Shown: one piece after another, positions 1 through 64,000 of the stretch | Position numbering within the stretch: position 1 is the stretch's first letter | Layout: each line of letters begins with the position of its first letter | Assembly: GCA_964399295.1 (NCBI GenBank) | Contig: CAYNQD010000001.1 | Span: forward strand, 203,944-267,943 | Length of the DNA: 64,000 nucleotides | Origin: an uncultured Candidatus Saccharibacteria bacterium | Lineage (GTDB): Bacteria; Patescibacteriota; Minisyncoccia; Phycocordibacterales; UBA918 | Reading direction: 5' to 3' | Notes under the pieces: model-generated | What the model was told of the DNA's origin: nothing | The model's input: the letters and a program-made list of their open reading frames with translations, nothing else | The model's database searches: none | Made by a program: the position numbers and the translations under genes

Positions 1-2
1 TG

Positions 3-962
3 CGTCGCTGTCGAAATTTTCTCATGGAGCGAGATTTTGTGGAAATTGAAACCCCGCTTTTGACAGAATCTACTCCGGAAGGTTCTCGAGACTTTGTGGT
101 ACCCAGCCGTCATCATCCAGGCAAATTCTACGCTTTGCCGCAGTCACCCCAGCAATACAAGCAGTTGCTAATGAACGCCGGTTTTGAAAGGTATGTACAA
201 ATCGCCCGGGCCATTCGCGACGAAGACTTGCGTGCCGACCGTGGCTACGAACACACGCAGATTGATATTGAAATGTCGTTTATGGATCGGGACAGTGTTA
301 TGAAAATTATTGAAGAAATGATTACTTCAGTAGTGGAGTCACTTGGTCATACCATCAAATTTAAACCTTTCCCAGTCATCTCTTACCAAGAAGCGATGGA
401 AAAATATGGTGCTGATAAGTTTGATTTGCGTACCGAAGAAGAAAAGCAAAATGGCGTTTTAGCTTACGCTTGGGTAGTTGATTTTCCTTTTTTTGAAAAA
501 ACCGATAAAGGAACTTGGACTTTCACCCACAATCCGTTTTCAATGCCTAAAGCCGAGCATCTGGATTCGTTAATGAAAGGAGAAAATATTGGCGATGTTT
601 TAACCACGCAGTATGACTTGGTTTGCAACGGTTTTGAAACTGGAGGCGGTAGTATTCGCGCGCACAAGCCGGAAATTCTCAGAGCTGTTTACAAAGCCAT
701 GGGTAATACCGAAGAAGAAATCCAGGAAAAAATTGGACATATTCTTGAAGCTTTCAAATACGGCACTCCGCCGCACGGAGGCATCGCCTTGGGTGTGGAG
801 CGTAACGTTATGAACTTGACGGGAGAGGAAGCTTTGCGCGAAGTACAGGCTTTTCCTATGACCCGAAAAGGTCAAACGGCAGTGATGAACGCGCCCAAAC
901 CTCTGGAGATAGAACAGTTATTGGAATTAGGGATATCGGTTAAAAAAGAAACGGGTGATTAG
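3..962 (+). CDS. aspS: Aspartyl-tRNA synthetase, C-terminal catalytic part (5′-truncated by window edge)
   Basis: Class II aaRS motifs FVEIETPLL, QSPQQYKQLLM, GGGSIRAH, GTPPHGGIALGVERNVM; the frame is open back to the window start. Confidence 0.85.
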   Translation, partial: RRCRNFLMERDFVEIETPLLTESTPEGSRDFVVPSRHHPGKFYALPQSPQQYKQLLMNAGFERYVQIARAIRDEDLRADRGYEHTQIDIEMSFMDRDSVMKIIEEMITSVVESLGHTIKFKPFPVISYQEAMEKYGADKFDLRTEEEKQNGVLAYAWVVDFPFFEKTDKGTWTFTHNPFSMPKAEHLDSLMKGENIGDVLTTQYDLVCNGFETGGGSIRAHKPEILRAVYKAMGNTEEEIQEKIGHILEAFKYGTPPHGGIALGVERNVMNLTGEEALREVQAFPMTRKGQTAVMNAPKPLEIEQLLELGISVKKETGD

Positions 963-1070
963 GAGCTAAGGTCTTATTTATAAAAATGCCAATTTGAAAT
1001 ATAAATTGGCATTTTTGTTTTTATCTTAATTTTAGCTTTAGATATTACTTGGTGATATAATTACGCGCAT

Positions 1071-2501
1071 ATGTTAAAAATCACAACTTTGTCCAAAGCT
1101 ATAGATGAATTACCAGATAAATATTGCCGTGTGGTTTTGAGTGAAAATTTAGCCACTGCGCACAGATTGGTTGAGACTTCTGGTGGTTTGCTTGAGTATC
1201 GTTTGGGAGCGGGTAAAAAAGATAAAGTCACCGCTCGGTCTTTTCGTACTCTAGTTAGAACCATAATCCAATCAGTCAAAAATCATCAAATTGAAAATCT
1301 GGCGATAGATTTTTCTGACTTAAAATTTCCCAAACTTGAAGCTTTGGGTGAAGCTTGGACGGCCTCCACGTTGATAGAAAATATTTTGCTAAGCGATTAC
1401 GAATTTAAAACTTACAAAACAAAAAAAGACAAAAAGAAAACGCTTAAAGAAGTCGTTATTTGCGGTGTTTTTTCAGATGAGGCGAAAGCGGGCTTTAAAC
1501 GAGGATTGGTGGTGGGAGAATATGTAAATTTATCGCGAGAAATTGCCAATACTCCAGCTTGTGATATGTCGCCAACGCAACTCGGTGAAGTGGCTAAAAA
1601 ACTGGCCGAAGAGGTAAAATTAAACGTAAAAGTCCTGGGTGAAAAAGAATTGAAGAAGCTTAAAATGGGCGCGTTGTTGGCAGTAGGGCAGGGAACCAAG
1701 AGTGAAACCAAGTTGATAATTGCCGAGTACTGGGGAGCGGGCAAACCAGCCGGTAAGACCGTGAGCAAAGATAAGCAACCGATTGTTTTGATTGGGAAGG
1801 GAATTACTTTTGATACCGGCGGATTAAACGTCAAGCCGGTTGGAGCTATGCACGAAATGCATCTGGATATGTCCGGCGGTGCGACTGTGCTGGCGACGAT
1901 TGCTTGTGCGGCCAAACTTGGTATAAAGAAAAATATCGTAGCGCTGGTACCATCTGCAGAAAACGCCATTTCTGACGACTCAATGCGAGCGGGTGACATT
2001 GTGACTTCTATGAGCGGCAAAACCATCGAGGTTCTCCACACGGACGCGGAAGGACGCTTGGTCTTGGCGGACGCTTTGACTTACTGTGAGAGATATGAGC
2101 CAAAAGTGATTTTGGACGTGGCGACCTTGACCGGAGCTGCGTTGGCAGCCTTGGGACAACACGCCAGCGCTATCATGACCAAGGACGAAACTTTGTCTAA
2201 AGAGCTGGGTGAACTGGGGGAGGTGAGTGGAGACTTGGTTTGGCCTTTACCGCTTTGGGAAGAATACAAACAAAGCCTCAAGAGCCATCGGGCTGATCTC
2301 AGTAATATCGCCACTAATTTCTCTCGTTTTGGTGGTACGATTGAAGGTGGTACTTTTCTGTCGTTCTTTGTGCCCAAAAATGTACCTTGGGTTCATATTG
2401 ATATTGCACCCCGCATGGACAGTGTGGCAAACGACAAATTGGCCAAAGGTTCAACCGGCGAACCGGTGCGACTTCTGGTGTCGTTTTTGGAAAAGCACTA
2501 A
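1071..2501 (+). CDS. pepA: Leucyl aminopeptidase (M17 family)
   Basis: NTPACDMSP, GKGITFDTGGLNVKP, MHEMHLDMSGGA, HTDAEGRLVLADALTY signature blocks. Confidence 0.85.
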   Translation: MLKITTLSKAIDELPDKYCRVVLSENLATAHRLVETSGGLLEYRLGAGKKDKVTARSFRTLVRTIIQSVKNHQIENLAIDFSDLKFPKLEALGEAWTASTLIENILLSDYEFKTYKTKKDKKKTLKEVVICGVFSDEAKAGFKRGLVVGEYVNLSREIANTPACDMSPTQLGEVAKKLAEEVKLNVKVLGEKELKKLKMGALLAVGQGTKSETKLIIAEYWGAGKPAGKTVSKDKQPIVLIGKGITFDTGGLNVKPVGAMHEMHLDMSGGATVLATIACAAKLGIKKNIVALVPSAENAISDDSMRAGDIVTSMSGKTIEVLHTDAEGRLVLADALTYCERYEPKVILDVATLTGAALAALGQHASAIMTKDETLSKELGELGEVSGDLVWPLPLWEEYKQSLKSHRADLSNIATNFSRFGGTIEGGTFLSFFVPKNVPWVHIDIAPRMDSVANDKLAKGSTGEPVRLLVSFLEKH

Positions 2502-2547
2502 TAAAAATCATAAAATTATTTAGACCTATGCTATTATTATTTGTAAT

Positions 2548-3288
2548 ATGCAGCCTTTGTCTCTATCAAATTTTTCCATAAAAACTGAGGTGTTTGAAGG
2601 GCCTTTGGAACTGCTTTTGGAATTGGTGGAATGCCGAAAATTGCTCATAAATGACATCTCACTAGCGGCGGTAACAGATGAATACATGAGACAGGTCAGT
2701 GAGATGCAAGAAATTTCACTCCCCAACACCTCCCAGTTTATTGCTCTGGCTGCCACTTTACTTTTAGTAAAATCAAAATCACTTTTGCCAATATTAGAAT
2801 TGACGGAGGAAGAAGAATCTTCAATTGAAGATTTGGAGGAACGGCTAAAAAAATACCAAATTGTTCGTGATGCTTCTTTGGTTTTGCGCGAAATGTTTGG
2901 TAAAAAAAAGTTATACTCTCCAAGATTTACTGCGCCCATCACTCCGCTTTTTAAACCAGACGATTATTGCCACCTCGCTTCTTTGCGCTCGGCTATGTCT
3001 GATGTTGTCAGTGGTTTGCCCAAAAAAGAAAATCCAGCCAAAGCACAAATTAAAGTTGTCATCAGCCTTGAACAAATGATGCAAAAGCTGGAAGCGAGGA
3101 TAAAAAATGGCTCATATTTAAAATTTTCAGAAATTAGAGAGCGTGATCCAGAAAGAAAAATGGTAATAGTCAGTTTTTTGGCGGTTTTGGAATTATTTAA
3201 ACAGGGTAATTTGATCGTGACGCAAGTACAGAGATTTGCGGATATTCAGATTGAGTTAGACCAAAGCCAAACCCCGACTTATTACTAA
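2548..3288 (+). CDS. scpA: Segregation and condensation protein A
   Basis: N-terminal FEGPLELLLELVE kleisin motif; immediately followed by scpB. Confidence 0.8.
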   Translation: MQPLSLSNFSIKTEVFEGPLELLLELVECRKLLINDISLAAVTDEYMRQVSEMQEISLPNTSQFIALAATLLLVKSKSLLPILELTEEEESSIEDLEERLKKYQIVRDASLVLREMFGKKKLYSPRFTAPITPLFKPDDYCHLASLRSAMSDVVSGLPKKENPAKAQIKVVISLEQMMQKLEARIKNGSYLKFSEIRERDPERKMVIVSFLAVLELFKQGNLIVTQVQRFADIQIELDQSQTPTYY

Positions 3289-3318
3289 CTTATTTTTCTC
3301 TTATGCTATAATCTCCTT

Positions 3319-3864
3319 ATGCCAATTGATATTCTAATCGAGGGTTTTTTATTTTATAAATCCGCGCCGCAAAAAAAACAGGCCATAATTAAAATCTTTG
3401 ACATCACGATTGAAGAATTTTCGGCGGCTATGATAGTTCTCAAGGAGCGTCTGCAAATGGGAGCTACCAGAATTATAGAGACCGAAGAAGATGTACAATT
3501 GGTTATTTGTGTGGAAATGGCGCCAATTATTGAAGTGATGCGAAAGAAGGAACTGAAAAGCGATATCGGCAAAGCCGGAGCCGAAACCTTAGCCATCATT
3601 CTTTATCAGGGGCCGGTTTCCCGGGCTGATATAGACCGAATTCGGGGAGTAAATTCCTCTTTTATTTTAAGAAATCTTTTGATTCGTGGTTTGGTGGAAA
3701 AAAACAACGACAAAGCTTCAAAGCAAGCAAAGTTTATTGTCACTCCGGCTTTGCTGGCTGAGCTGGGAATAACCCACAAACACGAATTGCCGGACTTTGC
3801 CAGAATAACCGATGCTTTGGAGAAATTTGAGGCTGATTTTGTTAAAGAAACATCCTATGAATGA
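3319..3864 (+). CDS. scpB: Segregation and condensation protein B
   Basis: GPVSRADIDRIRGV winged-helix block typical of ScpB; adjacent to scpA. Confidence 0.75.
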   Translation: MPIDILIEGFLFYKSAPQKKQAIIKIFDITIEEFSAAMIVLKERLQMGATRIIETEEDVQLVICVEMAPIIEVMRKKELKSDIGKAGAETLAIILYQGPVSRADIDRIRGVNSSFILRNLLIRGLVEKNNDKASKQAKFIVTPALLAELGITHKHELPDFARITDALEKFEADFVKETSYE

Positions 3865-4873
3865 AGATGACCGTTTTTTGATTGAAATAAAAGAAAAAGT
3901 GACCGCTAAAACCGTTCCTCGTTTTCCGGTGGTGGTACAGCTTTTGTTGTTGTTTATAATTTTGGGGAGCTTGTTCGCGGGTTTGATTATTCCCAAGACA
4001 ATGGCCTTGTTTGGCGGGGAAGACTTGACTACAGTTGACCAAACAGCGATTTTGACCGAATCCACCACCTCGGCCACGGCTTTACAAAAAATTGACACCG
4101 TGCCGATTAGAGCTAGAGCCGCTTATGTTTGGGATATAAAAGAGCAACGGGTTTTGTATCAAAAAAACGCTGATGAAGTCTTGCCTCTGGCTTCTATCAC
4201 CAAGCTAATGACTGCTTTGTTGGCTTATGAGCTGGTGGAAGATAATGCTTTGGTCACCATAGACGAATTAGCTGCCGGTCAGGAAAGTGGTGGAAATTTT
4301 AGAATCGGGGAAGTTTTTAATATTAGAGATTTAGCCGATTTTGCCTTGGTTTCCTCCTACAATAGCGCCGCTTACGCCATCGCCAATTCAGTCGGAGGGC
4401 TTTTGGGCGAGGAAGACTCCATTGCTCAGTTTGTCACCGCTATGAATCTGCGGGCTGAAGAATTAAAATTAAATGATACAAAATTCTCCAACTCAACAGG
4501 CTTGGATATTTCCACCAACAAAGCCGGTGCTTACGGCACGGCTAGAGACGTTTCTTTTTTAATGGAGTATATACTGACCAAGCATCCCACCATTCTTTAT
4601 CCTACCGTGATTGACTCCACTCGTTTGTACAATCAATCAGGAGAACATCATGATGCTAGAAATACAAATAATATGGTCAAAGATATTCCCAATTTGATTG
4701 GCTCAAAGACTGGCTATACTGATTTGGCGGGTGGAAATTTGACCGTGGCGCTAAATATTGGCTTTGATCGGCCGGTTATAATTACCGTACTCGGTTCGAC
4801 CATGAGTGAACGTTTTTCCGATGTCGATAAATTAATCGAGGCGGTACAAGCAGTGGCTGTTAATCGTGAATAA
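3812..4873 (+). CDS. D-alanyl-D-alanine carboxypeptidase (serine-type, PBP5-like). The true start is probably near 3857
   Basis: SxxK (SITK), SxN (SYNS) and KTG (KTGYT) active-site triad; N-terminal TM segment. Confidence 0.75.
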   Translation: MLWRNLRLILLKKHPMNEDDRFLIEIKEKVTAKTVPRFPVVVQLLLLFIILGSLFAGLIIPKTMALFGGEDLTTVDQTAILTESTTSATALQKIDTVPIRARAAYVWDIKEQRVLYQKNADEVLPLASITKLMTALLAYELVEDNALVTIDELAAGQESGGNFRIGEVFNIRDLADFALVSSYNSAAYAIANSVGGLLGEEDSIAQFVTAMNLRAEELKLNDTKFSNSTGLDISTNKAGAYGTARDVSFLMEYILTKHPTILYPTVIDSTRLYNQSGEHHDARNTNNMVKDIPNLIGSKTGYTDLAGGNLTVALNIGFDRPVIITVLGSTMSERFSDVDKLIEAVQAVAVNRE

Positions 4874-4878
4874 TAACT

Positions 4879-5940
4879 ATGGAAGTTTCTATCATTAAAA
4901 TTCTATTGCCGGCGGTGATTTCTTTTATTATAGGAATTTTAATTACTCCAGGTATCACTCATTATTTGTATAAGTACAAGGCTTGGAAAAAACAAGGCGG
5001 CAAAACAGCCATGGGCGGACATGAGGCGGTGGAGTTTAATCGCCTAAAAGGCGAACATGAAACAAAAACCCCACGCATGGGCGGAATCGTGATTTGGGGC
5101 AGTGTTTTTTTAACTATCGGACTACTTTTTATTTTAAGCCTAATAAGTGACCATTATTTTTTCTCAGAGTTATTCTTCCTTAGTCGCTCACAAACCTGGA
5201 TACCTTTCACGGTCTTGTTTATCGGCGCGGCGATTGGTTTTTTGAATGATTTTTACGATATTCAACACGGCGGCACCGGAGTACGTCTGTCAATCAGGCT
5301 GGCTTTGATTAGTGTTTTGGCGGCTTTTATCGGCTGGTGGTTTTATTCCAAACTTGGAGTTTCCAGCATCAATATTCCTTTTTCTGATCCTTTGGAACTG
5401 GGTATTTTGTTGATACCTTTTTTCATATTATTGACCAACGCGCTTTACGCCAGTGGAGTAATAGACGGTATCGACGGCTTATCCGGCGGCGTGTTTGCTC
5501 TCGTCTTTTTTGCTTATTCCGGAGTGGCGATTGTTCAGTCTCAGTATGATTTAGCGGCTTTTTGCGCCATGGTTGCGGGATCAATCTTGGCTTTCCTTTG
5601 GTTTAATATACCACCAGCCAGATTTTGGATGACAGAAACCGGCTCCATGGCGCTCACTCTCACTCTAGCAGTGGTAGTTTTGATGACCGATAAATTGGTG
5701 GACGGATATGGCATTTCTCTTTTTCCGATTATTGGATTTTTGTTGGTGGTGACAGTTGCTTCCAATATAATCCAAATTACATACCGTAAATTTACCGGCC
5801 AAAAGTTTTTTAGAATCGCTCCTTTGCACCACCATTTTGAAGCCATCGGCTGGCCATCTTACAAAGTAGTGATGCGATATTGGATTATTGGCATGATTTG
5901 CGCCGTGCTGGGTGTTATCCTAGTAACATTGCTGAAGTAG
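4879..5940 (+). CDS. mraY: Phospho-N-acetylmuramoyl-pentapeptide transferase
   Basis: Multi-TM protein with PRMGGIVIW and DGIDGLSGG motifs; dcw context. Confidence 0.85.
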   Translation: MEVSIIKILLPAVISFIIGILITPGITHYLYKYKAWKKQGGKTAMGGHEAVEFNRLKGEHETKTPRMGGIVIWGSVFLTIGLLFILSLISDHYFFSELFFLSRSQTWIPFTVLFIGAAIGFLNDFYDIQHGGTGVRLSIRLALISVLAAFIGWWFYSKLGVSSINIPFSDPLELGILLIPFFILLTNALYASGVIDGIDGLSGGVFALVFFAYSGVAIVQSQYDLAAFCAMVAGSILAFLWFNIPPARFWMTETGSMALTLTLAVVVLMTDKLVDGYGISLFPIIGFLLVVTVASNIIQITYRKFTGQKFFRIAPLHHHFEAIGWPSYKVVMRYWIIGMICAVLGVILVTLLK

Positions 5941-5957
5941 TAAGTTATTTTTGTAAA

Positions 5958-7076
5958 ATGAAAAATTCCTCCCCTAAATCTGTTGATTCTATTCTACTTA
6001 TCCTGATAGGAATTTTGGTGATTTTCGGTTTTTTTATTTTTTCTTCGGCCTCTTTAGGGCTTTTGGCTCGCGATGGAGCTAGTTTTGGTTCGGTGGCTTT
6101 TAGTCAATTCTTTTTCGGGATATTGGGCGGGGGAGTGGCGATGCTTATTACTAGTCATATCTACTACCGTCACTGGCGAAAATACGCTTTTTATTTTTTC
6201 CTATTTACGCTTCTTCTTACCTTAGCGGTTTTTATTCCTGGGTTGGGAATGTCTCACGGGGGAGCGACTCGTTGGCTTGATTTGGGGTTTACCACGGTTC
6301 AACCTTCGGAATTTTTGAAAATCGGTTTTGTTATTTACGTGGCGACTTTACTATCCGGTATCCATAAACAAATTGACACCTGGCGGTATGGGGTTTTGCC
6401 CTTTGTGTCGGTACTGGGACTGGTGGGCGTGATTGTTTTGTCTTTGCCTGATACCGATACGTTTTTCCTAATGGCTTTAGCTGGTATGGCGATGTTTTTG
6501 ACCGCCGGCGCTAAATGGAAACATATCGCTCTTATGGCTTTAGCCGGATTGACGATGGTTGTCATTGTGGTGTCAATGCGCCCATATTTGCTAGATAGGA
6601 TTACGGTTTTTATGAATCCGGATAGCGATCCTTTGGGTAGCGGATATCAAATACAGCAATCTTTAATTGCTATTGGTTCTGGCGGCTTGGTGGGGCGTGG
6701 TTATGGGCAAAGTATACAAAAATTTGAATACCTGCCGGAGCCAATCGGAGACTCAATTTTTGCCGTGTACGCGGAAGAGTTTGGGTTTATTGGTTCGATT
6801 ATTTTAATCATGATTTTAGCTTTCTTTACTTTCCGTGGTTTCAAAATAGCCACTGAAACCAATGATTTATTTGGTATGTTGTTGGTGGTGGGATTTATGA
6901 CTTTGATTGTTAGTCAGGCTTTTTTAAACATCGCCGCCATGACCGGATTGTTTCCTTTGGCTGGTCTGCCTTTACCTTTGATTAGCCACGGCGGTACCGC
7001 GCTTTTTGTGACCCTGGCGGTATTGGGAATTGTCTTAAATGTGTCGAAATATCGAAATCACGACAGGCGAGTATGA
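5958..7076 (+). CDS. ftsW: SEDS-family peptidoglycan glycosyltransferase FtsW/RodA. The ORF track extends to 5880; ATG 5958 is the likely start
   Basis: SEDS signature GSGGLVGRGYGQSIQKFEYLPEPIGDSIFAV; lies between mraY and murG. Confidence 0.8.
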   Translation: MKNSSPKSVDSILLILIGILVIFGFFIFSSASLGLLARDGASFGSVAFSQFFFGILGGGVAMLITSHIYYRHWRKYAFYFFLFTLLLTLAVFIPGLGMSHGGATRWLDLGFTTVQPSEFLKIGFVIYVATLLSGIHKQIDTWRYGVLPFVSVLGLVGVIVLSLPDTDTFFLMALAGMAMFLTAGAKWKHIALMALAGLTMVVIVVSMRPYLLDRITVFMNPDSDPLGSGYQIQQSLIAIGSGGLVGRGYGQSIQKFEYLPEPIGDSIFAVYAEEFGFIGSIILIMILAFFTFRGFKIATETNDLFGMLLVVGFMTLIVSQAFLNIAAMTGLFPLAGLPLPLISHGGTALFVTLAVLGIVLNVSKYRNHDRRV

Positions 7077-7093
7077 TAAAATAATGGTTATAT

Positions 7094-8218
7094 ATGAGAA
7101 TTATGTTTGTTGGTGGGGGAACGGGCGGACATTTTAATCCGCTAATGGCCGTGGCCGAAGTAATCAGGCAAAATCACCAAGACCTTGAATTGTATTACAT
7201 CGGCCCTGATCCTTATGAGCAAGAATCTCTTGCCGGGTTAAACATAAAATACATTTGGTGTCCGGCTGGAAAGATAAGCTTGTACTTTTCTATTGGTAAT
7301 ATACTTAATCCGTTTAGATTATTCTTCGGTATTTTTGTTGCTATTTGGAAACTATTTTTAATTTACCCGGATGTTATTTTTAGCAAAGGTAGCTTTACAA
7401 GCGTGCCGGTGCTACTGGCAGCGCGGTTTTTGCGAATACCGGTGGTTATTCATGAGTCCGATGCCGTGCCCGGTCGAGCCAACAAACTGGCCAAAAAATT
7501 TGCTCGTTATATTGCTATTTCTTATCCGGAGGCAGGGCAGTTTTTTCCAAAGGAAAAAACTGCCCTGGTCGGCATTCCTATTCGTTCAGCGATAAAAAAT
7601 AATTCGACTGATCCCTTTGCGGTTTTAGGTATTCCCAATGATATACCACTAATCTATGTCACCGGCGGTTCGCTCGGGGCTGAGAGAATAAATAACGTTA
7701 TTTTGAGAGTTTTGGACGAGCTTCTTCCCAGGTATCGTGTTTTTCACCAAACCGGCGCCAAAAATCAAAATGAGTTATTCCTGACTGCTCAGACACTTAT
7801 CACTGATCCGGTTTTAAAAAGTCGCTATTATACAGCCGGTCACGTATCGGCTGATGTGGTTAGCGCGCTTTTGAGTGCCGCTTCCTTGGTCATTACCAGA
7901 GCCGGAAGTACTACTTTGTATGAGATTGCTTTGCATGGAAAACCAAGTATTGTTATTCCTATTCCTGAAGATATTAGTCGAGACCAAAGGAGCAATGCTT
8001 ATTCCTACGCTCGTTCTGGCGCGGCTTCTGTCATAGAGGAACACAACATCACCGAAACCTTGCTAATTAACGAAATAAACCTTATCATGGGCGACAAAGA
8101 CCATTGGCAGAAAATGAGTCTGGCCACGGCCGGCTTCGCTATACCCGACGCGGCCGAAAAAATCGCTGATGTTTTGATTAAAATCGGCGTCGAGCATCAA
8201 ATTTTTAAATTTAGATAA
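7094..8218 (+). CDS. murG: Undecaprenyl-PP-MurNAc-pentapeptide UDP-GlcNAc transferase
   Basis: N-terminal GGGTGGHFNPLMAVAE glycine loop; GT28 fold; dcw context. Confidence 0.85.
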   Translation: MRIMFVGGGTGGHFNPLMAVAEVIRQNHQDLELYYIGPDPYEQESLAGLNIKYIWCPAGKISLYFSIGNILNPFRLFFGIFVAIWKLFLIYPDVIFSKGSFTSVPVLLAARFLRIPVVIHESDAVPGRANKLAKKFARYIAISYPEAGQFFPKEKTALVGIPIRSAIKNNSTDPFAVLGIPNDIPLIYVTGGSLGAERINNVILRVLDELLPRYRVFHQTGAKNQNELFLTAQTLITDPVLKSRYYTAGHVSADVVSALLSAASLVITRAGSTTLYEIALHGKPSIVIPIPEDISRDQRSNAYSYARSGAASVIEEHNITETLLINEINLIMGDKDHWQKMSLATAGFAIPDAAEKIADVLIKIGVEHQIFKFR

Positions 8219-8227
8219 AAATTCCAA

Positions 8228-9571
8228 ATGATTGTAACAAGAATTCCACCCAGTCCAACTGGTCATTTGCATATCGGTACCGCCAGAACCGCACTTTTTA
8301 ATTATCTGTTGGCAAAAAACACCGGCGGCAAAGTTCTTTTTAGAAGCGAAGATACCGATAAGGCCAGAAGTACCAAGGAATTTGAAGATGAAATCGTGAA
8401 AGGACTGAGCTGGCTTGGTATTGATTGGGATAATTCCGATAATATCGTGCGTCAATCAGAACGAGCGGATATCTACAAAACCTACCTTTTAAAATTGATA
8501 GAGAATGGCAGAGCATATATTTCCAGAGAGGAAAGCAAAGTCGATCCTAAAAAAATGGTTGAGGTGGTAAGGTTGCGTAATCCAAATAGAAAAATAACTT
8601 TCAATGATAAAGTGCGTGGGGATATTACTTTCGACACCACGGAGCTTGGTGATATTGTAATCGCGCGCAGTGTGGATGACGCTCTTTATCATTTTACTGT
8701 GGTGGTTGACGATTATTTGATGGGTGTTAATTACGTCATGAGGGGAGATGACCACATTTCAAATACTCCTCGTCAAATTTTAATTCAGGAAGCTCTGGAG
8801 ATAGAAAGACCCATCTACGCTCATTTGCCTTTAATATTAGCTCCTGATCGTTCCAAAATGTCCAAAAGGCACGGCTCTGTCGCTTTGAATGATTATCGCG
8901 ATATGGGGTACGTCAAAGAGGCGATTTTGAACTTCATCGCTTTTATGGGTTGGAATCCGGGCACGGATAAGGAATTATTTTCCCTGTCGGAATTGATTGA
9001 CAGTTTTTCCGTGGAGCACATACAAAAGGGTGGGGCAGTCTTTGATATTAAAAAATTCAACTGGTACAACCGAGAATACATCAAAAGATATTCCGATGAT
9101 GATTTTAAAAACTATTTGGCTTTGGAAACTGTTGATTTGCCGGATTATTTTAAACTTGGCAGTGATGACCAGCTCAAAAAAATCATTCCCCTGATAAGAG
9201 AACGAGTCCACACCAGACAAGAAGCTATAGAGGAAATAAAAGCCGGTGAATATGATTTTGTTTTTATGACTCCGGATTACGATGTCAGTCTTCTAAAGTG
9301 GAAAAATGACCTTGATGTGTCTTTTGCTAGACCGCGATTGCTCAAGGCGATAGATTTACTTGAAAAAGCTGATTTTTCCGCGCCGGAAAAAATAAAAGCG
9401 GCTCTTTGGTCTTACGCGGAGGAAGTGGGAAGGGGGGAGTTGTTGTGGCCGCTGCGGATTGCTTTGTCGGGCAAAGAAAAATCTCCCGACCCGTTTATGA
9501 TTGCGTTTATGATTGGTAGTGAAGAAACTATTAACAGAATCAGGCTGGCTTGTGGTAAAATAGGGGAGTGA
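8228..9571 (+). CDS. gltX: Glutamyl-tRNA synthetase
   Basis: Class I HIGH (PTGHLHIG) and KMSKS (KMSKRHG) motifs; GluRS-like architecture. Confidence 0.85.
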   Translation: MIVTRIPPSPTGHLHIGTARTALFNYLLAKNTGGKVLFRSEDTDKARSTKEFEDEIVKGLSWLGIDWDNSDNIVRQSERADIYKTYLLKLIENGRAYISREESKVDPKKMVEVVRLRNPNRKITFNDKVRGDITFDTTELGDIVIARSVDDALYHFTVVVDDYLMGVNYVMRGDDHISNTPRQILIQEALEIERPIYAHLPLILAPDRSKMSKRHGSVALNDYRDMGYVKEAILNFIAFMGWNPGTDKELFSLSELIDSFSVEHIQKGGAVFDIKKFNWYNREYIKRYSDDDFKNYLALETVDLPDYFKLGSDDQLKKIIPLIRERVHTRQEAIEEIKAGEYDFVFMTPDYDVSLLKWKNDLDVSFARPRLLKAIDLLEKADFSAPEKIKAALWSYAEEVGRGELLWPLRIALSGKEKSPDPFMIAFMIGSEETINRIRLACGKIGE

Positions 9572-10878
9572 GATTTAAAAAATCATTTACGTTTTCAATT
9601 TGCCTGATTTTAGGTCTGGTTTTGTGGGTGGGGCATACTCATGTGTTTGCTCAAGTTTCCGAATTGGATAAATTGCAAAAAGATATTGAAAATAGTGGCA
9701 CGCGATTGGCGGAAATAGAAAAGGAGATTGCCAAATTTGAATTACAGCTCATGGAAGTCGGCGCAGAAAGGCAAACCCTGCAAAAAGCCATCAACCAACT
9801 GTCTTTGGAAAGAAAAAAAGTCCAAGCCGAGATATCCCGCACTGAAAACCTAATTAGCTCGACTGATCTGGAAATAAACAAACTAATCCTGGAAATATCC
9901 CGCACGGAGAAAGATATCGAAAAAAATAAATTAGCCATTGCCGAGATTATCCGCGGACAATATCAAACCGAAGACCTAACTCTCGTTGAGCTTTTACTGC
10001 AAAACAAAAAATTCTCAGAGTTTTGGAATAGTCTGGAGGCCCACAAATCAGTTCAAAGCAGCATGGCGGAAAAGGTGGGTGATCTTAGTTCGTTGCATAG
10101 ATTGCTAGAAGAAAAGAGAAGTGAAAACACCAAAAAGAGAAGTGACTTATTATCTCTACAGTCCCAATACAAAGACCAAAATACTGTCTTGACCAACAAT
10201 CAAGCCGAACAATCAAATCTACTTGAGATCACAAAAAGTGAAGAAAAAACCTACCAACAGCTCTTGGCTGAAAAGCAAGAAGCTAGGGAACAGATTGTTA
10301 AAGAAATTCGTGATTTTGAAACCAAATTAAAGTTCTTTTTAGACCCAAATTCAGTACCGGTCCCAGGAACGGCCGTATTTGATTGGCCGCTTAAAAAAGT
10401 GATTATCACTCAGCATTTTGGCGGTTCAGAATTCGCTAAGCGCAATCCTGGAATCTACGGCGGACGCGCTTATCACCCTGGTCTAGACCTGGGCACGCCA
10501 CGCGGTACACCAATACACGCGCCCCTTAGCGGTACTGTCAGAGCGACTGGCAACACAGACTTAGTGCCAGGCTGTTATTCTTGGGGTAAATGGACTTTAG
10601 TCGATCATGCCAATGGTCTATCCACCTTATACGCTCATCAGGACGTGATTAGCGTGGTAGCTGGCCAAAAGGTCGCTACTGGTGAAATTATCGGCTATAC
10701 GGGCAATACCGGCTTTTCTACCGGCCCGCACCTACATTTTACCGTCTATGCCAAGGATGGCGTTAATGTACGCAAATTTAACGAAATCAAGACCACAACC
10801 AGTTGCGGACCGGCCACAACGCCAGTGGCCGCTACGGAAGCTTATTTAGACCCGATACTATACTTGCCACCTGTCTAG
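9568..10878 (+). CDS. Secreted coiled-coil M23 metallopeptidase (EnvC-like murein hydrolase)
   Basis: Signal peptide and long coiled coil; C-terminal M23 motifs HPGLDLGTPRGTPIHAP and HLHF. Confidence 0.8.
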   Translation: MRFKKSFTFSICLILGLVLWVGHTHVFAQVSELDKLQKDIENSGTRLAEIEKEIAKFELQLMEVGAERQTLQKAINQLSLERKKVQAEISRTENLISSTDLEINKLILEISRTEKDIEKNKLAIAEIIRGQYQTEDLTLVELLLQNKKFSEFWNSLEAHKSVQSSMAEKVGDLSSLHRLLEEKRSENTKKRSDLLSLQSQYKDQNTVLTNNQAEQSNLLEITKSEEKTYQQLLAEKQEAREQIVKEIRDFETKLKFFLDPNSVPVPGTAVFDWPLKKVIITQHFGGSEFAKRNPGIYGGRAYHPGLDLGTPRGTPIHAPLSGTVRATGNTDLVPGCYSWGKWTLVDHANGLSTLYAHQDVISVVAGQKVATGEIIGYTGNTGFSTGPHLHFTVYAKDGVNVRKFNEIKTTTSCGPATTPVAATEAYLDPILYLPPV

Positions 10879-10996
10879 AAATAAAAAAGCCAAAAAAAGC
10901 CAGTTTCCAACACAACTTGTCTAAACACACGTTAACGTCGTAAAAGATATATTGTGCGACATATCCGTATCTCCATTACCCCAAGTTTTGACTTGG

Positions 10997-12382
10997 TTAA
11001 ATAGCTACGCTGGCTGGCTGCTTGTCTTTATTTTCCATACTCCCTGTCACATATCGCTCAGACAAAAGCTTATAAGAACGTGAGTAAAATGCCAAAATCG
11101 TGACCACAAGCCCGATTATTCCCGTAATTATAAAGACCAATGCGATTCCGCGATCAAGTCCGGTGCCAAACCAATCACCAATAAGCGCTACGCCGGCGCC
11201 TGTTGTCATGAAAGGAATAAAGACAAATTGCGCTATCGGGCCAATAAGAAAAGCGGTAATGGGCATGGCCGCAGATTCAATACTCTGAGCAAATCCAAAT
11301 ACCCTACCTTGCTTTTCGTATGGTACGATGGTTTGGATTACTGTACTTTCTGTGGCTTCAATAAATGGTCCCAGAGTCATCCAGATAAGTAAGCCGACCG
11401 CCAGCAATATAACGGATGGTTGAATTGTGAAGAAAATACAAACAATCCAGGTCACGATATTTATTCCCAGCATGAGGCGTAAGGGTTTTGGGCCGAGTCC
11501 GTATTTGGCAATGTACATCGTGCCGAGAATAAAACCAAAACTCAGCATGGCAAACATCGTACCCCAAGTTTGTACCGATACTAGCGAAAGACCATAAGCA
11601 TCCATCAGCGCCATAAACACGCCACCGAGAAAATTATTGAAAGTGGTAAAGAAAATAAGCCCAAAAAGCCCAGGTATGGCAGACACGGTGGCAATAATGG
11701 CGCGAATATTAAAATGCTTTTCAGTCTCGTCTTCCCTCTCCTCAGAATTTGATATTTTTGGCTCGTCAAAGCGAACGGTAAAAATGTGAATCAACACCAG
11801 CAAAGTTCCGCCAAGTGCGCACCAAAGCGCTGTTTCCATGCCGTAAAAACCAATCACCAACCCACTCAAAACAGAAGTAATGGAAAAGCTAATACCGTTG
11901 GTCGCACCAATCAGTCCGTTGGCTTTATCTCTTCCTTCTGTGAAGAGATAGGTTACGGCTGTAGAAAGCGCTATCATCCGCAAGTTTCCGGCCACGCTAC
12001 CGAGCATCAAAATTATAATAAGAATCCAAAGTTCTACTGCTGCCGGATTGGAAAAAATTTCAATTGGAGTGGAGAAAAAGAACATCGCACCCAGACAATA
12101 TGCAGTGAACGATATCGCGCTGGAAATTATCATCACAGTGCGCTTTTTGTATTTATCAACAAGAACCCCAAACCAAAACGCAGACAACATATTCGCCACG
12201 GCAAATATTCCAGCAATGAATGAAGTGGCCAGCACCGACTGGGTCTCAATAAATACCCAAAAAGTAATAACAAACCACACAAAGGCGTTGGTTACGGATG
12301 CTATAAGCGTATTGCCCAAAAGCTGGTAAAAAATCTTTTTATTGTTGGTCATATTCTTATAGCTCTTTTTTAGATTACACAA
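10997..12382 (-). CDS. MFS-type transporter
   Basis: ~12 predicted TM helices and a 461-aa hydrophobic profile typical of the major facilitator superfamily. Confidence 0.5.
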   Translation of the reverse strand: MCNLKKSYKNMTNNKKIFYQLLGNTLIASVTNAFVWFVITFWVFIETQSVLATSFIAGIFAVANMLSAFWFGVLVDKYKKRTVMIISSAISFTAYCLGAMFFFSTPIEIFSNPAAVELWILIIILMLGSVAGNLRMIALSTAVTYLFTEGRDKANGLIGATNGISFSITSVLSGLVIGFYGMETALWCALGGTLLVLIHIFTVRFDEPKISNSEEREDETEKHFNIRAIIATVSAIPGLFGLIFFTTFNNFLGGVFMALMDAYGLSLVSVQTWGTMFAMLSFGFILGTMYIAKYGLGPKPLRLMLGINIVTWIVCIFFTIQPSVILLAVGLLIWMTLGPFIEATESTVIQTIVPYEKQGRVFGFAQSIESAAMPITAFLIGPIAQFVFIPFMTTGAGVALIGDWFGTGLDRGIALVFIITGIIGLVVTILAFYSRSYKLLSERYVTGSMENKDKQPASVAI

Positions 12383-13151
12383 ATCGGTCGTTTAATAATT
12401 CTTGCAGCAAATTATCATATTGATTGGTATTTTTGGTTAAATAAATATTTCGTTCGTGGTTTTGGTTGAGTCGGTTTTCAATTTCCGGATGATTTTTTAA
12501 GTAGGTTTTCAATTTTTCCGGAATGATTAAGTCTTGAGAAATAATTTTTAGATTATCATTTTTATATCTTGTTTCCAACTTCTCTCGCAGGATTGTATAG
12601 TGCGTGCAGCCAAGAATAATCGCCTCTTCCCTGTTTCTGTCATCAATTATTTGGCAGATCAATTCCAAAGCCACGTCAAATTTATTGTCTTCTATTAAAG
12701 GCACCAAATCTGGAGTAGAGATGGAAGTTAGATTTATTGGCAGTGATTGTTTTTGCAATTCATACTCATACTTTTTGGAAGCGATGGTGCGATTGGTGCC
12801 GATCAGAAAACTGTTTTCAATCCCCTGCTCCAGCAAATTTTCAATCGTGGGAATAATAACTCCCAAAACTCTATTTTGTAGATAATCGTTGACCAAAAAT
12901 TCAGTTTGCAGACGGCGCAGAGTTTCGGCCGAGGCGGTGTTGCAGGCCACTATGACCAAAATGCACCCTTTACTAAACAGGTGTTCAATTCCCTGTTTTG
13001 TTAGTTCATATATAATCGCTTCCTCCTTATCACCGTAAGGCAAATTGGCCGTATCGCCGTAAAATTCATAGTCATATTGAGGCAATTCTTTTATTACTGC
13101 TTTCAGTATCGTCAGCCCACCCAGACCAGAATCAAAAAAACCAATTTTCAT
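12375..13151 (-). CDS. murI: Glutamate racemase
   Basis: FDSGLGGLT, VIVACNTASA and ILGCTHY motifs (two catalytic Cys regions). Confidence 0.85.
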   Translation of the reverse strand: MKIGFFDSGLGGLTILKAVIKELPQYDYEFYGDTANLPYGDKEEAIIYELTKQGIEHLFSKGCILVIVACNTASAETLRRLQTEFLVNDYLQNRVLGVIIPTIENLLEQGIENSFLIGTNRTIASKKYEYELQKQSLPINLTSISTPDLVPLIEDNKFDVALELICQIIDDRNREEAIILGCTHYTILREKLETRYKNDNLKIISQDLIIPEKLKTYLKNHPEIENRLNQNHERNIYLTKNTNQYDNLLQELLNDRFV

Positions 13152-13217
13152 GTTAGAAGATATGGTAACACAAAAACAACAAATAGCGTCAAAAGACGCT
13201 ATTTGTTTTTTTTGATG

Positions 13218-13664
13218 TTAATTTGCTGCTATCTGTTTGTTCCAACAGTGAGCGGAAGCATTCCATGGACGAGTACCCTGTGTCTCGTAGAGATGGCGGG
13301 CATAAGCCATGTTATGGTAAACATCTTCAAGATTGAGGCTCATGGTAATAGCTTTTTGTTCGTGGTAACGTTTGTTGATCTGCATGACACCTGTGTCTGC
13401 TGGATCAACGTTGCCTCTAAGCACACTACCGTCCTCAAGAGTATGGCGATAACCCGATTCGCAACGTGCAATCTGGATCATGACTGGAATGTCTTTAAAA
13501 TACGATCGAACTATAAGTTCGGTATTTAGAATTGGAGAGCTGGAAACACCTTTTTGTTCCCTTCTCTCCTCCGCTTTTATCTGACTATCCTCAATATGAC
13601 CATAAGCAATTCCTGTTGGAAGTACCGTCTGAATCGAAGCTACCGACAAAACCGCAAGTATCAC
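13218..13664 (-). CDS. Small secreted lytic-transglycosylase-like (SLT-domain) protein; GTG start
   Basis: Signal peptide, then CESGY…GVMQIN…AYARHLY, which resembles the SLT catalytic ES/GLMQ/AYN blocks. Confidence 0.45.
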   Translation of the reverse strand: MILAVLSVASIQTVLPTGIAYGHIEDSQIKAEERREQKGVSSSPILNTELIVRSYFKDIPVMIQIARCESGYRHTLEDGSVLRGNVDPADTGVMQINKRYHEQKAITMSLNLEDVYHNMAYARHLYETQGTRPWNASAHCWNKQIAAN

Positions 13665-13776
13665 GGTCGATATAATAAGCCAATTGTCTTATCTAACAAA
13701 TATCAGTGATTAACTGATAACTGCGAAATTCTATCATGAATTGCAGATTTTTTATATTGTAGCACAAAAACTACAA

Positions 13777-14643
13777 TTAGTCAATGTTTTCGGTTGACTC
13801 AGCCAATTTCTGCTTCAGATAGACCATGGCTCCGTATAGTCCGGCGTCGTCTTTTAGGGTCGATGTAGTGATAAAAGGGCTATCCATAAAGCCTTCAAGC
13901 GCTTTTACGGTGTATTTTCTAATCGGTTCTATTTCAATCTTGGGGTCGCCCACTATCATGGAGCCGCCAAGTACAATTACGTCTGGGGACCAGTACAAGA
14001 TAGTATTACGTAGACCATGGCCCAGATATTCCGCCAATTCGTCCCAAATAGTGTCTGATTGCGGTATTTCATAGGGTTTTATTCCAATTCTGGTTTCAAC
14101 AGCCGTTCCGGATACTAGATTTTCGAGTGTCGGTGTGACTTCATCCCCTAGAATGGTGCGGTCTACGTCGATAATCTGATGTCCAGGCTCAAAGCCGTGG
14201 CTTGATGAGTCGATTCTGCCATTTTCAATTTTTACACCACCGACACCGGTGCTGACTGTATGATAGGCCACTATATCAACCCCCTGCCCCGCGCCATGCA
14301 CCGCTTCACCCAATCCAGCCAAAGCCGTGTCATTTTCTATAAAAACCGACGCTTGTAAGTGTTTTGACAAAACCTCAGTAATCGGCTGTTTTGCCCAATT
14401 GCTGAGAATGCTGTCATTATCAATTCCTGTTCTTTCTTCATTTATCAAACCCCTTATTCCTACGCAAACTCCCTTGATTTTGGATTTGGGTTTTAGTCCG
14501 GTAATCGCGGCTTTGATGTTTTCTACTCCTTTTTTAAAATCTAAAGCGGTGTTGATTTTTTTTATTATGGCAATAGATTCCAAATCTTCCGTGAGGGCGA
14601 CGCGGGTTTTTGTGCCGCCAATATCTAGCAAAACGTAAGTCAT
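13777..14643 (-). CDS. ROK-family sugar kinase (glucokinase-like)
   Basis: N-terminal LLDIGGTKTRVAL ATPase loop and ROK-like layout. Confidence 0.7.
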   Translation of the reverse strand: MTYVLLDIGGTKTRVALTEDLESIAIIKKINTALDFKKGVENIKAAITGLKPKSKIKGVCVGIRGLINEERTGIDNDSILSNWAKQPITEVLSKHLQASVFIENDTALAGLGEAVHGAGQGVDIVAYHTVSTGVGGVKIENGRIDSSSHGFEPGHQIIDVDRTILGDEVTPTLENLVSGTAVETRIGIKPYEIPQSDTIWDELAEYLGHGLRNTILYWSPDVIVLGGSMIVGDPKIEIEPIRKYTVKALEGFMDSPFITTSTLKDDAGLYGAMVYLKQKLAESTENID

Positions 14644-14652
14644 AGTGATGAT

Positions 14653-15393
14653 TTAAACTTGCCTGGTATTTTTACGGTCAATATTTTTTAAGATATATTT
14701 GTAGGCATCATCGACACTGTCCGTGACGTGAAATAAGTTCATATCTTCAGGGCTGATGGTTTTGTACTTTTTAATTAAATCCTTTTCAAACCATTTAAGT
14801 AAAGGTTCCCAGTATTCTTTACCATACAAAATAACCGGTAGCGGCGCGATTTTTTTGGTCTGTATTAGGGTAATAATCTCAAAAAATTCATCCAGCGTAC
14901 CAAAACCGCCCGGGAAATAAACGTAAACTTCAGAGGCAAAAGTGAGCATGACTTTCCTTGAGAAGAAATAGTCAAAATTTAGGGAGGTGGTGGTGTAGGG
15001 GTTTAACCTTTGCTCGTAAGGGAGTTGGATGTTTAATCCTATGGACTTACCTCCAACCTTAAAAGCACCGACGTTTGAGGCTTCCATGATGCCCGGCCCG
15101 CCGCCTGAGATGATGGTAAAGCCTTTTTTGGCCAACTTAGAGGCCAATTCCTCGGCTTCTTTGTAATAACGGTCTTTAGGGGTTAGTCTGGCGCTACCCC
15201 AGAAAGTGGCCGCCAAATCGTGATCTCTAAGCAGTTCAAATCCTTGCACAAATTCGGACATAATACGAAAAACTCGCCAAGACTGAATCCCTCCGTCCTG
15301 GCCTTTGGGATCAAGTAATTCATTAACCACTCGGCAATTATTCGCCTTAGTTTTCGTTTTTTTCTGTTTTGATTTAAAAATGTCTTTCAGCAT
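14653..15393 (-). CDS. LOG-family (TIGR00730) cytokinin-riboside-5′-phosphate phosphoribohydrolase-like protein
   Basis: GGGPGIMEA and PGGFGTLDEFFE signature motifs. Confidence 0.75.
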   Translation of the reverse strand: MLKDIFKSKQKKTKTKANNCRVVNELLDPKGQDGGIQSWRVFRIMSEFVQGFELLRDHDLAATFWGSARLTPKDRYYKEAEELASKLAKKGFTIISGGGPGIMEASNVGAFKVGGKSIGLNIQLPYEQRLNPYTTTSLNFDYFFSRKVMLTFASEVYVYFPGGFGTLDEFFEIITLIQTKKIAPLPVILYGKEYWEPLLKWFEKDLIKKYKTISPEDMNLFHVTDSVDDAYKYILKNIDRKNTRQV

Positions 15394-15395
15394 AA

Positions 15396-16010
15396 TTATG
15401 TAATTGTAACATTATCCGCAGACCACGGAATTTCAAAGTGACTAAATTCGGGGAGAAGTTTTTGGCTGTGTAAAAGTCTGGCTATTACTTCAGCGTGCGA
15501 CAGGGCGCCGGTGAGGGCGTTGTGCGGGTTTGGTTCTTCTGGAATACCGCAGTAATTTAGGATTACGTCCAGATTCAAAGCACTGCGGCGATGCTGGGCA
15601 TCAATTGGTGGTTCCAAACCCCTTTTCACCATATGCATCCAGCAGAGAGTGTGAGTGTCTATGGTACGATAGGCCAAATCCCAAGACAGATTAGCGCGGT
15701 CACAGGCGGCCTTGAGCGAATCTCTATCAAAAGATACGTTTTGTCCGGCAAGCGTGCGGTCGTTCATGTGCTGAGACCATTCCAGAAATGATCGGGCCAG
15801 TTCCGCTTCGCTTGGTTTTGTTGGGTCTGTAACTTCGGCTTCGGAAAAGCCGTTGACTTCTAGCGCTCCGTCCATTATTTTGGCTCCTTCCCAAATTCTA
15901 CATTCTCCGTAAAAGCGGTTTTCAGGGTTGCTAAAATCTAAGGCTCCGATGGAAACAATGGAGTGTTTTTCGTAGTTGGTGCCGGAGGCCTCGATGTCTA
16001 TGATTATCAT
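15396..16010 (-). CDS. DEDD-family 3′-5′ exonuclease (DnaQ-like)
   Basis: Exo I motif IIDIEASG at the N-terminus; distal H/D motifs. Confidence 0.6.
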   Translation of the reverse strand: MIIIDIEASGTNYEKHSIVSIGALDFSNPENRFYGECRIWEGAKIMDGALEVNGFSEAEVTDPTKPSEAELARSFLEWSQHMNDRTLAGQNVSFDRDSLKAACDRANLSWDLAYRTIDTHTLCWMHMVKRGLEPPIDAQHRRSALNLDVILNYCGIPEEPNPHNALTGALSHAEVIARLLHSQKLLPEFSHFEIPWSADNVTIT

Positions 16011-16020
16011 GATTTATTTT

Positions 16021-16812
16021 TTAACGGTTATTCTTTATTTTATCATAAGTATGAGCCACTGCCGCGCCGTAGAAAATTATAGTCGCTAAAACATAAACCC
16101 AAATCAATAATATCAATATCAAACCGGCCGTGCCGTAGAGGTCAGAACCAAAGATATTATTTATATAGAAACTAATCGGACTTTTGGTGAAAACAAATAA
16201 AACTGCCGAAATTGAAGCCCCAACGACGCAACCCTGCCAACTCGGCGCTTCACTGGCCAAAAATCTAAACAACAAAGAGAAGAAAATGCTGGTGTTGGTG
16301 AAGAGAAATATTAAAGAGATAATAAAACCGCCTCGCAGCTCGGACATGGTGATAAAAAATTCAAAACCTATTATCAATATAAGGTAAATTTGAAAAATAA
16401 GAATAAACAATACAGACCTAAAACTCCTTTTTATCCAACTTAAAAATCCGTTTTCGTCCACTTCCCACAGCTTGTGGAAGCCAACGCTCAGTACGTTTAA
16501 AGTAAATATGCTGGTTAGTAAAAAGAAGGCTATGCCTATGAACGGCATAGAAAATGATCTGGTTTCCGTTTCCAGATTGTTGATGGCTATTCTAATTAGT
16601 TCGAGCAAATCTTGGCCTAAAATGGTTCCCCAACTAGCTAAAACCCGTGTGGTAAAATCCTCTCCGTAAACAAAGCCGACTATGCTTATGGAGAGGACCA
16701 GTAAAGGAATGATAGCCAAAGGTGCGTAATACGAAAATGCGGCCGCGTATGACTTCATGTCATAATGCATCCAGATTTTTGCGGATTCAAATAACAAACT
16801 AAAAAATTTCAT
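16021..16812 (-). CDS. YihY/BrkB-family membrane protein
   Basis: YAAAFSYYAPLAIIPLLVL block and a 6-TM profile. Confidence 0.6.
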   Translation of the reverse strand: MKFFSLLFESAKIWMHYDMKSYAAAFSYYAPLAIIPLLVLSISIVGFVYGEDFTTRVLASWGTILGQDLLELIRIAINNLETETRSFSMPFIGIAFFLLTSIFTLNVLSVGFHKLWEVDENGFLSWIKRSFRSVLFILIFQIYLILIIGFEFFITMSELRGGFIISLIFLFTNTSIFFSLLFRFLASEAPSWQGCVVGASISAVLFVFTKSPISFYINNIFGSDLYGTAGLILILLIWVYVLATIIFYGAAVAHTYDKIKNNR

Positions 16813-16825
16813 AATTATCTCTATA

Positions 16826-17209
16826 TTATAACCCAGGACAATTGGCGGCTTTGGTAAAACCAGCTGCCTCGGCCGCTTCCCTGCTCTCGAAAGAAATGAT
16901 ATTTTCCGGCTTGATGCGACTGACTCCCGAACAGGTGCTTAAATAATATCTAGTGCCGTTTTTTGAAGCTACAAATTGATTCTGATCTTTGGGGGCGGCT
17001 GGAGTGGCGGTTGTTTTTGGTTGGGTGTTTGGGGTGGCGGCAGTGAGGGTTATTGGTTCAATTACTTGTATGGAGGGCTTTTCTTTTTGAGGAGAGATTT
17101 CACCGGTGGACATTCGTCCCAAGCCAAAAGAAATCACTCCCACCAGAATGACCATTACACCGTAGTATATTTGGTCGTTTGAAAATAAAGACTTGAATTT
17201 TTCCATCAT
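16826..17209 (-). CDS. Membrane-anchored protein with a C-terminal Ada-type Zn-binding-like domain
   Basis: N-terminal TM helix, Thr/Pro linker, then YYLSTCSGVSRIKPENIISFESREAAEAAGFTKAANC, which matches the Ada_Zn_binding consensus (C…EN..F.S.EA.AAGF..C). Confidence 0.4.
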   Translation of the reverse strand: MMEKFKSLFSNDQIYYGVMVILVGVISFGLGRMSTGEISPQKEKPSIQVIEPITLTAATPNTQPKTTATPAAPKDQNQFVASKNGTRYYLSTCSGVSRIKPENIISFESREAAEAAGFTKAANCPGL

Positions 17210-17254
17210 ATATCGTATACTCCTCGGATTAGTTTACATTAGATATTATATAGT

Positions 17255-17530
17255 ATGGCAACCAAAAAAGCTGGCGGTACCGCTAAAAACCTGCGCGACT
17301 CGCAACCAAAATATCTCGGCGTCAAGAAGACAGCTGGGCAAGACGTAAAGACTGGACAGGTGATTATTCGTCAAAGAGGAACAAAAATCGAAGCCGGCAA
17401 AGGCGTATTTGTTGGTAAAGACCATACTCTTTACGCTGCGCAGAACGGAAAAGTCTCTTTCCGTGACATGAGAAAAGTTCGCTTTGATGGCAGAAGGGTG
17501 ACGAAGAAAGCTGTGGATGTAGTCGCTTAA
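17255..17530 (+). CDS. rpmA: 50S ribosomal protein L27
   Basis: Near-universal bL27 sequence (MATKKAGGTAKN…GRDSQPKYLG…RQRGTK). Confidence 0.9.
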   Translation: MATKKAGGTAKNLRDSQPKYLGVKKTAGQDVKTGQVIIRQRGTKIEAGKGVFVGKDHTLYAAQNGKVSFRDMRKVRFDGRRVTKKAVDVVA

Positions 17531-17549
17531 ATTTATTTGGGTCAAAACA

Positions 17550-17581
17550 AAAGCCCCGCGCCTTCGGCGCGGGGCTTTTGT
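17550..17581 (+). terminator. Rho-independent terminator of rpmA
   Basis: aagccccgcgccttcggcgcggggctttt: a GC stem followed by a T-run. Confidence 0.8.
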
Positions 17582-17589
17582 AAGATAGA

Positions 17590-17682
17590 AAAAAGCCAAG
17601 ACGGTACTTTTCCAGAGCCAGTCCTCGCACGCTATCATTGCTGCTGCGGAAGCTCTTCCAAAGTACCGTCTTGGCTTTTTTC
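17590..17682. terminator. Long bidirectional hairpin between the convergent rpmA and ppiB genes
   Basis: aaaaagccaagacggtacttt…aaagtaccgtcttggctttttt: a 19-bp perfect stem with A/T runs on both sides. Confidence 0.6.
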
Positions 17683-17699
17683 TTAAAGCCCAAATTCTA

Positions 17700-18404
17700 T
17701 TACCTAACAATCTTAACAGAATCAATAACCACTGGTTCTATTGGCATGTCTGATTGGTTGGTGTCGATTAGAGAAATTTTGTCTACTACTTCCATACCCT
17801 TAATCACGTGCCCGAATACCGGATGTTTTGATGAGAGTGGTTGTTTGTCAAAATCAAGGTTGACGTTATCGGCCACATTGATGAAGAATTGACTACCGCC
17901 AGAATTTGGCCCGCTGTTGGCCATCGAAATAGTACCTCTGATGTTGGTCAAATATTGGCCACTGATATGCTCGTCTGGTATGGCGTAACCTGGCCCGCCG
18001 GTACCATAACGCATTACCTCGTCGGTTTTGGTAATTGGGTCACCACCTTGGATCATAAAACCTTCAATGACGCGGTGAAACTTAACTCCATCATAAAATC
18101 CCTCCTCCGCCAACTTTATGAAATTTTCAGTGGTAATTGGCATTGTGTCCTCGAATAATTCAATTTCAAAACTGCCGTGATTGGTGTTAAATTGTGCTAT
18201 TGGATTTTTGTCGTTTGTCATACTTACGTTATAAGCTGCTAATTCTTCCGCTGAGAGCGGTCCTGGTAATGGATTGTCCGCGAAAGTGTCCGTGTGGTCT
18301 ATTGGCGGAACCTCTTTTGGCCCTAGCCAAATAGCCATACCTGTAATTAAGAGCAAACAACCAATCAAAACGCCACCAACGGCAATGATGTTACTTTGAG
18401 TCAT
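17700..18404 (-). CDS. ppiB: Cyclophilin-type peptidyl-prolyl cis-trans isomerase, membrane-anchored/secreted
   Basis: FHRVIEGFMIQGGDP and the surrounding cyclophilin fold; N-terminal TM segment. Confidence 0.8.
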   Translation of the reverse strand: MTQSNIIAVGGVLIGCLLLITGMAIWLGPKEVPPIDHTDTFADNPLPGPLSAEELAAYNVSMTNDKNPIAQFNTNHGSFEIELFEDTMPITTENFIKLAEEGFYDGVKFHRVIEGFMIQGGDPITKTDEVMRYGTGGPGYAIPDEHISGQYLTNIRGTISMANSGPNSGGSQFFINVADNVNLDFDKQPLSSKHPVFGHVIKGMEVVDKISLIDTNQSDMPIEPVVIDSVKIVR

Positions 18405-18408
18405 AATT

Positions 18409-18855
18409 CTAGCTTTCCTTAACCTGAACCTTAATCGGTACTTCTAAATATAAACTTTTGTTTTTTAAACTTATTTTATGTTCGCCAATTTCCTTAATTG
18501 TACTATTGACAACCACTACATCAGTCGATAAAGCAATTCCCCTAGCTTTGGCGCTGTCTACCACGTCGCTTACATGCACAGCTTGAAACAAGTGGCCTTG
18601 TTCGTTGGCTTCTACACTAATAACAAGAGGTTCGGCGTTTATTTTATCAGCAATCAGCTTAAGCTCAGCAGACTGTGTTTCCAAACTAGCTTCCAGGCGG
18701 TTTTTGCGTTGATTTATCCGCTTAATATTAGTTGGGTTGGCTGGCTCGGCATCCTTTTGCGGGATCAGCTTATTTAAAGCATAACCGTCCGGCACGCTCA
18801 CGATCTCAAATCGTTTCCCAATCTTGGCAACATCTCGCAGAAGTATCACTTTCAT
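18409..18855 (-). CDS. rplI: 50S ribosomal protein L9
   Basis: MKVILLRDVAKIGKRFEIVSV…GYALNKLIP bL9 N-domain. Confidence 0.85.
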   Translation of the reverse strand: MKVILLRDVAKIGKRFEIVSVPDGYALNKLIPQKDAEPANPTNIKRINQRKNRLEASLETQSAELKLIADKINAEPLVISVEANEQGHLFQAVHVSDVVDSAKARGIALSTDVVVVNSTIKEIGEHKISLKNKSLYLEVPIKVQVKES

Positions 18856-18946
18856 AAATTCAAGATAACTTATTTCTTATAAAACCAAGACATAATACCA
18901 GAACGAGCGACATTAGTCACTGTTGTGAGTTGGGTTGGGGTTATAA

Positions 18947-20251
18947 TTATTCACTTTTTACTTCCTTGCCTTTTAGAAAATTTATTGCCGCTTCTTGCTG
19001 AGGGTCAATTTTTTCGATTAGTTGTTGTGGCGTGCGGTTGATTTTTATGTTTGGTTCCAAGCCATTTTCAGATATGGAAATGCCGTTTGGTGTCATCCAG
19101 CGCGCGATGGTGATTTTTATGGAAGCGCCGGATTTTAGGTTGATTAATTCCTGCACTGAACCTTTTCCAAAAGTATTGGTACCGATGATTGTAGCTACGT
19201 TGTGTTCTTTTAAGGCACCGGCCAAGATTTCTGAAGCGGAAGCTGATCCACGGTCTACCAAAACGACTAGGTTTTTGGGATTAAAGTCATAGAAAGTCCG
19301 GCCTTGGCTACGATAGAGTTTTTCTTTATCGGTGTCTTTGAATTGTTCTCTGACTACCACTTTTCCAGATGGTAAGAAGAAACCGGCGATTGAAACCGCG
19401 CTTTGCAAGTATCCGCCCGGATTACCACGCAAGTCAATAATCAAAGACTTGGATTGACTGTTGGCGAAGTCACGAAGTGCTTCTTGGGTTTTGGCTTCCG
19501 CGATGGCGTTGAAACTGTAGATTTTTATAATGAAAACCCCATCTTTTTCTTCAGTTTTTACTGTTGGTATGGTGATGTTGTCACGAGTGATGGTGAAGTT
19601 GCGTACTTCCAATTCCCCTTCACGATATATGGATAATTCAACACTAGTCCCCTTTTCACCTCGAATCCGATGCACAGCTTCATCAATGGACATCTGCTCA
19701 GTGCTGATGTTGTCAATCTTGGTAATAAAATCACCAGCCAGGAGTCCGGCTTTTTCAGCTGGAGTATCTGGTAGAGGCGCAATGACAGTCAATAGGTTGT
19801 TCCTTATCCCTACTTCCATGCCAATACCGCTAAAATTACCGGAAATATTTTCCGCAAAATCAGCGCTTTCGACTGGAGGCAAAAAAGCGGTGTAAGAATC
19901 GCCAAAAGTACGCACCATTCCTTTAATGGCGCCGTTGATTCTGTCTTCATTGGATACTGTCTGGGTCGAGCTGGGAGAGGCAAATTTTTGGTCTAGTAAT
20001 TTCCAAACTTCCCAAAACTGACTTAGGTCGATTTCGTTGACATTTACAGCGGGAGATTGTTTTTCAGCTGCAAATAAAGAAAATATGCTGGCGGTTTGCT
20101 TTTCTGAGACTAAAAGATTGTTGGCCTGAAATCCGGAGAAAAAAGCACCTACTGCCAATAGCAGGGCCAAACTAACGCCTAAAAAACTACTTTTCTTTTG
20201 GGCTACGCGGTGTCTGATTGATGGTGGTATAAAATCTGGTTGGTCTTGCAT
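18947..20251 (-). CDS. ctpA: Carboxyl-terminal processing protease (S41 family)
   Basis: PDZ domain followed by DLRGNPGGYL and TFGKGSVQ catalytic Ser/Lys motifs; N-terminal TM segment. Confidence 0.8.
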   Translation of the reverse strand: MQDQPDFIPPSIRHRVAQKKSSFLGVSLALLLAVGAFFSGFQANNLLVSEKQTASIFSLFAAEKQSPAVNVNEIDLSQFWEVWKLLDQKFASPSSTQTVSNEDRINGAIKGMVRTFGDSYTAFLPPVESADFAENISGNFSGIGMEVGIRNNLLTVIAPLPDTPAEKAGLLAGDFITKIDNISTEQMSIDEAVHRIRGEKGTSVELSIYREGELEVRNFTITRDNITIPTVKTEEKDGVFIIKIYSFNAIAEAKTQEALRDFANSQSKSLIIDLRGNPGGYLQSAVSIAGFFLPSGKVVVREQFKDTDKEKLYRSQGRTFYDFNPKNLVVLVDRGSASASEILAGALKEHNVATIIGTNTFGKGSVQELINLKSGASIKITIARWMTPNGISISENGLEPNIKINRTPQQLIEKIDPQQEAAINFLKGKEVKSE

Positions 20252-20351
20252 GGCTATATTATTACATAGATAAGTCTAAAAACAAAAGCCAATATGCTGA
20301 TTGTGTGATTAGCAAAAAATTTGTTACACTAAACAGATAATAATTCTAGCT

Positions 20352-21815
20352 ATGTTTGATAACTTTTTTAAATCGTCGGCCAAACCAACAGAAGTAAAGC
20401 GTGATATTTATTTTCACAATACCGAAACCAACAAATTAGAATTATTTAAGCCGCTGAAAGACAGTGTCGTGACTATGTATTCCTGCGGACCGACGGTGTA
20501 TGATTTTGCTCATATTGGAAATTTACGCTCTTTTGTGTTTGCTGACATGTTGAAAAGAACGCTTATTTTCCATGATTATGAAGTCAATCACACCATAAAT
20601 CTCACTGATTTTGGACATCTCACCGACGACGGCGATGCCGGTGAAGACAAAATGATGAGAAGTTTAAAACGTGAAGGTTTGCCGATTTCTCTCCAGGCCA
20701 TGCGTGAATTATCTGATAAATTTATTGACGCTTTTTTTGATGATTTTGACAGTCTGCGTATCATGCCGCCAACGACCTGGACTAGAGCCAGTGATTATGT
20801 AAACTCTCAAATCCGGCTGATTGAGACTCTTGAAGGTAAAGGTTATGTGTACGAAATTGAAGACGGAGTTTATTTTGATGTGTTGAAATTTCCCCGTTAT
20901 GGTTGTTTGGGTAATATAGATTTATCAAAACTGCAAAGTGGTGCCAGAATAGCGGTAAACGAAGCCAAACATCATCCGGCGGATTTTGCGGTTTGGAAGA
21001 AAGGTGAATTGGGTTGGGATAGTCGTTGGGGTAAAGGCTTCCCGGGCTGGCATATTGAATGTTCGGCGATGGCGATGGCTACTCTGGGTAAGGAAATTGA
21101 TATTCATACGGGTGGAATCGACCTAATACCCACTCACCACAACGCGGAAATCGCTCAATCCGAATGTGCCACCGGTAAAAAGTTTGTTAATTACTGGTTG
21201 CATAGCGATTTTATTACCATTGATAATACCAAAATCAGCAAATCTCTGGGCAACACAATAAATTTACGACATTTGTTTGACTGTGGTTTTACCGGCGACG
21301 ATTATCGTTATTGGCTTTTAACGGCTCATTATCGTTCTCTGGTAAATTTCTCTTGGGAAGCTCTGCGTGGAGCCAAACAAGCTTTATACAGGCTAAAACG
21401 CTATGTTTATGAAGATTATAAGCAGGTTGCCGGCCAACCAGATATTGAATATGTAGATAGATTTAAGAATTTTCTGGCTAATGATTTGGATACTCCTAGC
21501 GCAATCGCTCTTTTGTGGGAGGTGGTAAAAGACGACAAGCTCGACAACAAAACCAAATGCGCCACCATTCAAGTGATGGATAGGGTTTTGGATATTGGTT
21601 TGAGTGAGGATTTGGAAGTTGGTTCCAAAACTTTAGGAGTTGTTTCCGGTACCGAAATCCCACCCGAAATACAAGCCCTGATAGACAAGCGTGAAATGGC
21701 TCGCGTGGCCAGAAATTGGCTGGAAGCCGATACCTTACGAGAAGCTCTGGATTTGAAAGGCTACAGCGTGGAGGACACCGCCTATGGCCCGAGAATTACC
21801 AAATTAACGGAATAG
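20352..21815 (+). CDS. cysS: Cysteinyl-tRNA synthetase
   Basis: CGPTVYDFAHIGN (HIGH region) and KISKSLGN (KMSKS). Confidence 0.85.
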   Translation: MFDNFFKSSAKPTEVKRDIYFHNTETNKLELFKPLKDSVVTMYSCGPTVYDFAHIGNLRSFVFADMLKRTLIFHDYEVNHTINLTDFGHLTDDGDAGEDKMMRSLKREGLPISLQAMRELSDKFIDAFFDDFDSLRIMPPTTWTRASDYVNSQIRLIETLEGKGYVYEIEDGVYFDVLKFPRYGCLGNIDLSKLQSGARIAVNEAKHHPADFAVWKKGELGWDSRWGKGFPGWHIECSAMAMATLGKEIDIHTGGIDLIPTHHNAEIAQSECATGKKFVNYWLHSDFITIDNTKISKSLGNTINLRHLFDCGFTGDDYRYWLLTAHYRSLVNFSWEALRGAKQALYRLKRYVYEDYKQVAGQPDIEYVDRFKNFLANDLDTPSAIALLWEVVKDDKLDNKTKCATIQVMDRVLDIGLSEDLEVGSKTLGVVSGTEIPPEIQALIDKREMARVARNWLEADTLREALDLKGYSVEDTAYGPRITKLTE

Positions 21816-21875
21816 TGTCAATCCACACAATCCACAGGACTGTGCAAAAATCATCAATATTGCATACGTGGTACA

Positions 21876-23258
21876 ATGCTGGGACTTATGTCTGTCAATC
21901 GTTCACTACGCACTCCCCCCCACAACATCGACGCTGAAAAAGCTTTGTTGGGAGCAATTATCTTAAAGCCGGATGTCATGCACGACGTGTCGGTGACGGT
22001 ATATCCGGAGAGTTTTTTTGCTGATAAACACCGTTTGATTTATGAGGCGATTGTTAATATTTTCTCCAAAGGTGATCCGATTGACGTGGTTACGTTGGTT
22101 ACTAAGCTCAAATCCAATAATGCTCTTGATCGGGTGGGTGGAGCCAGCTATATCACTGAGTTGATAGAAACAGTGCCAGCCGCCAGCAACGCGCTTTATT
22201 ATGCGGAATTGGTACAGGGCAAATCAGCTCTTAGGGGCTTAATTCACGCCGCGGATGACATTGCTGAGATTGGCTATTCAGACCCCGAAAGCGTTGATGA
22301 GGCTTTAGACCAGGCAGAGAAGAAAATTTTTCACGCTACCCAATCCCCCACCGCGCAAAAGTTTAAAACCATCGGCAATTCTTTGCATGAAGCTTGGGAA
22401 AGGTTTGAATATTTAAGCGCCAATCAGGATGAAAAACGTGGGGTTCAATCTGGCTTTACCGCTTTGGACAATCTGTTGGCCGGTTTTCAAAAGTCTGATT
22501 TGATTATTTTGGCGGCTAGGCCTTCAATGGGAAAAACCACTTTCGCGCTTGATGTGGCTCGTAATTCTGCTTTAAAATTTGGCGCGTCGGTGGGTATTTT
22601 TTCTCTGGAAATGAGTGACCAGCAATTAGTTGACCGTATGTTGGCGGCGGAGGCTGGGGTTGATTCTTGGAAACTTCGTACCGGCCGGCTTTCCAATGAC
22701 CATGAATTTGAAGCCGTGCAACAGGCCATGACCAAGCTATCGGAAGCACAAATTCACATAGACGATCAGGCCGGTAATAATATTTTGAAAATGCGTTCAG
22801 CGGCCAGACGCTTAAAAAACGAGCACGGGTTGGATTTGCTGATTGTTGACTATTTGCAGCTGATGTCACCTACGGCCACCAAGGCCAGTGATTCCATGGT
22901 GCAGCAAGTAACGGAAATCTCTCGTTCCCTCAAAATTCTGGCTCGCGAACTTGAAGTGCCGGTAATCGCCCTTTCGCAGCTGTCGCGAGCGGTGGAACAG
23001 CGCGGTGGTAAGCCTCGCTTGTCGGACTTACGTGATTCCGGTTCGATTGAGCAAGATGCTGACGTGGTGATGTTTATTCATCGTGAAGATAAAATAAACA
23101 AAGATTCAGAGCGGCCAAATATCGCGGAAATTATGGTAGAGAAACACAGAAATGGGCCGGTTGGCATGGCTGAATTGTATTTCGACGGCCAACACGTGCG
23201 CTTTCTTAATCTGGACACCAAACACTCCAGTTTTGCCGGTAATGGTGATGATTTTTAA
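21876..23258 (+). CDS. dnaB: Replicative DNA helicase
   Basis: N-terminal PPHNIDAEKALLGAIIL DnaB motif; RecA-like C-domain with GKT and SLEMS. Confidence 0.85.
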   Translation: MLGLMSVNRSLRTPPHNIDAEKALLGAIILKPDVMHDVSVTVYPESFFADKHRLIYEAIVNIFSKGDPIDVVTLVTKLKSNNALDRVGGASYITELIETVPAASNALYYAELVQGKSALRGLIHAADDIAEIGYSDPESVDEALDQAEKKIFHATQSPTAQKFKTIGNSLHEAWERFEYLSANQDEKRGVQSGFTALDNLLAGFQKSDLIILAARPSMGKTTFALDVARNSALKFGASVGIFSLEMSDQQLVDRMLAAEAGVDSWKLRTGRLSNDHEFEAVQQAMTKLSEAQIHIDDQAGNNILKMRSAARRLKNEHGLDLLIVDYLQLMSPTATKASDSMVQQVTEISRSLKILARELEVPVIALSQLSRAVEQRGGKPRLSDLRDSGSIEQDADVVMFIHREDKINKDSERPNIAEIMVEKHRNGPVGMAELYFDGQHVRFLNLDTKHSSFAGNGDDF

Positions 23259-23268
23259 GTAATAAAAT

Positions 23269-23889
23269 ATGACAGCTTTTGATAAATTAGTAGCTTATTT
23301 TGAAAAATTCCCGGGAGTTGGAGTGCGTCAGGCTAAAAGATTCGCTTTTCATGTTTTGACTTTGCCGGCCGAACAAAAAAATGAACTGGCCGACCTCATA
23401 ACTTCCCTCACCCAATCGGTGGTCGAGTGCGTTTCTTGTCATCGTTTTTTTACTCTTGGACGACAAAATCATCCGTTCTGCTCACTCTGCCAGGATACCA
23501 ATCGAGATCGGCAAAAATTGCTAGTGGTAGCCACGGACAATGATGTCACTGTTATTGAAAAAAGTGGAGTTTATGATGGTTTGTATTTTGTGCTGGGTGG
23601 CATGGTGTCTTTGCTTGTAGGCAAAGAAACCGAACAAAAAATCCGTGCTGGCGCACTGAAGGGATTGGTGGCGGAAAGGACGGGAAAGGAATCTCTGGAA
23701 GTGATTTTGGGCTTTGCTGTCAATCCGGACGGAGAAAATACCAGCCGCTTTGTGGAGAGTTTGTTAAAAGAGTCTATCGCTGCCAGACAGGTGAAAATTT
23801 CTTATTTGGGCCGTGGATTATCGACTGGTAGTGAGCTGGAATACGCCGATGCTGAAACAATTAAGAACGCGTTGCGTAATAGAGTGTAG
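23269..23889 (+). CDS. recR: Recombination protein RecR
   Basis: HhH FPGVGVRQAKRFAFH, C4 zinc finger CVSC…CSLC, Toprim domain. Confidence 0.85.
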   Translation: MTAFDKLVAYFEKFPGVGVRQAKRFAFHVLTLPAEQKNELADLITSLTQSVVECVSCHRFFTLGRQNHPFCSLCQDTNRDRQKLLVVATDNDVTVIEKSGVYDGLYFVLGGMVSLLVGKETEQKIRAGALKGLVAERTGKESLEVILGFAVNPDGENTSRFVESLLKESIAARQVKISYLGRGLSTGSELEYADAETIKNALRNRV

Positions 23890-23950
23890 ATGGTTCTTGT
23901 GAATTAGTACAAAAAGCCGCCCGCGTAAGCGGGCGGCTTTAGTGTTTACA

Positions 23951-24280
23951 CTATATCGCCTCAATCTTTACTTCGGCGTAGTGCTGCCTGTGACCAAGCT
24001 TGCGGTCGCGGTTACTTTTGGCCTTGTAGCGTATGATGCTTAGCTTTGGGCCTTTCTTTTCTCCTAGATAGGTCGCTTTAACCTTTGAACCAGTAAAGGG
24101 AGAGCCGACTTTAGTAGATGTGCCGTTGTCCGTCATCAAAACGTGATCAAATTCAATCGCATCGCCTTCTTTGTGGTCGCCAAGCAACTCTACTTGTAGA
24201 GTGTCACCCACCGAAACTATGTATTGTTTTCCGCCAGTCGCGATAACCGCGAAATCCTTGTTAGCTGTTTTTGTTGCCAT
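23951..24280 (-). CDS. rplU: 50S ribosomal protein L21
   Basis: FAVIATGGKQYIVSVGD…KVKATYLGEKKGPK bL21 signature. Confidence 0.85.
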   Translation of the reverse strand: MATKTANKDFAVIATGGKQYIVSVGDTLQVELLGDHKEGDAIEFDHVLMTDNGTSTKVGSPFTGSKVKATYLGEKKGPKLSIIRYKAKSNRDRKLGHRQHYAEVKIEAI

Positions 24281-24290
24281 AATGCGGGCT

Positions 24291-24319
24291 ATAATACAAG
24301 AAAACTAATAAAATTGCAA
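24291..24319 (-). promoter_or_regulatory. Candidate sigma70-like promoter for rplU (TTGCAA-17-TATTAT); the leader would be very short
   Basis: Read on the minus strand: ttgcaa, a 17-nt spacer, tattat, then the start codon ~10 nt downstream. Confidence 0.35.
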
Positions 24320-24328
24320 TATCAGCTC

Positions 24329-24370
24329 AAAAAACCAAATCCCCACATCAATTTTATATTGATGTGGGGA
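24329..24370 (-). terminator. Rho-independent terminator read on the minus strand (ccccacatcaat…attgatgtgggga + T-run)
   Basis: 12-bp perfect stem followed on the minus strand by tttggtttttt. It ends a transcript coming from 24372–24776. Confidence 0.6.
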
Positions 24371-24776
24371 CGAATTTACCATTAAAGATCCTCCTTATCC
24401 TCCTTAGAAATAAGTTCTGAGGTAATTAATTCGTACTGCAAACATTCTTTGCAGTGGCTTTTTTGGCCAAATACAAGCCGAAAAAAACCGTCAATTACAT
24501 ACCAGAAAAAAATGTACAAAACTAGCCTGAGCCCGCTCAACCTGCCCCTTTTTAACATAAGATAAATATATGAACATAACATATATTCTCTTTTGTTTAA
24601 GATGTGGTTGAGTTTCCGACTCAATCTAATAAGAGTGTCGTTTGCAGGACGACTCCTCAAATGAGAGCACTCCATCCTCATGACACACCTCCAAAAAAGT
24701 GAACATCATAACCTTTCTATTATACAACTCTATTTATAAAAGTACAATACCTTTGGTGGCTGGGTGTGTATATTAG

Positions 24777-25895
24777 TTAGTCCAATTTGGTGGGTTTTTC
24801 TATGGCTAGTTGTTCGTGCTCAATGCCCTCACCTGATATTTTGACGACATCGCGGTCTATTTTCATCAATTCTTTGCTGGCTAGATTGTAGTGATTGACG
24901 GTGGTGCTGAGACTATTACCAACTTTTTCAAAGTATTGATTGTAGGCATTCAAATGTCGAGCCAGCTTTTCTACATTTTTCTGGATTTCTTTGGCTCCTT
25001 CCTCGACTTTAAAAGCCCTAAAACCATAAAGAACGGATTGCAGATAAGCGGCGAAAGTGGTTGGTGAAACTATGATGACATTTTTATCGCGGTAGGCGTA
25101 ATCAATTAAAGAGCGAGTGTTGATTTTTACAGAACCAACTTCATTGATTAGCAAATCATAATAAATTGCTTCGGCCGGAATGTACATGAAGGCGAAAGGT
25201 AACGTGCCGTCTTTTGGTCTGATGTATTTTGCGGTTTCATCAATTCGTTTTTTCAGATCATTCTTAAATTCTTTTTCCAATTCCAGCCGGCGGTTTTCAT
25301 CGGTTTCGTCTAGGAGGCGACGGTAGTTGTCTAGTGAAAATTTGGCATCGACAGGTATCATGCCGTCTTTGGTGATGACGACGGCGTCAACAGTCTCACC
25401 GCCGGTAAATTGGTATTGAAGCTTGTAGGCGCCGACGGGGAGAATATTTTCCAAAGCCAGTTGCAGACTGGCTTCTCCCAAGCTTCCTCTTTGTTTCTGG
25501 TGTTTTAAGACCTTTTCAAGGTTTTGCAACTGTTCGGCAATAGTGAAGACTTGCTTTGAACTTTCGCTTACCTCTGATACATGCTTTTGCACGCCTAGCA
25601 ATTTTTCGCTGATACTTTCCTGAATGGCGTGAATTTGCTCGTTGACCTCTTTATTTATTTCTCTCATCAGCTCCTTGCTTTCTTTAAATTGCGTCCGGCT
25701 TCCCTCCTGTGCCAAGCGATTGCTTTCGCTCATCTGCTCGCGCATGGATCTGGACAGCTCTTGGATTTGTTGTTGCATCAAAAGTAGGCTTTCGTTGTTG
25801 TCGGCTTTTTTCTGCGGTCGCAAAAAGAATATATAAATTAAAAGTCCTAATACTATCAACAGAAGCACAAGTAACGCCACGGGTATAATTTCCAT
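24777..25895 (-). CDS. rmuC: DNA recombination protein RmuC
   Basis: N-terminal TM segment, long coiled coil, C-terminal RmuC nuclease-like domain (FAFMYIPAEAIYYDL…). Confidence 0.7.
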   Translation of the reverse strand: MEIIPVALLVLLLIVLGLLIYIFFLRPQKKADNNESLLLMQQQIQELSRSMREQMSESNRLAQEGSRTQFKESKELMREINKEVNEQIHAIQESISEKLLGVQKHVSEVSESSKQVFTIAEQLQNLEKVLKHQKQRGSLGEASLQLALENILPVGAYKLQYQFTGGETVDAVVITKDGMIPVDAKFSLDNYRRLLDETDENRRLELEKEFKNDLKKRIDETAKYIRPKDGTLPFAFMYIPAEAIYYDLLINEVGSVKINTRSLIDYAYRDKNVIIVSPTTFAAYLQSVLYGFRAFKVEEGAKEIQKNVEKLARHLNAYNQYFEKVGNSLSTTVNHYNLASKELMKIDRDVVKISGEGIEHEQLAIEKPTKLD

Positions 25896-26088
25896 GACCA
25901 GATTGTAGCATTATTTAACTGAAATTTGAAAAATATGTTAGTATCAGGCAATGGCTTCATTGATAATTAAAACCTTATACCAAACCCCACAGCAACTCAC
26001 TATTTGCGTAGGGCGGATATTGGGGCGGCGGGCGGAGCAAATAGTGAGTTGTTGCGGGGCCCACAATAATAATTCGTAATTTTTTGTT

Positions 26089-26541
26089 ATGTCTATACAT
26101 TTTGATTTGAGAAACACTTTAAAGGAAGCGATGAAAGCAAAAGATGAGGTAAGACTAAGGACGGTCCGAGGAATTATGACCGCTTGCACCAATGAGCTGG
26201 TGGCTACCGGCAAAACTCCTCAGGATGAGCTTGGTGATGCTGAGGCTTTGGCGGTAATAAAGCGTTTGGCCAAGCAGCGAAAAGAGTCCATTGTGCAATA
26301 CGAAGCTGCCAATCGTCCGGAATTAGCGGCACCGGAAAAAGAAGAACTCTTAATACTAGAGTCCTACCTCCCCACCCTAATGAGCTTAGAAGAAATCAGA
26401 CCAATCGCAGCAGCAATAAAAACCGAACTGGCAATCACCGATAAAACAAAATCAGGAATATTGGTGGGCGCGATTATGAAGAAATTGCAAGGCCAAGCCG
26501 ACGGCGCGGATGTGAAAGTGGCGGTGGAGGAATTGTTTTGA
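26089..26541 (+). CDS. GatB/YqeY-domain protein
   Basis: LKEAMKAKDEVRLRTVRGIMTA is the YqeY signature. Confidence 0.75.
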   Translation: MSIHFDLRNTLKEAMKAKDEVRLRTVRGIMTACTNELVATGKTPQDELGDAEALAVIKRLAKQRKESIVQYEAANRPELAAPEKEELLILESYLPTLMSLEEIRPIAAAIKTELAITDKTKSGILVGAIMKKLQGQADGADVKVAVEELF

Positions 26542-26632
26542 GTAAGTAATAAAATAACATGCAAATAAAACCACTACTGCTTCCAAGGCGGTAGTGGTTT
26601 ATTTTTTCGTAAAAAGTAACTAACCAAAAATT

Positions 26633-26890
26633 TTAAAAAATTAATCTTTTTTTTCGGTTCTTCCAAAAAAAAGTGGCGCACGATATTAAGATAATTAAAA
26701 TAGTAAAAATACCGATAGGAATAATGAAAGACATAGCGGTATCAAAACTTATAATTCTCAACGCAAATAAAATTACTGACCCGATAAGAAATAACCAAAT
26801 CTCACCCATCGGATGTTCTATTGTTAAAATTAATTTTAAATATTTTTTCATGTTATATAATAAATAAATTAAAAAATTATAGTGTGACAC
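26633..26890 (-). CDS. Small hypothetical membrane protein
   Basis: 85-aa ORF with two hydrophobic helices; no recognisable family. Confidence 0.3.
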   Translation of the reverse strand: MSHYNFLIYLLYNMKKYLKLILTIEHPMGEIWLFLIGSVILFALRIISFDTAMSFIIPIGIFTILIILISCATFFWKNRKKRLIF

Positions 26891-26924
26891 TTTTCAAAGA
26901 TATCACACTATAAAAAATTATGGG

Positions 26925-27200
26925 TTATTTATGTAATTCTATCCAAAGTTGTTTAACCAATATGCCTGGAAAAGGGTACGCTATGGCTGCTTGTGTAGCA
27001 GATGCTATTGTGGGTGCATACAAAATAGCGTAATACAACGCTGCCGGAATAGCCTCCCCCCGAGCCCCCTCCAACTCCGCTCTTGAAATAACTTCAAATC
27101 CCAGCGCGTCACCAGCTTTTAAGGTGGCGATGCCGTCGTCTTGAGTAAAACCCTCAAGTGCGGTGTTTGCAGCAGGTATTGGCTTTGATGCTATCTTCAA
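26925..27200 (-). CDS. Hypothetical protein
   Basis: 91-aa ORF; coding potential uncertain. Confidence 0.25.
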   Translation of the reverse strand: MKIASKPIPAANTALEGFTQDDGIATLKAGDALGFEVISRAELEGARGEAIPAALYYAILYAPTIASATQAAIAYPFPGILVKQLWIELHK

Positions 27201-27321
27201 CCAGGGTAAGAATACAATTCGAACAGTTGCCTTAATTTATCAAAAACTTGGTCACCCGGGTTTTGTGCAGCAACTTGAGAAACAAGGTTTACTCTAGTTT
27301 TATTCACATAATCAGCATCTT

Positions 27322-27357
27322 ACAGGCTTCCAAATGGAAGCCTGTTTATTTATTTTT
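27322..27357 (+). terminator. Orphan plus-strand Rho-independent terminator
   Basis: acaggcttccaaatggaagcctgt followed by ttatttattttt; no annotated plus-strand gene lies upstream. Confidence 0.5.
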
Positions 27358-27385
27358 AACTATTAGTATTATATTGCTAATATGT

Positions 27386-27416
27386 TCAAAAAAACCCTCA
27401 GTCTGTGACTGAGGGT
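27386..27416 (-). terminator. Terminator of the minus-strand membrane-protein gene
   Basis: ccctcagtctgtgactgaggg hairpin with a T-run on the minus strand. Confidence 0.65.
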
Positions 27417-27438
27417 TGAATGAGGTGCGGGAGGTGTG

Positions 27439-28104
27439 TTATTGAAGTGCTATGCCCAAAACTAGTAGGTAGAAGTAACCCAACAATAGTCCTTCGGAGA
27501 AAGATATCTGGTCCATATTATTCTCTCTGAGGCGTATAAGCAACCCGGCAATTAAAATAAATAGCAGGGTTAAAAACAACATACCTTCACCCAAGGCCAC
27601 ACTACCAGCAAAAGTGTAAATCATTAGCACAATCGCCATGACGTGCAATGTCGTAGCTGTTTTTTCTAGGGCAGGTGGGGGTGTTGTTGAGAAGATGCTG
27701 GTCACCCTGAAAACTATACTTACGGTAATAAGTATGGTTACCAAAAACAAAAATGCTAATACTGGTGCTCCATCATCATATTGAACTTCATGATGATGAC
27801 TTATCACTTCTTCTATGACATGGCTTGAGTCTGAGCTCAGCCTATAGACACCGCCTGCATAGCAGGTAAAATTCTGGCGGCGTAGACGGCAAACTGGTTC
27901 TTTAACCAGTTCCTGTCCAGGAGAAGCCAATAGTTTTCGTAAGTCATTTTCTGTTATATTACTGGGGACAGAAATGTCCACGAACCCTTCTTTTTTTATA
28001 ATCTTGATGTTGTCGCCTGCTTGATTTACCGAAAACACCTTTTCGGCTAGGGCGAACGTCGGCCAGATGAAAAAACAAACTAAAATAACCAGAATTTTCT
28101 TCAT
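27439..28104 (-). CDS. Hypothetical membrane protein (signal peptide plus ~3 TM helices)
   Basis: Hydrophobic profile only. Confidence 0.4.
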   Translation of the reverse strand: MKKILVILVCFFIWPTFALAEKVFSVNQAGDNIKIIKKEGFVDISVPSNITENDLRKLLASPGQELVKEPVCRLRRQNFTCYAGGVYRLSSDSSHVIEEVISHHHEVQYDDGAPVLAFLFLVTILITVSIVFRVTSIFSTTPPPALEKTATTLHVMAIVLMIYTFAGSVALGEGMLFLTLLFILIAGLLIRLRENNMDQISFSEGLLLGYFYLLVLGIALQ

Positions 28105-28229
28105 TTTTTACTCCTTTTCAATTTTTGAAAGAACCCACTTTTGATTACAGTACCGTTTTTTTTTGTTTTGTAAAGGGTTGGGAGAGTGTGGAAGAGGAGG
28201 GCGCGAAGCGCCCTCCTCTTTTCTCTTCT

Positions 28230-28679
28230 TTAGGCTCTCCGCTTACCTTCAGTCAAAACACAATCCTGACAAGAATGAGTCTCGTGGTATTTGCTGAAAA
28301 CGGCTAGGCTGGTGCCGTATCTTTTTTCCAGTTGTCTTAATTCTGCCTGCCGATATTTATAATTGGGCATGACTTTTTCTACTTCCTGCCAAAATTTCTT
28401 ACTATGATTTAATTCCTTGAGATGACACAATTCGTGTACGATTATGTAGTCACGTAGACAAGACGGTAGGAAAAGCAGTTTGTAATTGAAGTTTAGATTG
28501 CCTAAAGAAGAACAGCTGCCCCAGCTTCTTTTGGTGTTGCGGATGGCGACTCTTTTGTATATTACACCGCACTGAGGAGCAAAGAAGACCAAGCGTTCAT
28601 GAATCAATATCCGTGCCGATTGTTGGTATTTTTTATGACTAAGGTCGCCCGGGCGTTTTCGTTTCCTAAAAAACCACAT
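28230..28679 (-). CDS. YgjP-like M48/DUF45 zinc metallopeptidase
   Basis: SWGSCS…LNFNYKLLFLPSCLRDYIIVHELCHLKELNHSKKFW with an HExxH motif. Confidence 0.75.
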   Translation of the reverse strand: MWFFRKRKRPGDLSHKKYQQSARILIHERLVFFAPQCGVIYKRVAIRNTKRSWGSCSSLGNLNFNYKLLFLPSCLRDYIIVHELCHLKELNHSKKFWQEVEKVMPNYKYRQAELRQLEKRYGTSLAVFSKYHETHSCQDCVLTEGKRRA

Positions 28680-28695
28680 ATTTTTTATAAACTGG

Positions 28696-30420
28696 TCAAT
28701 CTTTATTTTGTTCTTGTAAGTATAAAATCCTCACAATTCTGATTAGCGTGTAATCATATTTTCCATTTGTAGCTTCAAAAACGGGTTTGAGTTTTTCGGT
28801 GCCGGCCGTGGCCAGAGCTTCATAGATATCGGTTTTGGCGGCTTCAAAATTTTTAAATGCTTTTATCGGCCCTTGCAGACTTTCCATGGGTATATCTTTA
28901 TTTTCAAATAGAGTTTCAATATGATTAACAATAGTAGTAACAGCTAAATTGCGCTCCTTGGCAATTTCTTCCACGCTCTTGCCTTGTTCCAGTAATTTTT
29001 TAGTTTCTTCGTAAGTGCTTTCTTTTTTGATTCTGGCAGCCGCTACTATCGGCTTTGTCAAATCTTCCGTGGTGGGAATTTTGCCGTTGTTGGCTTTTAT
29101 AAAACGTTCGTGCATTTGTTTTAGCTCATTTTCTTCCAGATTATTGAAAGTGTCTTCGGCTTCATCAGACTCTTGCTTGAAGCGTAGATTTTCTTTAATA
29201 ATTTTGGGATCCACCTGTAAGGCTTGCGGGTTCATGCCCAGTACTTTAAGTCCAGCCAGCGAACGCACTCGTGACAGCGCCACATAGCCCTGTCCATAAA
29301 CAAAAGATTTCGACAAATCAACCTCAATCGCGTCAAGTGACATGCCTTGGCTTTTGTGGACGGTAATCGCCCAGGCCAGACGCAGCGGCAATTGCTCGAT
29401 GGAAGCTATGATTTTTCCGTCTTCGGCGATTTCCCAATTGACCGGTTCGATGGTAATTTTTCTTTTGTCGGTGGTTTCTATTATTGGATAACCGGCATAA
29501 TTATCAAAGGCCACCACTCGCGCCAAAGTGCCGTTTACATAGCCGGCTTCAAAATTATTTTTGGTACACATGACCATAGCGTCAATTTTTAAATCAAGCT
29601 TGACCGGCGACAAACAATTTCTCATCAGCGATTCCTGAAGAATTTTGCTGCCTCGTCCGGACATTTTGAAACTGGAAAGAGAATTGCTTAGTTCGGCCAG
29701 TTTGTTGGCATTGACCACATCAACATCAGCGTTGTGAGTATAAAGACGGGTCGGCTCTATGTCTTCGTAAGTAATGTCGGTTTGTTCTTTTAGTAATGAA
29801 AAATGTTCGTCTTCGATCTCGCCTTTGCGAATTGATGCCAGCAAGCTCAAAAGCAATTCATCTTCTTGTCTGAATTGTTCCGTTAAATAGCAGATTAGCG
29901 GCCGGAGATTTTCCCAGGCTTTTGATTCAAAAGCGTAACGCGTCATGTCTCCCATTCTTGAAATTGGCGGCAGCTGAAAAAAATCACCCACGCAAACAAC
30001 CTGTATTCCGCCGAAAGCTTCAGTGGAAAATCTAATGGTTCGACAGATTACGTCCACCATGTCAAGAAGCTTTCCGTCAAGCATGGATATTTCGTCGATA
30101 ATTAAGACTTGCGTTTTTTTAATTCTTTTTGCTAAGCGTTCGTTGCTGGAAATTATGTCTAAATCACCGCGCGTGAGAGTGTCGCGAGTGCCGATGCCGC
30201 TCCAGGAATGGATAGTCAGCCCGCCGACGTGCGTAGCGGCGATGCCGGTGGAGGCCGTGACCGCCACGTTAAGACCGGCGGCTTCTAGCCAATGGATGTA
30301 TTTATTTATGACGTAGGTCTTTCCGGCTCCAGGCTCGCCGGTTAGAAAAACATTGGCTCCGGTTTTTAAAATTGATAAAGCGGTTTCTTGAGTCATGTGG
30401 GAATAGCGTAACATATTTTG
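28696..30420 (-). CDS. PIF1/RecD-family ATP-dependent DNA helicase. The ORF track extends to 30843; the real start is likely M at ~30420 or 30402
   Basis: Walker A LTGEPGAGKTYV, AAA_30/UvrD_C_2-type motifs VITVHKSQGMS, and a C-terminal HTH-like tail. Confidence 0.75.
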   Translation of the reverse strand, partial: QNMLRYSHMTQETALSILKTGANVFLTGEPGAGKTYVINKYIHWLEAAGLNVAVTASTGIAATHVGGLTIHSWSGIGTRDTLTRGDLDIISSNERLAKRIKKTQVLIIDEISMLDGKLLDMVDVICRTIRFSTEAFGGIQVVCVGDFFQLPPISRMGDMTRYAFESKAWENLRPLICYLTEQFRQEDELLLSLLASIRKGEIEDEHFSLLKEQTDITYEDIEPTRLYTHNADVDVVNANKLAELSNSLSSFKMSGRGSKILQESLMRNCLSPVKLDLKIDAMVMCTKNNFEAGYVNGTLARVVAFDNYAGYPIIETTDKRKITIEPVNWEIAEDGKIIASIEQLPLRLAWAITVHKSQGMSLDAIEVDLSKSFVYGQGYVALSRVRSLAGLKVLGMNPQALQVDPKIIKENLRFKQESDEAEDTFNNLEENELKQMHERFIKANNGKIPTTEDLTKPIVAAARIKKESTYEETKKLLEQGKSVEEIAKERNLAVTTIVNHIETLFENKDIPMESLQGPIKAFKNFEAAKTDIYEALATAGTEKLKPVFEATNGKYDYTLIRIVRILYLQEQNKD

Positions 30421-30427
30421 CCAGTTA

Positions 30428-32386
30428 ATGCGGTATAATGAGCTGATGAAAAGCAGATCTTTGGTAGTTTTGCCTGTAACTCGCGTTGGTAAAAAACGAG
30501 CTGTTAAGCCTAAGATTAAAAAAGACATCAAAACGACAAAAGCGGTATTGCTAAAAACTAAGACCGTCATCCCGAAAAAAAGCCCAATTCCTAAGCTTAA
30601 AAAAATGACCGAATTGGCTGCCACAGAATCACCAGCCTCTTTGCCAGTCGATAAGCAAAACCACAAACAAAAAACCGCTCCGCCCATTATCAAGCGCAAT
30701 CCTTTGGGACATTTGCTGATTGAAAAAATGTTTAGAGAAGCCGGTTTTCGCGGCGGCGTTTCTACCGATAAGCGCGTCCTGGAAAAATACAGCACTGATG
30801 AAAGTATTTTTTCCATCAATCCCCAAGTGGTGATACAGCCCAAAAATCAACGCGATATTGAAATCGCCACTAAAGTAATCGCTCGTGAAACCAAACGTTT
30901 CTCTTCCCTTTCCCTGACACCACGAGCGGCTGGCACGGGCTTGAGTGGGGGCTCGCTGACGGATTCTATTGTCGTGGATGTTTGTTCTTATATGGATCAC
31001 ATTGGTGAAGTGAAAGTTAAAGCTGATTCCATAACCATCACCTGCGAACCTGGAGCTATGTGGCGCGATGTGGAAAAAAAGCTAAAAAAGCACAGCGCTT
31101 ACCTCCCCTCTTACACCTCGTCTAAAGATATCTGCAGCCTTGGCGGCTCAATCGGCAACAACGCCGCCGGCCCGGATTCTCTCCGTTATGGCCACTGTGC
31201 AGACTGGGTGGAAGAACTGGACGTGGTGTTGGCAGATGGAAACACCTACACCCTAAAACCCCTCACTCACAAACAATTTAAAAGTCTTATTAAAGAAAAA
31301 CACGAACACGCCAGAATTGCCAGAGAAATTTTTTCCTTAATTGAAAAAAGTGAAAAAGAAATACTAAAAAACCAACCCAAAACCCAAAAAAATTCCGCTG
31401 GCTATGCTTTGTGGCATGTTTTTTCAACGTCAGTAGCTGATTTTAAGAAAGGCAAAGGCACCTTTGATTTGACGCGACTGATTTCCGGCAGTCAGGGAAC
31501 AATTGGCGTAATAACAAATATCACTATGCGCGCTTTGCCGATTCAGCAAAACACCACTCTCATCGCTGTGCCGATATTTGATTTGCAGGACGCGGCCAGG
31601 GTCGTCACCAAAGCTTTGGAATTTAACCCCATCAACGTCGAAGTGTTTGATGGTTTGACTTTTGATCTGGCGCTCAAGAATCCGGATTTTTTCAAAAAAC
31701 GCCTACCAAGACTAGACTATTATCGCGCCATGCTCAAAATGTACACGACTTTTCACGTGCGGTATGGTCGCAAAACACCTGAATTCACAATGCTTATTAC
31801 CCTGGATAGCGACACTACACAAAAAAATCCGACTTATGAGATTATTGAAGCTATCAGTTCTGGAAATGCCAAAGCTAGAGTTATCACCAGCCAGATTGAG
31901 GCGGAAATGCTGTGGCAAATACGTCGCGCCAGCTACACTCTTTCAAAGTTTCAAGATCAGAAAAAACGTCCAGCGGCTTTTCTGGAAGACATGACCGTTC
32001 CGCCGGAAAATCTGGCTAAGTTTTTTGTCGAAATCAAGAAGCTGTTAAAGGAATTCAACGTCACCGCGGCGGTGCATGGGCATGGCGGCAATGGGCATTT
32101 ACACTTCTATCCCCTGCTAGATTTTACCCAAAAAACCACCCCGTTTTTGGTAGAAAAAATGTCCGAACGCTTTTATAACATCGCCATTAAATACGGCGGA
32201 AATATCTGCGGTGAACACAACGACGGTATTATTCGCACTCCGCATTTAAGCAAGATGTTTTCCAAGTCTATGTTGGAACTTTTTAAAGAAACAGAACACA
32301 TCTTCGATCCTGACGATATTTTTAATCCGGGAAAAAAAGTTAACCCTCGTTTTGACATCAAAACAACCATGCGCACCATCAACTAA
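30428..32386 (+). CDS. FAD-linked (PCMH-type) oxidase, GlcD/D-lactate dehydrogenase-like, with a Lys-rich N-terminal extension. Internal starts near 30605 are possible
   Basis: FAD-binding block VVIQPKNQRDIEIATKVIA…RAAGTGLSGGS; C-terminal FAD-oxidase_C domain. Confidence 0.7.
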   Translation: MRYNELMKSRSLVVLPVTRVGKKRAVKPKIKKDIKTTKAVLLKTKTVIPKKSPIPKLKKMTELAATESPASLPVDKQNHKQKTAPPIIKRNPLGHLLIEKMFREAGFRGGVSTDKRVLEKYSTDESIFSINPQVVIQPKNQRDIEIATKVIARETKRFSSLSLTPRAAGTGLSGGSLTDSIVVDVCSYMDHIGEVKVKADSITITCEPGAMWRDVEKKLKKHSAYLPSYTSSKDICSLGGSIGNNAAGPDSLRYGHCADWVEELDVVLADGNTYTLKPLTHKQFKSLIKEKHEHARIAREIFSLIEKSEKEILKNQPKTQKNSAGYALWHVFSTSVADFKKGKGTFDLTRLISGSQGTIGVITNITMRALPIQQNTTLIAVPIFDLQDAARVVTKALEFNPINVEVFDGLTFDLALKNPDFFKKRLPRLDYYRAMLKMYTTFHVRYGRKTPEFTMLITLDSDTTQKNPTYEIIEAISSGNAKARVITSQIEAEMLWQIRRASYTLSKFQDQKKRPAAFLEDMTVPPENLAKFFVEIKKLLKEFNVTAAVHGHGGNGHLHFYPLLDFTQKTTPFLVEKMSERFYNIAIKYGGNICGEHNDGIIRTPHLSKMFSKSMLELFKETEHIFDPDDIFNPGKKVNPRFDIKTTMRTIN

Positions 32387-32474
32387 AGCTTATTTTTTGT
32401 TCCCCTAATTCCACTTCACAGATTCTAATTTTTCTGCTATAAATATGCCACTTGCGGTTTATTATTGTGAGCAT

Positions 32475-32549
32475 GGCCCTATCGTCTAATGGTTAGGACA
32501 GCAGGTTTTCATCCTGCAAATCGGAGTTCGATTCTCCGTAGGGTCACCA
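32475..32549 (+). tRNA. tRNA-Glu (anticodon UUC), 75 nt including CCA
   Basis: Manual fold: 7-bp acceptor stem GGCCCTA/TAGGGTC, anticodon stem CAGG/CCTG with loop TTTTCAT, T-arm CGGAG-TTCGATT-CTCCG. Confidence 0.85.
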
Positions 32550-33976
32550 TAACGCAATTCTTCACTTTCAGCGATGGCTGCAAACGGTTTTTGCAAAGTA
32601 AAGACAAGGGTTTTTCCATCAATCTCCAGGTTCGAGGTAACTGATTTTAGCAAATCACGGTTTTCATTCTCATTAGCCTGTTTTTTGTTGATAGCTATAG
32701 CTTTTACCAGTTCGAGGAATTTTATTGTCTTGTAGTCGTTTTTGAACATTTCTGTTTGTACTTCTGCGAGGTCTTCCTCTCTGCTCAATCTTTCATGCAG
32801 TAATTTTTGGTGGCGGTTGTTAAACGTTTCTTTGTCAATCATGCGGTCGATAAAAGCATCGGTGAGACGAGTGATTCTTTCATCAACTTCAGCCAGTTTA
32901 AGTTTGGCGGACTGGATTAATTCAGCTTGGTGCTGGTAGCGTTCCGCTTGGAGGACGGTAAATTCAGCTTCCAGTTTGTTGATGGAAGTCACCGGCAAAC
33001 TAAGCTGATCAATCATAGCTTGCATCTGTTCATCAACTTTGTCTTCTCGGATACAAGCCCGAGGACAGTCTTTGGTATGACAACGGTAATAGACCTGCCC
33101 TTTCTGGTATTCAGCAATCAGGTTATAGTGGCAATGCAGACATTTGATAGATTTGCGGTAGCGGAACTGGTGTTTTAGACCGGTATTCTTGTTTCGACCG
33201 TGCAAAATATCTTGTACGCGGTCAAACTGGTATTTCTTGATCAATGGCTCATGAATACCCTGGTAGCGTTCACCAGTGGAGACGATATGAATAATACCGA
33301 TATAGAATTCATTGCCGAGCATGGTGGATAAACCGTTTCTGGATACTCGATTGCCCGAGCGGTTTCGCAGTCCCGCCTGATACATTTCCCTGCCTAAAGT
33401 ATAGAGACTGTGTTCACCGGTAGCGTAGAGCTTGAAGGCTTGTTGCACCAGTGGGGCCATTATCGGATCAGGTAGTTTTGGCAGTCCACGACCTTGGTCG
33501 AGGTAACCTAAAGGAGCGCGGAGTGGATAGAGTCCTTGCCGTAATCGGCCTCGAAATCCTTTTTTCACCTCATCCCGCAAGTTGCGGATAAAATCCGCCG
33601 CTACCACGGCCTGGATATCAGCGGCCAGTCGTCCACCGCGTGATTGCAGGTCTAGGCTTTCATGAGCAAAATGTACTTCAATACCTTTGTCGATTAGAGA
33701 ACCAAGATCAGCCCAGTCTTTTAGATTCCTGGCACTCCGGTCTATCTTGTGAATAATTACCCCGCCAGCTTGGCCTTTCACTAAAAGTCCAAGCATTTTG
33801 GTGAAAATAGTACGACCGCGTTTAGCCGCTGTTTCCTTTTCTTCAAACCACTGTTTGATGGTTAGGTTGTGACGACTGGCGTAGTTTTCGATAGCAAAAC
33901 GTTGTTCTGCTAAGGAAGAACCTTGGGTTCCTTGTTTGATGGTTGATACTCGGATATAGGCATAAACATATTTCAT
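32486..33976 (-). CDS. Large serine recombinase (integrase); its 3′ end overlaps the 3′ half of tRNA-Glu
   Basis: N-terminal resolvase catalytic domain YIRVSTIKQ…SLAEQ…HKIDRSARN, recombinase domain, zinc-ribbon Cys cluster, coiled coil. Confidence 0.8.
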   Translation of the reverse strand: MKYVYAYIRVSTIKQGTQGSSLAEQRFAIENYASRHNLTIKQWFEEKETAAKRGRTIFTKMLGLLVKGQAGGVIIHKIDRSARNLKDWADLGSLIDKGIEVHFAHESLDLQSRGGRLAADIQAVVAADFIRNLRDEVKKGFRGRLRQGLYPLRAPLGYLDQGRGLPKLPDPIMAPLVQQAFKLYATGEHSLYTLGREMYQAGLRNRSGNRVSRNGLSTMLGNEFYIGIIHIVSTGERYQGIHEPLIKKYQFDRVQDILHGRNKNTGLKHQFRYRKSIKCLHCHYNLIAEYQKGQVYYRCHTKDCPRACIREDKVDEQMQAMIDQLSLPVTSINKLEAEFTVLQAERYQHQAELIQSAKLKLAEVDERITRLTDAFIDRMIDKETFNNRHQKLLHERLSREEDLAEVQTEMFKNDYKTIKFLELVKAIAINKKQANENENRDLLKSVTSNLEIDGKTLVFTLQKPFAAIAESEELRYGDPTENRTPICRMKTCCPNH

Positions 33977-34197
33977 ACTGCATCAGGTTTAGATTCCTTA
34001 ACTTTATCATTATTATCGGGAAAGTCACGAATCTCATCTAACCTGCCTTCGGCTTCCAGACGCAAGAATATTCGATACAACACCGCTAAATAGGCGCGGA
34101 AATTGACGGTAGCTTCTTTTAATTCTTCATCGCTAGCGTCTGGCATAAAGTGCTGCACAATTTCAGCGATTTCCGGTGGTGGTGGGTATTTTTTCAT
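33973..34197 (-). CDS. Small acidic protein upstream of and overlapping the integrase (candidate recombination directionality factor / accessory protein)
   Basis: 74-aa ORF with a 4-bp ATGA overlap with the integrase start; no recognised family. Confidence 0.3.
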   Translation of the reverse strand: MKKYPPPPEIAEIVQHFMPDASDEELKEATVNFRAYLAVLYRIFLRLEAEGRLDEIRDFPDNNDKVKESKPDAV

Positions 34198-34304
34198 TCA
34201 TACAGTGTGACGGAAGCTGGTTTTCCAGACCAGGGACTAAAGCTTGTTGATACAGCAAACACTCTACCCTCCAGCAAATAAGGGCGGGTCGCTATGCTTT
34301 AGCT

Positions 34305-35609
34305 ATGCAAAAAAACCTGTCCAAAGCAAGAAAAGTAGTGTCTGAGTGTCTGACCAATGGCACCATGATTGAGATGGTTTATGATCGGGAAAACAAACGA
34401 ACCGGCCTGGCTTGTTTGGAAGTGGGAAATATTTCAATTAATCACTCGTACCAATCACCAGCAGGAGAAAAACTAGAGCCGATCCCCGCTACCAATAACC
34501 TCATCAAACACGGAGCGTTGTTATTGGCAGAAAAACCGGTTCCCTATGCATCAGTGTCAAAGCTGATAGCAGACATCCAAGCCTATATCTACCGCTACGT
34601 TGATATCTCTGATCATTTTCGTCAGATCGCCAGCTACTACATCCTCCTCACCTGGGTTTATGATGCTTTTAATGAAATTCCCTATCTGCGCCTACGGGGT
34701 GATTTTGGTTCTGGCAAAACCCGCGCCTTGTTGGTGATTGGATCACTGTGTCACAAAGCTTTTTTTGCCAGTGGTGCTTCCACCGTGTCGCCCATTTTTC
34801 ATACGCTGGATACTTTTCGGGGAACGTTGGTGTTTGATGAAGCGGATTTTCGCTTTAGTGATGAGAAAAATGAATTGGTGAAAATCTTTAATAACGGCAA
34901 CGTGCGCGGTTTTCCGATTCTCCGCACCGCTATCACCATTCAGCGTGAATTTGATCCTCGTGCCTTCCATGTCTATGGCCCCAAGATTGTGGCGATGCGG
35001 AAATCGTTTGCTGATCCTGCTCTGGAAAGTCGGTTTCTAACTGAAGAGATGGGCCAGAGCAGTCTTAGACGGGATATTCCCATAAACCTTCCTGATGTAC
35101 AGCAGGAAGAAGCGTTAGCGCTAAGAAACCAACTGCTGATGTATCGTTTTAAGATGTTACCTACCATCAAAGTCAACGACTCGTTACTTGATTCTTCCCT
35201 TTCACCACGACTGAACCAAATACTTATACCGCTACTTTCAATTATTGATGATGATAGGTTAAGAAATGGTATCCGCGAGGCAGTACGGTCGTTTGATCAA
35301 AAACTGTATGCTGAACGATCAGCGTCAATGGAGGCTGGGGTGTTGGAAATAATCCAGGAGTTATATCAGCATGGCGGTAGTGGGTCTATTCCAGTTTCGC
35401 AAATAGCTTCTATTTTTATTAGTCGATTTTCCACTGAGTATCAACGCCCAATCACAGCCAGAATAGTTGGCGGGGTACTGAGGAAACGCTTGCGTTTAGT
35501 GACATACAAAAGCCACGGGGTTTATGTGCTACCAGTGACGGAGAAACCAAAAGTAGCTGAGCTTTGTATTCGTTACGGGGTAACGGAACGAAATATTGAT
35601 GTGAATTGA
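34305..35609 (+). CDS. P-loop NTPase of the integrated element (primase-C / replication-mobilisation-like)
   Basis: Walker A GDFGSGKT and Walker B LVFDEADF; no housekeeping orthologue recognised. Confidence 0.4.
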   Translation: MQKNLSKARKVVSECLTNGTMIEMVYDRENKRTGLACLEVGNISINHSYQSPAGEKLEPIPATNNLIKHGALLLAEKPVPYASVSKLIADIQAYIYRYVDISDHFRQIASYYILLTWVYDAFNEIPYLRLRGDFGSGKTRALLVIGSLCHKAFFASGASTVSPIFHTLDTFRGTLVFDEADFRFSDEKNELVKIFNNGNVRGFPILRTAITIQREFDPRAFHVYGPKIVAMRKSFADPALESRFLTEEMGQSSLRRDIPINLPDVQQEEALALRNQLLMYRFKMLPTIKVNDSLLDSSLSPRLNQILIPLLSIIDDDRLRNGIREAVRSFDQKLYAERSASMEAGVLEIIQELYQHGGSGSIPVSQIASIFISRFSTEYQRPITARIVGGVLRKRLRLVTYKSHGVYVLPVTEKPKVAELCIRYGVTERNIDVN

Positions 35610-35614
35610 GTGGT

Positions 35615-35750
35615 GGGTAGACTTGGGGACGTGGGGACGAAAAATACGGGTATCAAGTAACTGGTACCCGTTATTTATATAGCTTTATTTATCAACGCCT
35701 TGGCTTAGCTTTGTGTCGCTCACTACGTCCCCACGTCCCCCAGTCTACCC
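35615..35750. repeat. MITE-like unit: 25-bp terminal inverted repeats (1 mismatch) flanking an 86-bp core with an internal hairpin
   Basis: gggtagacttggggacgtggggacg (35615–35639) versus cgtccccacgtcccccagtctaccc (35726–35750). Confidence 0.55.
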
Positions 35751-35784
35751 GAGTTATCCCCAGCGGTAATTTCTCCATACTACT

Positions 35785-37663
35785 TAGTGTCTGCCCGAAA
35801 ACTCACAATTCAAATAAATAACAATGGATTACGTTTAATTCCGGCAAAGAAGATTAGAAGGAATTTGAAATAAAACGACGTAGATAGGCGGTTTTGTCGT
35901 ATTTCAGGCCACAAAAACCCCAAACTTCGACAATAGTTTGAGAGAATATTCTTTATCACAAACCAACTTCGTTCGAATGGAATCCTCATGCGCGTAGTCC
36001 GAAAGACCCAAATGCAGTTAGGTGAAATTGACGTATCACAAATCAAATTTGATTTGCATTCCCGAGACGATATCCCCAAGGTGTTGCGCGGATTGCAGCA
36101 TCTATATCTGAACGAAACATTACGCGAACAGGTATTTGCGTTGCTGGGAAATGAAATTGCACCCACAGTGAACAAGCAAAATGGCCGTCCCGGCATGACA
36201 CTCTGGCGTATTCTGGTTTTTGGCGTATTGCGTCTGGACTTGAATATCGACTACGACCGTCTTCATGAGCTGAGCAACCAGCATCGAACCTTGCGGCAAA
36301 TGCTCGGCCATGGCTTGTACGATGAAGACAGGAAATATGCTTACCAGACCCTGGTGGATAACGTTGGACTGCTCACGCCGGAATTACTGGACAAACTGAA
36401 CCAGGTCATCGTAGCAGGAGGACATGCGCTGGTAAAAAAAAAGGACGGCGCAGCCCTGCGTGGGCGGTGCGACTCCTTTGTGGTTGAAACCGATGTTCAT
36501 TTTCCAACCGACATCAATTTGTTGTGGGACGCGATGCGCAAGGCGATTACGCTGACCGCGCAATGGAGTGAAAACCAACAACACAGCGATTGGCGCCAAT
36601 ATCGTTACAACCTGCGTCTATTGAAACGAAAGCTGCGTGAGGTGCAGCAAAGCAAGCGTCGCGCCAGCACGGATCAGAAGCCCATTCAGGTTATGCAGGC
36701 GCATCAGCGCTATCTTAATCAGGCGCAATATTACCTGAACAAAATTCAAACCACCTTGCCCGGATTGATTGCGATAACCGCGACCGAACGCCTGTTATGC
36801 ATTGAAATCGAAGGCTACATCCGTCATGCACAGCGTCAAATCAGCCAGATCGAACGCCGCGTAATGCAGAATGAGACCATCTTGCACGAAGAGAAAGTAT
36901 TTTCTGTTTTTGAGCCGCATACCGAATGGATCAGCAAAGGCAAAGCCGGTGTGCCGGTTGAGCTGGGTGTTAAAGTCTGTATTCTGGAAGATCAGCATCA
37001 ATTCATCCTGCATCATCACGTCATGACAAAACAAACCGATGATCGTATCGCGGTTGAAATGGTCACCGAGGCCAGGAAACGTTTTCCCGCCCTCAGTGCC
37101 TGTAGCTTCGATAAAGGCTTTCATTCGCCCGCCAACCAGACCGAACTGGCCCGGCAGCTCGACCAGGTCACGCTGCCTAAAAAGGGCAAGCTGTCCAAAG
37201 CGCGTCAAGCGGTAGAGCAGGCAGAAGAATTCACCAGAGCGCGTCATGCACACTCAGCGGTAGAATCGGCAATCCACGCGCTGGAAGTGCATGGTCTGGA
37301 TAAATGTCCCGATCATGGCATTAACGGTTTTAAACGGTACGTCGCACTGGCCGTTGTCGCCAGAAATATCCGTCGTATCGGAGATATTTTATGGCAGCGT
37401 GAAGAAGCACAAGAACGCAAGGCAAGCGCGCAACGAAATTCAAAGTATCGGCGAACTGCCTGAAACTTTTTCCAAACGAAAAACAGCGTCTGATTGTAAA
37501 CAATCAGCGGTGACTGCTGGGCAAAATTCGGGGTTTTCGTGCAAGATTTCCTGAAAATCACAAATGAACGTGTTTTTGGCGGAATCGTTCCGCTGAATTT
37601 TGTTCAAGGTGATTAAGAATTAGGCAGGCTGGTGGTGAAAATGGGGTTTTCGGGCAGACACTA
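35785..37663 (+). mobile_element. Insertion sequence (~1.88 kb), GC-rich (~50%) relative to the host, with 18-bp terminal IRs TAGTGTCTGCCCGAAAAC
   Basis: IR_L 35785–35802 and IR_R 37646–37663 are perfect reverse complements; a single transposase ORF lies inside. Confidence 0.7.
35988..37463 (+). CDS. DDE transposase of the IS (IS4/IS5-superfamily-like; exact family not assigned)
   Basis: 491-aa ORF filling the IS; DSFVVETDVHFPTD-type first Asp region; codon/GC bias foreign. Confidence 0.6.
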   Translation: MRVVRKTQMQLGEIDVSQIKFDLHSRDDIPKVLRGLQHLYLNETLREQVFALLGNEIAPTVNKQNGRPGMTLWRILVFGVLRLDLNIDYDRLHELSNQHRTLRQMLGHGLYDEDRKYAYQTLVDNVGLLTPELLDKLNQVIVAGGHALVKKKDGAALRGRCDSFVVETDVHFPTDINLLWDAMRKAITLTAQWSENQQHSDWRQYRYNLRLLKRKLREVQQSKRRASTDQKPIQVMQAHQRYLNQAQYYLNKIQTTLPGLIAITATERLLCIEIEGYIRHAQRQISQIERRVMQNETILHEEKVFSVFEPHTEWISKGKAGVPVELGVKVCILEDQHQFILHHHVMTKQTDDRIAVEMVTEARKRFPALSACSFDKGFHSPANQTELARQLDQVTLPKKGKLSKARQAVEQAEEFTRARHAHSAVESAIHALEVHGLDKCPDHGINGFKRYVALAVVARNIRRIGDILWQREEAQERKASAQRNSKYRRTA

Positions 37664-37731
37664 CTTAAACATGCTTTCGAGCGTGACAATAAAAATGCTT
37701 CTGAAGCTAACCCGCAGAAGCCATAAATTCT

Positions 37732-38106
37732 ATGAAAAAGAATAATAAAAATAAGTTTGCCCGGTGCTATTTACGCACATACCGGCGCAATTGGGGTTTA
37801 ACCCAAAAAGAATTGGCGACCTTGATTGGTACCGCCAGCAGTGTACAGATTAGTCGTTACGAAAACAGCAAACGCGCCCCCAAATTAGAAGTCGCGCTTG
37901 CCTGCCAAGTCATTTTCGGGGTTCCCCCGTCAACCATGTTTCCAAATGCCTACGCCTTGTCCGAGGAAGAAGTCATGAGGAATATGTGTCAAATGGACTT
38001 GGCGCTCCAAAACACTACCAATCTTTCAGGATTACGCAAGCGAGAACTGTTTAGTATCGCTCTCAGGCGTGTTTTAGACGAATCCCCTTTAGTTAAAAAG
38101 GTATGA
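37732..38106 (+). CDS. XRE-family helix-turn-helix regulator
   Basis: GLTQKELATLIGTASSVQISRYENSKRAP HTH_3-like block. Confidence 0.6.
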   Translation: MKKNNKNKFARCYLRTYRRNWGLTQKELATLIGTASSVQISRYENSKRAPKLEVALACQVIFGVPPSTMFPNAYALSEEEVMRNMCQMDLALQNTTNLSGLRKRELFSIALRRVLDESPLVKKV

Positions 38107-38627
38107 GTGTGGTTTTAAACAAAAGCCTAGTGTTGGCTATCTATCCTTTCAGTCGTGGATTTGCCTTTGTGCTATTTGAAGGCCCAGATAGTCCATTTGA
38201 CTGGGGCGTGAAGGAAATCAGGGATAAGCAACGAAACGTTAAAACCTTGGATGAGATAAAGGAGCTGATTGATCGTTATTGCCCGGAAGCCCTAGTGATG
38301 GAAGATATCAGCGACCGTGCTGGCCGACGATCAACCCGAATCAAGAAGCTTTATCAAATGATTGTTCATCTAGCCATCACTGAACACCTTGATCTGCATC
38401 GGATTTCCCATGCTGATACCAAACGGTATTTTGCCGTTATCGGTGCTGTTACCAAATACGAAATCGCTAAAGCCATTAGTCGACAAATACCGGCTTTTGG
38501 TCACCGGTTACCGAGAGTCCGTAAACCGTGGATGAGTGCTGATCCTAGGCAAAGTCTCTTTGATGCGGCGGCTTTGGGATTGGTCTTCTACGATAATCGC
38601 GGGGTACCCAGTCCTTTTGAAGCGTAA
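38103..38627 (+). CDS. Hypothetical protein, possibly an RNase H-like (RuvC/YqgF-like) fold
   Basis: LAIYPFSRGFAFVLFEG…LVMEDI resembles RuvC motif I/II spacing; 4-bp overlap with the upstream HTH gene. Confidence 0.3.
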   Translation: MSVVLNKSLVLAIYPFSRGFAFVLFEGPDSPFDWGVKEIRDKQRNVKTLDEIKELIDRYCPEALVMEDISDRAGRRSTRIKKLYQMIVHLAITEHLDLHRISHADTKRYFAVIGAVTKYEIAKAISRQIPAFGHRLPRVRKPWMSADPRQSLFDAAALGLVFYDNRGVPSPFEA

Positions 38628-38696
38628 TACAAAGCTTTTCCTTGTCATCGAGGAGTACCGAATTCCCGGTATTCCTCACGTGACAAGGAGGAAGTT

Positions 38697-39602
38697 ATGT
38701 TTCAAAGAAACGCGAGTACCAAAACCGATATCTACGCCAAGATAACCAATGAAATTATTCAGGCCATTGAAGCTGGTACCGGTGATTTTGCTATGCCCTG
38801 GCATAAACAAGCTTATGCTGGACTGCCACGGAATACTGTGACTAAACAGCCATACCGAGGTATTAATACGTTGTCTTTGTGGTTAGCTAGGCGGAGTGCG
38901 GGTTTTGCCAGTTCATACTGGGCATCATATTTGCAGTGGAAATCACTGAAAGCTCAGGTGCGGCAAGGTGAAAAGGGTTCAACTGTTGTGTTTTATAAGC
39001 AGCTGGAGAGCGAGGAGGAAAACGAAGACCGTGACGAAACTGAAAACCAAGCTCGAGCGGTGATCCGGTATTCCCACGTGTTCAACGGTGATCAGGTGGA
39101 TGGTTGGTCACAGACTGAAGCTCCAAGTCTGGCCAACCACACTAAATTTGCTAAAGCGGTGTGTTTTATCAATGCTCTTAAAAGCGATATCAAGCATGGT
39201 AGTGATACTGCTTATTATAGTCCAGCGCAGGATTGTATCTTTATGCCGAATCAGTCAATGTTTCAGGATACCAAAGCTGGTTCTGCCATTGAAGGCTACT
39301 ATGCGGTTTTGTTCCATGAGCATATTCATTGGTCTGGACACAAGACACGGTTAAACCGTGACATGTCTGGGAAATTTGGCTCTAGTTCTTACGCTATGGA
39401 AGAGTTGGTGGCAGAGCTTGGCGCATCGTTTCTGTGTGCTACGCTTGACATCAATACTTACCCGAGACCAGATCATGCTTCATACATTGCCAGCTGGCTT
39501 CAGGTACTGAAGGAACACAAAACGGCGATCTTTGCGGCGGCTGGTGCGGCTTCGAAAGCCAGTCTGTTCTTGGAAACATTAGTGGAGACTAATCGAAATT
39601 AA
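38697..39602 (+). CDS. ardC: ArdC-like antirestriction protein (ssDNA-binding N-domain plus zincin metalloprotease C-domain)
   Basis: ITNEIIQAIEAGTG…PWHK…KQPYRGINTLSLW…GEKGSTVVFY (DUF1738-like) and HEHIHWSGH. Confidence 0.75.
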   Translation: MFQRNASTKTDIYAKITNEIIQAIEAGTGDFAMPWHKQAYAGLPRNTVTKQPYRGINTLSLWLARRSAGFASSYWASYLQWKSLKAQVRQGEKGSTVVFYKQLESEEENEDRDETENQARAVIRYSHVFNGDQVDGWSQTEAPSLANHTKFAKAVCFINALKSDIKHGSDTAYYSPAQDCIFMPNQSMFQDTKAGSAIEGYYAVLFHEHIHWSGHKTRLNRDMSGKFGSSSYAMEELVAELGASFLCATLDINTYPRPDHASYIASWLQVLKEHKTAIFAAAGAASKASLFLETLVETNRN

Positions 39603-39651
39603 AGCAGTTCTTTTTAACCCGGCCTTGGTGGTCGGGTTTTTTATCTCTGAC
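39405..39651 (+). repeat. Direct repeat copy 1 (ardC 3′ end plus terminator), ~95% identical to 42874–43120
   Basis: Alignment by eye of ttggtggcagagcttggcgcatcgtttct…gtcgggttttt. Confidence 0.8.
39617..39645 (+). terminator. Rho-independent terminator of ardC
   Basis: aacccggccttggtggtcgggtttttt. Confidence 0.65.
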
Positions 39652-40188
39652 AGAAGTCACGGCCTAAGTTTTTAATCATACTGTCTGAAAATCTTACACC
39701 AAATAAAGGCGAGCTATCACGTTATATCCGGCTAACCATGTCAACTTAAAAAGAATTTCTAGGTAATTAAAAATTAGAATCATAAAAAACTGTCGGATTA
39801 TTTTACACGCCCCAGATTGCCTATTATTTTCTAGTTTTATCTCTTATCTTCAATAGATTATGTGCAATAACTACATTAATAGACTTAGATATTTGCCTAT
39901 AAATTGAGCAATTTTATGTTTTTAGGTGTCGAGATTCTTACACAAGCCATTTTAATAATAATTTTTAGTATTTGATTTAATTTTTTTATGCTTCCTAAAG
40001 CTAGTATTTGTGGGTTTTTGGTGAGATGTATTTAACACTCTCTTAAGAGTTGGTATAAAAATTGCTTGAAAATAATTGTATGTGGGTGGGGATTTATTCT
40101 GGCGCAGGTGTTCTTTGCAGAAAAATTGTTATGCAGGGTTACGTGATTTACACAAGCATTGGGTGTGGTATTGTATAAACAATAGGTT

Positions 40189-40806
40189 ATGAGAAAATCT
40201 CTAAAGATCATTTTGGTGGGTGTATTTGTATTAGTTACTATATTAATGATATCAGAAAACATTAACAGCAAGAATTCAACCCCTTTGAGCCTGAACCAGC
40301 AGAACATTTCCGATGATACTAACAAAAAGAATGAATTTCTTTTGTTACATAAAACACTTGATGAACTTTCGGAAACTTGGCCGGAAAGCAAAATACGACC
40401 ATATCGAAAGGCCGTTGAGAAATTTCCAAACGTAGACAGCTGTTTACTTGAAAGAGACGTGAATTCTGTTAACTGGTCAATAATCAAGACAACAACTGAA
40501 TTAGAAGTATGCTTATCTCGCATACATAATCATCTCGGGGATGTATCTAAATCTGAGGAATGGTTTAAGCAACAAGGTTTTAGTGTGAATGTTAGAAGTA
40601 ATCCCGATTACCCCGAGCGTCTTCATAGCGTAGGTGGTATCTGGTTAATTCCATCATCTGGTCCGCTAAAGAATCGAAAGTCACCCCTGTCCGGAATACA
40701 CGCACGATTTACGGAGTTATTTTTAAACTCAGGAATTAGTGTTGGAATATATATTAGTCAAGAAAACGTAGTTACTCATGTGACGGTCGAGTATTTAGTG
40801 AAGTAA
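40189..40806 (+). CDS. Secreted or membrane-anchored hypothetical protein (cassette gene 1)
   Basis: Signal-peptide-like MRKSLKIILVGVFVLVTILMI; AT-rich; no known domain. Confidence 0.5.
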   Translation: MRKSLKIILVGVFVLVTILMISENINSKNSTPLSLNQQNISDDTNKKNEFLLLHKTLDELSETWPESKIRPYRKAVEKFPNVDSCLLERDVNSVNWSIIKTTTELEVCLSRIHNHLGDVSKSEEWFKQQGFSVNVRSNPDYPERLHSVGGIWLIPSSGPLKNRKSPLSGIHARFTELFLNSGISVGIYISQENVVTHVTVEYLVK

Positions 40807-40830
40807 TCAAATAAATAAAGGGGAATTGAA

Positions 40831-41199
40831 ATGCCTGCTATAAGGATAGCTGCAAATTACATTGCTGGTTCATCTATTTTAACTGGTGATCTTGATCGCT
40901 CCGGTCATTTGCAAATTGTTTACGATGATGATGATCCGAATACACCTCTGATAGAAGCAGAGGTGCAAGCACCTATTGTGTTAGGCCCCCTCGTATTAGT
41001 GGGTGACTGGGTTTTCCCGAGGTTTGGTCAACTTCATGGTAAACCCACCGACTATATAGCTGACGATGACACGATAGAAAATACTGATCGCTATGCAATA
41101 ACCACCGTTAACTTACGGCCTTATCAAACAAATGTTGCCTATAAATTGAGCAAATGCGTGTCGATATTTCTTACAGCAGTCATACAAAAACCATTTTAA
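40831..41199 (+). CDS. Hypothetical protein (cassette gene 2)
   Basis: 122-aa ORF 24 bp downstream of gene 1. Confidence 0.4.
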   Translation: MPAIRIAANYIAGSSILTGDLDRSGHLQIVYDDDDPNTPLIEAEVQAPIVLGPLVLVGDWVFPRFGQLHGKPTDYIADDDTIENTDRYAITTVNLRPYQTNVAYKLSKCVSIFLTAVIQKPF

Positions 41200-41462
41200 T
41201 AACAACGAATTACTAGCTATCTTGTTTTTTATTACTGTGCAAGTAACTGTTTATAAGTGATGATGGGATATCCTAAATATTTTTTTGAACAATTGGCATG
41301 AAAATTGCATGGCAATTTGTATGTTGGTACAGGTTGGCTATGGGGCAAATTTTTTCTGTGATTTTTTGGTGTGAGTGCTCTTGCAAAAAAATGTTATTGA
41401 GAGTCACGTAGTTTACACTAACATAATACATGTTATTGTTTATTTACAATAATTAATAATTT

Positions 41463-42494
41463 ATGAAAAGATATTTGAAGATCATACTACTAATTATATT
41501 TGGATTAAGTGCTGTATTAATAATGATGCAAAGTGTGAAAAGTCAGGAATCATTCAAGAAGATTGAGGGCACCGAGATCTTCCGTCAGACGATTATTGGC
41601 TCAAATGCAGGCAGGGATCACGTTGCACACCTATATAATAACCGCCTTTTTATTCTACCCCTGGGAACACCGGTATATCCAGAAGTGATCACAGCGATCA
41701 AGCGTATTGGCAGTAGCTGGACGCGGGACGATATGAAGATTATGCTCCCAAAGAAGGCCAAATTTGTATGCGCTAAGGGAACATACGCTTTTTTCACACA
41801 ACAGGACAATGTTCTACAAATTGATTTAGACAGTGGCGGTGCATTGAATAATCTGGGCTCAGGACTTGCCATTTCGGCGGATTGTAACGCATTAGAAATC
41901 CCGCTACGGTTAGGGGTGCTTTGTGAGAAAGACTCGCCAGTTTTTCAAAAACTCCTCTCCAGCCGAGACGGTTGGCTAGTTGGCTGTCCTTTAGCCAACG
42001 GAGACGGCATCGCCATTCAGTCTATCCGTCCTGATGGTAAGACTGTTAGCTTCGGCACAGTCGCAAAAGGGCGTGGTAGTGCAAGACAGTGGACTGTGGA
42101 TTATTTACCTTGGTCTGATGCTTATCTTATACACGTGAGCTACCCAGGTGCAGAATTTTTCGGACTCATTGACTCTAAGGGCTGGCGCATGCCGTTCCAG
42201 ATGCTGCCAAAAGGCCCATGGTTTGAGACTAGTTTAGGGTTTGGTGCTGGACGCGCTTCTCTCAAGATTCTGCACCCTTCTGATCCACTCGTAATTCACG
42301 CTACCACAGGACAACTCTTTTTCGCACACAATGAAGCTGTTTCTTTACTCAAAACATCAGTACCTCAAGTGCGTATTTCACAAGATGGTTGTTATGCTTT
42401 GATTGTGACTGACATTCGCAGCAAAACCCTTAATTCCGACGGACTCCCTTTTGCAACTCAAACTGTTAACGAGGTTCCTCTTTGTGTATTTTAA
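41463..42494 (+). CDS. Secreted hypothetical protein (cassette gene 3), with a signal peptide paralogous to gene 1
   Basis: MKRYLKIILLIIFGLSAVLIMM closely matches MRKSLKIILVGVFVLVTILMI; the mature domains are unrelated. Confidence 0.5.
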   Translation: MKRYLKIILLIIFGLSAVLIMMQSVKSQESFKKIEGTEIFRQTIIGSNAGRDHVAHLYNNRLFILPLGTPVYPEVITAIKRIGSSWTRDDMKIMLPKKAKFVCAKGTYAFFTQQDNVLQIDLDSGGALNNLGSGLAISADCNALEIPLRLGVLCEKDSPVFQKLLSSRDGWLVGCPLANGDGIAIQSIRPDGKTVSFGTVAKGRGSARQWTVDYLPWSDAYLIHVSYPGAEFFGLIDSKGWRMPFQMLPKGPWFETSLGFGAGRASLKILHPSDPLVIHATTGQLFFAHNEAVSLLKTSVPQVRISQDGCYALIVTDIRSKTLNSDGLPFATQTVNEVPLCVF

Positions 42495-42660
42495 AGTTTG
42501 ACGGTGCTTGTAACAAAGCCATGTACTGACTGCCACCTTATAAGTTTATTATCAATTGATTTTAAAGGAGTTTTATTGAGTTTTTATACATTTAATAATT
42601 ATCTAAGATTGTGCATCTTAACTAAGAATAATCAAATTTTAACTGTAAATAGGAGGTATT

Positions 42661-43071
42661 ATGTCACTTACGGGACTCGCCTTTAATAATAGTTTTGCTG
42701 GAACAAAATTCTTCCACCCAGGTTTAAGTAGTGTTGGAGTGTTGGAAGCCATCAATCTATCCGGTGCTGCCTATGAAACAACAGAGGGCGGTCTTTCAAC
42801 TTTTGACCTTGGTGCATGGAAACCAATCACGGCCAGTTTAACAGCGGTTGAATATGGGTTAGATTCGACGTTATTGGTGGCAGAGCTTGGCGCATCGTTT
42901 CTATGTGCTACGCTTGACATCAATACTTACCCGAGACCAGATCATGCTTCATACATTGCCAGCTGGCTTCAGGTACTGAAGGAACACAAAACGGCGATCT
43001 TTGCGGCGGCTGGTGCAGCTTCCAAAGCCAGCCTGTTCTTGGAGGCATTAGTGGAGACTAATAGAAGTTAA
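42661..43071 (+). pseudogene. Chimeric ORF: a novel 70-aa N-terminus fused to a duplicated ArdC C-terminal 65 aa
   Basis: C-terminus LVAELGASFLCATLDINTYPRPDHASYIASWLQVLKEHKTAIFAAAGAASKASLFLE is nearly identical to the ArdC end. Confidence 0.6.
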
Positions 43072-43120
43072 AGTAGTTCTTTTTTTAACCCGACCTTGGT
43101 GGTCGGGTTTTTCTTTGTAT
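42874..43120 (+). repeat. Direct repeat copy 2 (ardC 3′ end plus terminator)
   Basis: See copy 1. Confidence 0.8.
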
Positions 43121-43256
43121 GATAGATAAAACATATTTTAAATCCAATGTATTACTGATGGTTTGGGTTGTTTTGTTAGTTTTGTATGTGTTGGGAAAAT
43201 TTACATGTACAAAATAACTCTTAGATTTTATTTTACTTTTTTATTATCACTCAACT

Positions 43257-43958
43257 TTAGACATCCAGCCCCCAGCCTTGCGTCACCCGAACGATGGCAC
43301 AACTGGGAGTGAAACGAACGAAATTCATGCCGTTTGCTGCTGATAGTGCTGCTACATCCGTAATCTTGGGTCCCCGCGCTGTTTGGGGAAGGTGAATATT
43401 GAGGACTTCCGGTTGAAACTGTCTCTGAAAGAAAGTCCGGTAAATTCCATTCGTAGCCACTGCGCCACCAGACCGCCGGTCAGTGGTTCTTTGCCGCGCC
43501 ATGGCGCCACGGCATCGATAGAGAAAGATTCTTCCGCAACCAGACTCAATAACTGAACCAGTGTCCACGCCGCCGAGCGAATCTGCATCCATATAACTCC
43601 AGCACAGTGCGTTTCTGCTGCCACAAGTTGTTCACACCCCACCAGCGCCGCTTCAGGTTGTAAAACAAGGGCTCGATGCCCCATCGTCGTGCGTATAGGA
43701 AAAGTATTTCTTCTGCATTTAATTCCGTTTCGGTTGCCAATAGCAGGCGCGCCTTTGACCAACGCTGTTTGTCCGCATCTTAGAATTCGCACCATAATCG
43801 CGCGCACCGGTGTCCCTTTGAGAAAGCGTGCCATTGCAACCGTCGTGCACAGGCAAAGTCGGACAGTTTGAGCGTAGGACATAGAGCACCAAATGAGGAA
43901 TAAAAATTCCTTCATTGGCCGCGCAAACCTTGCCTTCTGTCAAGTGATTTTTGCTCAT
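43257..43958 (-). pseudogene. Degraded IS4/IS701-like DDE transposase (frameshifted fragments), GC-rich
   Basis: Three overlapping minus-strand ORF pieces; ILFLYARRWGIEPLFYNLKR matches the C-terminal YxxRWxIE transposase motif. Confidence 0.55.
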
Positions 43959-44388
43959 TTTCTGAATGTTTTTTCGCCTCGTATCGCTACTTTGCTTTTG
44001 CCTTAATGGTCGATTCTTTGATGCTGAATGTCTAAACTTGAGTTATTATCAATTTTGTGAACCAACTTCACAGAAATAAAGTATGTAATTTGGGTGGTAA
44101 ATTGCACAATTATTGTGCGGGAAAGTGTCGATCTTTTTTACACCTACTCATTTTAAAGCGTTGTTTTTGTAGTGTGCTGAATTTAGAAAGCTGGGAAATT
44201 AGCTGTATTATTTGCTTTATTGGAAGAAGCTAAATTATTTATAGTATTGGCGTGGATTTTGCTTTGTCTTTGTCTATTGTACATAGGTGCAGGTTGATAG
44301 CGGTCTAATTTTAGGCTATGTCTGCATTAAACGTTGAAACCACTTTTTTGTCCAATAGACTGGAACATTAAGACTGGAGAGCATAGTC

Positions 44389-45360
44389 ATGAAAGTCTCT
44401 GATTTTCTGGAGTGGTTTGAAAAAATATCGCACCTTAGTCGTGGTCAAAAAGAACAGGTCAGGCATTGCTTAAGCGAGGTGAAGCCGCAAGCTGCGGTCG
44501 TGAAATATCTTGAGGATTCTTTTGAAGCGAATTGTCCGGTCTGCCAGGCAGATCGCTTTTATCGTTGGGGACACCAAGCGGGGTTGCAACGTTTTCGCTG
44601 TTGCGCATGCAAGCACACATTCACGGCTATTTCGGGAACCCCTTTGGCTCGTCTGCGGCATAAGGAACAGTGGTTGAATTACAGCGCGGCGTTGATTGAA
44701 GGCTTGACCGTGCGAGCGAGCGCCAAGCAATGCGGAATAGACAAAAATACCAGTTCTCGCTGGCGCCATCGGTTCCTGACTTTGCCGGCGGCGACTAAAG
44801 CCAACCACTTGCATGGGATCATCGAGGCGGATAAGACCTTTTTTCCTTCTTCCTGCAAAGGCCAACGCCATCTGAATCGTCCACCGCGTAAACGCGGCAA
44901 GCAAATCCATGCACGTGGCACAGGCAAAGACCAGGTGCCGGTGTTGGTAGTACGCGACCGCTCTGGTGCAACAGCGGATTTCATATTGAATGCGCTTGAT
45001 AAAAAGACAATTGAGCCTCCTTTGCGGGCTATTCTGGCGAAGGATGCCATTTTCTGTAGTGATGGCGCTGCCGTCTACCGGTCTGTGGCTCATAGCCTCG
45101 GAATTACCCATCGCCCCGTCAATCTCTCTGCTGGGATTCGAGTCATTGCTGGCGTTTACCATATCCAGAATGTTAATGCCTACGACAGCCGACTTAAACA
45201 ATGGATGAAAAGATTTCATGGGGTCGCGACCAAATACTTGGCAAATTATCTGGGCTGGCGTAGATGGTTGGAACGTTGGGGCGAGCACAACTCGCCAATC
45301 GTTGCGCTCCAGGTCGCTCTCGGGAGAGAAAATCAGTTTCAACTATTAACGCAGATATAG
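44389..45360 (+). CDS. IS1595-family transposase (N-terminal zinc-ribbon plus DDE_Tnp_IS1595)
   Basis: CPVCQ…C.C zinc ribbon, ~320-aa length, DDE-domain layout; GC ~52%. Confidence 0.7.
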   Translation: MKVSDFLEWFEKISHLSRGQKEQVRHCLSEVKPQAAVVKYLEDSFEANCPVCQADRFYRWGHQAGLQRFRCCACKHTFTAISGTPLARLRHKEQWLNYSAALIEGLTVRASAKQCGIDKNTSSRWRHRFLTLPAATKANHLHGIIEADKTFFPSSCKGQRHLNRPPRKRGKQIHARGTGKDQVPVLVVRDRSGATADFILNALDKKTIEPPLRAILAKDAIFCSDGAAVYRSVAHSLGITHRPVNLSAGIRVIAGVYHIQNVNAYDSRLKQWMKRFHGVATKYLANYLGWRRWLERWGEHNSPIVALQVALGRENQFQLLTQI

Positions 45361-45480
45361 CCACAGTCTTGTCTTCGCAAACATTGATGTGGCGAATTGT
45401 TATAAAGAGGTGTTCGATTTACATTGCTTGAGTATTTGTTATTGTCAAATATAAAGAGTGATGTTAGGCTAACATGCTAT

Positions 45481-45897
45481 ATGCTATTAAAAAATTTATC
45501 AATTAAAAAGAAATTATTACTAGTAGCCACCATCACTTTATTAGCCCTTTCAGCTTTAGTTGCTAATGTTTTAATACCGTACAATATCAGTGAATGTGAA
45601 CTGGCGCAGTTGGTGTTTATCCAGTACGCAGGAAATAACGATGGTCACGAAAGTGTTGAAGATCTAATCGACGATGGAATCATCTACTATGGTACTAGGG
45701 GTCCTCACGGAATCTTTGACTTTAGTAAGACTTACAGACTAGGTATCGTAGAGCGTTGGAGAGGTAAGGCAAAGGGGAAATACCTTGAATATGACCTCAC
45801 TAGAACAGGTAACATGACTGGTTTTAGAAAAATGACAGTATCCCTTGAAGAAATAGAACACGGAAAAAGAGAGCTAAAAAAAATTGTTTGCCCCTAG
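45481..45897 (+). CDS. Small TM-anchored protein co-transcribed with the giant RTX gene. The ORF track starts at TTG 45424
   Basis: MLLKNLSIKKKLLLVATITLLALSALVANVL N-terminal helix; stop is 9 nt before the SD of the next gene. Confidence 0.45.
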   Translation: MLLKNLSIKKKLLLVATITLLALSALVANVLIPYNISECELAQLVFIQYAGNNDGHESVEDLIDDGIIYYGTRGPHGIFDFSKTYRLGIVERWRGKAKGKYLEYDLTRTGNMTGFRKMTVSLEEIEHGKRELKKIVCP

Positions 45898-45906
45898 GAG
45901 GAATAG

Positions 45907-48900
45907 ATGGTTACTAGAATCACTTCAGGTAGTTTAAATGTTTCTGAATTTACTCCAGAAACAATCGTTAGTTTATATTTGTATGGCACGAAGACACCCC
46001 CGCAAAATCTATATGACCGAATAAAACCAGAGAGTTTCTTAAGCAACTTAACTACTCTTAAAGACGAACAAGGTAATTTTGTTGCCAATGTTGTAAATAT
46101 GGCCGTTGACGGACAAGCGTATTTGGACAACGGAGCGGGACGGTTTGCTACACCTGCCGAGTTTGAATTAGTCAAAATATTCTTTGAGGGGTTTAATAAC
46201 TTCTTTTTTAACTTAGATCCTGGCTCGTATACCTATGACCAACTAAACGACAAGGTAACATTTTTTACTCAACTCACTGGTGGTCATGATAATCGTCTCG
46301 TCATTGAGCAGTTAGGTAGAAATGACGGCAAAGATAATGGTGTAGATAGGCCTTTTATTTTTAATAATACAAGTTTTACTCTCCAAACAAATCAAAATGC
46401 AGCTCAGGAATTAAGATTTGTTGTTACCCCAGCAGGCGAAAGATATATAGAAAACGTTGCTATTCGCACTTTTGATGATAATTTTGATTTTGTAGGGGGA
46501 AGTTTTGCTTCAGTTATATTTAACGCGGCAGAAGCAGGAAAATATGATCCTTACAGAATTGGACATCGGGTAGAATTTGATTACAACAACAATAATTTAA
46601 CAGTTGACCCTAAATACACACTTAACGATTATAACCAGCATCTTCAATTTATCGCGGATACTTCGAAGCAAGTGGCAACTAATAGTGATAGTGATAAACT
46701 TAGAGAAAGGCTTGAAGCAAAAGAAATTTTGTTATACGAAAAATCAGGGTATAGCATTGTTTATGGTACGTATGAATCTCAACAACTACATGCTGTTACA
46801 GAATTACTCTCACTATTTAGTAAACCAAGTCTTATCCTTGCCGGAGAAGGTGCTGATAAAGTTACCGGAGGATCGAAGAGTGATCGTCTTTATGGACATG
46901 AAGGTAACGATGATCTTTTTGGTCTTGATGAAGCTGACTATCTTTTTGGTGGTTCAGGTGACGATGAACTTGATGGCGGTCCAGGCAATGATTATCTTTT
47001 TGGTGACGTTTCGTCAGAAAATTTTCTAGGTGCAGAAGAAGTTAAATTTACTTCCGGTAACGACACTCTTGATGGTGGCGCTGGCAATGATATTCTTGAT
47101 GGCGGTCCAGGCAATGATACTTACAAATTCACCAATGGATTATTCGGCGGATCATACGGTAATGACACCATCATAGGTGGCTCTGGAAATGTTGATCGTA
47201 ATGACGTAATTGAAATAAACGGTACAATTTTCTCTGGCAATCCCACTAAAACTCAAAATAACAATGAATACAGCCTAAATAGCAAGACTATTCAGGTGCT
47301 TAGTGGAGATGTTACAACTGAGGCCACCATTAAAATTATTGATGGTTCCAATTCTATTGAAGTTCGAGGCTTTACTACTGGTGATTATGGTATTAATTTC
47401 CTAGATACAACAACTTTACGTCCAGAACGTGATTTCTACACTGGAACAACGAGTAACGGTCTTCTGTTTCTCAATTGGTTTCGTGAGGGGGATCTTTCAT
47501 ACTCGATTGATGTTTTAAACGATGGGACGGTGTTGCGACCTGCCGGTGCTGGCTTCCAAGATGCCGTTCTGACGATTCCTGCAAACTTGAATTTTGTTCA
47601 ATCAGGTGGTGTTGATTTAAGAGGGCTTCGGGGTTCACAGGAAGACGTCCTTGTTGAGGTTAAGTATTCAGTCAGTCCAGCGAATAGTCCTATCGTCGAC
47701 CTGGTAACCTTTACAACGGACACTGTCAGATACTTATTTATCGGAGACGGTGTCGATAATCGCGGCGGGCAAGCTTTTGGTGATCCACACTTAATCACAT
47801 TCGATAACGTTAGCTATGACTTTCAAGCAGCTGGTGATTTTATCCTTACTCGTGCCACAAGCGGGCCTGATTATGAAGTACAAGCCCGGTTTTCAGCTTT
47901 TTCATCAGCAGTATCGGTAACTACCGCTATGGCCACCAAGGTCGATGGAATAGCTGTATCGATACAAATCGATGGTGATACAGGTGATTTGTTGATTGAT
48001 GGCAGTAGTGTGAATATCGCTAATGGTGGTTCAGTAGCTGTTGGTGGAGGCTCCATTAGTCGAAACGGTAGAAAAATTGAAATTGATCATGGTAATGGCG
48101 ATAAAACCTCAGTGGATGTTTTTAGCAGTTTCATGAATGTCACTCCGTCACCTTCTCTTGCGAGAATTCCAGGCTCGTTGGAAGGACTGCTTGGCGATGC
48201 TGACGGCAATCCTGGTGATGATTTTCAATTAGCAGATGGCACTGTACTTCCCACACCGTTACCAATCAATACTCTCTATGGTAGTTATGCTGCTAGTTGG
48301 CTGGTAGCCGATAGCGAATCTATCCTTCCTGGTGCTCGTGAGTTGTTTGATGCACCTGATAGAATCATCACTATAGATAGCTTGCCACAATCTTTGCGAC
48401 AAGCCGCTGAGGCCGCTGTTGCCGCAGCTGGAATTACTAATCCGATTTTGCGTGAGGCTGCAATTTTAGACTTTGCCTTAACTGGGAATATAGAATTTAT
48501 TGAAGCAGCCAAGCTTACAAACGACATTTTTGATCCGATTATCGATACAGTAGCTGTTGATCCGATCAATAATCCGGTAGTGATTCTAACGACTAACCAG
48601 ATTGAACTTGATGAAGCAAACCCTGCCCACCAGACCGCTACACTCACCGTCTCACGTGGTTCAACTACAGGTGATTTAACAATTAACTATAATGTCATTG
48701 GAGTCGGTGCTTATCCTGCCAATACAGATGATTTTTCAGGAAATACTTCCGGTACAGTGGTCATTAATGATGGTGAGGACACTGCAACATTTACCGTTGG
48801 AATAGTTGATGATCTATTAGATGAAGAATCAGAACAATTTGATGTAGCTATTGCGTTAGATGGTACTCAAGCTTCTGCCTATGAGTTATTAGTATCTTCT

Positions 48901-49296
48901 GTGCGTATGACTATTTTGGATGATGACGATGGGCCGGTCTTAAACGAAGTAATTGGAACAACCTCCAGTGATTATCTTGTTGGTACAGGTAATGCAGATA
49001 TTATTCACAGTCTGGGTGGTAGTTATGACAGATCATTTGGTGGACTCGGGGCCGATATTTTTGCCTTTGGCTCTGAAGCCTTGAATGGTATTCGCGAACG
49101 CGATGTCATTATGGACTATGAAGTTGGTGTTGATGCTATTTTGCTTGAAGACGGTGCTTCAGTTGGTTCTATTCGTCAGACCTCAACCGGTGCAGTGATT
49201 TTCCTCGAAGGTGATCTTGATGCGATTTATGTACAAGGCGAAGGTGTTCTGCCTGGTAATCTCACATTCTTGCCTGAAAGTCTGTTATTAGCCTGA
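45907..49296 (+). CDS. Giant (1129-aa) RTX-type calcium-binding repeat protein with VWD and Calx-beta-like domains (putative T1SS-secreted adhesin)
   Basis: Strong SD aggagg; nonapeptide repeats GGSGDDELDGGPGNDYLFG and GGAGNDILDGGPGNDTY; GDPHLITFDNVSYDFQAAGDF VWD hallmark; DDFSGNTSGTVVINDGEDTATFTVGIVDD Calx-beta-like; no N-terminal signal peptide. Confidence 0.7.
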   Translation: MVTRITSGSLNVSEFTPETIVSLYLYGTKTPPQNLYDRIKPESFLSNLTTLKDEQGNFVANVVNMAVDGQAYLDNGAGRFATPAEFELVKIFFEGFNNFFFNLDPGSYTYDQLNDKVTFFTQLTGGHDNRLVIEQLGRNDGKDNGVDRPFIFNNTSFTLQTNQNAAQELRFVVTPAGERYIENVAIRTFDDNFDFVGGSFASVIFNAAEAGKYDPYRIGHRVEFDYNNNNLTVDPKYTLNDYNQHLQFIADTSKQVATNSDSDKLRERLEAKEILLYEKSGYSIVYGTYESQQLHAVTELLSLFSKPSLILAGEGADKVTGGSKSDRLYGHEGNDDLFGLDEADYLFGGSGDDELDGGPGNDYLFGDVSSENFLGAEEVKFTSGNDTLDGGAGNDILDGGPGNDTYKFTNGLFGGSYGNDTIIGGSGNVDRNDVIEINGTIFSGNPTKTQNNNEYSLNSKTIQVLSGDVTTEATIKIIDGSNSIEVRGFTTGDYGINFLDTTTLRPERDFYTGTTSNGLLFLNWFREGDLSYSIDVLNDGTVLRPAGAGFQDAVLTIPANLNFVQSGGVDLRGLRGSQEDVLVEVKYSVSPANSPIVDLVTFTTDTVRYLFIGDGVDNRGGQAFGDPHLITFDNVSYDFQAAGDFILTRATSGPDYEVQARFSAFSSAVSVTTAMATKVDGIAVSIQIDGDTGDLLIDGSSVNIANGGSVAVGGGSISRNGRKIEIDHGNGDKTSVDVFSSFMNVTPSPSLARIPGSLEGLLGDADGNPGDDFQLADGTVLPTPLPINTLYGSYAASWLVADSESILPGARELFDAPDRIITIDSLPQSLRQAAEAAVAAAGITNPILREAAILDFALTGNIEFIEAAKLTNDIFDPIIDTVAVDPINNPVVILTTNQIELDEANPAHQTATLTVSRGSTTGDLTINYNVIGVGAYPANTDDFSGNTSGTVVINDGEDTATFTVGIVDDLLDEESEQFDVAIALDGTQASAYELLVSSVRMTILDDDDGPVLNEVIGTTSSDYLVGTGNADIIHSLGGSYDRSFGGLGADIFAFGSEALNGIRERDVIMDYEVGVDAILLEDGASVGSIRQTSTGAVIFLEGDLDAIYVQGEGVLPGNLTFLPESLLLA

Positions 49297-49374
49297 TTTT
49301 AATTAACTACCCAATATATCTGATACAACCTATTTTTTGCCGTGGCAAAATTAACGCTATAAGGAATTCCAATA

Positions 49375-49971
49375 ATGAGAAAAATACTATGCAGTGGATT
49401 TCTGGTTCTTACCTTGATTTTCACAACTTCTATAACAGCCAATGCCACCACTCTTGGCCTAACCACTCAAGACCCATCACTGGACTCCAGCTTTGCTTTC
49501 GTTGATTATTTTGAGTTTAATTCCAGTGGTGATTTATCGTCTTTTGGCGGAATCATTGACTCATCAAGCGGTATTTCCCCGTTTGGATTGACAGAATTTT
49601 CATTTGGCATCGGTTTTTCTTTGTCTGATCCTACCAATACGGCGGCTGGTGGTTTTGATGTATTTGATGGCAATGGTTTGTTTTTGAGTGGTGACCTCCT
49701 TGCCGTTGGTTATACTGAAAACGTGATTGAGTTCCAGTTTGATCAATTGACCGGTTCAGCCGCTGGTAGTTTTGGTTCATCCGCTCTTATGCTAATCAGT
49801 TTTGTTGATCAGCTCGGTACCAATCCCTTTGCAGCATTAGTTGATGGTACTTTTTATGATGCTTCAGTTAAGATAGCCAGCGTGGTACCGCTATCTGAAC
49901 CCACTATCCTACCCATGTTTGCTTTGGCCTTATTTTTAATAAGTCTGGTTCGATTGAAACACTATAAATAG
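49375..49971 (+). CDS. Secreted Gly/Ser/Asp-rich protein with a PEP-CTERM-like C-terminal anchor
   Basis: Signal peptide; C-terminus VPLSEPTILPMFALALFLISLVRLKHYK resembles the PEP motif followed by a TM helix and a basic tail. Confidence 0.4.
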   Translation: MRKILCSGFLVLTLIFTTSITANATTLGLTTQDPSLDSSFAFVDYFEFNSSGDLSSFGGIIDSSSGISPFGLTEFSFGIGFSLSDPTNTAAGGFDVFDGNGLFLSGDLLAVGYTENVIEFQFDQLTGSAAGSFGSSALMLISFVDQLGTNPFAALVDGTFYDASVKIASVVPLSEPTILPMFALALFLISLVRLKHYK

Positions 49972-50099
49972 TATTTGAGACAATCATTAATCAAATCAAA
50001 CAACCAAGGGAATTGGTTGTTTGATTATGACTGCTGGTAGTGTTTCCATTTAACCAAAACTACCATCCAATTTGCTTATTAGAGTACTAAAACCCTACT

Positions 50100-50840
50100 T
50101 CAATCACACCCCCACAAAACCACCCCATCAACAACAGACTGAACAGAATTAGGCTTGGTGGCATTAAGTATGCTAAATAAATCATCAACAACCAACCCAG
50201 TTGCTTCTGGTTCATCGGCTTTGATAAATCGGTAATGAGTGTTGCATTCACGATCTTTCCATATTTGCGGGTATGTGCGTACCGTATAACCTTCGTTTGT
50301 GAGTAATTCGGCTACGTAGGTAAATTTCCGAGCAAGGTCAGCATTCCACTCCACGAGCTTTAAAGTATGGAGGCTTCCCAATAGGGCGAGAACAGGTGAT
50401 TTTCCAACTTGACCTGCCAATTCTTTAGCCATCCAAGCGTCACGATCGATTCCTAATTTAATATCAGCATCAATGGCTATTAATTTAAAACAGTCATTTT
50501 GCCTTTGCAATTCTACTAAATTCTCTATTAAAACTCGAAAATCAGGGTGATCAATTGGTGGGGCAATTTCAATATCAGCCACTTTGGCTTGATCTTGAAT
50601 TAATTGATCAATCGTGGATTGTTGATTGCTGGCAATTTCTAAAGCCACTGTCAGGCAATCGTGCTGTTGCCGGTAATCAGTGATAATTGACTGAAAAAAT
50701 TGGAAAGATTCTGGTCGTTTGTGCGTTTCACCGATAATAGTGATGCTATCGGGCTTAATCCCTTGAAGAATAAAGTCATGACTGCCTTTAGCAGAGGTAT
50801 CTAAACCAAATAGCAGAGCTAGGAAAATGAGATAGCGCAT
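50100..50840 (-). CDS. Secreted ChaN/TIKI/TraB-superfamily (haem-binding-like) protein
   Basis: Signal peptide; ITIIGETHKRPES resembles the ChaN GE.H motif. Confidence 0.4.
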   Translation of the reverse strand: MRYLIFLALLFGLDTSAKGSHDFILQGIKPDSITIIGETHKRPESFQFFQSIITDYRQQHDCLTVALEIASNQQSTIDQLIQDQAKVADIEIAPPIDHPDFRVLIENLVELQRQNDCFKLIAIDADIKLGIDRDAWMAKELAGQVGKSPVLALLGSLHTLKLVEWNADLARKFTYVAELLTNEGYTVRTYPQIWKDRECNTHYRFIKADEPEATGLVVDDLFSILNATKPNSVQSVVDGVVLWGCD

Positions 50841-50918
50841 TAGATTGGCCAGTTACCCTGTACTTCTATGAGATCAAGTAACTCTTATTAATCCCGCTCT
50901 GCCAAATAATTCTCAAAA

Positions 50919-51809
50919 CTAATTGACTAGCCTCTCTTCAAGCTTATTTAACTCAACTTTTAGGTTTTCAAGAGTAGCTTCTAACTTATTGATTTCTGCT
51001 TTCAGCGCTTCAATATTTTTGGCCACCTCCGGATCGGTCGGTATACCAATCTCTTCATGTTCCCAGGCTAACGCTACCAGTCTAGGATGATCAATATATG
51101 GATTGCGGTTGCCTTGTTTTTCTTCAATCCGGTTGTTTCTTTCTTTTTCCGTTGCATCAACCGGATCAGCTTTGTGCCACTTAAATAAAGTTTCGCGATC
51201 GGCTATTTTAGAAATATCGCCAGCCGCGTTAGGATACATGGTATAGAAATAATATACGGCTCTAGCCAAATTTCCCTTGTGGTCTTCACGGGGTTCAAAT
51301 ACTTCATTCCCTATTGTTTCACTGTATGAATCAATTTCATCCGTGGGAATGCTATTTCTTATGATTTTTAACCCCGGATCACCGGCAGTTATCCATTTTT
51401 CGGTTAAATGATCATCAATTTCTCCGAAAGGCAGGTTACTTCTTGTTGAATTAACATCCTTATGAGTCGGAAATAAATGATGTAGGTCTGATTTCATGGG
51501 AAATTTTTCATTAAACCAGGACTGCGGTATGGTATGTTCGGCATTAATTGGATCAAGAAAGGTAGTGTCCTTTGCTTTTTGCTTGAACCCAGTATAAACA
51601 CCTACCACCATACCATCAGCATTTTTATCAATAAAGCTATACATCGCTCTTCTGGCTTTGTCATAGCCAAGATCATTATGTTTGCCTTCATGCCAGTTTT
51701 CTTTCAACCATACTCGCAGGGCTTGGCCGGATAAATCATCTGGTGGCAATGGCCCAGCAAAACTAAAAACGCTAAATAGGATAAATGCAACGGCGACAAA
51801 GATTTTCAT
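50919..51809 (-). CDS. Secreted Endonuclease I-family DNase with a C-terminal coiled coil
   Basis: AEHTIPQSWF, DLHHLFPT, VNSTRSNLPF, FEPREDHKGNLARAVYYF match the EndA/Endonuclease_1 blocks. Confidence 0.7.
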   Translation of the reverse strand: MKIFVAVAFILFSVFSFAGPLPPDDLSGQALRVWLKENWHEGKHNDLGYDKARRAMYSFIDKNADGMVVGVYTGFKQKAKDTTFLDPINAEHTIPQSWFNEKFPMKSDLHHLFPTHKDVNSTRSNLPFGEIDDHLTEKWITAGDPGLKIIRNSIPTDEIDSYSETIGNEVFEPREDHKGNLARAVYYFYTMYPNAAGDISKIADRETLFKWHKADPVDATEKERNNRIEEKQGNRNPYIDHPRLVALAWEHEEIGIPTDPEVAKNIEALKAEINKLEATLENLKVELNKLEERLVN

Positions 51810-51939
51810 AATAATCTCCTTGGCGTGTGGATTATTAAAATCAAATGGTAGTTGACGCTTTAAGAACTAAACGTGCAGGCTAATAATAATACAATTAGGA
51901 ATTTTGTGGCTAAGAAGATAGCAGAGATAGTTTGACTGT

Positions 51940-51992
51940 TAAGGGTAGTCAAACAAGTGTAGCGGCCAAGGGCATTTGCCCTTGGCCGCTAT
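51940..51992. promoter_or_regulatory. Two adjacent perfect palindromes upstream of the second recombinase
   Basis: gtttgactgttaagggtagtcaaac, and agcggccaagggca-tt-tgcccttggccgct (14-bp arms). Confidence 0.45.
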
Positions 51993-52094
51993 AATGAAAA
52001 AACTTCAATTTTAACTGTTCTTCTTATAACGATTCTGAACTAAAATACTTTAGAGGTTTTATTCCTATTATAATATTCATTTATTCAGTATCTT

Positions 52095-54146
52095 ATGGCT
52101 GTTAGTGAGGTGGTGATGAATACAAAAAACGAACCAAAACGGGTCGGTATCTGGGTTCGCGTATCAACGGAAGATCAGGTACGGGGTGAAAGTCCCGAAA
52201 CCCATGAACGTCGCGCCCGCTTATACGCTGAAGCTAAAGGTTGGAACGTGGTGGAAGTCTATCGCCTAGATGCTGTCTCCGGTAAAACCGTTAAAGATAC
52301 CCCAGAAGCCAAACGGATGCTTATTGATGTGCAAGATGGCCATATCACTGGGTTAATCTTCTCCAAACTGGCCCGTTTGGCCCGTAACACCAAAGAACTA
52401 CTGGAATTCTCAGAAATCTTCCGCGACTGTGGAGCTGATCTCATTTCACTGGCCGAAAGCATCGATACCTCTACCCCCGCTGGTCGACTCTTCTATACGA
52501 TGATTGCCGCGATGGCGCAGTGGGAACGCGAAGAAATCTCAGAAAGAGTGGCGGCAGCGGTACCGATCCGAGCTAAAGCTGGTCAACCAACTGGTGGGCA
52601 AGCGCCGTTTGGTTATGAGTGGAGAGATAAGAAGCTGTATATTGATCCAGCCGAAGCCAAAGTCCGTAAATTGATCTTTGAATTGTTTCGTGAACACAAA
52701 CGCAAAAAATTAGTAGCTAGACTATTAAACGATCAGGGTTATCGTACCCGAAACGGTGGTAAATTCTCTGACACCACCGTTGACCGACTGCTCCGTGATC
52801 CAATTGCGATGGGTACCCGCAGGGCCAACTATACTTGTACCAAAGACAACAACAAAGCCTGGAAGCTAAAACCAGAATCAGAGTGGGTTTATTTAAAGGT
52901 AGAACCCATTGTTTCAGAAGAACTATGGCAGGAATGCAATCAATTCTTGGATGAGCAAAGAAGCAAGTTAAAGCGGGTTACTAAATCAGCTGTTTATCTG
53001 TTTTCTGGCTTAGCGTACTGTATTTGTGGGAAGAAGATGTATGTGCCGTCCAATAGCCCAAAATACACCTGCAAAGAGTGTCGCAACAAAATACCGGTTG
53101 ATGATTTAGAAGCGGTATTTCATGAACAAATCAAGAATTTCTTGGTATCAGAAAAAGAGATAGTTAATCACTTAGAACAGGCTAATGTTGAGGTGAAAGA
53201 AAAGGTTGAACTCCTGGGGGTATTAGAAAAGGAAACAAATAAGCTTAATCAGGAAATTGATAAGCTGTATGACCTCTACCAGTCCAGTATGATTGATAAA
53301 CATGGATTTGGGCTGAAATACAAGCCACTAGCTGAACGGCGAGAACAGTTAGACGAACAAATCCCTAAACTGCAAGCTGAGATTGATATTATGAAAATAT
53401 CGCAATTGTCTCAGGAAGTAGCTATTGCCGAAGCACGTGATTTATATGGTCGCTGGCCCTCACTTCCCTTTGCAGAAAAAAGGCGGATCGTGGAAGCGAT
53501 TGTGGAGAAGATAACGATTGGTAACGGTGAGATTGAAATCAATCTTTTCTATACTCCCCCAGCCTCAGAGATACCGCAACACAACTTAAATAACGGAGGA
53601 ATAACTAATATTTATTCCTCCTTAAATCATGGTAATTTGGCAACAGATGCTCATAGACGCGTCGCCTTTTTGCCATTTGTCCGTACAAAGCTTAAATCAT
53701 TGATTCCTAAGTCATATGATTTTGAGCCTAAGGCTCTGGGTGAGCATCTACTGAAGCGGAGGTTATTTCTTGAGTTGTCACAAGCTGAGGTTGGCAAGCT
53801 ATTCAATGTTTGCTCCTTCACGGTTGGTAACTGGGAAAAAGGACATTCAGAACCAAAAATATTCCAGATACCGATTCTAATCGAATTTCTTGGTTACGAT
53901 CCGATTAATCACCACTCTAATTCAATTGCTGAATTATTGCTGGCTAAACGGAAGAAATTAGGCTGGACTCAGAAAGTGGCTGCTAAAAATCTGGGCGTTG
54001 ATCCGTGTACTTGGTCGAGCTGGGAATGTGGTAGAGCAATCAAGACTTATAAACATCGGCGGTTGGTGGCTGAGTTTTTAAATATGGATGAGGGGGTTGT
54101 TGATGTGATAATGAAATTGCAGTGGAATGAGCTACATGAACGGTGA
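52095..54146 (+). CDS. Large serine recombinase with a C-terminal extension carrying two XRE-type HTH modules
   Basis: VGIWVRVSTEDQ…SPETH catalytic domain, recombinase domain, Cys4 zinc ribbon (CICGKK…CKEC), coiled coil, then LSQAEVGKLFNVCSFTVGNWEKG and LGWTQKVAAKNLGVDPCTWSSWE. Confidence 0.75.
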   Translation: MAVSEVVMNTKNEPKRVGIWVRVSTEDQVRGESPETHERRARLYAEAKGWNVVEVYRLDAVSGKTVKDTPEAKRMLIDVQDGHITGLIFSKLARLARNTKELLEFSEIFRDCGADLISLAESIDTSTPAGRLFYTMIAAMAQWEREEISERVAAAVPIRAKAGQPTGGQAPFGYEWRDKKLYIDPAEAKVRKLIFELFREHKRKKLVARLLNDQGYRTRNGGKFSDTTVDRLLRDPIAMGTRRANYTCTKDNNKAWKLKPESEWVYLKVEPIVSEELWQECNQFLDEQRSKLKRVTKSAVYLFSGLAYCICGKKMYVPSNSPKYTCKECRNKIPVDDLEAVFHEQIKNFLVSEKEIVNHLEQANVEVKEKVELLGVLEKETNKLNQEIDKLYDLYQSSMIDKHGFGLKYKPLAERREQLDEQIPKLQAEIDIMKISQLSQEVAIAEARDLYGRWPSLPFAEKRRIVEAIVEKITIGNGEIEINLFYTPPASEIPQHNLNNGGITNIYSSLNHGNLATDAHRRVAFLPFVRTKLKSLIPKSYDFEPKALGEHLLKRRLFLELSQAEVGKLFNVCSFTVGNWEKGHSEPKIFQIPILIEFLGYDPINHHSNSIAELLLAKRKKLGWTQKVAAKNLGVDPCTWSSWECGRAIKTYKHRRLVAEFLNMDEGVVDVIMKLQWNELHER

Positions 54147-54352
54147 AATGATTTTTTCCCATTTGCTGGAATTGAGATGTGTAACTAGTTCGATAAATAC
54201 ATTGTTTTTTCAAATCACTTTTCATTCATGATAATTTTAAAGTTGGTTAATTAGAGCTTTACAGATGAAATCATTGAGGTGTAAATTGACAAATCTAAGA
54301 ATTAAATAAAAAATTCGGAAAAATTCATAATAGAAACGATGGAGATTGAATA

Positions 54353-55099
54353 ATGCCACCAGAGCATCGATTACATGTGCTGGCAATTTCAGCGACGTTG
54401 ATTGCTTATTATTGGTTTATGAAAATTATTTTATCTCCTGGATTTCATTGGTTACCCCAATGGAGTAGTTTCTTCATTATGTTTTTTTCGTCTTATGGTG
54501 TGTTTAGATTTTTTCACTGGACAATAGCATTTCTATTGAATAAAGTGCGATTGCTTAAACAACTTTTTCTTGGGAAATATTACATTGAAGGTACTTGGGT
54601 TGGTTATTATTATGGGGAAGACGGGAAAATATACTATGTAGTGGAAATTATTGACCAGGAAGTAGGTGCTCCACTACATATTAGTGGTCATTCATTCGCG
54701 AATAACAACAAACTCTATGCGACCTGGCGGTCTGTTACAGTAAGTTTCTGGGTGGACTGGCATAAACTAATTTATGCATATAATTGTGTAATTCTTGAAC
54801 CATCTAAGATAATTGATGGAATAACAGTTTTCAGCTTTCATTGTATAAATGAGGATTGTTTCCATACTAAAAAATTTCGGAGTCAAGAATTTATTAAAAT
54901 AAATCTGATTAAAAGCCTGTTTTGTAATAATCCTAGCAGAATTATTGGGTACGCAACTAACACAGATTCAGGAAAACGGCTTGAACTTTATGAGCAAAAA
55001 TTGAGTAACGACGTTTTAATAGCTGAAAACGCTTTACTAGGAGCAAAAACATTCCATGATTCAGTTGTGAAATCACTTAACAAGACTAGTGTTCAATAG
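54353..55099 (+). CDS. AT-rich hypothetical protein with an N-terminal 2-TM region and a globular C-terminal domain
   Basis: Hydrophobic helices in residues 8–70; ~33% GC versus ~47% for its neighbours. Confidence 0.4.
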   Translation: MPPEHRLHVLAISATLIAYYWFMKIILSPGFHWLPQWSSFFIMFFSSYGVFRFFHWTIAFLLNKVRLLKQLFLGKYYIEGTWVGYYYGEDGKIYYVVEIIDQEVGAPLHISGHSFANNNKLYATWRSVTVSFWVDWHKLIYAYNCVILEPSKIIDGITVFSFHCINEDCFHTKKFRSQEFIKINLIKSLFCNNPSRIIGYATNTDSGKRLELYEQKLSNDVLIAENALLGAKTFHDSVVKSLNKTSVQ

Positions 55100-55228
55100 C
55101 AAAAATAAGATAAATTATTTTGGATTATAACCATTTGTTTTCAAAAATATACTGTTCAAAACAGTATATATTGAATTAATACAATTAAACACTAGCAACA
55201 ATTAATACATAAAAGCAAAGACCCTACT

Positions 55229-57949
55229 TCACCTTTCCTTCCCCTTCTGCAACGACCGCGCAATAACCTCAGAAACCGCCTTTCTTCTAGCAGCCGCATC
55301 ATCTGAGTCAGTAACTTGCTGGACGGTACGGACTTTGTATCCCCGTACCACTTGCTCGGTCGGGGTGAATTTGCCTAGACTATCGAGGAATTCAATGATC
55401 TGTTCAGAGGTTATGTACCGAACCCGTCCTTGATCTTTGAGGTCAAGATTTTCTTCCACGAATTTGGCCAGTTTCTTCACATGCCGTTCTGTTCCGCCAA
55501 TCAATACAACCTCTGAATAACCAGCAGCAAAGCATTTTTCAAGGCCACCCAGTTCCCAATCTTTGGTGGTGGTGACTGAAACTTGGCAAGCCACGCGTAA
55601 TTTATCTCGTACCAGTGATATATCTACCCGTCCAGCGCCATCCAGAATCGTTTCCTCAATAGTGGCACGGAAACCGCGCTCTTCAGCTAATTGTTTGATC
55701 AATTGCTGCAAGTATTTATGTTGTCGTCCACCACGGCCAGGCTCTGGAATATCCTTTGGTGGTGTCGATTTGGCTCTTTTCTTCGGTGGCGTGGTTTCGA
55801 TTGATGGGATCGGTTCAGCAGCAGTTGGTATTTCCGGTTCAACTGGAATCTCTACGGTTTGCGGTGTTTCAGGTGACACTGTTTCTTTCTTGGTTGTCTG
55901 TTTAGCTGGTTTTGGCTCAGGAAAAGCGATTTCTTCAGGAATTAGCGGTGGTTCGCTATATAGCTCCCGATTGCGATCAATTAGAGCTTCATATTGGAAA
56001 GCGGTGATTCTCGGTTGACTCTCCACAAACCCCAAGGGAATAGATACAGCCAGTGCTTTAGCAGTATAGTTTTTGACGTAACAGGCAAATTCGGTTTGCT
56101 CCTTCCCTTTTCTCATACCAAGCAAAAAATCAGCGTCAGTACGGTATTCTGAATCTAAGATACCGGCATCTTTGGCACTCAAGCCACCAGCAAACTTGAT
56201 GGTGGTGGAAGCTAATACACTAGCCCTGAGACCACCAGACAGCTGATCGAGATTTTGATGCGCAAATACTAAGCCTACCCGGTATTTTCTAGCTTGGTTT
56301 AGTAGATGTGAGATATTGTCGTCAAAATAGTCTTGGGCTTCATCGATATAAACAAAGGCGGAGCGTCGCTTATGTGGTGGCATGGCGGCACGCTGAATGG
56401 AAGCCTGGGCAATTAAAGCAATAAAGAAACGTCCAAAAATGGCTGCACCATCTTGTCCCAGCAAATCCTTGGCCGTATTGATAAGAATGATCTTGCCTTG
56501 ATTTAATAATTCAAAGATATCAATTCTGTTTCGAGTATGAGAAAACATCCGTTCCAAGGATGAATTGGATAGTACTCCCCACAGACGGGTTAATATCTGC
56601 TTCTTGGTTTCACTAAACTTTCTATCAAAGAATTGGGTAGCAAAGAAGCTACGAGCGGTGCCGGTCAGTTTCTCCATATAGGGCCGGAACCGTTCACTGT
56701 TTTCCATTAATTCTCGTAGCGTATGGATATTGGCGTCCGGTATTTCCAAAAGTAGCCGAGCTAAATAACGGAAAATCAGTCCTTGGCGTTGGGTTAATTC
56801 GGCTCCGAGTAGCGCCCCAAAGAAGTATTCATACAGTTCAATGGTGGCATTCAGTATCTTTTCTTTATCTACCGGCGCATAACCACTTAACCGATCTTGG
56901 TTAAAGTCAAACATATTGAGACAAACCGGATACTCAATATCATTCGGATCAACTATCACCAAGCGTTCAGCCAGGGCTGGATCGCTAAAGTATCCCAGTT
57001 TAACTATGGTGTTGATCAAATCACCCTGGCTATCAATCACCACAATCGAACGACCATCTTCTTGCGAGCGCACAATGTCATGATGAATCAGAAACTGCAT
57101 TAATTGGGTTTTGCCGTGACCGGTACCACCGACGATATGAGTATGTTCAAAGCGGGCTGGGAAAGGAATGGCAAACGGTAGCTGGCGGTATAGCAGTGAC
57201 TGGAATGGCGTGTCACCCAAATAAGTATCAACCAATACCGCTGGTTCATTAATTCGGCTTTCGGTGGGTAGGATTACCTTCGGTGGCCGGTTGAATTTGG
57301 CGTCTGGTGGATGGCCGGAAGCTCTTAAGATATTCTGATCAAAGACTTCCCGCTGTCTTCCAAAAACCTGGGCTTCAACAACGTCTGCGTCATAGAAAGT
57401 CACCATGAGGCGCTGGATGACTTCCGGCAGGTTGTCGCACAAATCATAGGCATGTGCCTTCGGAAACACCACTGAATCATCATCAGCCAACCCGTTTTCA
57501 TCAACATCAATAAAGGCTGATTCGGGAAAATATTCAAGCATCCCTTTAAAAAGCCAGACCAGCTTTTCCCGCCAAATTGATAGCAAACGATCCGGTGAAT
57601 TGAGAAAGTGTTTATGGCGTTTCAGGGTGGTACGGAGTCGTATCCCCTCTTCAATGGTGAGGTTTTTGATCTCGGTGTCATTGGGTAAATCTCCAATCAT
57701 CGAATCTTCATACAGCAATTGTTCGATGGTGTAATACAAAGCGCCACCGAGTGGTACTCCAGGCAGTGTGCCGTGCCGTTCGCAAGCATCAGCAATTATA
57801 TCCACGATAAAACTGCTGATTTCATCTTGGTTATTAAGGGGGTGATGTATACGCTGTGTGCGTTTAAGCTCATGCAGAAGAGCCAGCGTTTCTGCCTCTT
57901 CTTTCTTTTTCGGTGAAGGCAGAATCCAATTAAGAAAATTAGATGACAC
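55229..57949 (-). CDS. FtsK/HerA/TraG-superfamily P-loop ATPase (906 aa) with an N-terminal domain, a Pro/Glu-rich linker and a C-terminal possibly nuclease-like domain
   Basis: Walker A VGGTGHGKT, Walker B FVYIDEAQDY, T4CP/TraG-D_C-like AHQNLDQL; C-terminal block DGAGRVDISL…ACQVS. Confidence 0.55.
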   Translation of the reverse strand: MSSNFLNWILPSPKKKEEAETLALLHELKRTQRIHHPLNNQDEISSFIVDIIADACERHGTLPGVPLGGALYYTIEQLLYEDSMIGDLPNDTEIKNLTIEEGIRLRTTLKRHKHFLNSPDRLLSIWREKLVWLFKGMLEYFPESAFIDVDENGLADDDSVVFPKAHAYDLCDNLPEVIQRLMVTFYDADVVEAQVFGRQREVFDQNILRASGHPPDAKFNRPPKVILPTESRINEPAVLVDTYLGDTPFQSLLYRQLPFAIPFPARFEHTHIVGGTGHGKTQLMQFLIHHDIVRSQEDGRSIVVIDSQGDLINTIVKLGYFSDPALAERLVIVDPNDIEYPVCLNMFDFNQDRLSGYAPVDKEKILNATIELYEYFFGALLGAELTQRQGLIFRYLARLLLEIPDANIHTLRELMENSERFRPYMEKLTGTARSFFATQFFDRKFSETKKQILTRLWGVLSNSSLERMFSHTRNRIDIFELLNQGKIILINTAKDLLGQDGAAIFGRFFIALIAQASIQRAAMPPHKRRSAFVYIDEAQDYFDDNISHLLNQARKYRVGLVFAHQNLDQLSGGLRASVLASTTIKFAGGLSAKDAGILDSEYRTDADFLLGMRKGKEQTEFACYVKNYTAKALAVSIPLGFVESQPRITAFQYEALIDRNRELYSEPPLIPEEIAFPEPKPAKQTTKKETVSPETPQTVEIPVEPEIPTAAEPIPSIETTPPKKRAKSTPPKDIPEPGRGGRQHKYLQQLIKQLAEERGFRATIEETILDGAGRVDISLVRDKLRVACQVSVTTTKDWELGGLEKCFAAGYSEVVLIGGTERHVKKLAKFVEENLDLKDQGRVRYITSEQIIEFLDSLGKFTPTEQVVRGYKVRTVQQVTDSDDAAARRKAVSEVIARSLQKGKER

Positions 57950-58330
57950 TTAATTTATCTCAATAACTTCCTCTCCCCCGAAAGTACTGGCAGCACCAAG
58001 TACATTATGAAAGGTGTGGGCCGCTTCTTTGATTTGTTCTTCAACCGCGATCATTTCCACGATATCTTTGCATTCTACCGTCTTTCCCTTTTCCAGATCG
58101 TTGACGGAGATAGTGAGATTAATCATTTTGAAAGCCACACGAGAAGCCAGCCCGATAAGACCACTGCCTGGATCAACAATCTTGGCTCGTTCATACAGCA
58201 TAGTATCGCCAAGCTTGTATTTCTTGATGTTGGTTTTTTCTTCATCAGTTAGCTCCGCTCTAACTGACACCGTGAAGATTATCTTGCCCATCATGCCGGT
58301 CTTTTGATCCCGACGCAACAACAGCTTCAT
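57950..58330 (-). CDS. 126-aa hypothetical protein sandwiched between the two ATPases
   Basis: Stop and start abut the neighbours (58330/58401 and 57950/57949); no known domain. Confidence 0.4.
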   Translation of the reverse strand: MKLLLRRDQKTGMMGKIIFTVSVRAELTDEEKTNIKKYKLGDTMLYERAKIVDPGSGLIGLASRVAFKMINLTISVNDLEKGKTVECKDIVEMIAVEEQIKEAAHTFHNVLGAASTFGGEEVIEIN

Positions 58331-58400
58331 CGCTACCTCCTTGAATGTATGAGATAAGTAGCTAAAGTATATATATTTTATGGTAAGTCGGGAAGAAAAT

Positions 58401-59594
58401 TTAACAATTGAAACTACCTAAATCATGCGGATGGATTGTGGTGGCACTAAATGGTCGGCTGGGTGCGCCGTCTATCATGAGTTTTAGGTAGATTCCACGG
58501 TTTGGTAGATTGATAAGGTCGGTGGTGTTGAAAACTGGTTGGAATTCCCTAGCTATGAGTGGCGCATCCTCTGGCCCCAGTCGAAATGAAATGAGAGTGC
58601 CAGCATTGGCTAATACGGCGTGTCGCACGTCTGATTCCAGTTGATACAGGTGCTGATTGGCTAAAACTAAGCCGATACGGTATTTACGCAGTTCTGAGAC
58701 CATATTGGCGATGGAAAGTGTGGTGAAGCTCTGGAATTCATCAATATAGATCAGGAAATTACGTCTTTCAGTTTCTGGTATATCTCCACGGCTCATAGCC
58801 GCTAGACCTAAGGTAGTGACTAAAATCGCTCCAAACAATGAAGCACTGTCTTCTCCTAAGCGACCTTTGGCTAAATTCACAATCAGTATCTTCCCTTCGT
58901 CCATAATGGTACGAAATTGCAGATTGACCGGAGCAGTGGTGAAAATCCGTCGTAGCTTTGGATCGGCCAGAAATGCCCCAACTTTGTTTTGTATGGGTGC
59001 GATCATTTCCTGACGGTAGCGGGGGTTATAGGCAGCGAATTCTTCTGTCCAGAAATGACGGACTTGTTCGTTTTTAACTTTGGCAATGACAGTCTGACGA
59101 TAGGTTTTATCAGCAATCATCCGCAGGATATCGGGCAGTTTAGCGTCACCAGCTTCAATCAAGGCGTAGAGGGTATTTCTGAGTATATGCTCCATGCGTA
59201 CACCCCAAGCTTCAGTCCAGAGTTTTTTGAAGGCTTCCATCAGGCCAGAGACGGCTAGTGGTATACGGGATGAGTGTACCTGGCGGAGTGGGTTATACCC
59301 GTATGGTTGGTGGATATCAGGGACGTTGATATAGACCAGATTATTTCTTCGCCTTTCTGGAACGTTGGCTACCAGTCGTTCGGCTAAGTCACCATGCGGA
59401 TCAATGACGCAAAGACCGCGACCGCTGTGGATGTCTTGCAGAGCTAGGGTTTCTAAAAGAGTAGTCTTCCCTGCTCCAGTACGGCCAATTACATAGATAT
59501 GGGAAAAGCGATCATCGAGTTTGATGCCGAAGGTGCGATGGGGATGGCGGGCGTTGGTGTGGGCGAGGTATGAAATGGATTGATTTGAATACAC
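58401..59594 (-). CDS. FtsK/HerA/TraG-superfamily P-loop ATPase (397 aa; a bare ATPase domain with no TM segment)
   Basis: Walker A IGRTGAGKT, VIDPHGD, Walker B LIYIDEFQSF, LANQHLYQL; paralogous to the core of the 906-aa protein. Confidence 0.55.
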   Translation of the reverse strand: MYSNQSISYLAHTNARHPHRTFGIKLDDRFSHIYVIGRTGAGKTTLLETLALQDIHSGRGLCVIDPHGDLAERLVANVPERRRNNLVYINVPDIHQPYGYNPLRQVHSSRIPLAVSGLMEAFKKLWTEAWGVRMEHILRNTLYALIEAGDAKLPDILRMIADKTYRQTVIAKVKNEQVRHFWTEEFAAYNPRYRQEMIAPIQNKVGAFLADPKLRRIFTTAPVNLQFRTIMDEGKILIVNLAKGRLGEDSASLFGAILVTTLGLAAMSRGDIPETERRNFLIYIDEFQSFTTLSIANMVSELRKYRIGLVLANQHLYQLESDVRHAVLANAGTLISFRLGPEDAPLIAREFQPVFNTTDLINLPNRGIYLKLMIDGAPSRPFSATTIHPHDLGSFNC

Positions 59595-59782
59595 CTAGGC
59601 ATAGTAAATTATGCACATATTGAAAACATGATGTGGATAGTTGCTGAAATATCTTACATCTCTTCACATTCACGATTAAAACATTAAATGTTAGTAAGAA
59701 GTTTTCAATGGGAGACATTTCTGTAAATAGTATCAATAATCCGTTGAGAACAAAATATTTAAATAAAAGAGACAGTGCTATT

Positions 59783-60220
59783 CTAAGGTTTAGTGTAAAT
59801 TTCCGGTAACAACTCGCTAGCTTTTTTCTTTATTATATCTCCATTCTTATTTAGCAGAATAACCTCTAAATCAGGTGTATGCTCGGCCATAATCTGTCGA
59901 CAATTTCCGCATGGTGATACTATTTTAGGTTCGCAGCTATTATCGCCATTCCAAAAAACAGAAACGATTTTATCAAACTGAGTTTCCTGTTTATAAAGGG
60001 CATTTGAAAGCGCTATTGGCTCAGCACATATGTCAAATCCATCGTTATCCAGATGTAGACTACTATAAACACTACCGCCACAGTAAAGAACACATGCGAC
60101 GTGATGTTTATTCTTAACATAGCGTTTCTTTATTAGATCAAATGCTTGTTTTATGACGAATTCATCGTGAACTAACTGTTCTGAAGAACTCAGTTTGTAT
60201 TCATAGCTTTTCATAGCCAA
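59783..60220 (-). CDS. Cytidine/deoxycytidylate-deaminase-fold protein (Cys-type CDA / blasticidin-S deaminase-like)
   Basis: CAEP…SPCGNCRQ zinc-ligand motifs. Confidence 0.6.
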   Translation of the reverse strand: MAMKSYEYKLSSSEQLVHDEFVIKQAFDLIKKRYVKNKHHVACVLYCGGSVYSSLHLDNDGFDICAEPIALSNALYKQETQFDKIVSVFWNGDNSCEPKIVSPCGNCRQIMAEHTPDLEVILLNKNGDIIKKKASELLPEIYTKP

Positions 60221-60731
60221 ATTTTTTTAACTCATCTTCAATATCTGTATAACCGCGTCCTGCTAGTAGGCCTCCGGCAATAAATTTTTCTTGTGTTACA
60301 TCCGCTAAACATATACCAGGCGGAATAAATTCTTCCATTTCTTCTTTAGTTAAAAATTCGAAATCTAATAGAGCAAACCCGCGAAGCGATTCTTCAAATA
60401 TGTCTAATTCTGCTTCTTTACCATCAAAGTTAAGAAAATAACGGGTTTTATAAATTGCTCTATCTGAAGCTTTTGATAACTCTATAAATTCGGTTTCAGT
60501 AAGAGGTATTGTCATTTCGGTATGTGAAGAAGCGTCATTGGTGTTTATAGGCGTTTTTTTTGTAAATTCAAATTTATCAGCCTTACGCCTTAATCTGATT
60601 CGTGGATGCTTATTTAAATCAGCTGGAATATAAATATCGATCATTCTAGTACTAGCTGCTTTTTCTAAACCTTTTGGTAAAGCCCTTAATAGAAATGTTC
60701 TTTCGTACTCAATGTTTTTTATGTTTGACAT
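60201..60731 (-). CDS. CYTH-domain (triphosphate tunnel metalloenzyme) protein
   Basis: N-terminal EYERTFLL matches the CYTH E.E.K/R.FLL signature. Confidence 0.55.
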   Translation of the reverse strand: MSNIKNIEYERTFLLRALPKGLEKAASTRMIDIYIPADLNKHPRIRLRRKADKFEFTKKTPINTNDASSHTEMTIPLTETEFIELSKASDRAIYKTRYFLNFDGKEAELDIFEESLRGFALLDFEFLTKEEMEEFIPPGICLADVTQEKFIAGGLLAGRGYTDIEDELKKFGYEKL

Positions 60732-60790
60732 TATAGTTTTTAATTTGTTTGGTAATATCTATTATTTATAACTGATTAATTTTTACCACA

Positions 60791-62077
60791 TTATAACGAA
60801 ACTTGCATCAAATCCCTTAATTTAGGTGTTTTATGAACTACTTGTGAAACTTTTCGAAATCCCTTTACGTACAAATCCATTATATTTTCGTGGTCTTTAT
60901 TAACCCATATTGGGACTTTCATAAATGTTGTTGTAAATCTTGTTGCGTTCAAAAAGCCTTCTTGACGAGTTAATGGTGCGCTATAAAGATTAGGAAACAA
61001 TTCGTTTGGTGTTAAGAAAATTGGTAATTCGTTAACTAATCCAGTAGAACCAGGATCATCAAACTCAATAAGTCCTTCTGCATGTAACAGTTCAAGAAAT
61101 TGGGTTTTGGTAAGTCCATTAGCTTTTTCTGAAAGAAAATGAAATCCATATGAGTAAAAACTACTTTCTGTATCTGAATGTTGTGGTCTTACCAAAAAAG
61201 GATACTCATCAATTACTGCGTCAAATTTACTGGCAAATAACTTTTTCTGTTTTAAAAATTTGTCTAGATTTTCAAATTGTTCCATTGCTATTGCTATTGC
61301 TATAGGATGCGCTCGGTACTTATTACCCTTTCCTGTTAAGTAATACTTATACAAGTATGAATTCTTGCGTATTTCGTTTTTTGATCGTTTGTTATAATGT
61401 CCATGTATAAGGGCTTTTTCAAATATATTTATATCATTAGTTAATAATATTCCACCTTCACCACCAGAGATAATTTTTTGTCCTTGTAAACTCCATGCGG
61501 CTACATCTCCAAATGTACCAACTAATTGTCCTTTAAATCTTGCACCGTGAGCATGTGAGCAATCTTCGAGAAGTTTGATACCTTTCTCTTTGCAGAATTT
61601 TGCTATTTTTCCAATATCTGCGACAGGTTCACCCCACATGTGCGTTACAATTACAGCTTTCGTTTTTACCCCAATCTTTCGTTGGATGTCGTTGAAACAA
61701 ATATTTCCAAATTCGTCACAATCACAAAACACGGGTGTACAACCAAAATTCATAGCTGGACTAATAGTTGCGTGAAAAGTGTACACAGGACATAAAATCT
61801 CGTCACCAGGATTAAGGTCAATAGAATCAAACATTGCGAGAATTGAACTTGTTCCTGAATTGGAAAGTAAGGCATATTGTTTGTTATGATAATTAGCAAA
61901 TGCTTCTTCAAATTGTCCAAAAATAGACGAATTGTCGTAAATTGAAATCGTTTCCCTTAATTGCCTCAAAATAGCTTTTGTAGTATTGTCAGTAATTATA
62001 GGCCACTCAAATTTCATACTTCTATCAGCTGCAATAGAGTGCCCACCAAAAAAAGCTAACGTATCAACTAATGTCAT
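60791..62077 (-). CDS. DegT/DnrJ/EryC1/StrS-family PLP-dependent sugar aminotransferase
   Basis: Fold-type I layout with the DegT-typical lysine region and the SNSGTSS block. Confidence 0.7.
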   Translation of the reverse strand: MTLVDTLAFFGGHSIAADRSMKFEWPIITDNTTKAILRQLRETISIYDNSSIFGQFEEAFANYHNKQYALLSNSGTSSILAMFDSIDLNPGDEILCPVYTFHATISPAMNFGCTPVFCDCDEFGNICFNDIQRKIGVKTKAVIVTHMWGEPVADIGKIAKFCKEKGIKLLEDCSHAHGARFKGQLVGTFGDVAAWSLQGQKIISGGEGGILLTNDINIFEKALIHGHYNKRSKNEIRKNSYLYKYYLTGKGNKYRAHPIAIAIAMEQFENLDKFLKQKKLFASKFDAVIDEYPFLVRPQHSDTESSFYSYGFHFLSEKANGLTKTQFLELLHAEGLIEFDDPGSTGLVNELPIFLTPNELFPNLYSAPLTRQEGFLNATRFTTTFMKVPIWVNKDHENIMDLYVKGFRKVSQVVHKTPKLRDLMQVSL

Positions 62078-63156
62078 AATAAGTCTCCATTACTCAAAGA
62101 CAGTTCAGAAATAAGATTTTGGTATGTTTGATGTGGATTTATGGAGGTTCGTAAAGCAGCTGATTGATAACAAGCTTCTATAAGAGCTATGTGTTTCAAA
62201 TAATCAGATGTTATCTTGCCTAAATTGCGTTTATCCCGAATAAACTTTGAACATGCTTCTAATTGATCTACTAGTGCTGAAGGCCACGATCCGAATCTCT
62301 CTAAGCGTTCTTCATTTAGTTCTTTTCCATGATTAAATACACGCCGAACACAACCACGTTGTACTGAAACATGCCCACGTGTACCAAATGCTGTTAACCC
62401 TTCTTCTTTTTCCGGATATGTTCGTGAGACAACTAAATTACCAAGAATATGTTCTGCATCATTCTCTTCACTATTGTATGAGAATTGCACAAAAGCTGTG
62501 TCTTCAACATCATATTTCTGACCCTCTCTATTTCCAGAAGATAATTGGCAAGTTACACTATCTGGTAATCCAAAGTACCAAACAATCAAATCAACATAGT
62601 GATATCCTAAATCAACCAAAGCTCCGCCGCCAGAAAATAGACGACTTGCCCTCCAACCTTCATCCAGCCTATCAATGTTCATAACGTATTTAGCTTCTAT
62701 GGCATGTATTTTCCCTATACGTTTAATTAGCTGTGCGAATGTGGTGAAGACAGGGTTAAATCGGCGTTGCAATGTCATTGTTAGTGCAATATTGTTTTTT
62801 CTTATAATAGAGACCATTTGCTTCGCGTTGGAAATAGACGTTGCAAAAGGCTTTTCTTTTATAATATTTATCCCGTTTTCTGCCAGTAGCGTTGTAATAT
62901 CAATATAGTTGTGGTGTGGGACGGCTACTAGAGCAGCCTCGATATCTTTTTTCCTATATTTTATGAATTCGTGACTGCTTATAATCGGTGTTACGCCATA
63001 TTCATAAGCTACCTTATTGGTTTTTTCTTCGTCTATATCATGTACACCAATCAACTCTAGCTGATTACTTTCTTTGATTGCCGGAAGATGATCATCGATA
63101 CTTTGGTGCCCCAATCCGATGACAATTAATTTCAATGGTTTATATTCTTGTTGCAT
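62074..63156 (-). CDS. Gfo/Idh/MocA-family NAD(P)-dependent oxidoreductase
   Basis: N-terminal Rossmann IGLGHQSIDDHLPA, EKP motif, C-terminal alpha/beta domain; 4-bp overlap with the DegT gene. Confidence 0.75.
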   Translation of the reverse strand: MQQEYKPLKLIVIGLGHQSIDDHLPAIKESNQLELIGVHDIDEEKTNKVAYEYGVTPIISSHEFIKYRKKDIEAALVAVPHHNYIDITTLLAENGINIIKEKPFATSISNAKQMVSIIRKNNIALTMTLQRRFNPVFTTFAQLIKRIGKIHAIEAKYVMNIDRLDEGWRASRLFSGGGALVDLGYHYVDLIVWYFGLPDSVTCQLSSGNREGQKYDVEDTAFVQFSYNSEENDAEHILGNLVVSRTYPEKEEGLTAFGTRGHVSVQRGCVRRVFNHGKELNEERLERFGSWPSALVDQLEACSKFIRDKRNLGKITSDYLKHIALIEACYQSAALRTSINPHQTYQNLISELSLSNGDLL

Positions 63157-63307
63157 TGTACTATTCCTTAATATGTTTTTTGGAGAAGTTTCTGTTATTG
63201 CCTATTATCATTACGTTAAGGCAATATTAATAGAAAAGTGAGATAATTCTAAGGAATCTGAAAAAAATCCTTATACCTCATAAATATAATTATTTTATAA
63301 AAAATTA

Positions 63308-64000
63308 ATGAAGAGAGCCTTAATAACAAGTGCGCATCAAGGGATTGGAAGTGGTTTTCTTGAATACCTACTAGAAAAAGGTTTCCAGGTGTTTTCAGCT
63401 ACTCGCAAAGATATTGATCAACAAATCAAACATCCAAATCTAGAATGGCTCCACTTAGAGTTGACTGACAATAAGTCAATCGAATCAGCATTTAAATTAG
63501 TTTCTAAAAAAGCTGATTGTATTGATTTACTGGTTAATAACGCGGGTGTTAATAAAGTCACTGCCACCAATAATCATAAAGAAAAAGTTAGTAACTTGAG
63601 TGATTTAGACAGATCAATGTTAATTGATATGTTTAATGTTAACGCAATAGCACCTATCATCATTTTACAAAAATTCTTACCACTTTTGAAATCAAAACCT
63701 AGTTTTGTTATAAATATATCAAGCAGTCGAGCCTCGTTTCATGATGAGTTTGAGAATAGTTCCGGTAACTATGGATATCGAGCGAGCAAAATTGCTCTTA
63801 ATATGTTGACGTTCTGTTGTATAAAGGATTTACCTAATCATATAAAAATATTTTCAGTACACCCCGGTAGTGTTTATAGTCAAATGAACCCATTGGGTGA
63901 GCTTACTCCTAAACAATGTGCGGAAAATCTTTTGTTTATAACGGAGAACTGGAAAGAGGATTGGAACGGGAAATTTTTACGTTTTGATGGTTCTCTATAT
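63308..64000 (+). CDS. Short-chain dehydrogenase/reductase (SDR), 3′-truncated by the window end
   Basis: TSAHQGIGSGF glycine-rich NAD(P) loop, NNAG, and the YGYRASK catalytic YxxxK. Confidence 0.6.
   Translation, partial: MKRALITSAHQGIGSGFLEYLLEKGFQVFSATRKDIDQQIKHPNLEWLHLELTDNKSIESAFKLVSKKADCIDLLVNNAGVNKVTATNNHKEKVSNLSDLDRSMLIDMFNVNAIAPIIILQKFLPLLKSKPSFVINISSSRASFHDEFENSSGNYGYRASKIALNMLTFCCIKDLPNHIKIFSVHPGSVYSQMNPLGELTPKQCAENLLFITENWKEDWNGKFLRFDGSLY

What the first reader, a model, noticed from the sequence alone, without database searches (positions are those of the whole stretch)
32475..59700. ~27-kb mosaic accessory island inserted at tRNA-Glu
Upstream of 32.4 kb the genes are conserved housekeeping genes at ~40% GC. 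Downstream of the tRNA the content switches to two serine recombinases, ArdC, three different IS-type transposases, secreted proteins, an RTX giant, a DNase and the ATPase trio, with patchy GC (33–55%). A recombinase gene reads into the tRNA 3′ end, which is the classic signature of tRNA-targeted integration. The right boundary is not resolved; the cdd/CYTH/DegT cluster at 59.8 kb looks host-like.
Basis: partly seen in the sequence, partly recalled or inferred. Interest (0 to 1): 0.65.

Follow-up and report, generated by a model that had tools for sequence, protein, structure and literature searches.

The report
Serine-integrase mobile element in tRNA-Glu
The island is real: a 31.7-kb mobile element that a large serine recombinase inserted into the 3' end of tRNA-Glu in a tiny Patescibacteria genome, unusual because its attachment site lies inside the recombinase's own gene and the element carries a second integrase that targets comM in other hosts.

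Summary
The island is confirmed, but its right edge was misplaced. The host is a Paceibacteria (CPR) bacterium, and FAD-oxidase→tRNA-Glu synteny holds in 47 relatives.

**Left junction.** A 496-aa large serine recombinase (LSR1, 32486-33976, minus strand) reads antisense through the tRNA. Its closest homologues (72-85% identity) are 516-517 aa. They diverge from it exactly at the tRNA 3' end.

**Attachment site.** Their attP (CGTTATGGT-GA-ACCATACCG) sits inside the LSR1 ORF. Integration therefore swaps the enzyme's C-terminal tail.

**Right junction.** The severed, frameshifted tail lies 226 nt beyond the window end, next to a tRNA-trailer-like hairpin. The element spans 32,546 to about 64,225 (31.7 kb). 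The cdd/DegT/GFO cluster is cargo, not host DNA.

**Backbone.** LSR1, a 74-aa protein, a P-loop protein, HTH, a 174-aa protein, ArdC, LSR2 and two T4CP/HerA-like ATPases with a 126-aa protein recur at 59-92% identity elsewhere. The named sources include Nitrotoga and Nitrosomonas.

**Second integrase.** In L089 and L179, LSR2 has integrated the element into comM, and its attP also lies inside its own ORF.

**Decay.** The island shows ISNCY (TSD ACTT), IS1595, an IS701 remnant and an ArdC 3' duplication.

Serine integrases at tRNA genes are rarely reported. I rate this a new variant of a known kind.

The parts
32475..32549 (+). tRNA-Glu(UUC), intact; serves as attB. The host supplies positions up to the crossover. 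The element supplies discriminator A + CCA (32546-32549).
   Evidence: ARAGORN; Rfam RF00005, 63.2 bits. The same FAD-oxidase→tRNA-Glu synteny occurs in 47 relatives.
32525..32556 (.). attL. It consists of the tRNA T-arm/acceptor arm, a crossover within TCAC (32544-32547, probably TC at 32544-32545), and the element P' arm ACCATAACG.
   Evidence: Four-way alignment of attL, attP (L089, L090) and attR. Crossover coordinates; family-wide junctions.
32486..33976 (-). LSR1, a large serine recombinase in its integrated form (496 aa). The last 20 aa (DPTENRTPICRMKTCCPNH and the preceding G) are encoded by antisense tRNA-Glu. It retains every invariant residue of the 25-sequence family alignment, including R9-V10-S11 of the RVST motif, where the catalytic serine of serine recombinases lies (my assignment).
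   Evidence: Pfam Resolvase 1.9e-24, Recombinase 1.8e-11, Zn_ribbon_recom 20.6 bits (below the 25.3 cutoff). Homologue tails; alignment A1.
33973..34197 (-). 74-aa backbone ORF whose stop overlaps the LSR1 start by 4 nt. Candidate directionality or regulatory factor (inferred).
   Evidence: Conserved at 69-92% in L089, L090 and L091 at the same position. No family match.
34305..35609 (+). 434-aa P-loop protein (Walker A GSGKT, Walker B-like FDEAD). Candidate replication or initiator protein.
   Evidence: 5223 homologues; the 120 listed are 65-100% identical to it, and some are named DUF3631 by UniRef. The AF2 model is poor (pLDDT 65) and no PDB fold match is significant. No Pfam hit.
35615..35750 (.). 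Conserved intergenic block: 25-nt inverted repeats with GGGGAC direct repeats around a hairpin and an AT-rich stretch. Candidate origin (inferred).
   Evidence: the repeat finder I3; conserved in L089, L090 and Nitrotoga L175.
35786..37662 (+). ISNCY-family insertion sequence (491-aa transposase at 35988-37463) with 18-nt terminal inverted repeats and a 4-bp target duplication, ACTT. It is inserted into the backbone intergenic region.
   Evidence: NF033593, 537 bits; inverted repeat I22; flanks. The uninterrupted intergenic region is seen in L089, L090 and L091.
37732..39602 (+). Backbone operon: Xre-type HTH (37732-38106), 174-aa protein (38103-38627) and ArdC anti-restriction protein (38697-39602).
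   Evidence: Pfam HTH_3, ArdcN and MPTase-PolyVal. 59-87% identity to L089, L090 and L091 in the same order.
39642..43112 (+). Cargo 1a: three ORFs of unknown function (40189-40806, 40831-41199, 41463-42494). It is bracketed by a 237-nt duplication of the ArdC 3' end plus terminator (39405-39641 and 42874-43112, 96% identical).
   Evidence: the repeat finder D1 and D7. Pfam finds the ArdC C-terminal fragment in 42661-43071.
43352..43740 (-). Frameshifted remnant of an IS701-family transposase gene.
   Evidence: NF049999, 55-56 bits, below cutoff, on two fragments; stops visible in the translation.
44314..45362 (+). IS1595-family insertion sequence (transposase 44389-45360) with imperfect 24-nt inverted repeats (20 of 24). 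No target duplication.
   Evidence: NF033547, 180.6 bits; inverted repeats and flanks.
45424..51809 (.). Cargo 1b. It holds a 157-aa ORF and a 1129-aa RTX/VWD/Calx-beta protein (45907-49296). It also holds a 198-aa protein with a hydrophobic N-terminus (49375-49971), a weak ChaN-like protein (50100-50840, minus strand) and Endonuclease I (50919-51809, minus strand).
   Evidence: Pfam; NCBIfam RTX hits far below cutoff.
52095..54146 (+). LSR2, the second large serine recombinase, in its native un-recombined form (683 aa with two C-terminal Xre HTH domains). Its own attP lies inside the ORF at about 53640-53665, with the crossover near CA at 53652-53653.
   Evidence: Pfam. 89-92% identity to LSR2 of L089, which diverges after GNLATDA into antisense comM. 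The severed HTH part abuts the comM 3' half in L179.
54353..55099 (+). 248-aa ORF with hydrophobic segments. A variable slot: a 550-aa protein occupies this position in L179.
   Evidence: No family match; gene table for L179.
55229..59594 (-). Backbone 'ATPase trio': a 397-aa and a 906-aa HerA/FtsK/T4CP-like P-loop ATPase with a 126-aa ORF between them. Candidate DNA-translocation module (inferred).
   Evidence: Pfam TrwB_AAD_bind, DUF87 and T4SS-DNA_transf. NCBIfam TraD, VirB4 and CedD hits are all far below cutoff. PHROG 5156; PADLOC mad8, 61-69 bits. 72-92% identity in L089 and L090.
59783..64000 (.). Cargo 2. It holds cytidine deaminase (59783-60220), a 176-aa ORF (60201-60731; 'CYTH' not verified), a DegT aminotransferase (60791-62077) and a GFO/IDH/MocA oxidoreductase (62074-63156), all on the minus strand. 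An SDR gene (63308 to beyond 64000, plus strand) follows. The element continues about 225 nt past the window end to attR.
   Evidence: Pfam. Logan contig L083 equals window 50791-64000 plus 3869 nt. attR lies at L083 3644-3645. Non-host tetranucleotide composition, r = 0.81.

Best explanation
Window 32,546 to the window end, plus about 225 nt beyond it, is one integrated copy (31.7 kb) of a widespread two-integrase mobile element.

**How it integrated (shown at sequence level).** LSR1 recombined the element's attP with the 3' end of the host tRNA-Glu gene.
- attP is a 9-bp imperfect inverted repeat around a non-palindromic GA. It lies about 40 codons before the stop of the LSR1 gene itself.
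- The crossover falls within TCAC, at the last acceptor-stem positions.
- The element supplies the discriminator base, CCA and a new trailer, so the tRNA stays intact.
- LSR1 loses its conserved native tail (37 aa after the junction in L089) and gains 18 aa encoded by antisense tRNA.
- The orphaned tail ends up at the far end of the element (attR), where it has since acquired frameshifts.

**Second integrase (shown).** LSR2 is in its un-recombined state here. In other hosts LSR2 inserts the same backbone into comM. Its attP is also inside its own ORF, and integration cuts off its two HTH domains.

**Backbone roles (inferred).** The P-loop protein plus the iteron-like inverted repeat may serve replication. 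The Xre HTH may regulate the element. ArdC may act against restriction. Two T4CP/HerA-like ATPases may move DNA.

**Cargo and decay.** Cargo sits in two variable slots, after ArdC and between the LSR1 attP and the ATPases. Here it comprises an RTX-type protein, proteins with hydrophobic N-termini, Endonuclease I, cytidine deaminase and sugar-modifying enzymes. After integration the copy began to decay through IS insertions.
For: 1. **Host and site.** The FAD-oxidase gene has 41-81%-identical homologues in 80 MAG contigs, almost all labelled Patescibacteria/CPR. tRNA-Glu follows it on the same strand in 47 of them.
2. **Left junction.** LSR1's nearest homologues are 516-517 aa and end ...RYGEPYRATSRTF..KIFKLIHDKEPP... 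The window protein matches them up to RYG, then continues as antisense tRNA.
3. **Reciprocal junctions.** attL matches attP to the left of GTGA and the tRNA to the right. attR (L083 3637-3745) matches attP to the right of GTGA, apart from substitutions and two 2-nt gaps in the alignment. To the left it carries ACAACGCATAG plus a hairpin. That flank resembles the empty-site trailers of relatives L008 (ACAACGCAC plus hairpin) and L003.
4. **Independent second case.** L091 carries a 71%-identical LSR1 with the same backbone. It is fused to tRNA-Glu next to a 76%-identical FAD-oxidase.
5. **Family-wide pattern.** Of 83 family loci, most keep a native tail whose DNA mimics a tRNA 3' end (TGGTG...TCGAAC). 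Fused members sit on ARAGORN-called tRNA-Glu(UUC), tRNA-Glu(CUC) and tRNA-Ala(UGC). Three further loci (L112, L117, L118) have tRNA-3'-end-like tails in the same frame but no tRNA call.
6. **Backbone synteny.** The backbone is 59-92% identical in L089, L090 and L091, and its gene order recurs in Nitrotoga L175.
7. **LSR2 targets comM.** L089 holds comM-N joined to the LSR2 N-part. L179 holds the LSR2 HTH part joined to comM-C. Splicing the two comM halves gives one continuous Mg_chelatase match, profile positions 133-206.
8. **Composition.** Every island segment is compositionally non-host.
9. **Hotspot.** Ten of 39 relatives with enough downstream sequence carry other LSR lineages (about 25% identity) ending in or beside tRNA-Glu. 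Six of those inspected read through it in the same frame as LSR1.
Against: - **attR and flank are outside the window.** They are known only from Logan contigs that match the window at 100% identity. Only about 110 nt of presumed host trailer is visible before a 1104-aa helicase of unknown origin. The match to relatives' trailers is just 8 nt plus a hairpin.
- **No independent bridge over the left junction.** In the Logan assemblies of this population the host contigs stop at 32444 and the island contigs start at 32693. Only the source assembly bridges the gap.
- **No excised forms seen.** No empty site from the same species was recovered, and no circular form. L089 is not circular.
- **Complications near the right end.** A second, intact-looking LSR tail (R2) lies beyond the helicase. 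A variant junction in L084 is also unexplained.
- **No experimental support.** No relaxase or mating-pore genes were found, so the transfer route is unknown. All backbone functions other than the recombinases and ArdC are inferred from weak similarities. Recombinase activity, the crossover dinucleotide and any role of the tail swap are untested.
Confidence: 0.85

Rival explanations
1. One reading: a roughly 27-kb island ending near 59.7 kb, with the cdd/DegT/GFO cluster belonging to the host chromosome.
For: The cluster has lower GC (33.9%) than the rest of the island, and it encodes metabolic rather than mobility functions.
Against: - The severed LSR1 tail (attR) lies beyond the cluster.
- The slot between the LSR1 attP and the 397-aa ATPase is a cargo slot in L089 (CBASS, ABC transporter) and in L090 (nucleotide enzymes).
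- No relative has these genes within 10 kb of tRNA-Glu.
- Tetranucleotide correlation to the host is 0.81, against 0.90-0.97 for host chunks.
Confidence: 0.03
2. Assembly chimera: a metagenome assembler joined a Paceibacteria contig to a proteobacterial mobile element through a conserved tRNA sequence.
For: - Backbone proteins are 69-86% identical to proteins that their sources label Nitrosomonas or Nitrotoga.
- The cargo (RTX protein, Endonuclease I) looks Gram-negative in style.
- Independent Logan contigs break on both sides of the junction, at 32444 and 32693.
Against: - The tRNA is of the Paceibacteria type. The recombinase ORF switches from family sequence to tRNA exactly at the attP core, and the reciprocal half lies 31.7 kb away in the right orientation. 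A chimera would not create both halves.
- L091 shows the same family at the same site beside a Paceibacteria FAD-oxidase in an unrelated sample.
- Ten of 39 relatives carry LSR genes in the same position.
- The source contig is 594 kb.
Confidence: 0.04
3. Two or more independent elements lie side by side or nested. An LSR1 element (left) and a separate LSR2 element (right, with the ATPases) would each have their own ends, rather than forming one element.
For: - Two integrases are present.
- An ArdC 3' duplication and IS debris lie between the two halves.
- A further LSR tail (R2) and a helicase beyond attR suggest accretion at this site.
- Tandem accretion is documented for serine-recombinase islands at ssrA in Dehalococcoides (PMC3146451).
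Against: - LSR1, the 74-aa protein, the P-loop protein, HTH, the 174-aa protein, ArdC, LSR2 and the ATPase trio all occur together on the single 22.2-kb contig L089+L178. All but LSR2 were also seen within the 21.5 kb of L090 examined.
- LSR2 is un-recombined here, with its full 683 aa and both halves of its attP contiguous. It therefore has no junctions of its own in the window.
- The ArdC repeat copies are 96% identical. This fits a past exchange between related elements rather than a boundary.
Confidence: 0.08
4. A prophage, or a domesticated recombinase that is a stable, vertically inherited feature of this lineage and is linked to the tRNA.
For: - Serine recombinases abut tRNA-Glu in about a quarter of relatives.
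- Large serine recombinases are typical of phages.
Against: - No capsid, terminase, tail or lysis genes are present. PHROG hits are only to unknown-function ATPase families.
- IMG/VR holds no relative, and there is no near match in plasmid records.
- The relatives' recombinases are only about 25% identical to LSR1, while the neighbouring FAD-oxidase is up to about 80% identical. Their downstream content also differs. This indicates repeated independent insertions, not inheritance.
Confidence: 0.02

Closest known systems
Dehalococcoides ssrA genomic islands (ssrA-GIs / vcr-GI; McMurdie et al. 2011, PMC3146451)
   Same: - Mobilizable islands integrated at the 3' end of a tRNA-like gene by a CcrB-like large serine recombinase.
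- The recombinase gene lies on the reverse strand directly beside attL.
- There is a conserved integration module plus variable cargo.
- The site is a hotspot with signs of accretion, and a second serine recombinase sits in the module.
   Different: - The target there is tmRNA, with a 20-bp direct repeat. Here it is a true tRNA gene, with only 4 nt shared between the junctions.
- I found no mention there of attP lying inside the integrase ORF.
- The second recombinase there is a small PinR-like partner (DsiA). Here it is a full alternative integrase with its own target (comM).
- The backbone genes and the host phylum differ.
Classical tRNA-gene genomic islands and prophages with tyrosine integrases (Islander-type; PMC4383910)
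   Same: - Integration at the 3' end of a tRNA gene.
- The integrase gene lies next to the tRNA, and the element restores the tRNA 3' end.
- Cargo-rich, compositionally foreign DNA.
   Different: - The integrase here is a large serine recombinase, not a tyrosine recombinase.
- No displaced tRNA fragment or long direct repeat marks the far end.
[quoted passage not shown] PMC7192596 found only 14 of 297 S-Int elements at t(m)RNA genes and asked for experimental proof.
SSV1-type archaeal integrases (attP within the int gene; reviewed in PMC8371274, which I found by search but did not read; details from my own knowledge)
   Same: attP lies inside the integrase ORF and the target is a tRNA gene. 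Integration therefore changes the integrase gene product.
   Different: - That is a tyrosine recombinase, and integration splits int into two large non-functional parts.
- Here LSR1 loses only a tail of about 37 aa and keeps all catalytic and DNA-binding domains.
- LSR2 loses its C-terminal HTH domains.
Characterised large serine recombinase systems (phiC31, Bxb1, A118; SCCmec CcrAB; Tn4451 TnpX, Tn5397 TndX)
   Same: - Domain architecture: Resolvase, Recombinase and a zinc ribbon.
- Short att sites with imperfect inverted arms around a non-palindromic central dinucleotide.
- No long homology between attP and attB.
   Different: - Known targets are protein-coding genes or intergenic sites, and attP is normally outside the integrase ORF (my own knowledge).
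- The large LSR catalogue of Durrant et al. (PMC10083194) does not contain the word tRNA.
- Here attP mimics a tRNA 3' end and is read as protein.
phiRSM-group small serine recombinases (cited in PMC7192596 as site-specific integrases among the small serine recombinases; the tRNA-Ser target is from my own knowledge)
   Same: A serine-family recombinase integrating an element at a tRNA gene 3' end.
   Different: - Those are small resolvase-like enzymes of filamentous phages, without the Recombinase and zinc-ribbon domains.
- The element type is unrelated.
Integration-dependent immunity of mycobacteriophages BPs/Brujita
   Same: attP lies inside a coding sequence. The integrated and free states therefore produce proteins with different C-termini, which works as a state switch.
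   Different: - There attP lies in the repressor gene and the integrase is a tyrosine recombinase with a degradation tag.
- Here the split genes are the serine integrases themselves, and any switch function is only hypothesised.

Membership tests
Large serine recombinase (LSR / S-Int) integrative element | An integrase with an N-terminal Resolvase catalytic domain, the catalytic serine, and a Recombinase domain | tested here: met
   - LSR1: Resolvase 1.9e-24, Recombinase 1.8e-11.
- LSR2: Resolvase 4e-32, Recombinase 1.9e-19.
- R9, V10, S11 and T12 of LSR1 are invariant in the 25-sequence alignment. S11 as the catalytic serine is my assignment.
Large serine recombinase (LSR / S-Int) integrative element | Zinc-ribbon / coiled-coil C-terminal domain | tested here: inconclusive
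   - Zn_ribbon_recom scores 20.6 bits for LSR1, below the Pfam cutoff of 25.3.
- Several homologues carry the precomputed PF13408 domain.
- The Cys residues C279, C282, C299 and C304 are invariant.
Large serine recombinase (LSR / S-Int) integrative element | Short att sites with inverted arms around a non-palindromic central dinucleotide, and reciprocal attL/attR hybrids without long repeats | tested here: met
   - attP is CGTTATGGT-GA-ACCATACCG, with 8 of 9 arm positions complementary.
- attL, attR and attP exchange arms at GTGA.
- No tRNA-fragment repeat exists in the window.
Large serine recombinase (LSR / S-Int) integrative element | Demonstrated recombination activity and directionality control | not testable with these tools
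   This needs an in vitro or in vivo assay. The 74-aa ORF coupled to LSR1 is only a candidate directionality factor.
Islander-type tRNA genomic island (tyrosine integrase) | A tyrosine recombinase (Phage_integrase) encoded on the island | tested here: not met
   No Phage_integrase hit on any of the 30 ORFs searched between about 27.4 and 63.2 kb. Both recombinases belong to the serine family.
Islander-type tRNA genomic island (tyrosine integrase) | An intact tDNA at one end and a displaced tDNA fragment (direct repeat) at the other | tested here: not met
   The intact tRNA is present. The far end shares only TCAC with it.
Integrative and conjugative element (ICE) | A relaxase | tested here: not met
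   No relaxase family hit in Pfam on the ORFs searched. NCBIfam, PHROGs and PADLOC were run only on subsets of the ORFs and also gave none. An unrecognised relaxase among the unassigned ORFs cannot be excluded.
Integrative and conjugative element (ICE) | A type IV coupling protein | tested here: inconclusive
   - The 397-aa and 906-aa ATPases hit TrwB_AAD_bind, T4SS-DNA_transf and TraD models. All NCBIfam scores (16-44 bits) are far below the cutoffs (366-800).
- Source annotations call homologues 'type IV secretory system conjugative DNA transfer family protein'.
Integrative and conjugative element (ICE) | VirB4 ATPase and mating-pore genes | tested here: not met
   Only 25-26-bit VirB4 hits against a cutoff of 643. 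No other T4SS component was found.
Dehalococcoides-type ssrA-GI integration module | A DsiB/DsiA pair with RecF-like, ParB-like and Mom-like genes next to attL at ssrA | tested here: not met
   - The module here is LSR1, 74-aa, P-loop, HTH, 174-aa and ArdC.
- The target is tRNA-Glu, not tmRNA.
- The resemblance is in logic, not homology. Direct sequence comparison with DsiB was not done.
Prophage | Virion structural, packaging and lysis genes | tested here: not met
   - PHROGs gave only unknown-function ATPase families. The weak terminase-ATPase similarity reflects the P-loop alone.
- No relatives in IMG/VR.
The two-integrase element family defined here (L089, L090, L091, L175, L179) | Syntenic backbone: LSR1, 74-aa, P-loop protein, HTH, about 175-aa protein, ArdC ... 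LSR2 ... 906-aa ATPase, 126-aa, 397-aa ATPase | tested here: met
   All ten backbone genes are present in the same order. Identity to L089, L090 and L091 is 59-92%.

The most novel reading that the evidence does not exclude
The element belongs to a very large, cross-phylum family of two-integrase episomes in which both attachment sites are written inside the integrase coding sequences.

- LSR1's attP doubles as a tRNA-3'-end mimic and as the codons G-x-P-x-R...R-T. LSR2's attP sits before its two HTH domains.
- Each integration event therefore remodels the integrase that made it. LSR1 swaps a conserved tail for a tRNA-encoded peptide. LSR2 is severed from its DNA-binding or regulatory HTH module.
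- This would give the element a built-in record of whether and where it is integrated. That record could set directionality or expression.
- The choice between comM and tRNA targets would let the same backbone colonise both Proteobacteria and ultra-small Patescibacteria. Close backbone similarity to copies labelled as nitrifiers might then reflect transfer between an epibiont and its bacterial host.
Probability: 0.3. Interest if true: 0.85.

Novelty: new variant of a known kind. Interest (0 to 1): 0.7.

Why it matters
1. **Evidence for a doubted target class.** tRNA genes have been regarded as tyrosine-integrase territory. [quoted passage not shown] It later lists only 14 computational cases needing proof (PMC7192596). 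This locus, with its family of thousands of homologues, gives base-resolution attP/attB/attL/attR sets for a large serine recombinase that targets tRNA 3' ends. That makes the question directly testable.
2. **New programmable-looking integrases.** Large serine recombinases are sought as genome-engineering tools. A clade whose attP mimics tRNA ends, with members on different tRNAs, offers natural specificity variants.
3. **A possible state switch.** An attP inside the integrase ORF, seen twice in one element, is a compact design. It changes the enzyme on integration and may be a new form of directionality control.
4. **Mobile DNA in a minimal genome.** Mobile elements are not often described in Patescibacteria. 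Here one takes up about 5% of a 594-kb contig. Its backbone is 69-86% identical to copies labelled Nitrosomonas or Nitrotoga, and tRNA-Glu is a recurrent landing site for at least three recombinase lineages. This bears on how these reduced epibionts acquire genes, and perhaps on who their hosts are.

Tried and rejected
None exists in the window at seed 12. This is explained by serine-recombinase chemistry.
- **GC profile as a boundary marker.** Uninformative. Tetranucleotide composition works instead.
- **Near-identical DNA in PLSDB plasmids.** No match.
- **IMG/VR scan with LSR1.** No relative.
- **Exact-match look-ups of LSR1 (window ORF and P0001).** Not on record, so the source contig beyond 64 kb could not be fetched.
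- **Independent contigs across attL.** Logan host contigs stop at 32444 and island contigs start at 32693. No independent bridge was found.
- **Circularity of the 22.2-kb contig L089+L178.** There is no terminal overlap. It turned out to be integrated in comM.
- **Function of the 434-aa protein.** There were no Pfam, NCBIfam, PHROG, PADLOC or PDB-sequence hits. The AF2 model has pLDDT 65, and the best PDB fold matches (MCM, ORC, Cdc6, winged helix) are not significant at E ≥ 0.07. I use them only as a weak hint.
- **ATPase trio as a defence system.** PADLOC gave only weak mad8 and HerA similarity. Its conservation in the backbone argues against cargo.
- **Origin of the helicase and of L084 1-1820.** No homologues in any fetched locus.
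- **Phage JC1 as a precedent for serine integrase at a tRNA.** It integrates in rimO, so it is not a precedent.

Full report
**1. What is in the window**

ARAGORN finds one tRNA, tRNA-Glu(UUC), at 32475-32549 on the plus strand. Rfam scores it 63.2 bits over the full model. A 496-aa ORF on the minus strand (32486-33976) has Resolvase and Recombinase domains. It runs antisense through 64 nt of the tRNA, and its stop codon lies inside the tRNA.

- a second serine recombinase at 52095-54146;
- ArdC at 38697-39602;
- a complete ISNCY element, with 18-nt inverted repeats and NF033593 at 537 bits;
- an IS1595 element and frameshifted IS701 fragments;
- a 1129-aa RTX/VWD/Calx-beta protein and Endonuclease I;
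- two T4CP/HerA-like ATPases with a 126-aa ORF between them.

Two details were not borne out. GC content does not separate island from host: 41.7% against 42.3%, with ranges of 29-53% and 30-51% in 500-nt windows. Tetranucleotide composition does separate them: r = 0.58-0.83 to host for every island segment, against 0.90-0.97 for host chunks. The 'CYTH' label for 60201-60731 found no support.

**2. Host and insertion site**

The FAD-linked oxidase gene just upstream of the tRNA (30428-32386) has 41-81%-identical homologues in 80 genome contigs. Almost all are labelled Patescibacteria, Paceibacteria, Kaiserbacteria or a related CPR group. The genes between about 20.3 and 32.4 kb have homologues in syntenic order in the closest of these contigs. 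tRNA-Glu follows the oxidase gene on the same strand in 47 of the loci.

None of the island's genes occurs downstream of tRNA-Glu in those relatives. The exceptions are recombinases and one homologue of the 434-aa protein in L070.

Many relatives have an 'empty' site: the tRNA is followed directly by a terminator hairpin. However, 10 of the 39 relatives with at least 1.7 kb of downstream sequence carry a large serine recombinase gene on the opposite strand, ending in or beside the tRNA. Eight more contigs break within 1.7 kb of it. These recombinases are only about 25% identical to LSR1. They fall into at least two reading-frame classes (…CDPTENRTP… and …RRIELRF…). This tRNA is a recurrent landing site for several serine-recombinase lineages in this clade.

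**3. The junctions**

*Left junction.* The search listed 5300 homologues of LSR1. The closest (72-85% identity) are 516-517 aa and share a native C-terminus: …RYGEPYRATSRTF…KIFKLIHDKEPPDD…. The window protein follows them up to RYG, then reads DPTENRTPICRMKTCCPNH*, which is antisense tRNA-Glu. Five other homologues among the listed 120 also end in antisense-tRNA-like peptides.

*attP.* At the DNA level, native family members carry attP inside the ORF: CGTTATGGT-GA-ACCATACCG in L089. This is a 9-bp inverted repeat (8 of 9 positions) around a non-palindromic GA.

*Four-way comparison.*
- attL (window, minus strand) is …GCGTTATGGT-GA-CCCTACGGAGAATCGAAC….
- It equals attP to the left of GTGA and the tRNA to the right.
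- The reciprocal half is not in the window. It lies on Logan contig L083, which matches window 50791-64000 at 100% identity and continues for 3869 nt.
- At L083 3637-3745 the sequence …TATGCGTT-GTGA-ACCATACCGAGCCACATCGAAATTTTAAAAACG… matches attP and the native tail DNA of L089 to the right of GTGA. It differs there by substitutions and two 2-nt gaps in the alignment, and it reads MRCEPYRATSKF*…KMIFKLIHGKEPLN*.
- To the left it diverges into ACAACGCATAG plus a perfect 10-bp-stem hairpin. That resembles the trailers of the empty sites in relatives L008 (ACAACGCACAAT plus hairpin) and L003.

*Coordinates.* The crossover lies within TCAC (window 32544-32547). By the symmetry of attP it is probably at TC, 32544-32545. 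The corresponding point at attR is window-equivalent 64,225-64,226. The element is therefore about 31.7 kb and runs 226 nt past the window end.

The element supplies the discriminator A and CCA. This fits the observation that this tRNA has an encoded CCA while most empty-site relatives do not.

**4. Independent confirmation and the rival 'chimera'**

L091, from an unrelated ENA assembly, carries a 71%-identical LSR1 with the same neighbours (74-aa, P-loop protein, HTH, 177-aa, ArdC). It is fused in the same way to a Paceibacteria-type tRNA-Glu, next to a 76%-identical FAD-oxidase. Together with the reciprocal junctions, this makes a misassembly through the tRNA very unlikely.

The caveat is that in Logan assemblies of this population the host contigs stop at 32444 and the island contigs start at 32693. 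Only the 594-kb source contig bridges the left junction.

**5. The element family**

*Backbone.* Comparison with L089 (a 22.2-kb Logan contig), L090 (a 102-kb JGI contig) and L091 defines a backbone conserved at 59-92% amino-acid identity. The gene tables of L175 (Nitrotoga sp. HW29) and L179 show the same order. The order is: LSR1, 74-aa ORF (its stop overlapping the LSR1 start), about 440-aa P-loop protein, Xre HTH, about 175-aa protein, ArdC, [cargo slot 1], LSR2, [small slot], about 906-aa ATPase, 126-aa, 397-aa ATPase, [cargo slot 2], back to the LSR1 tail and attP.

*Cargo.* Cargo in other copies is typical accessory and defence material:
- an N6/N4 methyltransferase with an EcoO109I-type endonuclease, SMODS/patatin genes, and ABC transporter genes in L089;
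- type I restriction-modification with SMODS/SLATT genes, and nucleotide enzymes, in L090;
- type I restriction-modification genes, an OLD-family ATPase with a UvrD-family helicase, and arsenic-resistance genes (ArsA, ArsD) in L175.

In the window, slot 1 holds proteins of unknown function, some with hydrophobic N-termini, the RTX protein and Endonuclease I. Slot 2 holds cytidine deaminase, a DegT aminotransferase, a GFO/IDH/MocA oxidoreductase and an SDR.

*Host labels.* Source labels on close backbone homologues include Nitrosomonas, Nitrotoga, Gammaproteobacteria, Acidimicrobiales, Acidobacteria and Brocadiia. These are the depositors' labels, and many come from MAGs.

*Candidate origin and operator.* The intergenic block between the P-loop gene and the HTH gene is conserved from the window to Nitrotoga. 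It has 25-nt inverted repeats containing GGGGAC repeats, a hairpin and an AT-rich stretch (35615-35750). I take it as a candidate origin. A GCTTCTG…CAGAAGC palindrome before the HTH gene is likewise conserved and is a candidate operator. Both readings are inferences.

**6. The second integrase**

LSR2 is a backbone gene, 89-92% identical in L089. In the window it is 683 aa with two C-terminal Xre-type HTH domains.

- In L089 it matches the window protein up to …GNLATDA, then reads QGFIAAMSWKRAGNPA*. The opposite strand there encodes …ARFQLIAAMNP, which matches Mg_chelatase profile positions 133-158.
- In L179 the severed LSR2 C-terminal part is a 148-aa HTH protein starting at the junction and reading inward. 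It abuts the 3' half of comM, CPCGYLG…, which matches Mg_chelatase plus Mg_chelatase_C.
- Splicing the two comM halves gives one continuous Mg_chelatase match over profile positions 133-206.

LSR2 therefore integrates this backbone into comM between AAMNP and CPCG. Its attP (window about 53640-53665, crossover near CA at 53652-53653) also lies inside its own ORF.

This explains two things: why the element has two serine recombinases, and probably why most family members keep a native LSR1 tail although they sit on long contigs. The second point was shown only for L089. The window copy is in the complementary state. It is integrated by LSR1, with LSR2 intact.

**7. A tRNA-mimicking attP**

Across 83 family loci at 48-85% identity, the DNA encoding the conserved motif G-x-P-x-R-(D)-x-x-(P)-R-T reads TGGTG…CC…TCGAAC. 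That is the antisense of CCA, the acceptor strand and the T-loop GTTCGA, with about 6 extra nucleotides.

Members fused to ARAGORN-called tRNAs sit on tRNA-Glu(UUC), tRNA-Glu(CUC) and tRNA-Ala(UGC). Three further loci (L112, L117, L118) have tRNA-3'-end-like tails but no tRNA call. All are joined at the 3' terminus and in the same frame, …GNRTP…. The attachment site and the protein tail are thus one sequence under two constraints.

**8. Mosaic state and decay**

- ISNCY (35786-37662) interrupts the conserved backbone intergenic region, with a 4-bp duplication ACTT.
- IS1595 (44314-45362) has no duplication and adjoins IS701 debris.
- A 237-nt duplication of the ArdC 3' end plus terminator (39405-39641 and 42874-43112, 96% identical) brackets cargo 1a. 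I read it as a scar of exchange between two related elements.
- The orphaned LSR1 tail at attR is frameshifted.
- In another sample, L084, an IS3-type element replaces window 46961-59548. That removes LSR2, Endonuclease I and the ATPases.
- LSR1 keeps all invariant residues, and both att cores are intact. Excision is conceivable, but it would regenerate a truncated LSR1.

**9. How it most likely works**

*Shown at sequence level.* Site-specific recombination by a large serine recombinase joined an attP inside its own gene to the tRNA-Glu 3' end. The tRNA is preserved. An alternative comM route runs through LSR2.

*Inferred.* The P-loop protein and the inverted-repeat block may support episomal replication. 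ArdC and the two T4CP/HerA-like ATPases suggest transfer as DNA into new cells. No relaxase or mating-pore genes were found, so the element is not an ICE by the usual criteria and its transfer route is unknown.

*Hypothesis only.* The C-terminal changes, LSR1's tail swap and LSR2's loss of HTH domains, may act as a state-dependent switch.

**10. Comparison with the literature**

- Mageeney et al. found 14 of 297 S-Int elements at t(m)RNA genes. [quoted passage not shown]
- The closest described system is the Dehalococcoides ssrA-GI family. There a CcrB-like serine recombinase gene sits beside attL at the tmRNA gene, with 20-bp repeats and tandem accretion (PMC3146451).
- The large LSR catalogue of Durrant et al. 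does not mention tRNA.
- An attP inside the integrase ORF at a tRNA target is known for SSV1-type tyrosine integrases of archaea. PMC8371274 surfaced in the search, but I did not read it. The details are from my own knowledge.
- I found no description of this two-integrase family or of an LSR attP embedded in its ORF. The library searched is incomplete.

I therefore rate the finding a new variant of a known kind.

**11. Unexplained**

- Beyond attR lie a 1104-aa DEAD/ResIII helicase and then, at the common end of three contigs from three samples, an intact-looking LSR tail (IFKLIHGKEPPENSSDQKSA*). This could be a remnant of an older tandem element or the end of another full LSR gene.
- L084 carries an LSR 3' end joined at the same GA to a sequence that is neither tRNA nor native tail.
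- The function of the 434-aa protein remains open. The AF2 model has pLDDT 65 and no fold match is significant.

Noticed in passing
window 35615-35750 (also L089 about 5550-5770, L090 about 8130-8360, L175 about 8110-8340): An intergenic block conserved from the Paceibacteria copy to the Nitrotoga copy. It has 25-nt inverted repeats with tandem GGGGAC motifs flanking a hairpin and an AT-rich stretch, next to the P-loop protein gene. It looks like an origin, but this is untested.
   Followed up: partly
window 37698-37721: The palindrome GCTTCTG-N9-CAGAAGC lies just upstream of the Xre HTH gene and is conserved in L089, L090, L091 and L175. It is a candidate operator. The ISNCY insertion separated it from the upstream block.
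   Followed up: partly
window 39405-39641 and 42874-43112: A 237-nt direct repeat (96% identical) of the ArdC 3' end plus its terminator brackets three ORFs of unknown function. It is probably a scar of recombination between two related elements at the backbone/cargo boundary.
   Followed up: partly
L083 1-3525 (window-equivalent about 64.3-67.9 kb): A 1104-aa DEAD/ResIII helicase with no homologue in any fetched locus lies here. It is followed by an intact-looking LSR tail end at the point where contigs from three samples all stop. This may be older tandem accretion at the same tRNA.
   Followed up: partly
L084 (SRR16797981) 1-1820 and 7616-8741: A population variant. An IS3-type element replaces window 46961-59548. 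A second LSR 3' end (93% identical to LSR1 over 59 nt) is joined at the GA core to unrelated DNA, and the helicase is truncated to 342 aa.
   Followed up: partly
L033, L025, L043, L034, L047, L006 (about 45-65 nt downstream of tRNA-Glu): In several relatives' empty sites, the terminator hairpin after tRNA-Glu is followed by an inverted copy of the tRNA acceptor 3' strand (up to about 20 nt of the tRNA 3' end in L047). This forms a long palindrome that includes the tRNA 3' end. Its meaning is unknown.
   Followed up: no
L117 / L118 about 11440-11833: A family LSR whose ORF continues for about 130 codons through several successive tRNA-3'-end-like motifs (GNRT, GRIRT, NRT, GIRT). This may reflect stacked tRNA fragments or a tRNA array at the junction.
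   Followed up: no
window 49375-49971: The 198-aa cargo protein has a hydrophobic N-terminus and ends in …SEPTILPMFALALFLISLVRLKHYK. This resembles a PEP-CTERM sorting signal, a feature of Gram-negative bacteria, and so hints that the cargo was acquired in a diderm host. NCBIfam gave no hit.
   Followed up: partly
Its stop overlaps the start of the cytidine deaminase gene.
   Followed up: yes
window 32444 and 32693; L003, L009, L010, L031, L032, L044: Independent assemblies repeatedly break within about 250 nt of tRNA-Glu. This fits strain-level variation or repeated LSR 3' ends at this site.
   Followed up: partly
window 17587-17683: A 32-nt inverted repeat (91% complementary, 33-nt spacer) lies in the host part of the window, inside or between ORFs at 17246-17725. 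I did not examine it.
   Followed up: no
window 28696-30843 versus 30428-32386: The mechanical 715-aa PIF1-helicase ORF (TTG start) overlaps the FAD-oxidase gene by about 400 nt. Gene calls on identical Logan contigs give a 566-aa protein, so the long ORF is an over-extension.
   Followed up: yes

What the first reader, a model, noticed from the sequence alone, without database searches (positions are those of the whole stretch)
32486..32549. Integrase ORF overlaps the 3′ half of tRNA-Glu on the opposite strand
The last ~20 codons of the serine recombinase (…RTPICRMKTCCPNH*) are encoded by the reverse complement of the tRNA T-arm and anticodon arm. Either the element supplies a replacement tRNA 3′ end (att core inside the tRNA), or the annotated ORF over-runs the real stop.
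Basis: seen in the sequence. Interest (0 to 1): 0.5.

Follow-up and report, generated by a model that had tools for sequence, protein, structure and literature searches.

The report
Integrase tail swapped by tRNA integration
A 31.7-kb mobile element in a Patescibacteria genome inserted at the last bases of a tRNA-Glu gene using a serine integrase whose recombination site lies inside the end of its own gene, so the integrated integrase now ends in 19 amino acids read from the antisense strand of the tRNA.

Summary
tRNA-Glu(UUC) lies at 32475-32549 (+). A 496-aa large serine recombinase ORF lies at 33976-32486 (-), and they share 64 nt.

The ORF neither over-runs a real stop nor follows the classic pattern in which the element supplies a replacement tRNA half. 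The integrase's attP sits inside its own 3' coding end. A 94%-identical relative in the unrecombined form (L164, 516 aa) matches the window up to 32541, then continues with a native 39-aa tail. Empty tRNA-Glu sites in related hosts end ...GGGTCAC|GAG. All three sequences share a 4-bp core, GTGA/TCAC (tRNA nt 71-74; window 32544-32547).

Integration therefore left the tRNA body untouched. It added only the "CA" that completes an encoded CCA, and replaced the integrase's tail with 19 tRNA-antisense codons.

The matching attR, now decayed, lies about 225 nt past the window end (L167).

The same geometry recurs in 11 other loci of this family, at tRNA-Glu, Ala, Arg, Lys and Asp. Both junctions were recovered in L024 and L041. 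It also recurs in at least two further LSR clades.

The attP arm carries an invariant T-loop-like TCGAAC, conserved at synonymous sites, 6 bp further out than in the tRNA.

Verdict: a new variant of a known kind. No step has been tested experimentally.

The parts
32475..32549 (+). tRNA-Glu(UUC), intact. Nucleotides 1-74 are host DNA or core. The last two bases of the encoded CCA (32548-32549) come from the element.
   Evidence: Presumed empty sites in related hosts end ...TAGGGTCAC|GAG... with no encoded CCA.
32544..32547 (.). attL core TCAC (GTGA on the integrase strand). This is the only block shared by attP, attB and attL, so the crossover dinucleotide lies within it.
   Evidence: Three-way comparison of the window, L164 (attP) and L086/L135/L090/L103 (attB). 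Homology breakpoints fall at window 32541.
32520..32543 (.). B arm of attL: tRNA T-arm plus acceptor 3' strand. The T-loop GTTCGA lies at 32526-32531.
   Evidence: The same TCGAAC motif occurs in attP, 6 bp further from the core.
32548..32575 (.). P' arm of attL, element DNA, lying inside the integrase coding sequence (codons about 468-477). The outer limit is approximate.
   Evidence: 94% identity to L164 on this side of the core only.
32486..32545 (-). Hybrid tail of the integrase. Residues 478-496 (DPTENRTPICRMKTCCPNH) and the stop codon TAG are read from tRNA antisense. The stop comes from the D-loop CTA.
   Evidence: AlphaFold2 gives pLDDT below 50 for residues 476-496.
32486..33976 (-). 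Large serine recombinase (LSR1, 'int'), 496 aa in the integrated form. Catalytic Ser11 and four invariant Cys residues are present.
33973..34197 (-). Conserved 74-aa ORF whose stop overlaps the int start. It is a candidate accessory or directionality factor, which is inference only.
   Evidence: Syntenic in L001-L009, L164-L166 and others. It matches no family.
34305..35609 (+). Conserved 434-aa backbone gene with a Walker-A-like GDFGSGK motif. It is divergent from int.
   Evidence: A 42%-identical homologue sits in the clade-B element L108.
35787..37659 (+). ISNCY-family insertion sequence (transposase at 35988-37463) inserted between the 434-aa gene and the HTH gene.
   Evidence: NCBIfam transpos_ISNCY_1, E=2.3e-161. 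It is absent from L164 and L165, whose alignments to the two sides overlap by 8 nt.
37732..39602 (+). Backbone genes: HTH_3 regulator (37732-38106), 174-aa protein (38103-38627) and ArdC-like anti-restriction protein (38697-39602).
52095..54146 (+). Second large serine recombinase (LSR2, 683 aa) with C-terminal HTH_3 domains. It is not at a junction in this element.
55229..59594 (-). Module of coupling-protein-like ATPases: 906 aa, 126 aa and 397 aa (TraD/VirD4-like). In unrecombined relatives this module lies downstream of the int tail, which makes the two arrangements circular permutations.
59783..64000 (-). Cargo running to the window end: cytidine-deaminase-like, 176-aa, DegT aminotransferase and GFO/IDH oxidoreductase genes. 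The element continues about 225 nt beyond 64000 to attR.
   Evidence: L167 is 100% identical to window 52074-64000. It carries ...TATGCGTT GTGA ACCATACCGAGCCACA--TCGAAAT... at L167 3642, which corresponds to window position about 64,225-64,228.

Best explanation
This is the left junction (attL) of a 31.7-kb integrative element with conjugation-type genes. The element spans window 32548 to about 64,224 and sits in a Patescibacteria (Paceibacteria-like) chromosome. It was inserted by its own large serine recombinase. This family's attP lies inside the last ~100 nt of the integrase ORF. The P' arm is made of codons about 468-477. The core is GTGA, in codons 477/478 (Gly-Asp/Glu). The P arm encodes the start of a roughly 39-aa, poorly conserved tail. 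The attB is the extreme 3' end of a tRNA gene. Its core is tRNA nt 71-74, and its B arm is the acceptor 3' strand plus the T-arm. Shown by sequence comparison: recombination at the core leaves the whole tRNA body as host DNA, adds the two bases that complete an encoded CCA, and joins the integrase body to tRNA antisense. The integrated protein therefore ends in 19 tRNA-dictated residues and stops at a TAG derived from the D-loop. The native tail stays at attR, and excision would restore the full-length gene. Inferred: the zinc-ribbon domain reads a TCGAAC motif. In attB this motif is the universal T-loop. In attP it is a mimic placed 6 bp further out. That arrangement would explain how family members use Glu, Ala, Arg, Lys and Asp tRNAs. 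Also inferred: the swapped tail is dispensable, because the fold ends near residue 475. This particular copy is probably immobilised, because its attR P arm has a 2-nt deletion and a substitution in the invariant motif, the tail remnant is frameshifted, and two IS elements are inserted in the element.
For: 1. Homologues are mostly 514-517 aa. Their identity to the window protein ends at RYG(D/E)P.
2. P0121 (L164-L166) is 94% identical at the nucleotide level up to window 32541 and unrelated beyond it. The attL/attP/attB comparison shares only GTGA.
3. Presumed empty sites beside the same FAD-oxidase gene in related hosts end GGGTCAC|GAG..., without an encoded CCA.
4. The window element's own attR is in L167. 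It has a host-like flank, then GTGA, then a P arm and tail remnant 83% identical to L164's tail.
5. Two small elements show both junctions with 8-bp identical cores and an intact family-type tail at attR: L024 (tRNA-Arg, 7.8 kb) and L041 (tRNA-Glu, 5.8 kb).
6. The gene orders are circular permutations. In L002, L005, L050 and others, the T4CP module follows the int tail. In the window it lies at the far end of the element.
7. The constraint on the P arm is at DNA level. Across 64 loci TCGAAC is invariant and third-codon positions have IC 1.8. The motif Arg codon is CGA in 64 of 64 loci, against 17% of Arg codons overall.
8. The motif sits 6 bp further out in attP than in the tRNA (5 bp in clade B). 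The LI integrase model places the ZD motif 5 bp closer to the centre in attB (PMC3783163).
9. AlphaFold2 predicts a folded protein to about residue 475, with pLDDT below 50 for 476-496.
Against: Nothing here is experimental. The attP comes from a 94%-identical relative and not from an excised copy of this exact element. The sequence beyond that relative's attP does not match the window. The crossover is localised only to a 4-bp core and not to a dinucleotide. The P' arm shows no clear DNA-level conservation or symmetry with the P arm. The spacing shift is 6 bp, against the 5 bp of the LI model. About 68 of the 80 family loci keep an unrecombined attP, several on Mb-size chromosomal contigs, and how those elements are held in the chromosome is unexplained. 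The gene beyond attR (a DEAD/ResIII helicase) is not found downstream of empty sites in relatives, so the right-hand host flank is supported only by the short trailer AACGCA shared with L090.
Confidence: 0.85

Rival explanations
1. Annotation artefact. The real integrase ends upstream of the tRNA, and the ORF merely runs on through tRNA antisense because no stop codon intervenes.
For: The last 19 residues are dictated by the tRNA sequence and are predicted to be disordered. They carry no family conservation beyond what the tRNA imposes.
Against: Family homology, including near-invariant P479, runs to the junction at 32541. Native proteins continue for about 39 more residues rather than stopping earlier. 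No in-frame stop lies upstream. The ORF is therefore shortened and chimeric, not over-extended.
Confidence: 0.03
2. Classic tRNA-island design, as with tyrosine integrases. The element carries a substantial copy of the tRNA 3' half in attP, replaces the host copy, and leaves a displaced tRNA fragment at the far end.
For: The tRNA is intact after integration, and its CCA is completed by element DNA.
Against: The window holds no second copy of the tRNA 3' part. attP (L164, L002) is not tRNA sequence beyond the 4-bp core and a TCGAAC mimic in a different register. attR carries the int tail and no tRNA fragment. The recombinase is serine-type.
Confidence: 0.04
3. The element was inserted by something else (LSR2, an IS element or illegitimate recombination), and the abutment of int to the tRNA is incidental.
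For: The element has a second LSR and two IS elements. Most family members keep an unused attP.
Against: The junction falls at the same codon of int in 12 loci across five tRNA species. The cores are identical at both ends where both ends are visible. LSR2 is internal to the element.
Confidence: 0.03
4. The overlap is a selected regulatory device and not a neutral by-product. Integration would switch the integrase's C-terminus, removing a degron-like -AA end. It would also place int's 3' end under convergent read-through from the tRNA promoter. Either effect would set integrase levels according to integration state.
For: Native tails end in -AA in 20 of 120 and 14 of 69 clade-A proteins, and in 4 of 18 native clade-B proteins. 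About 0.6% is expected by chance. No terminator-like site follows the tRNA before 33166. The native trailer hairpin is displaced to attR. The architecture recurs in LSR clades only 25% identical to each other.
Against: Roughly 80% of native tails do not end in -AA, including that of the closest relative, P0121 (...GRKAV). There are no expression or stability data. attP lying next to int, or overlapping it, could simply reflect compaction of the integration module.
Confidence: 0.15

Closest known systems
Phage and ICE large serine integrases (LI/A118, Bxb1, phiC31, TP901-1, SPbeta SprA)
   Same: The domain order is the same: resolvase, recombinase, then zinc ribbon with a long coiled coil. The att sites are short, with only a few bases of attP/attB identity. 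A distal motif lies closer to the centre in attB than in attP, as in the LI model (PMC3783163).
   Different: No specific family model reaches its cutoff. The best match is XisF at 84.7 bits against a cutoff of 375. The target is the 3' end of tRNA genes. attP lies inside the integrase's own coding sequence, so the protein's C-terminus depends on integration state. The motif shift is 6 bp here, against 5 bp.
SSV-type 'suicidal' tyrosine integrases of archaea (PMC7253208, PMC8371274)
   Same: The recombination site lies within the integrase ORF, and integration into a tRNA gene splits the gene (abstract seen).
   Different: Those are tyrosine recombinases, and their gene is split into two inactive parts. 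Here the enzyme is a serine recombinase. The split falls after the last folded element, so all catalytic and DNA-binding domains stay in one ORF.
Tyrosine-integrase genomic islands at tRNA 3' ends (Islander/TIGER class; PMC7192596)
   Same: The element inserts at the 3' side of a tRNA gene without inactivating it, and the integration module sits at the element's end.
   Different: Those elements carry a tRNA fragment in attP and leave direct repeats of tens of bp. This one shares 4-8 bp and contributes only 2 nt to the tRNA.
S-Int islands at t(m)RNA genes predicted by TIGER (14 of 297; PMC7192596)
   Same: These are serine integrases associated with tRNA gene targets. [quoted passage not shown]
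   Different: Those cases were few, and the text read here gives no att-site anatomy for them. Here attL, attR, attP and attB are all reconstructed, for several tRNAs and at least three LSR clades.
SCCmec CcrAB integration at the 3' end of rlmH (orfX); comparison made from memory
   Same: An LSR-mediated insertion at the extreme 3' end of a conserved gene that preserves the gene's function.
   Different: That target is a protein-coding gene, and the recombination site is not inside the recombinase gene. CcrA and CcrB models score far below their cutoffs here.

Membership tests
Large serine recombinase (serine integrase) | N-terminal resolvase-type catalytic domain with the serine nucleophile | tested here: met
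   PF00239, E=1.9e-24, residues 4-148. Y7, R9, V10, S11 and T12 are invariant across 35 homologues.
Large serine recombinase (serine integrase) | Recombinase domain (PF07508) followed by a zinc ribbon with an inserted coiled coil | tested here: met
   PF07508, E=1.8e-11. Zn_ribbon_recom scores only 20.6 bits against a cutoff of 25.3. However, C279, C282, C299 and C304 are invariant, and AlphaFold2 predicts a helical hairpin at 329-430.
Large serine recombinase (serine integrase) | Short att sites, with attP/attB identity limited to a small core around a 2-bp crossover | tested here: met
   The core is 4 bp in the window lineage and 8 bp in L024 and L041. The crossover dinucleotide itself was not resolved.
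Large serine recombinase (serine integrase) | Distal (ZD) motif shifted towards the centre in attB relative to attP | tested here: inconclusive
   TCGAAC lies 6 bp closer to the core in the tRNA than in attP. The shift is 5 bp in clade B. This is consistent with PMC3783163, but which domain reads the motif was not tested.
Large serine recombinase (serine integrase) | Excision requires a recombination directionality factor | not testable with these tools
   A conserved 74-aa ORF overlaps the int start and matches no family. It is a candidate only.
SSV-type (suicidal) integrase | attP lies inside the integrase ORF | tested here: met
   for the window lineage; for the family.
SSV-type (suicidal) integrase | Tyrosine recombinase fold and catalysis | tested here: not met
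   The protein has serine recombinase domains only.
SSV-type (suicidal) integrase | Integration splits the gene into two non-functional parts | tested here: not met
   The break falls at codon 477/478, after the last predicted folded element, which ends near residue 475. All Pfam domains remain in one ORF.
Tyrosine-integrase tRNA island (Islander type) | attP carries a tRNA gene fragment, and a displaced tRNA fragment marks the distal end | tested here: not met
Integrative conjugative or mobilisable element | Coupling protein together with a relaxase and/or a type IV secretion system | tested here: inconclusive
   TraD/VirD4-like (397 aa) and VirB4/TraD-like (906 aa) ATPases match only far below family cutoffs, and ArdC is present. 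No relaxase or T4SS structural genes were recognised. Not every ORF was scanned.

The most novel reading that the evidence does not exclude
LSR integration into tRNA 3' ends with attP embedded in the integrase ORF may be a major, so far undescribed route of island acquisition in Patescibacteria. It is seen in at least three LSR clades. The resulting swap of the C-terminus, together with convergent tRNA transcription, may act as a built-in sensor of integration state that tunes integrase stability or expression. Because the recognised motif is the universal T-loop, such enzymes could in principle be retargeted to native tRNA genes of any organism.
Probability: 0.15. Interest if true: 0.75.

Novelty: new variant of a known kind. 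Interest (0 to 1): 0.6.

Why it matters
Serine integrases have been regarded as avoiding tRNA genes. The one survey read here found 14 of 297 such cases and called for proof (PMC7192596).

This work reconstructs all four att sites for a widespread family, with 552 relatives among 185,579 species-representative genomes. It shows that the target is the discriminator/CCA end of tRNAs and that attP is written into the integrase's own last codons.

That has four consequences:
- It explains why many database recombinases end in ...DPTENRTP...CPNR, which is tRNA antisense. In one clade this applies to 80 of the top 120 homologues.
- It gives a simple sequence rule for finding both ends of such islands.
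- It provides natural support for the shifted ZD-motif model of attP/attB discrimination.
- It points to enzymes that read a motif present in every tRNA gene, which is relevant to integrase engineering.

It also identifies tRNA-Glu as an insertion hotspot in Paceibacteria-like genomes.

Tried and rejected
- Direct repeats of the tRNA, or of its 3' 27 nt, were sought in the window. None were found.
- tblastn with homologue tails, regexes and a position-weight-matrix scan were run for attR inside the window. None found it. It proved to lie about 225 nt past the window end.
- An exact look-up of the window integrase in the contig index found nothing on record.
- Genes downstream of empty tRNA-Glu sites were compared with window 59.6-64 kb, with no match. 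The DEAD helicase beyond attR is likewise absent from those loci. The right-hand host flank is therefore not confirmed by synteny.
- L164's sequence beyond attP was tried as a way to locate the window's far end. Only the ~100-nt tail matches; the cargo differs.
- The PDB sequence search matched only N-terminal catalytic domains, so it gave no help with the C-terminal boundary.
- Phage and IMG/VR searches gave no phage match and only 3 viral-contig matches, so the family is not phage-borne. PLSDB holds one family member.
- I considered that the native tail might be a frameshifted reading of tRNA antisense. I rejected this by translating by hand, not through a tool call.
- Literature searches for LSR, tRNA and Patescibacteria together found no description of this architecture.

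Full report
**Observation.** The window contains one tRNA, tRNA-Glu(UUC), at 32475-32549 on the + strand (ARAGORN; Rfam 63.2 bits). On the opposite strand, ORF 33976-32486 encodes a 496-aa protein with Resolvase, Recombinase and a weak zinc-ribbon match, which makes it a large serine recombinase. Its stop codon and last 20 codons lie inside the tRNA.

**Where the protein really ends.** A database search found mostly 514-517-aa homologues at up to 85% identity, covering about 97% of the query. Their C-termini show that identity to the window protein stops at ...RYG(D/E)P. The homologues then continue with (Y/H)RxxSRTF...KLIHDK..., whereas the window reads TENRTPICRMKTCCPNH.
- A minority of homologues also end in tRNA-antisense-like peptides (P0012, P0054, P0057, P0103).
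- The ORF therefore does not over-run a true stop. It is about 20 aa shorter than the native form and chimeric.

**Unrecombined form of a near-identical integrase.**
- The window protein's 90% cluster has a second member, P0121 (516 aa), encoded on three contigs, L164-L166.
- These contigs are 94% identical to the window at nucleotide level from the ArdC gene through int, and the match ends at window 32541. They lack the IS that interrupts the window copy.
- Aligned at the junction, the window (attL) reads ..CGTTATG GTGA CCCTACGGAGAATCGAACTCC.
- L164 (attP) reads ..CGTTATG GTGA ACCATCCCGAGCCACATCTCGAACTTTT.

**Empty sites.**
- A metagenome scan with the neighbouring FAD-linked oxidase returned 80 loci with the conserved order helicase, FAD oxidase, tRNA-Glu.
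- Named relatives of the oxidase are Paceibacteria, Nomurabacteria, Kaiserbacteria and Patescibacteria.
- In many of these loci the tRNA ends ...TAGGGTCAC followed by GAGTACAAAAA... and a hairpin, or by AACGCAC..., with no encoded CCA.
- On the integrase strand these attB sites read ..(CTC/AAT/GTT) GTGA CCCTACGG...
- The only block common to attP, attB and attL is GTGA, which is TCAC, tRNA nt 71-74, at window 32544-32547.
- Everything 5' of the core in the tRNA is host DNA. Only C75 and A76 (32548-32549) come from the element, and they complete an encoded CCA that the empty sites lack.

**The other end of the element.**
- No tail remnant or P arm was found inside the window.
- L167 is 100% identical to window 52074-64000 over 11,927 nt and extends 3.9 kb further.
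- At L167 3642, equivalent to window position about 64,225, it reads ...TATGCGTT GTGA ACCATACCGAGCCACA--TCGAAATTTTAAAAACGTG.... This is a host-type trailer (AACGCA, as in the empty site L090), then the core, then a P arm and tail remnant 83% identical to L164's tail.
- The remnant has a 2-nt deletion and a C-to-A change in the otherwise invariant motif, and it is frameshifted.
- The element therefore spans 32548 to about 64,224, or 31.7 kb. All but about 225 nt lies in the window.
- With two IS insertions as well (ISNCY at 35787-37659; an IS1595-type transposase at 44389-45360), this copy looks immobilised.

**Generality within the family.**
- A scan of species-representative genomes found 552 relatives, of which 80 were examined.
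- In ten of them an antisense tRNA overlaps the int 3' end at the same codon. These are Glu in L010, L028, L041 and L078; Ala in L011 and L069; Arg in L024; Lys in L067; and Asp in L071. L032 is cut off at a contig end. L001 and L003, found earlier, bring the total to twelve.
- By record title these are mostly Patescibacteria MAGs.
- The remaining ~68 loci have the long form and no tRNA.
- A position-weight matrix of the long-form junction found the missing attR in two small integrated elements. L024 has GGTGCCCC at 3628 and 11408. L041 has GGCAGCCC at 5654 and 11426.
- In each case attR is followed by an intact family-type tail (...PRTWD.LL...).
- Gene order agrees. In long-form loci the int tail is followed by the coupling-protein module, which in the window lies at the far end of the element. 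The two arrangements are circular permutations of each other.

**attP is a DNA-level feature.**
- Across 64 long-form loci (47-83% aa identity), the 30 nt after the Gly codon have the consensus GGTGnnCCnnATCGGGACATACCTCGAAC.
- Third-codon positions there reach an information content of 1.8 bits.
- Mean third-position IC is 1.06 within the arm, against 0.51 upstream and 0.13 downstream.
- The motif Arg codon is CGA in 64 of 64 loci, whereas CGA makes up 17% of Arg codons in the same genes.
- TCGAAC is the antisense of the tRNA T-loop. In attP it lies 6 bp further from the core than in the tRNA.
- Rutherford et al. showed for LI integrase that the zinc-ribbon motif in attB is shifted 5 bp towards the centre relative to attP (PMC3783163).
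- I infer that the same domain reads the T-loop in attB and its mimic in attP. This would explain why different tRNA species can serve as targets. It is inference, not a test.

**Consequence for the protein.** AlphaFold2 with 35 homologues (mean pLDDT 79.5) predicts the last folded elements at 447-475 and gives pLDDT below 50 for residues 476-496. The break falls just after the fold, so the hybrid protein retains every domain. Whether it is active is untested.

**Other clades.**
- At the same tRNA-Glu, other LSRs only ~25% identical also read into the tRNA. Clade B (L092, L108, L115, L122) ends ...CDPTENRTPISRMKT*. Clade C (L114, L138, L158) ends ...SSLVIPRRIELRFHG*, in another frame.
- Of the top 120 homologues of the L108 protein, 80 are tRNA-fused and 18 have a native ...CDP(I/T)AWLSEL... 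tail.
- Their attP reads (T/G)GTGACCC...TTTCAGAAC, with GAAC 5 bp further out than in the tRNA.
- The architecture is therefore not peculiar to one family.

**Comparison with known systems.**
- The protein is a large serine recombinase by domain content, but no curated family model reaches its cutoff.
- The closest conceptual precedent for attP inside int is the SSV-type 'suicidal' tyrosine integrases of archaea (PMC7253208). These differ in chemistry and in destroying the gene.
- Tyrosine-integrase tRNA islands carry a tRNA fragment in attP. This element does not.
- Mageeney et al. reported 14 of 297 S-Int islands at t(m)RNA genes. They stated that such use had not been reported before and needed proof (PMC7192596).
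- Durrant et al.'s survey of 6,207 LSRs does not mention tRNA.
- My searches found no description of this arrangement.

**Limits.**
- Everything above is comparative sequence analysis.
- The attP comes from a 94%-identical relative whose cargo differs.
- The crossover is localised only to 4 bp.
- The right-hand host flank lacks synteny support.
- Most family members keep an unused attP, some on Mb-size chromosomal contigs, and I cannot say what holds those elements in place.

**Verdict.**
- The finding is real and explained.
- It is a new variant of a known kind: serine-integrase integration, here at a tRNA 3' end, with attP embedded in the integrase ORF.
- Interest is moderate to high for mobile-element and integrase specialists.

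Noticed in passing
Homologue C-termini; L024 3628-3790: Native integrase tails are otherwise unconserved, yet many end in -AA-COOH. This holds for 20 of 120 and 14 of 69 clade-A proteins and 4 of 18 native clade-B proteins, against about 0.6% expected. The attR remnant in L024 ends ...AQLAA*. This resembles an ssrA/ClpX-type degron (from memory). The tRNA-fused form loses it.
   Followed up: partly
window 35787-37659: An ISNCY-family IS (transposase at 35988-37463) is inserted between the 434-aa gene and the HTH gene. It is absent from L164 and L165. The alignments to the two sides overlap by 8 nt, which suggests a target-site duplication.
   Followed up: partly
window 42661-43120 and 44389-45360: A 136-aa ORF is a duplicated 3' fragment of the ArdC-like gene (MPTase-PolyVal; about 91% identical to L164's ArdC end). 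It lies next to an IS1595-type transposase, which points to rearranged cargo.
   Followed up: no
window 52095-54146: A second large serine recombinase (683 aa) has C-terminal HTH_3/MqsA-like domains. It is conserved in many relatives (L003, L007, L016 and others) but is not at a junction here. Its site and role are unknown.
   Followed up: no
L084-L163 (tRNA-Glu next to the FAD oxidase): This tRNA-Glu is an insertion hotspot. At least six different sequences follow it. They include two or more other LSR clades whose ORFs also run into the tRNA antisense, and several inserts that supply an encoded CCA.
   Followed up: partly
L004-L083 record titles: All tRNA-integrated copies are in Patescibacteria-type, unnamed or (L071) Bdellovibrionales-labelled MAGs. 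All copies with an unrecombined attP are in other phyla, including Mb-size chromosomal contigs. The closest relatives of the window integrase (77-83%) are in Nitrosomonas MAGs.
   Followed up: partly
L164 10102-10140: A second P-arm copy (TGTGAACCATGCCGAGCCACATCTCGAACTTTT) lies 2.7 kb downstream of the int attP, in the same orientation. It is preceded by sequence unrelated to int.
   Followed up: no
L168 1-120: This contig from another sample starts with an int 3' end, 93% identical to window 32539-32597. That end is joined at GTGA to non-tRNA sequence (GCCTAATCGAGATGCGACC...). About 1.8 kb further on comes the truncated DEAD helicase and then the window element's attR. It may be a secondary-site insertion.
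   Followed up: no
L086, L135, L144 and others, just 3' of tRNA-Glu: In presumed empty sites the native trailer forms a long inverted repeat, GGGTCACGAGTACAAAAATG...CATTTTTGTTCGTGACCC. It pairs the tRNA's acceptor 3' end with a downstream copy.
   Followed up: no
L171 (NZ_CP081110.1, 97127-98674): The 136-kb repABC plasmid of the cultured strain Sulfitobacter mediterraneus M342 carries a family member (44% identity). It is in the unrecombined form, with TTCGAAC in register, and is followed by a coupling-protein-like gene. This offers an experimental handle.
   Followed up: partly
window 28696-30843 (-) and 30428-32386 (+): The mechanically called helicase and FAD-oxidase ORFs overlap by 416 nt at their 5' ends. 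Relatives align only from about residue 80-90 of the oxidase, so the starts are probably over-extended.
   Followed up: no
window 45907-49296 and 50919-51809: The cargo includes a 1129-aa protein with RTX, VWD and Calx-beta domains and an Endonuclease I homologue. L164 and L168 carry related HemolysinCabind genes in different positions.
   Followed up: no

Follow-up and report, generated by a model that had tools for sequence, protein, structure and literature searches.

An ISNCY-family insertion sequence in a mobile island of a Patescibacteria genome, very probably acquired recently from a Nitrosomonas-type pool

The window analysed here is a stretch of 64,000 nucleotides that contains three insertion sequence (IS) elements within one mobile island. 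Judged from its proteins, the host is assigned to the Patescibacteria (CPR) and is Paceibacteria/Nomurabacteria-like. CysS is 79% identical to a Candidatus Nomurabacteria protein and the other named matches are from Paceibacterota/Pacebacteria, which bears out the small-genome lineage presumed in a preliminary description of this DNA. The window also encodes ribosomal proteins, DnaB, GltX and FtsW. The CysS sequence is on record on a 594,086-bp NCBI contig, and this contig is also the only one on which the transposase of the ISNCY-family element is recorded, as protein P0253 of a clustered collection in which several copies on one contig would count once. Exact-protein look-ups returned no record for CysS, for the IS1595 transposase and for a 496-aa recombinase, and they returned none for the ISNCY transposase with two alternative starts, although the latter is contained in the clustered collection.

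The island encodes a tRNA-Glu, two large serine recombinases, an Xre regulator, an RTX/VWD protein, two T4SS-type ATPases and ArdC together with a duplicated ArdC 3' end (island genes were identified by Pfam matches). Scanned against Rfam over its full length, the window gave the tRNA-Glu only. T4SS-type ATPases on chromosomes were reported to be common in Patescibacteria (PMC12102498). The island and the features of the three IS elements are the following:

32475..59594 (approximate), no strand assigned: mobile island with the three IS elements, host-like, ~43% GC
35781..35786, no strand assigned: target-site duplication (TSD), left copy, TACTTA; single in empty sites, flanking the IS on both sides here
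35787..37661, + strand: ISNCY-family insertion sequence (ISNco1-like), 1,875 bp, single copy within the window
35787..35802, + strand: left terminal inverted repeat (IR) GTGTCTGCCCGAAAAC, 16 bp, perfect complement of 37646-37661
35988..37463, + strand: intact DDE transposase gene, 491 aa, the only ORF of the ISNCY element
37646..37661, + strand: right terminal inverted repeat GTTTTCGGGCAGACAC, 16 bp
37662..37667, no strand assigned: target-site duplication, right copy, TACTTA, 6 bp
43240..44052, - strand: IS701-family relic, 813 bp between imperfect 30-nt inverted repeats, with a frameshifted C-terminal third of a transposase
44314..45362, + strand: IS1595-family insertion sequence, 1,049 bp, with an intact 323-aa transposase gene at 44389-45360 and no target-site duplication

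The ISNCY element lies in a 241-bp spacer between a 434-aa gene and the Xre-type regulator gene. Scanning the surroundings of the insertion for promoters gave no sigma-70-like sites, just generic terminator-like hairpins. It had been proposed that an IS with 18-bp inverted repeats occupies positions 35785-37663, and the IS itself is borne out by an ISNCY transposase scoring above the family cutoff and by perfect inverted repeats. The 18-nt inverted pair at 35785-35802/37646-37663 is indeed perfect, but it is composed of 16 bp of the IS and the TA of a TANNTA target. The true inverted repeat is 16 bp long, because the empty-site alleles described below bound the insert to 35787-37661 with a 6-bp duplication. 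Allowing up to 3 mismatches, no further copy of the terminal 16-mer was found in the window. Two other placements of the ends were rejected. An 18-bp repeat without TSD would leave mismatched flanks (ACT versus CTT), and both the empty site and the family pattern favour 16 bp plus a 6-bp duplication. As the two bases 5' of TACTTA (AC) match on both sides of the element, a duplication of up to 8 bp, ACTACTTA, is formally possible for the window copy alone; the ends would then be asymmetric, against the family pattern.

An uninterrupted site with one TACTTA is present in four contigs of other samples, i.e., L005 (SRR26421930), L006 (SRR26421928), L009 (SRR26421929) and L010 (SRR28981371). These contigs align to position 35786, resume at 37660 and share a single ACTACTTA stretch, reading ...CCATACTACTTAAACATG... 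once where the window carries TACTTA on either side of the IS. They are diverged island variants and do not stem from the strain of the window, with 92-95% identity to the window in the left flank and 95-98.7% in the right flank, and the insertion is dated only relative to the split from these alleles. In separate per-run Logan assemblies the left junction is crossed at 100% identity by three contigs (L002-L004), one of which, L002, was found in 4 samples and reaches 692 bp into the IS; the right junction is crossed, likewise at 100% identity, by L007, which reaches 1,213 bp into the IS, and by L008. The element at 35.8-37.7 kb is a real insertion and not an assembly error, as the precise insertion with its 6-bp TSD, the empty alleles and the recurrence of the junctions in independent assemblies leave no chimera at this position; the suspicion of contig chimerism voiced in the preliminary description did not hold up. 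It is hardly credible that Nitrosomonas IS reads were wrongly threaded into a CPR contig: such a chimera would not duplicate exactly those six bases that the empty-site alleles carry once, nor would it be expected to agree with the TANNTA target rule of the ISNCY relatives or to recur at both junctions in separate assemblies, even though the element is compositionally foreign, Logan contigs break inside it at 36068, 36173, 36449/36478 and 37579, and related IS variants appear, judging from these breaks, to co-occur in the same samples.

In a profile search the transposase matched the model NF033593 ('ISNCY family transposase') at 537.4 bits (cutoff 325), with residues 21-465 aligning to model positions 1-443 of 444. 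In an alignment of 68 homologues, taken as the longest-ORF set, the columns of D162, D375 and E426 are at least 97% conserved, and based on their motif context (DSF..., FDKG... and ..VES..) these residues are proposed as the putative catalytic triad. The element is structurally complete, likely catalytically competent and probably active.

By sequence comparison the element is classified as a new member of the ISNco1 subgroup of the ISNCY family. It shares with ISNco1 and with the Nitrosomonas protein HQU62920.1 a single transposase of ~490 aa that is covered by NF033593 over its full length, and its relatives of the ISNco1 type have the same terminal repeats, GTG(C/T)CTG..CGAAAAC, belong to the same length class (1.65-2.1 kb) and likewise duplicate 6 bp at TANNTA. 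In contrast to these relatives, its host is a member of the Patescibacteria and not a proteobacterium, and the closest copies in GTDB show ~74% DNA identity. At this level of identity the usual ISfinder practice would give the element its own name. By its length and its TSD the element may fall into the ISDol1 subgroup of ISNCY, which comprises elements of 1.6-1.9 kb with a 6-7-bp duplication. That a subgroup of this name exists is confirmed in the literature (PMC8147514). Similarities exist also to the IS5 family: the transposases are distantly similar (NF033578, 93 bits, E = 1.9e-26), the enzyme is of the DDE type, laid out as D..D(K)G..E, and the duplicated target is short, AT-rich and in part palindromic. 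However, 93 bits is far under the IS5 model cutoff of 275, and the transposase of ~490 aa and the 6-bp duplication at TANNTA set the element apart from this family. In JGI, relatives of the ISNCY transposase are labelled as 'IS5 family'.

The target preference is shared widely among the relatives. More than 40 relatives in GTDB have the same termini (consensus GTGCCTGACCGAAAAC), a perfect 6-bp TSD was found in 20 of the 37 relatives for which both flanks are present, 18 of these 20 being TANNTA, and 66 of 81 individual flanks fit TANNTA. One of the relative copies, L040, contains stop codons. The duplications and flanks given above settle the target rule, a 6-bp duplication at TANNTA, for a poorly described ISNCY subgroup, while the element in itself is an ordinary IS.

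Five full-length copies (L001 and L093-L096) are 98.9-99.4% identical to the element over exactly 1,875 bp and are located in other genomic contexts. Pairwise differences between these near-identical copies are 1-21 nt; the window copy differs from the others by 11-21 nt and has 6 private changes. An organism is assignable for one of them only, L093, which carries a perfect TSD, TACATA. It is flanked by a response-regulator/EAL gene with 93% and 89% identity to Nitrosomonas sp. proteins, and the named matches of this gene are overwhelmingly from Nitrosomonas, the remainder being proteobacterial MAGs. In L001 and L094 the 6-bp flanks do not match, which may be due to assembly across repeats or to recombination between copies. 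Deeper relatives of the element are overwhelmingly beta- and gammaproteobacterial. The transposase cluster at 86% protein identity includes HQU62920.1 (Nitrosomonas sp.), ISNco1 from Nitrosomonas communis is 76% identical, and a GTDB scan gave its best matches, at 75-77%, in N. nitrosa, in two MAGs of Nitrosomonas sp., in an uncultured beta proteobacterium and in a single contig of a Legionellaceae MAG. The best 80 of 327 GTDB relatives include no Patescibacteria. A search for a vector of the IS gave no match in the phage collection and, in the plasmid collection, one weak partial match to a Methylotuvimicrobium plasmid, which covers 28% of the query at 66% identity.

The composition of the element agrees with these relationships. 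The GC content is 48.3% for the ISNCY element, 50.7% for its ORF, 52.0% for the core of the IS701 relic (43257-43915) and 51.1% for the IS1595 ORF, compared to 42.0% for the window and 42.9% for the island. The contrast between the IS elements and their surroundings claimed earlier therefore stands, whereas its size, put at 50-55% against ~40%, was overstated (48.3% versus 42.0%). The GC value of the ISNCY element is reached by 1.4% of 1,879-bp windows, the top ones of which all lie at 35-37 kb or 43 kb. The GC3 values are 0.55 and 0.53 for two transposases and 0.50-0.52 for the Nitrosomonas genes flanking the sister copy, compared to 0.40-0.48 for host core genes and 0.42-0.44 for most island genes. 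The tetranucleotide signature of the ISNCY element correlates with that of the Nitrosomonas flanks at 0.74-0.84, with the host core at 0.56 and with the island at 0.48. The codon usage had been described as proteobacterial-like, and the GC3 values and the proximity of the tetranucleotides to Nitrosomonas support this.

Recent acquisition of the 35.8-37.7 kb element is supported by these data and by host flanks that diverge by 5-8% from the empty-site alleles. A recent transfer between phyla is suggested by the ~99%-identical copies, one of which is found in a chromosome of the ammonia-oxidising Nitrosomonas, together with the beta- and gammaproteobacterial origin of the deeper relatives, and very probably the element is a complete and probably active member of a Nitrosomonas pool that was recently transferred into a CPR bacterium and inserted into its mobile island. 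Alternatively, the IS could be a long-term resident of the patescibacterial lineage, perhaps in multiple copies, with Nitrosomonas as the recipient, or both could have received it from a third source. The presence of three IS elements in the island would fit such a residence, and the assignment of a single sister copy to an organism leaves room for a third-party donor. This alternative is nevertheless unlikely, as the deeper relatives that carry a name all belong to the Proteobacteria, Nitrosomonas included (protein identities of 86%, 77% and 76%), Patescibacteria do not appear in the best 80 loci of the GTDB scan, GC3 and tetranucleotide signature of the IS match Nitrosomonas and not the host, and the insertion site is empty in related island variants.

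The transfer into a CPR bacterium also depends on the island being part of its chromosome. Among the contigs compared none bridges positions 32445-32692, where the tRNA-Glu joins the recombinase; they stop at 32444 and restart at 32693, and for this reason the physical attachment of the island to the CPR core genes is supported by the deposited assembly and by composition. In its tetranucleotide signature the island correlates with the host core at 0.66-0.76 (0.66-0.79 including the rest of the island) and with Nitrosomonas at ~0.5. The module from recombinase to ArdC recurs in L005 with a different left-hand context, which has 37% GC and correlates with Nitrosomonas at 0.32-0.34. One could thus envisage that the region at 32.4-59.6 kb stems from an extrachromosomal element or another organism and that the assembly attached it wrongly to the CPR chromosome at the tRNA-Glu gene, so that the IS would not reside in a CPR genome. 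In favour of such a mis-join are the unspanned interval, the exact look-up of the recombinase without record, the second left-hand context of the module, and a protein at 28230-28679 that is recorded on five contigs, two of which (20-200 kb) lie outside those compared. Against it, the GC content of the island and the GC3 of most of its genes equal the core values, its tetranucleotide signature is closer to the core or to the rest of the island than to Nitrosomonas, breaks of contigs at an island border and at a tRNA gene are what de Bruijn graphs would be expected to give, and the context in L005 is still more AT-rich, unlike Nitrosomonas. A mis-join is therefore considered very unlikely.

The other two elements of the island had been described as a degraded IS4/IS701-like fragment and an IS1595 transposase, and both assignments proved accurate. 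For the former, the ORF at 43352-43915 (- strand) matches NF049999 at positions 346-410 of 412 only, with 55.9 bits (cutoff 170), and direct translation yields the motif LYARRWGIEPLFYNLKR followed by frameshifts. Its inverted repeats at 43240-43269 and 44023-44052 are 83% complementary, their ends being approximate in the AT-rich flanks. The region 43240-44052 is, as read from its frames, a decayed relic and not an intact IS701 member: it shares with the IS701 family the motif YxxRWxIExxFxxLK of the C-terminal catalytic region and terminal inverted repeats, but about two-thirds of the transposase are deleted, the rest is frameshifted and below the family cutoff, and the relic is non-autonomous. 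The IS1595 transposase matches NF033547 at 180.6 bits (cutoff 75), NF050000 at 42.5 bits (cutoff 28) and Pfam PF12762 at 51.1 bits (cutoff 27), and it has the N-terminal Zn-binding domain. The inverted repeats of this element comprise 40 nt at 78%, and its ends are colinear with the metagenomic relatives L097-L106, of which L097 is the closest with 90% identity in protein and 91% in DNA. It resembles proteobacterial IS1595 members such as ISAchd1 in the NF033547 match, the zinc-binding domain, the length of ~1.05 kb and the GGCTATGTCTGC termini, and differs from them in its protein identity of at most 51% to plasmid copies and in the absence of a duplication. No 8-bp TSD was found at its flanks (TAATTTTA versus ACAGTCTT), whereas relatives duplicate 8 bp, as seen in L098 and L106; this points to a later rearrangement of the flanks rather than to non-membership. 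Target-site duplications and nearest relatives had been named as checks in the preliminary description. The former are present for the ISNCY element (TACTTA, 6 bp) and missing for the IS1595 element, while the latter are ~99%-identical copies, one of them Nitrosomonas-borne, for the ISNCY element and a protein of 90% identity at best for the IS1595 element. The recent acquisition that had been suggested for all three thus holds for the ISNCY element with its copies of 98.9-99.4% identity, whereas the IS701 relic and the IS1595 element are compositionally foreign but not demonstrably recent, and are older arrivals.

Mechanistically, the following course of events is conceivable. The ISNCY element would have entered the CPR bacterium from a Nitrosomonas-like donor, the direction being deduced from the relationships above, and it might plausibly have arrived on a mobile vector or with DNA taken up from neighbouring cells or from host cells. 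It would then have transposed into the island. In analogy to other DDE transposases, the transposase would bind the 16-bp terminal inverted repeats and insert the element at a TANNTA hexamer, and the repair of the staggered cuts would duplicate six bases. The IS701 relic and the IS1595 element would have reached the same island earlier, with the flanks of the latter being rearranged, and the island might constitute the place where a genome that is streamlined elsewhere tolerates foreign IS elements.

The genomes of Patescibacteria are tiny and streamlined, and for most of these bacteria the host is not known. Horizontal gene transfer into Patescibacteria was already reported in general terms (PMC12455944), and in the literature on IS elements in CPR bacteria nothing specific was found, nor was there a publication naming the sequencing runs or samples. 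The empty site, the TSD and the 99%-identical sister copies make the element described here a clear example of an IS that passed very recently from a Nitrosomonas-type pool into a CPR bacterium. It suggests that active foreign transposable elements can still enter CPR genomes and are tolerated there, in this case concentrated in one mobile island, and that an odd composition in CPR MAGs need not mean an error of binning or assembly. Shared young mobile elements might furthermore indicate organisms that are in physical contact with Patescibacteria. Whether the ~99%-identical IS is the trace of a CPR bacterium living on Nitrosomonas, or taking up its DNA, in nitrifying communities is rather doubtful; if it were, hosts of uncultured Patescibacteria could in general be nominated without cultivation from IS elements that were freshly shared. 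Such an association is weakly hinted at by the breaks that contigs of the window's strain show within the IS, which suggest that other variants of the IS are present in the same samples.

The insertion sequence (IS) of the window is a precisely delimited mobile unit, the borders of which were defined from filled and empty states of the site, both of which turned up when public per-run assemblies were searched for the adjacent genes. The element comprises:

35787-37661: ISNCY mobile unit of 1,875 bp, with perfect 16-bp inverted repeats (IRs) and the 6-bp target site duplication (TSD) TACTTA
35988-37463, + strand: ISNCY transposase ORF, 491 aa, the sole long ORF between the repeats

The filled left junction was found in the Logan contigs L002-L004 (SRR16797988, SRR16797977, SRR16797999), which equal the window at 100% from 32693 into the IS, L002 being present in four samples, and the right junction is crossed likewise at 100% by L007 and L008. 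The site is empty in the contigs L005, L006, L009 and L010 (SRR26421930, SRR26421928, SRR26421929, SRR28981371), where a 434-aa gene and the Xre gene directly adjoin. The empty site reads ...CCATACTACTTAAACATG... and its window counterpart ...CCATACTACTTA[GTGTC...GACAC]TACTTAAACATG..., and from this comparison it follows that the mobile unit spans 35787-37661 and that TACTTA was duplicated. A perfect 18-nt inverted pair (35785-35802/37646-37663) had been reported in the preliminary description and does exist, but the true IR measures 16 bp, because the outer TA belongs to the duplicated target. No further copy of the terminal 16-mer was found in the 64-kb window with up to three mismatches permitted. 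The preliminary description left open whether the IS reflects recent horizontal transfer or an assembly chimera and proposed a search for TSDs. TACTTA stands on both sides of the clean 1,875-bp unit and only once in the empty sites; as precise IRs with a target duplication relative to an empty site cannot be produced by mis-assembly, a chimera is rejected for this element.

The transposase ORF has no Pfam match, but it matches the NCBIfam model NF033593 (ISNCY family transposase) from end to end with 537 bits (cutoff 325); the IS5 model gives a weak match of 93 bits, far under its cutoff. An identical protein (record P0253) is on a 594,086-bp NCBI contig. A GTDB scan with the transposase yielded 327 relatives, of which the best 80 loci were kept. 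Among these, over 40 elements with lengths of 1.65-2.1 kb have homologous termini (consensus GTGCCTGACCGAAAAC ... GTTTTCGGTCAGGCAC). Perfect 6-bp duplications occur in 20 of the 37 elements having both flanks, 18 of them in the form TANNTA, which also fits 66 of 81 single flanks of the relatives and with which TACTTA of the window copy agrees. In an alignment of 68 homologues the columns of D162 (...CDSFVVETD...), D375 (...SFDKGF...) and E426 (...SAVESAIHALE...) are at least 97% conserved, which agrees with an intact DDE enzyme, these being the putative catalytic residues among the conserved acidic ones. The element is thus a bona fide member of the ISNCY (NF033593-type) family and an ordinary DDE insertion sequence, nearest to ISNco1 and unnamed Nitrosomonas elements. 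Since it shares about 74% DNA identity with the closest GTDB copies (best 80 of 327), it would warrant a new IS name; it may belong to the ISDol1 subgroup of ISfinder. Inside the transposase gene lies an A9 homopolymer (36435-36443) coding for KKK, a potentially slippage-prone tract; relatives sharing 86% identity carry KK there, in a protein of 489 aa.

Named relatives of the transposase are nearly all from Nitrosomonas. HQU62920.1 (Nitrosomonas sp.) belongs to a cluster that is 86% identical in protein sequence, and ISNco1 of N. communis is 76% identical. The top GTDB matches (75-77%) are from N. nitrosa, two Nitrosomonas sp. MAGs, an uncultured beta proteobacterium and one Legionellaceae MAG contig; the others among the best 80 of 327 are mainly from Beta- and Gammaproteobacteria, and none of these 80 is from Patescibacteria (CPR). 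Five full-length sister copies elsewhere (L001, L093-L096) are 98.9-99.4% identical over the whole 1,875 bp. The six copies compared show 32 variable sites and differ pairwise by 1 to 21 nt, the window copy by 11 to 21 nt from the others with only six changes private to it. The copy on L093 has the perfect TSD TACATA and lies among c-di-GMP signalling genes, of which a response-regulator/EAL gene shows 93% and 89% identity to Nitrosomonas sp. proteins and has overwhelmingly Nitrosomonas among its named matches, the others being proteobacterial MAGs. Searched with the IS, a plasmid collection gave a single weak match to part of the query (28% of its length, at 66% identity), and a phage collection gave none.

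The 6-bp flanks differ in L001 (1-17, 1893-1898; TAAATA/TATTTA) and L094 (2503-2508, 4384-4389; TAAATA/TAAGTA), all fitting TANNTA; recombination between copies, point mutation or assembly across different copies are possible causes. The Logan contigs of the window strain end within the IS and not at its ends (36068 in L004, 36173 in L003, 36449-36478 in L002/L007 and 37579 in L008), which would therefore suggest other IS variants in the same samples; such variants would fit co-occurrence with a donor-type population.

The element has 48.3% GC and its ORF 50.7%, compared with 42.0% for the window; the value of the element is reached by only 1.4% of equal-sized windows, the richest all being at 35-37 kb or 43 kb. 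The anomaly noted previously is genuine, but the contrast is smaller than the 50-55% versus 40% given. The transposase has a GC3 of 0.55, compared with 0.40-0.48 in CPR core genes and 0.50-0.52 in Nitrosomonas flanking genes; in tetranucleotide signature the IS correlates best with the Nitrosomonas flanks (0.74-0.84) and less with the CPR core (0.56) and the island (0.48). This composition agrees with a Nitrosomonas origin. The host flanks diverge from the empty-site alleles by 5-8% (left flank) and 1.3-5% (right flank). Between the IS and its Nitrosomonas-type sisters the difference is no more than about 1%, so the insertion must postdate the split of the island variants.

The host side is given by window genes such as CysS, DnaB, GltX, FtsW and ribosomal proteins. 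CysS shares 79% identity with a 'Candidatus Nomurabacteria' protein, and its remaining named matches are from Paceibacterota/Pacebacteria. A CysS at 100% identity is listed (record P0121), its longest contig likewise measuring 594,086 bp, although an exact look-up with the CysS of the window gave no entry. The presumed small-genome lineage is thus Patescibacteria. The sister copies at about 99%, one beside a Nitrosomonas-like gene (L093), bear out horizontal transfer: the transfer into a Patescibacteria genome is very recent, cleanly proven and from a Nitrosomonas gene pool. Very probably, a Nitrosomonas-type IS recently entered the CPR bacterium and then transposed. A further but unlikely reading takes the common IS as a sign that this CPR bacterium and Nitrosomonas are physically associated. 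Noteworthy is the setting, a Nitrosomonas-to-Patescibacteria transfer into an island gathering three foreign IS elements.

All three IS elements lie within one stretch that bears the marks of a mobile island:

32475-32549: tRNA-Glu
32486-33976, - strand: large serine recombinase
37732-38106: Xre regulator
38697-39602: ArdC
42874-43120: duplicated ArdC 3' end
43240-44052: IS701-family relic, 813 bp between 30-nt IRs at 83%
44314-45362: IS1595-family element, 1,049 bp, intact 323-aa transposase, 40-nt imperfect IRs
45907-49296: RTX/VWD/Calx-beta protein
52095-54146: second serine recombinase
55229-59594: two T4SS-type ATPases

The island is host-like in composition (42.9% GC; tetranucleotide correlation 0.66-0.76 with the core and about 0.5 with Nitrosomonas). 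In Patescibacteria, chromosomal T4SS components have been reported to be widespread (PMC12102498) and genomic islands and horizontal transfer to be common (PMC12455944). The recombinase-to-ArdC module is also present in L005, in a different and still more AT-rich context. As 32445-32692 was bridged by none of the fetched contigs, the core-island join rests on the deposited assembly and on composition.

The tRNA-Glu(UUC), scoring 63 bits against Rfam, and the large serine recombinase ORF lie on opposite strands and overlap at the 3' end of the latter. This recombinase has 516 aa in L005 and L006 versus 496 aa in the window, and homology of L005 (6576-6770) and L006 (40-234) to the window (32475-32700) begins precisely at the tRNA 3' end (...GGTCACCA/TAACGC), which suggests a crossover site within the 3' coding region of the recombinase itself; integration would then alter the C-terminus of the enzyme. 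A 25-nt inverted repeat (GGGTAGACTTGGGGACGTGGGGACG and its complement, 96%; 35615-35750) with an 86-nt spacer holding a terminator-like hairpin lies right after the 434-aa gene, 36 bp to the left of where the IS inserted, and may be a site of recombination or form a large terminator structure. The ardC 3' end and downstream sequence (39400-39642) recur about 3.2 kb further on (42874-43120), just before the IS701 relic, where the ORF 42661-43071 retains no more of the MPTase-PolyVal domain than its C-terminal part. From ardC to a 246-aa gene (50100-50840) about 10 kb differ from L005, and this stretch is a rearrangement hotspot. Directly after the IS1595 element, the 1,129-aa protein (45907-49296) with RTX calcium-binding repeats, von Willebrand D and Calx-beta domains may be secreted by the CPR bacterium or serve in its adhesion; in L005, a different HemolysinCabind protein adjoins the module copy.

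For the two other transposases at 43.3-45.4 kb, the foreign composition reported previously was confirmed, as the joint segment has a non-host tetranucleotide signature, the relic core 52% GC and the IS1595 transposase a non-host GC3; there is no evidence for a recent arrival of either. In the IS701 relic nothing remains beyond the C-terminal motif of the catalytic region (LYARRWGIEPLFYNLKR) and a tail with frameshifts. The ends of the IS1595 element are colinear with metagenomic relatives, the nearest of which (contig L097; 90% protein and 91% DNA identity) has a longer flank (2.6 kb) of 58% GC and a short left one of 44% GC; the nearest plasmid-borne relatives are proteobacterial with about 51% identity or less. 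Relatives have 8-bp duplications, but none is found around the window copy (44306-44313 TAATTTTA versus 45363-45370 ACAGTCTT), so one flank would have been rearranged later, by deletion or recombination at one side or by an IS-mediated rearrangement.

At 59600-64000 the GC content falls sharply to 33.9%, and this region probably represents a distinct cluster of surface-glycan genes with another origin, including two sugar modification genes:

60791-62077: DegT/DnrJ/EryC1 aminotransferase
62074-63156: GFO/IDH/MocA oxidoreductase
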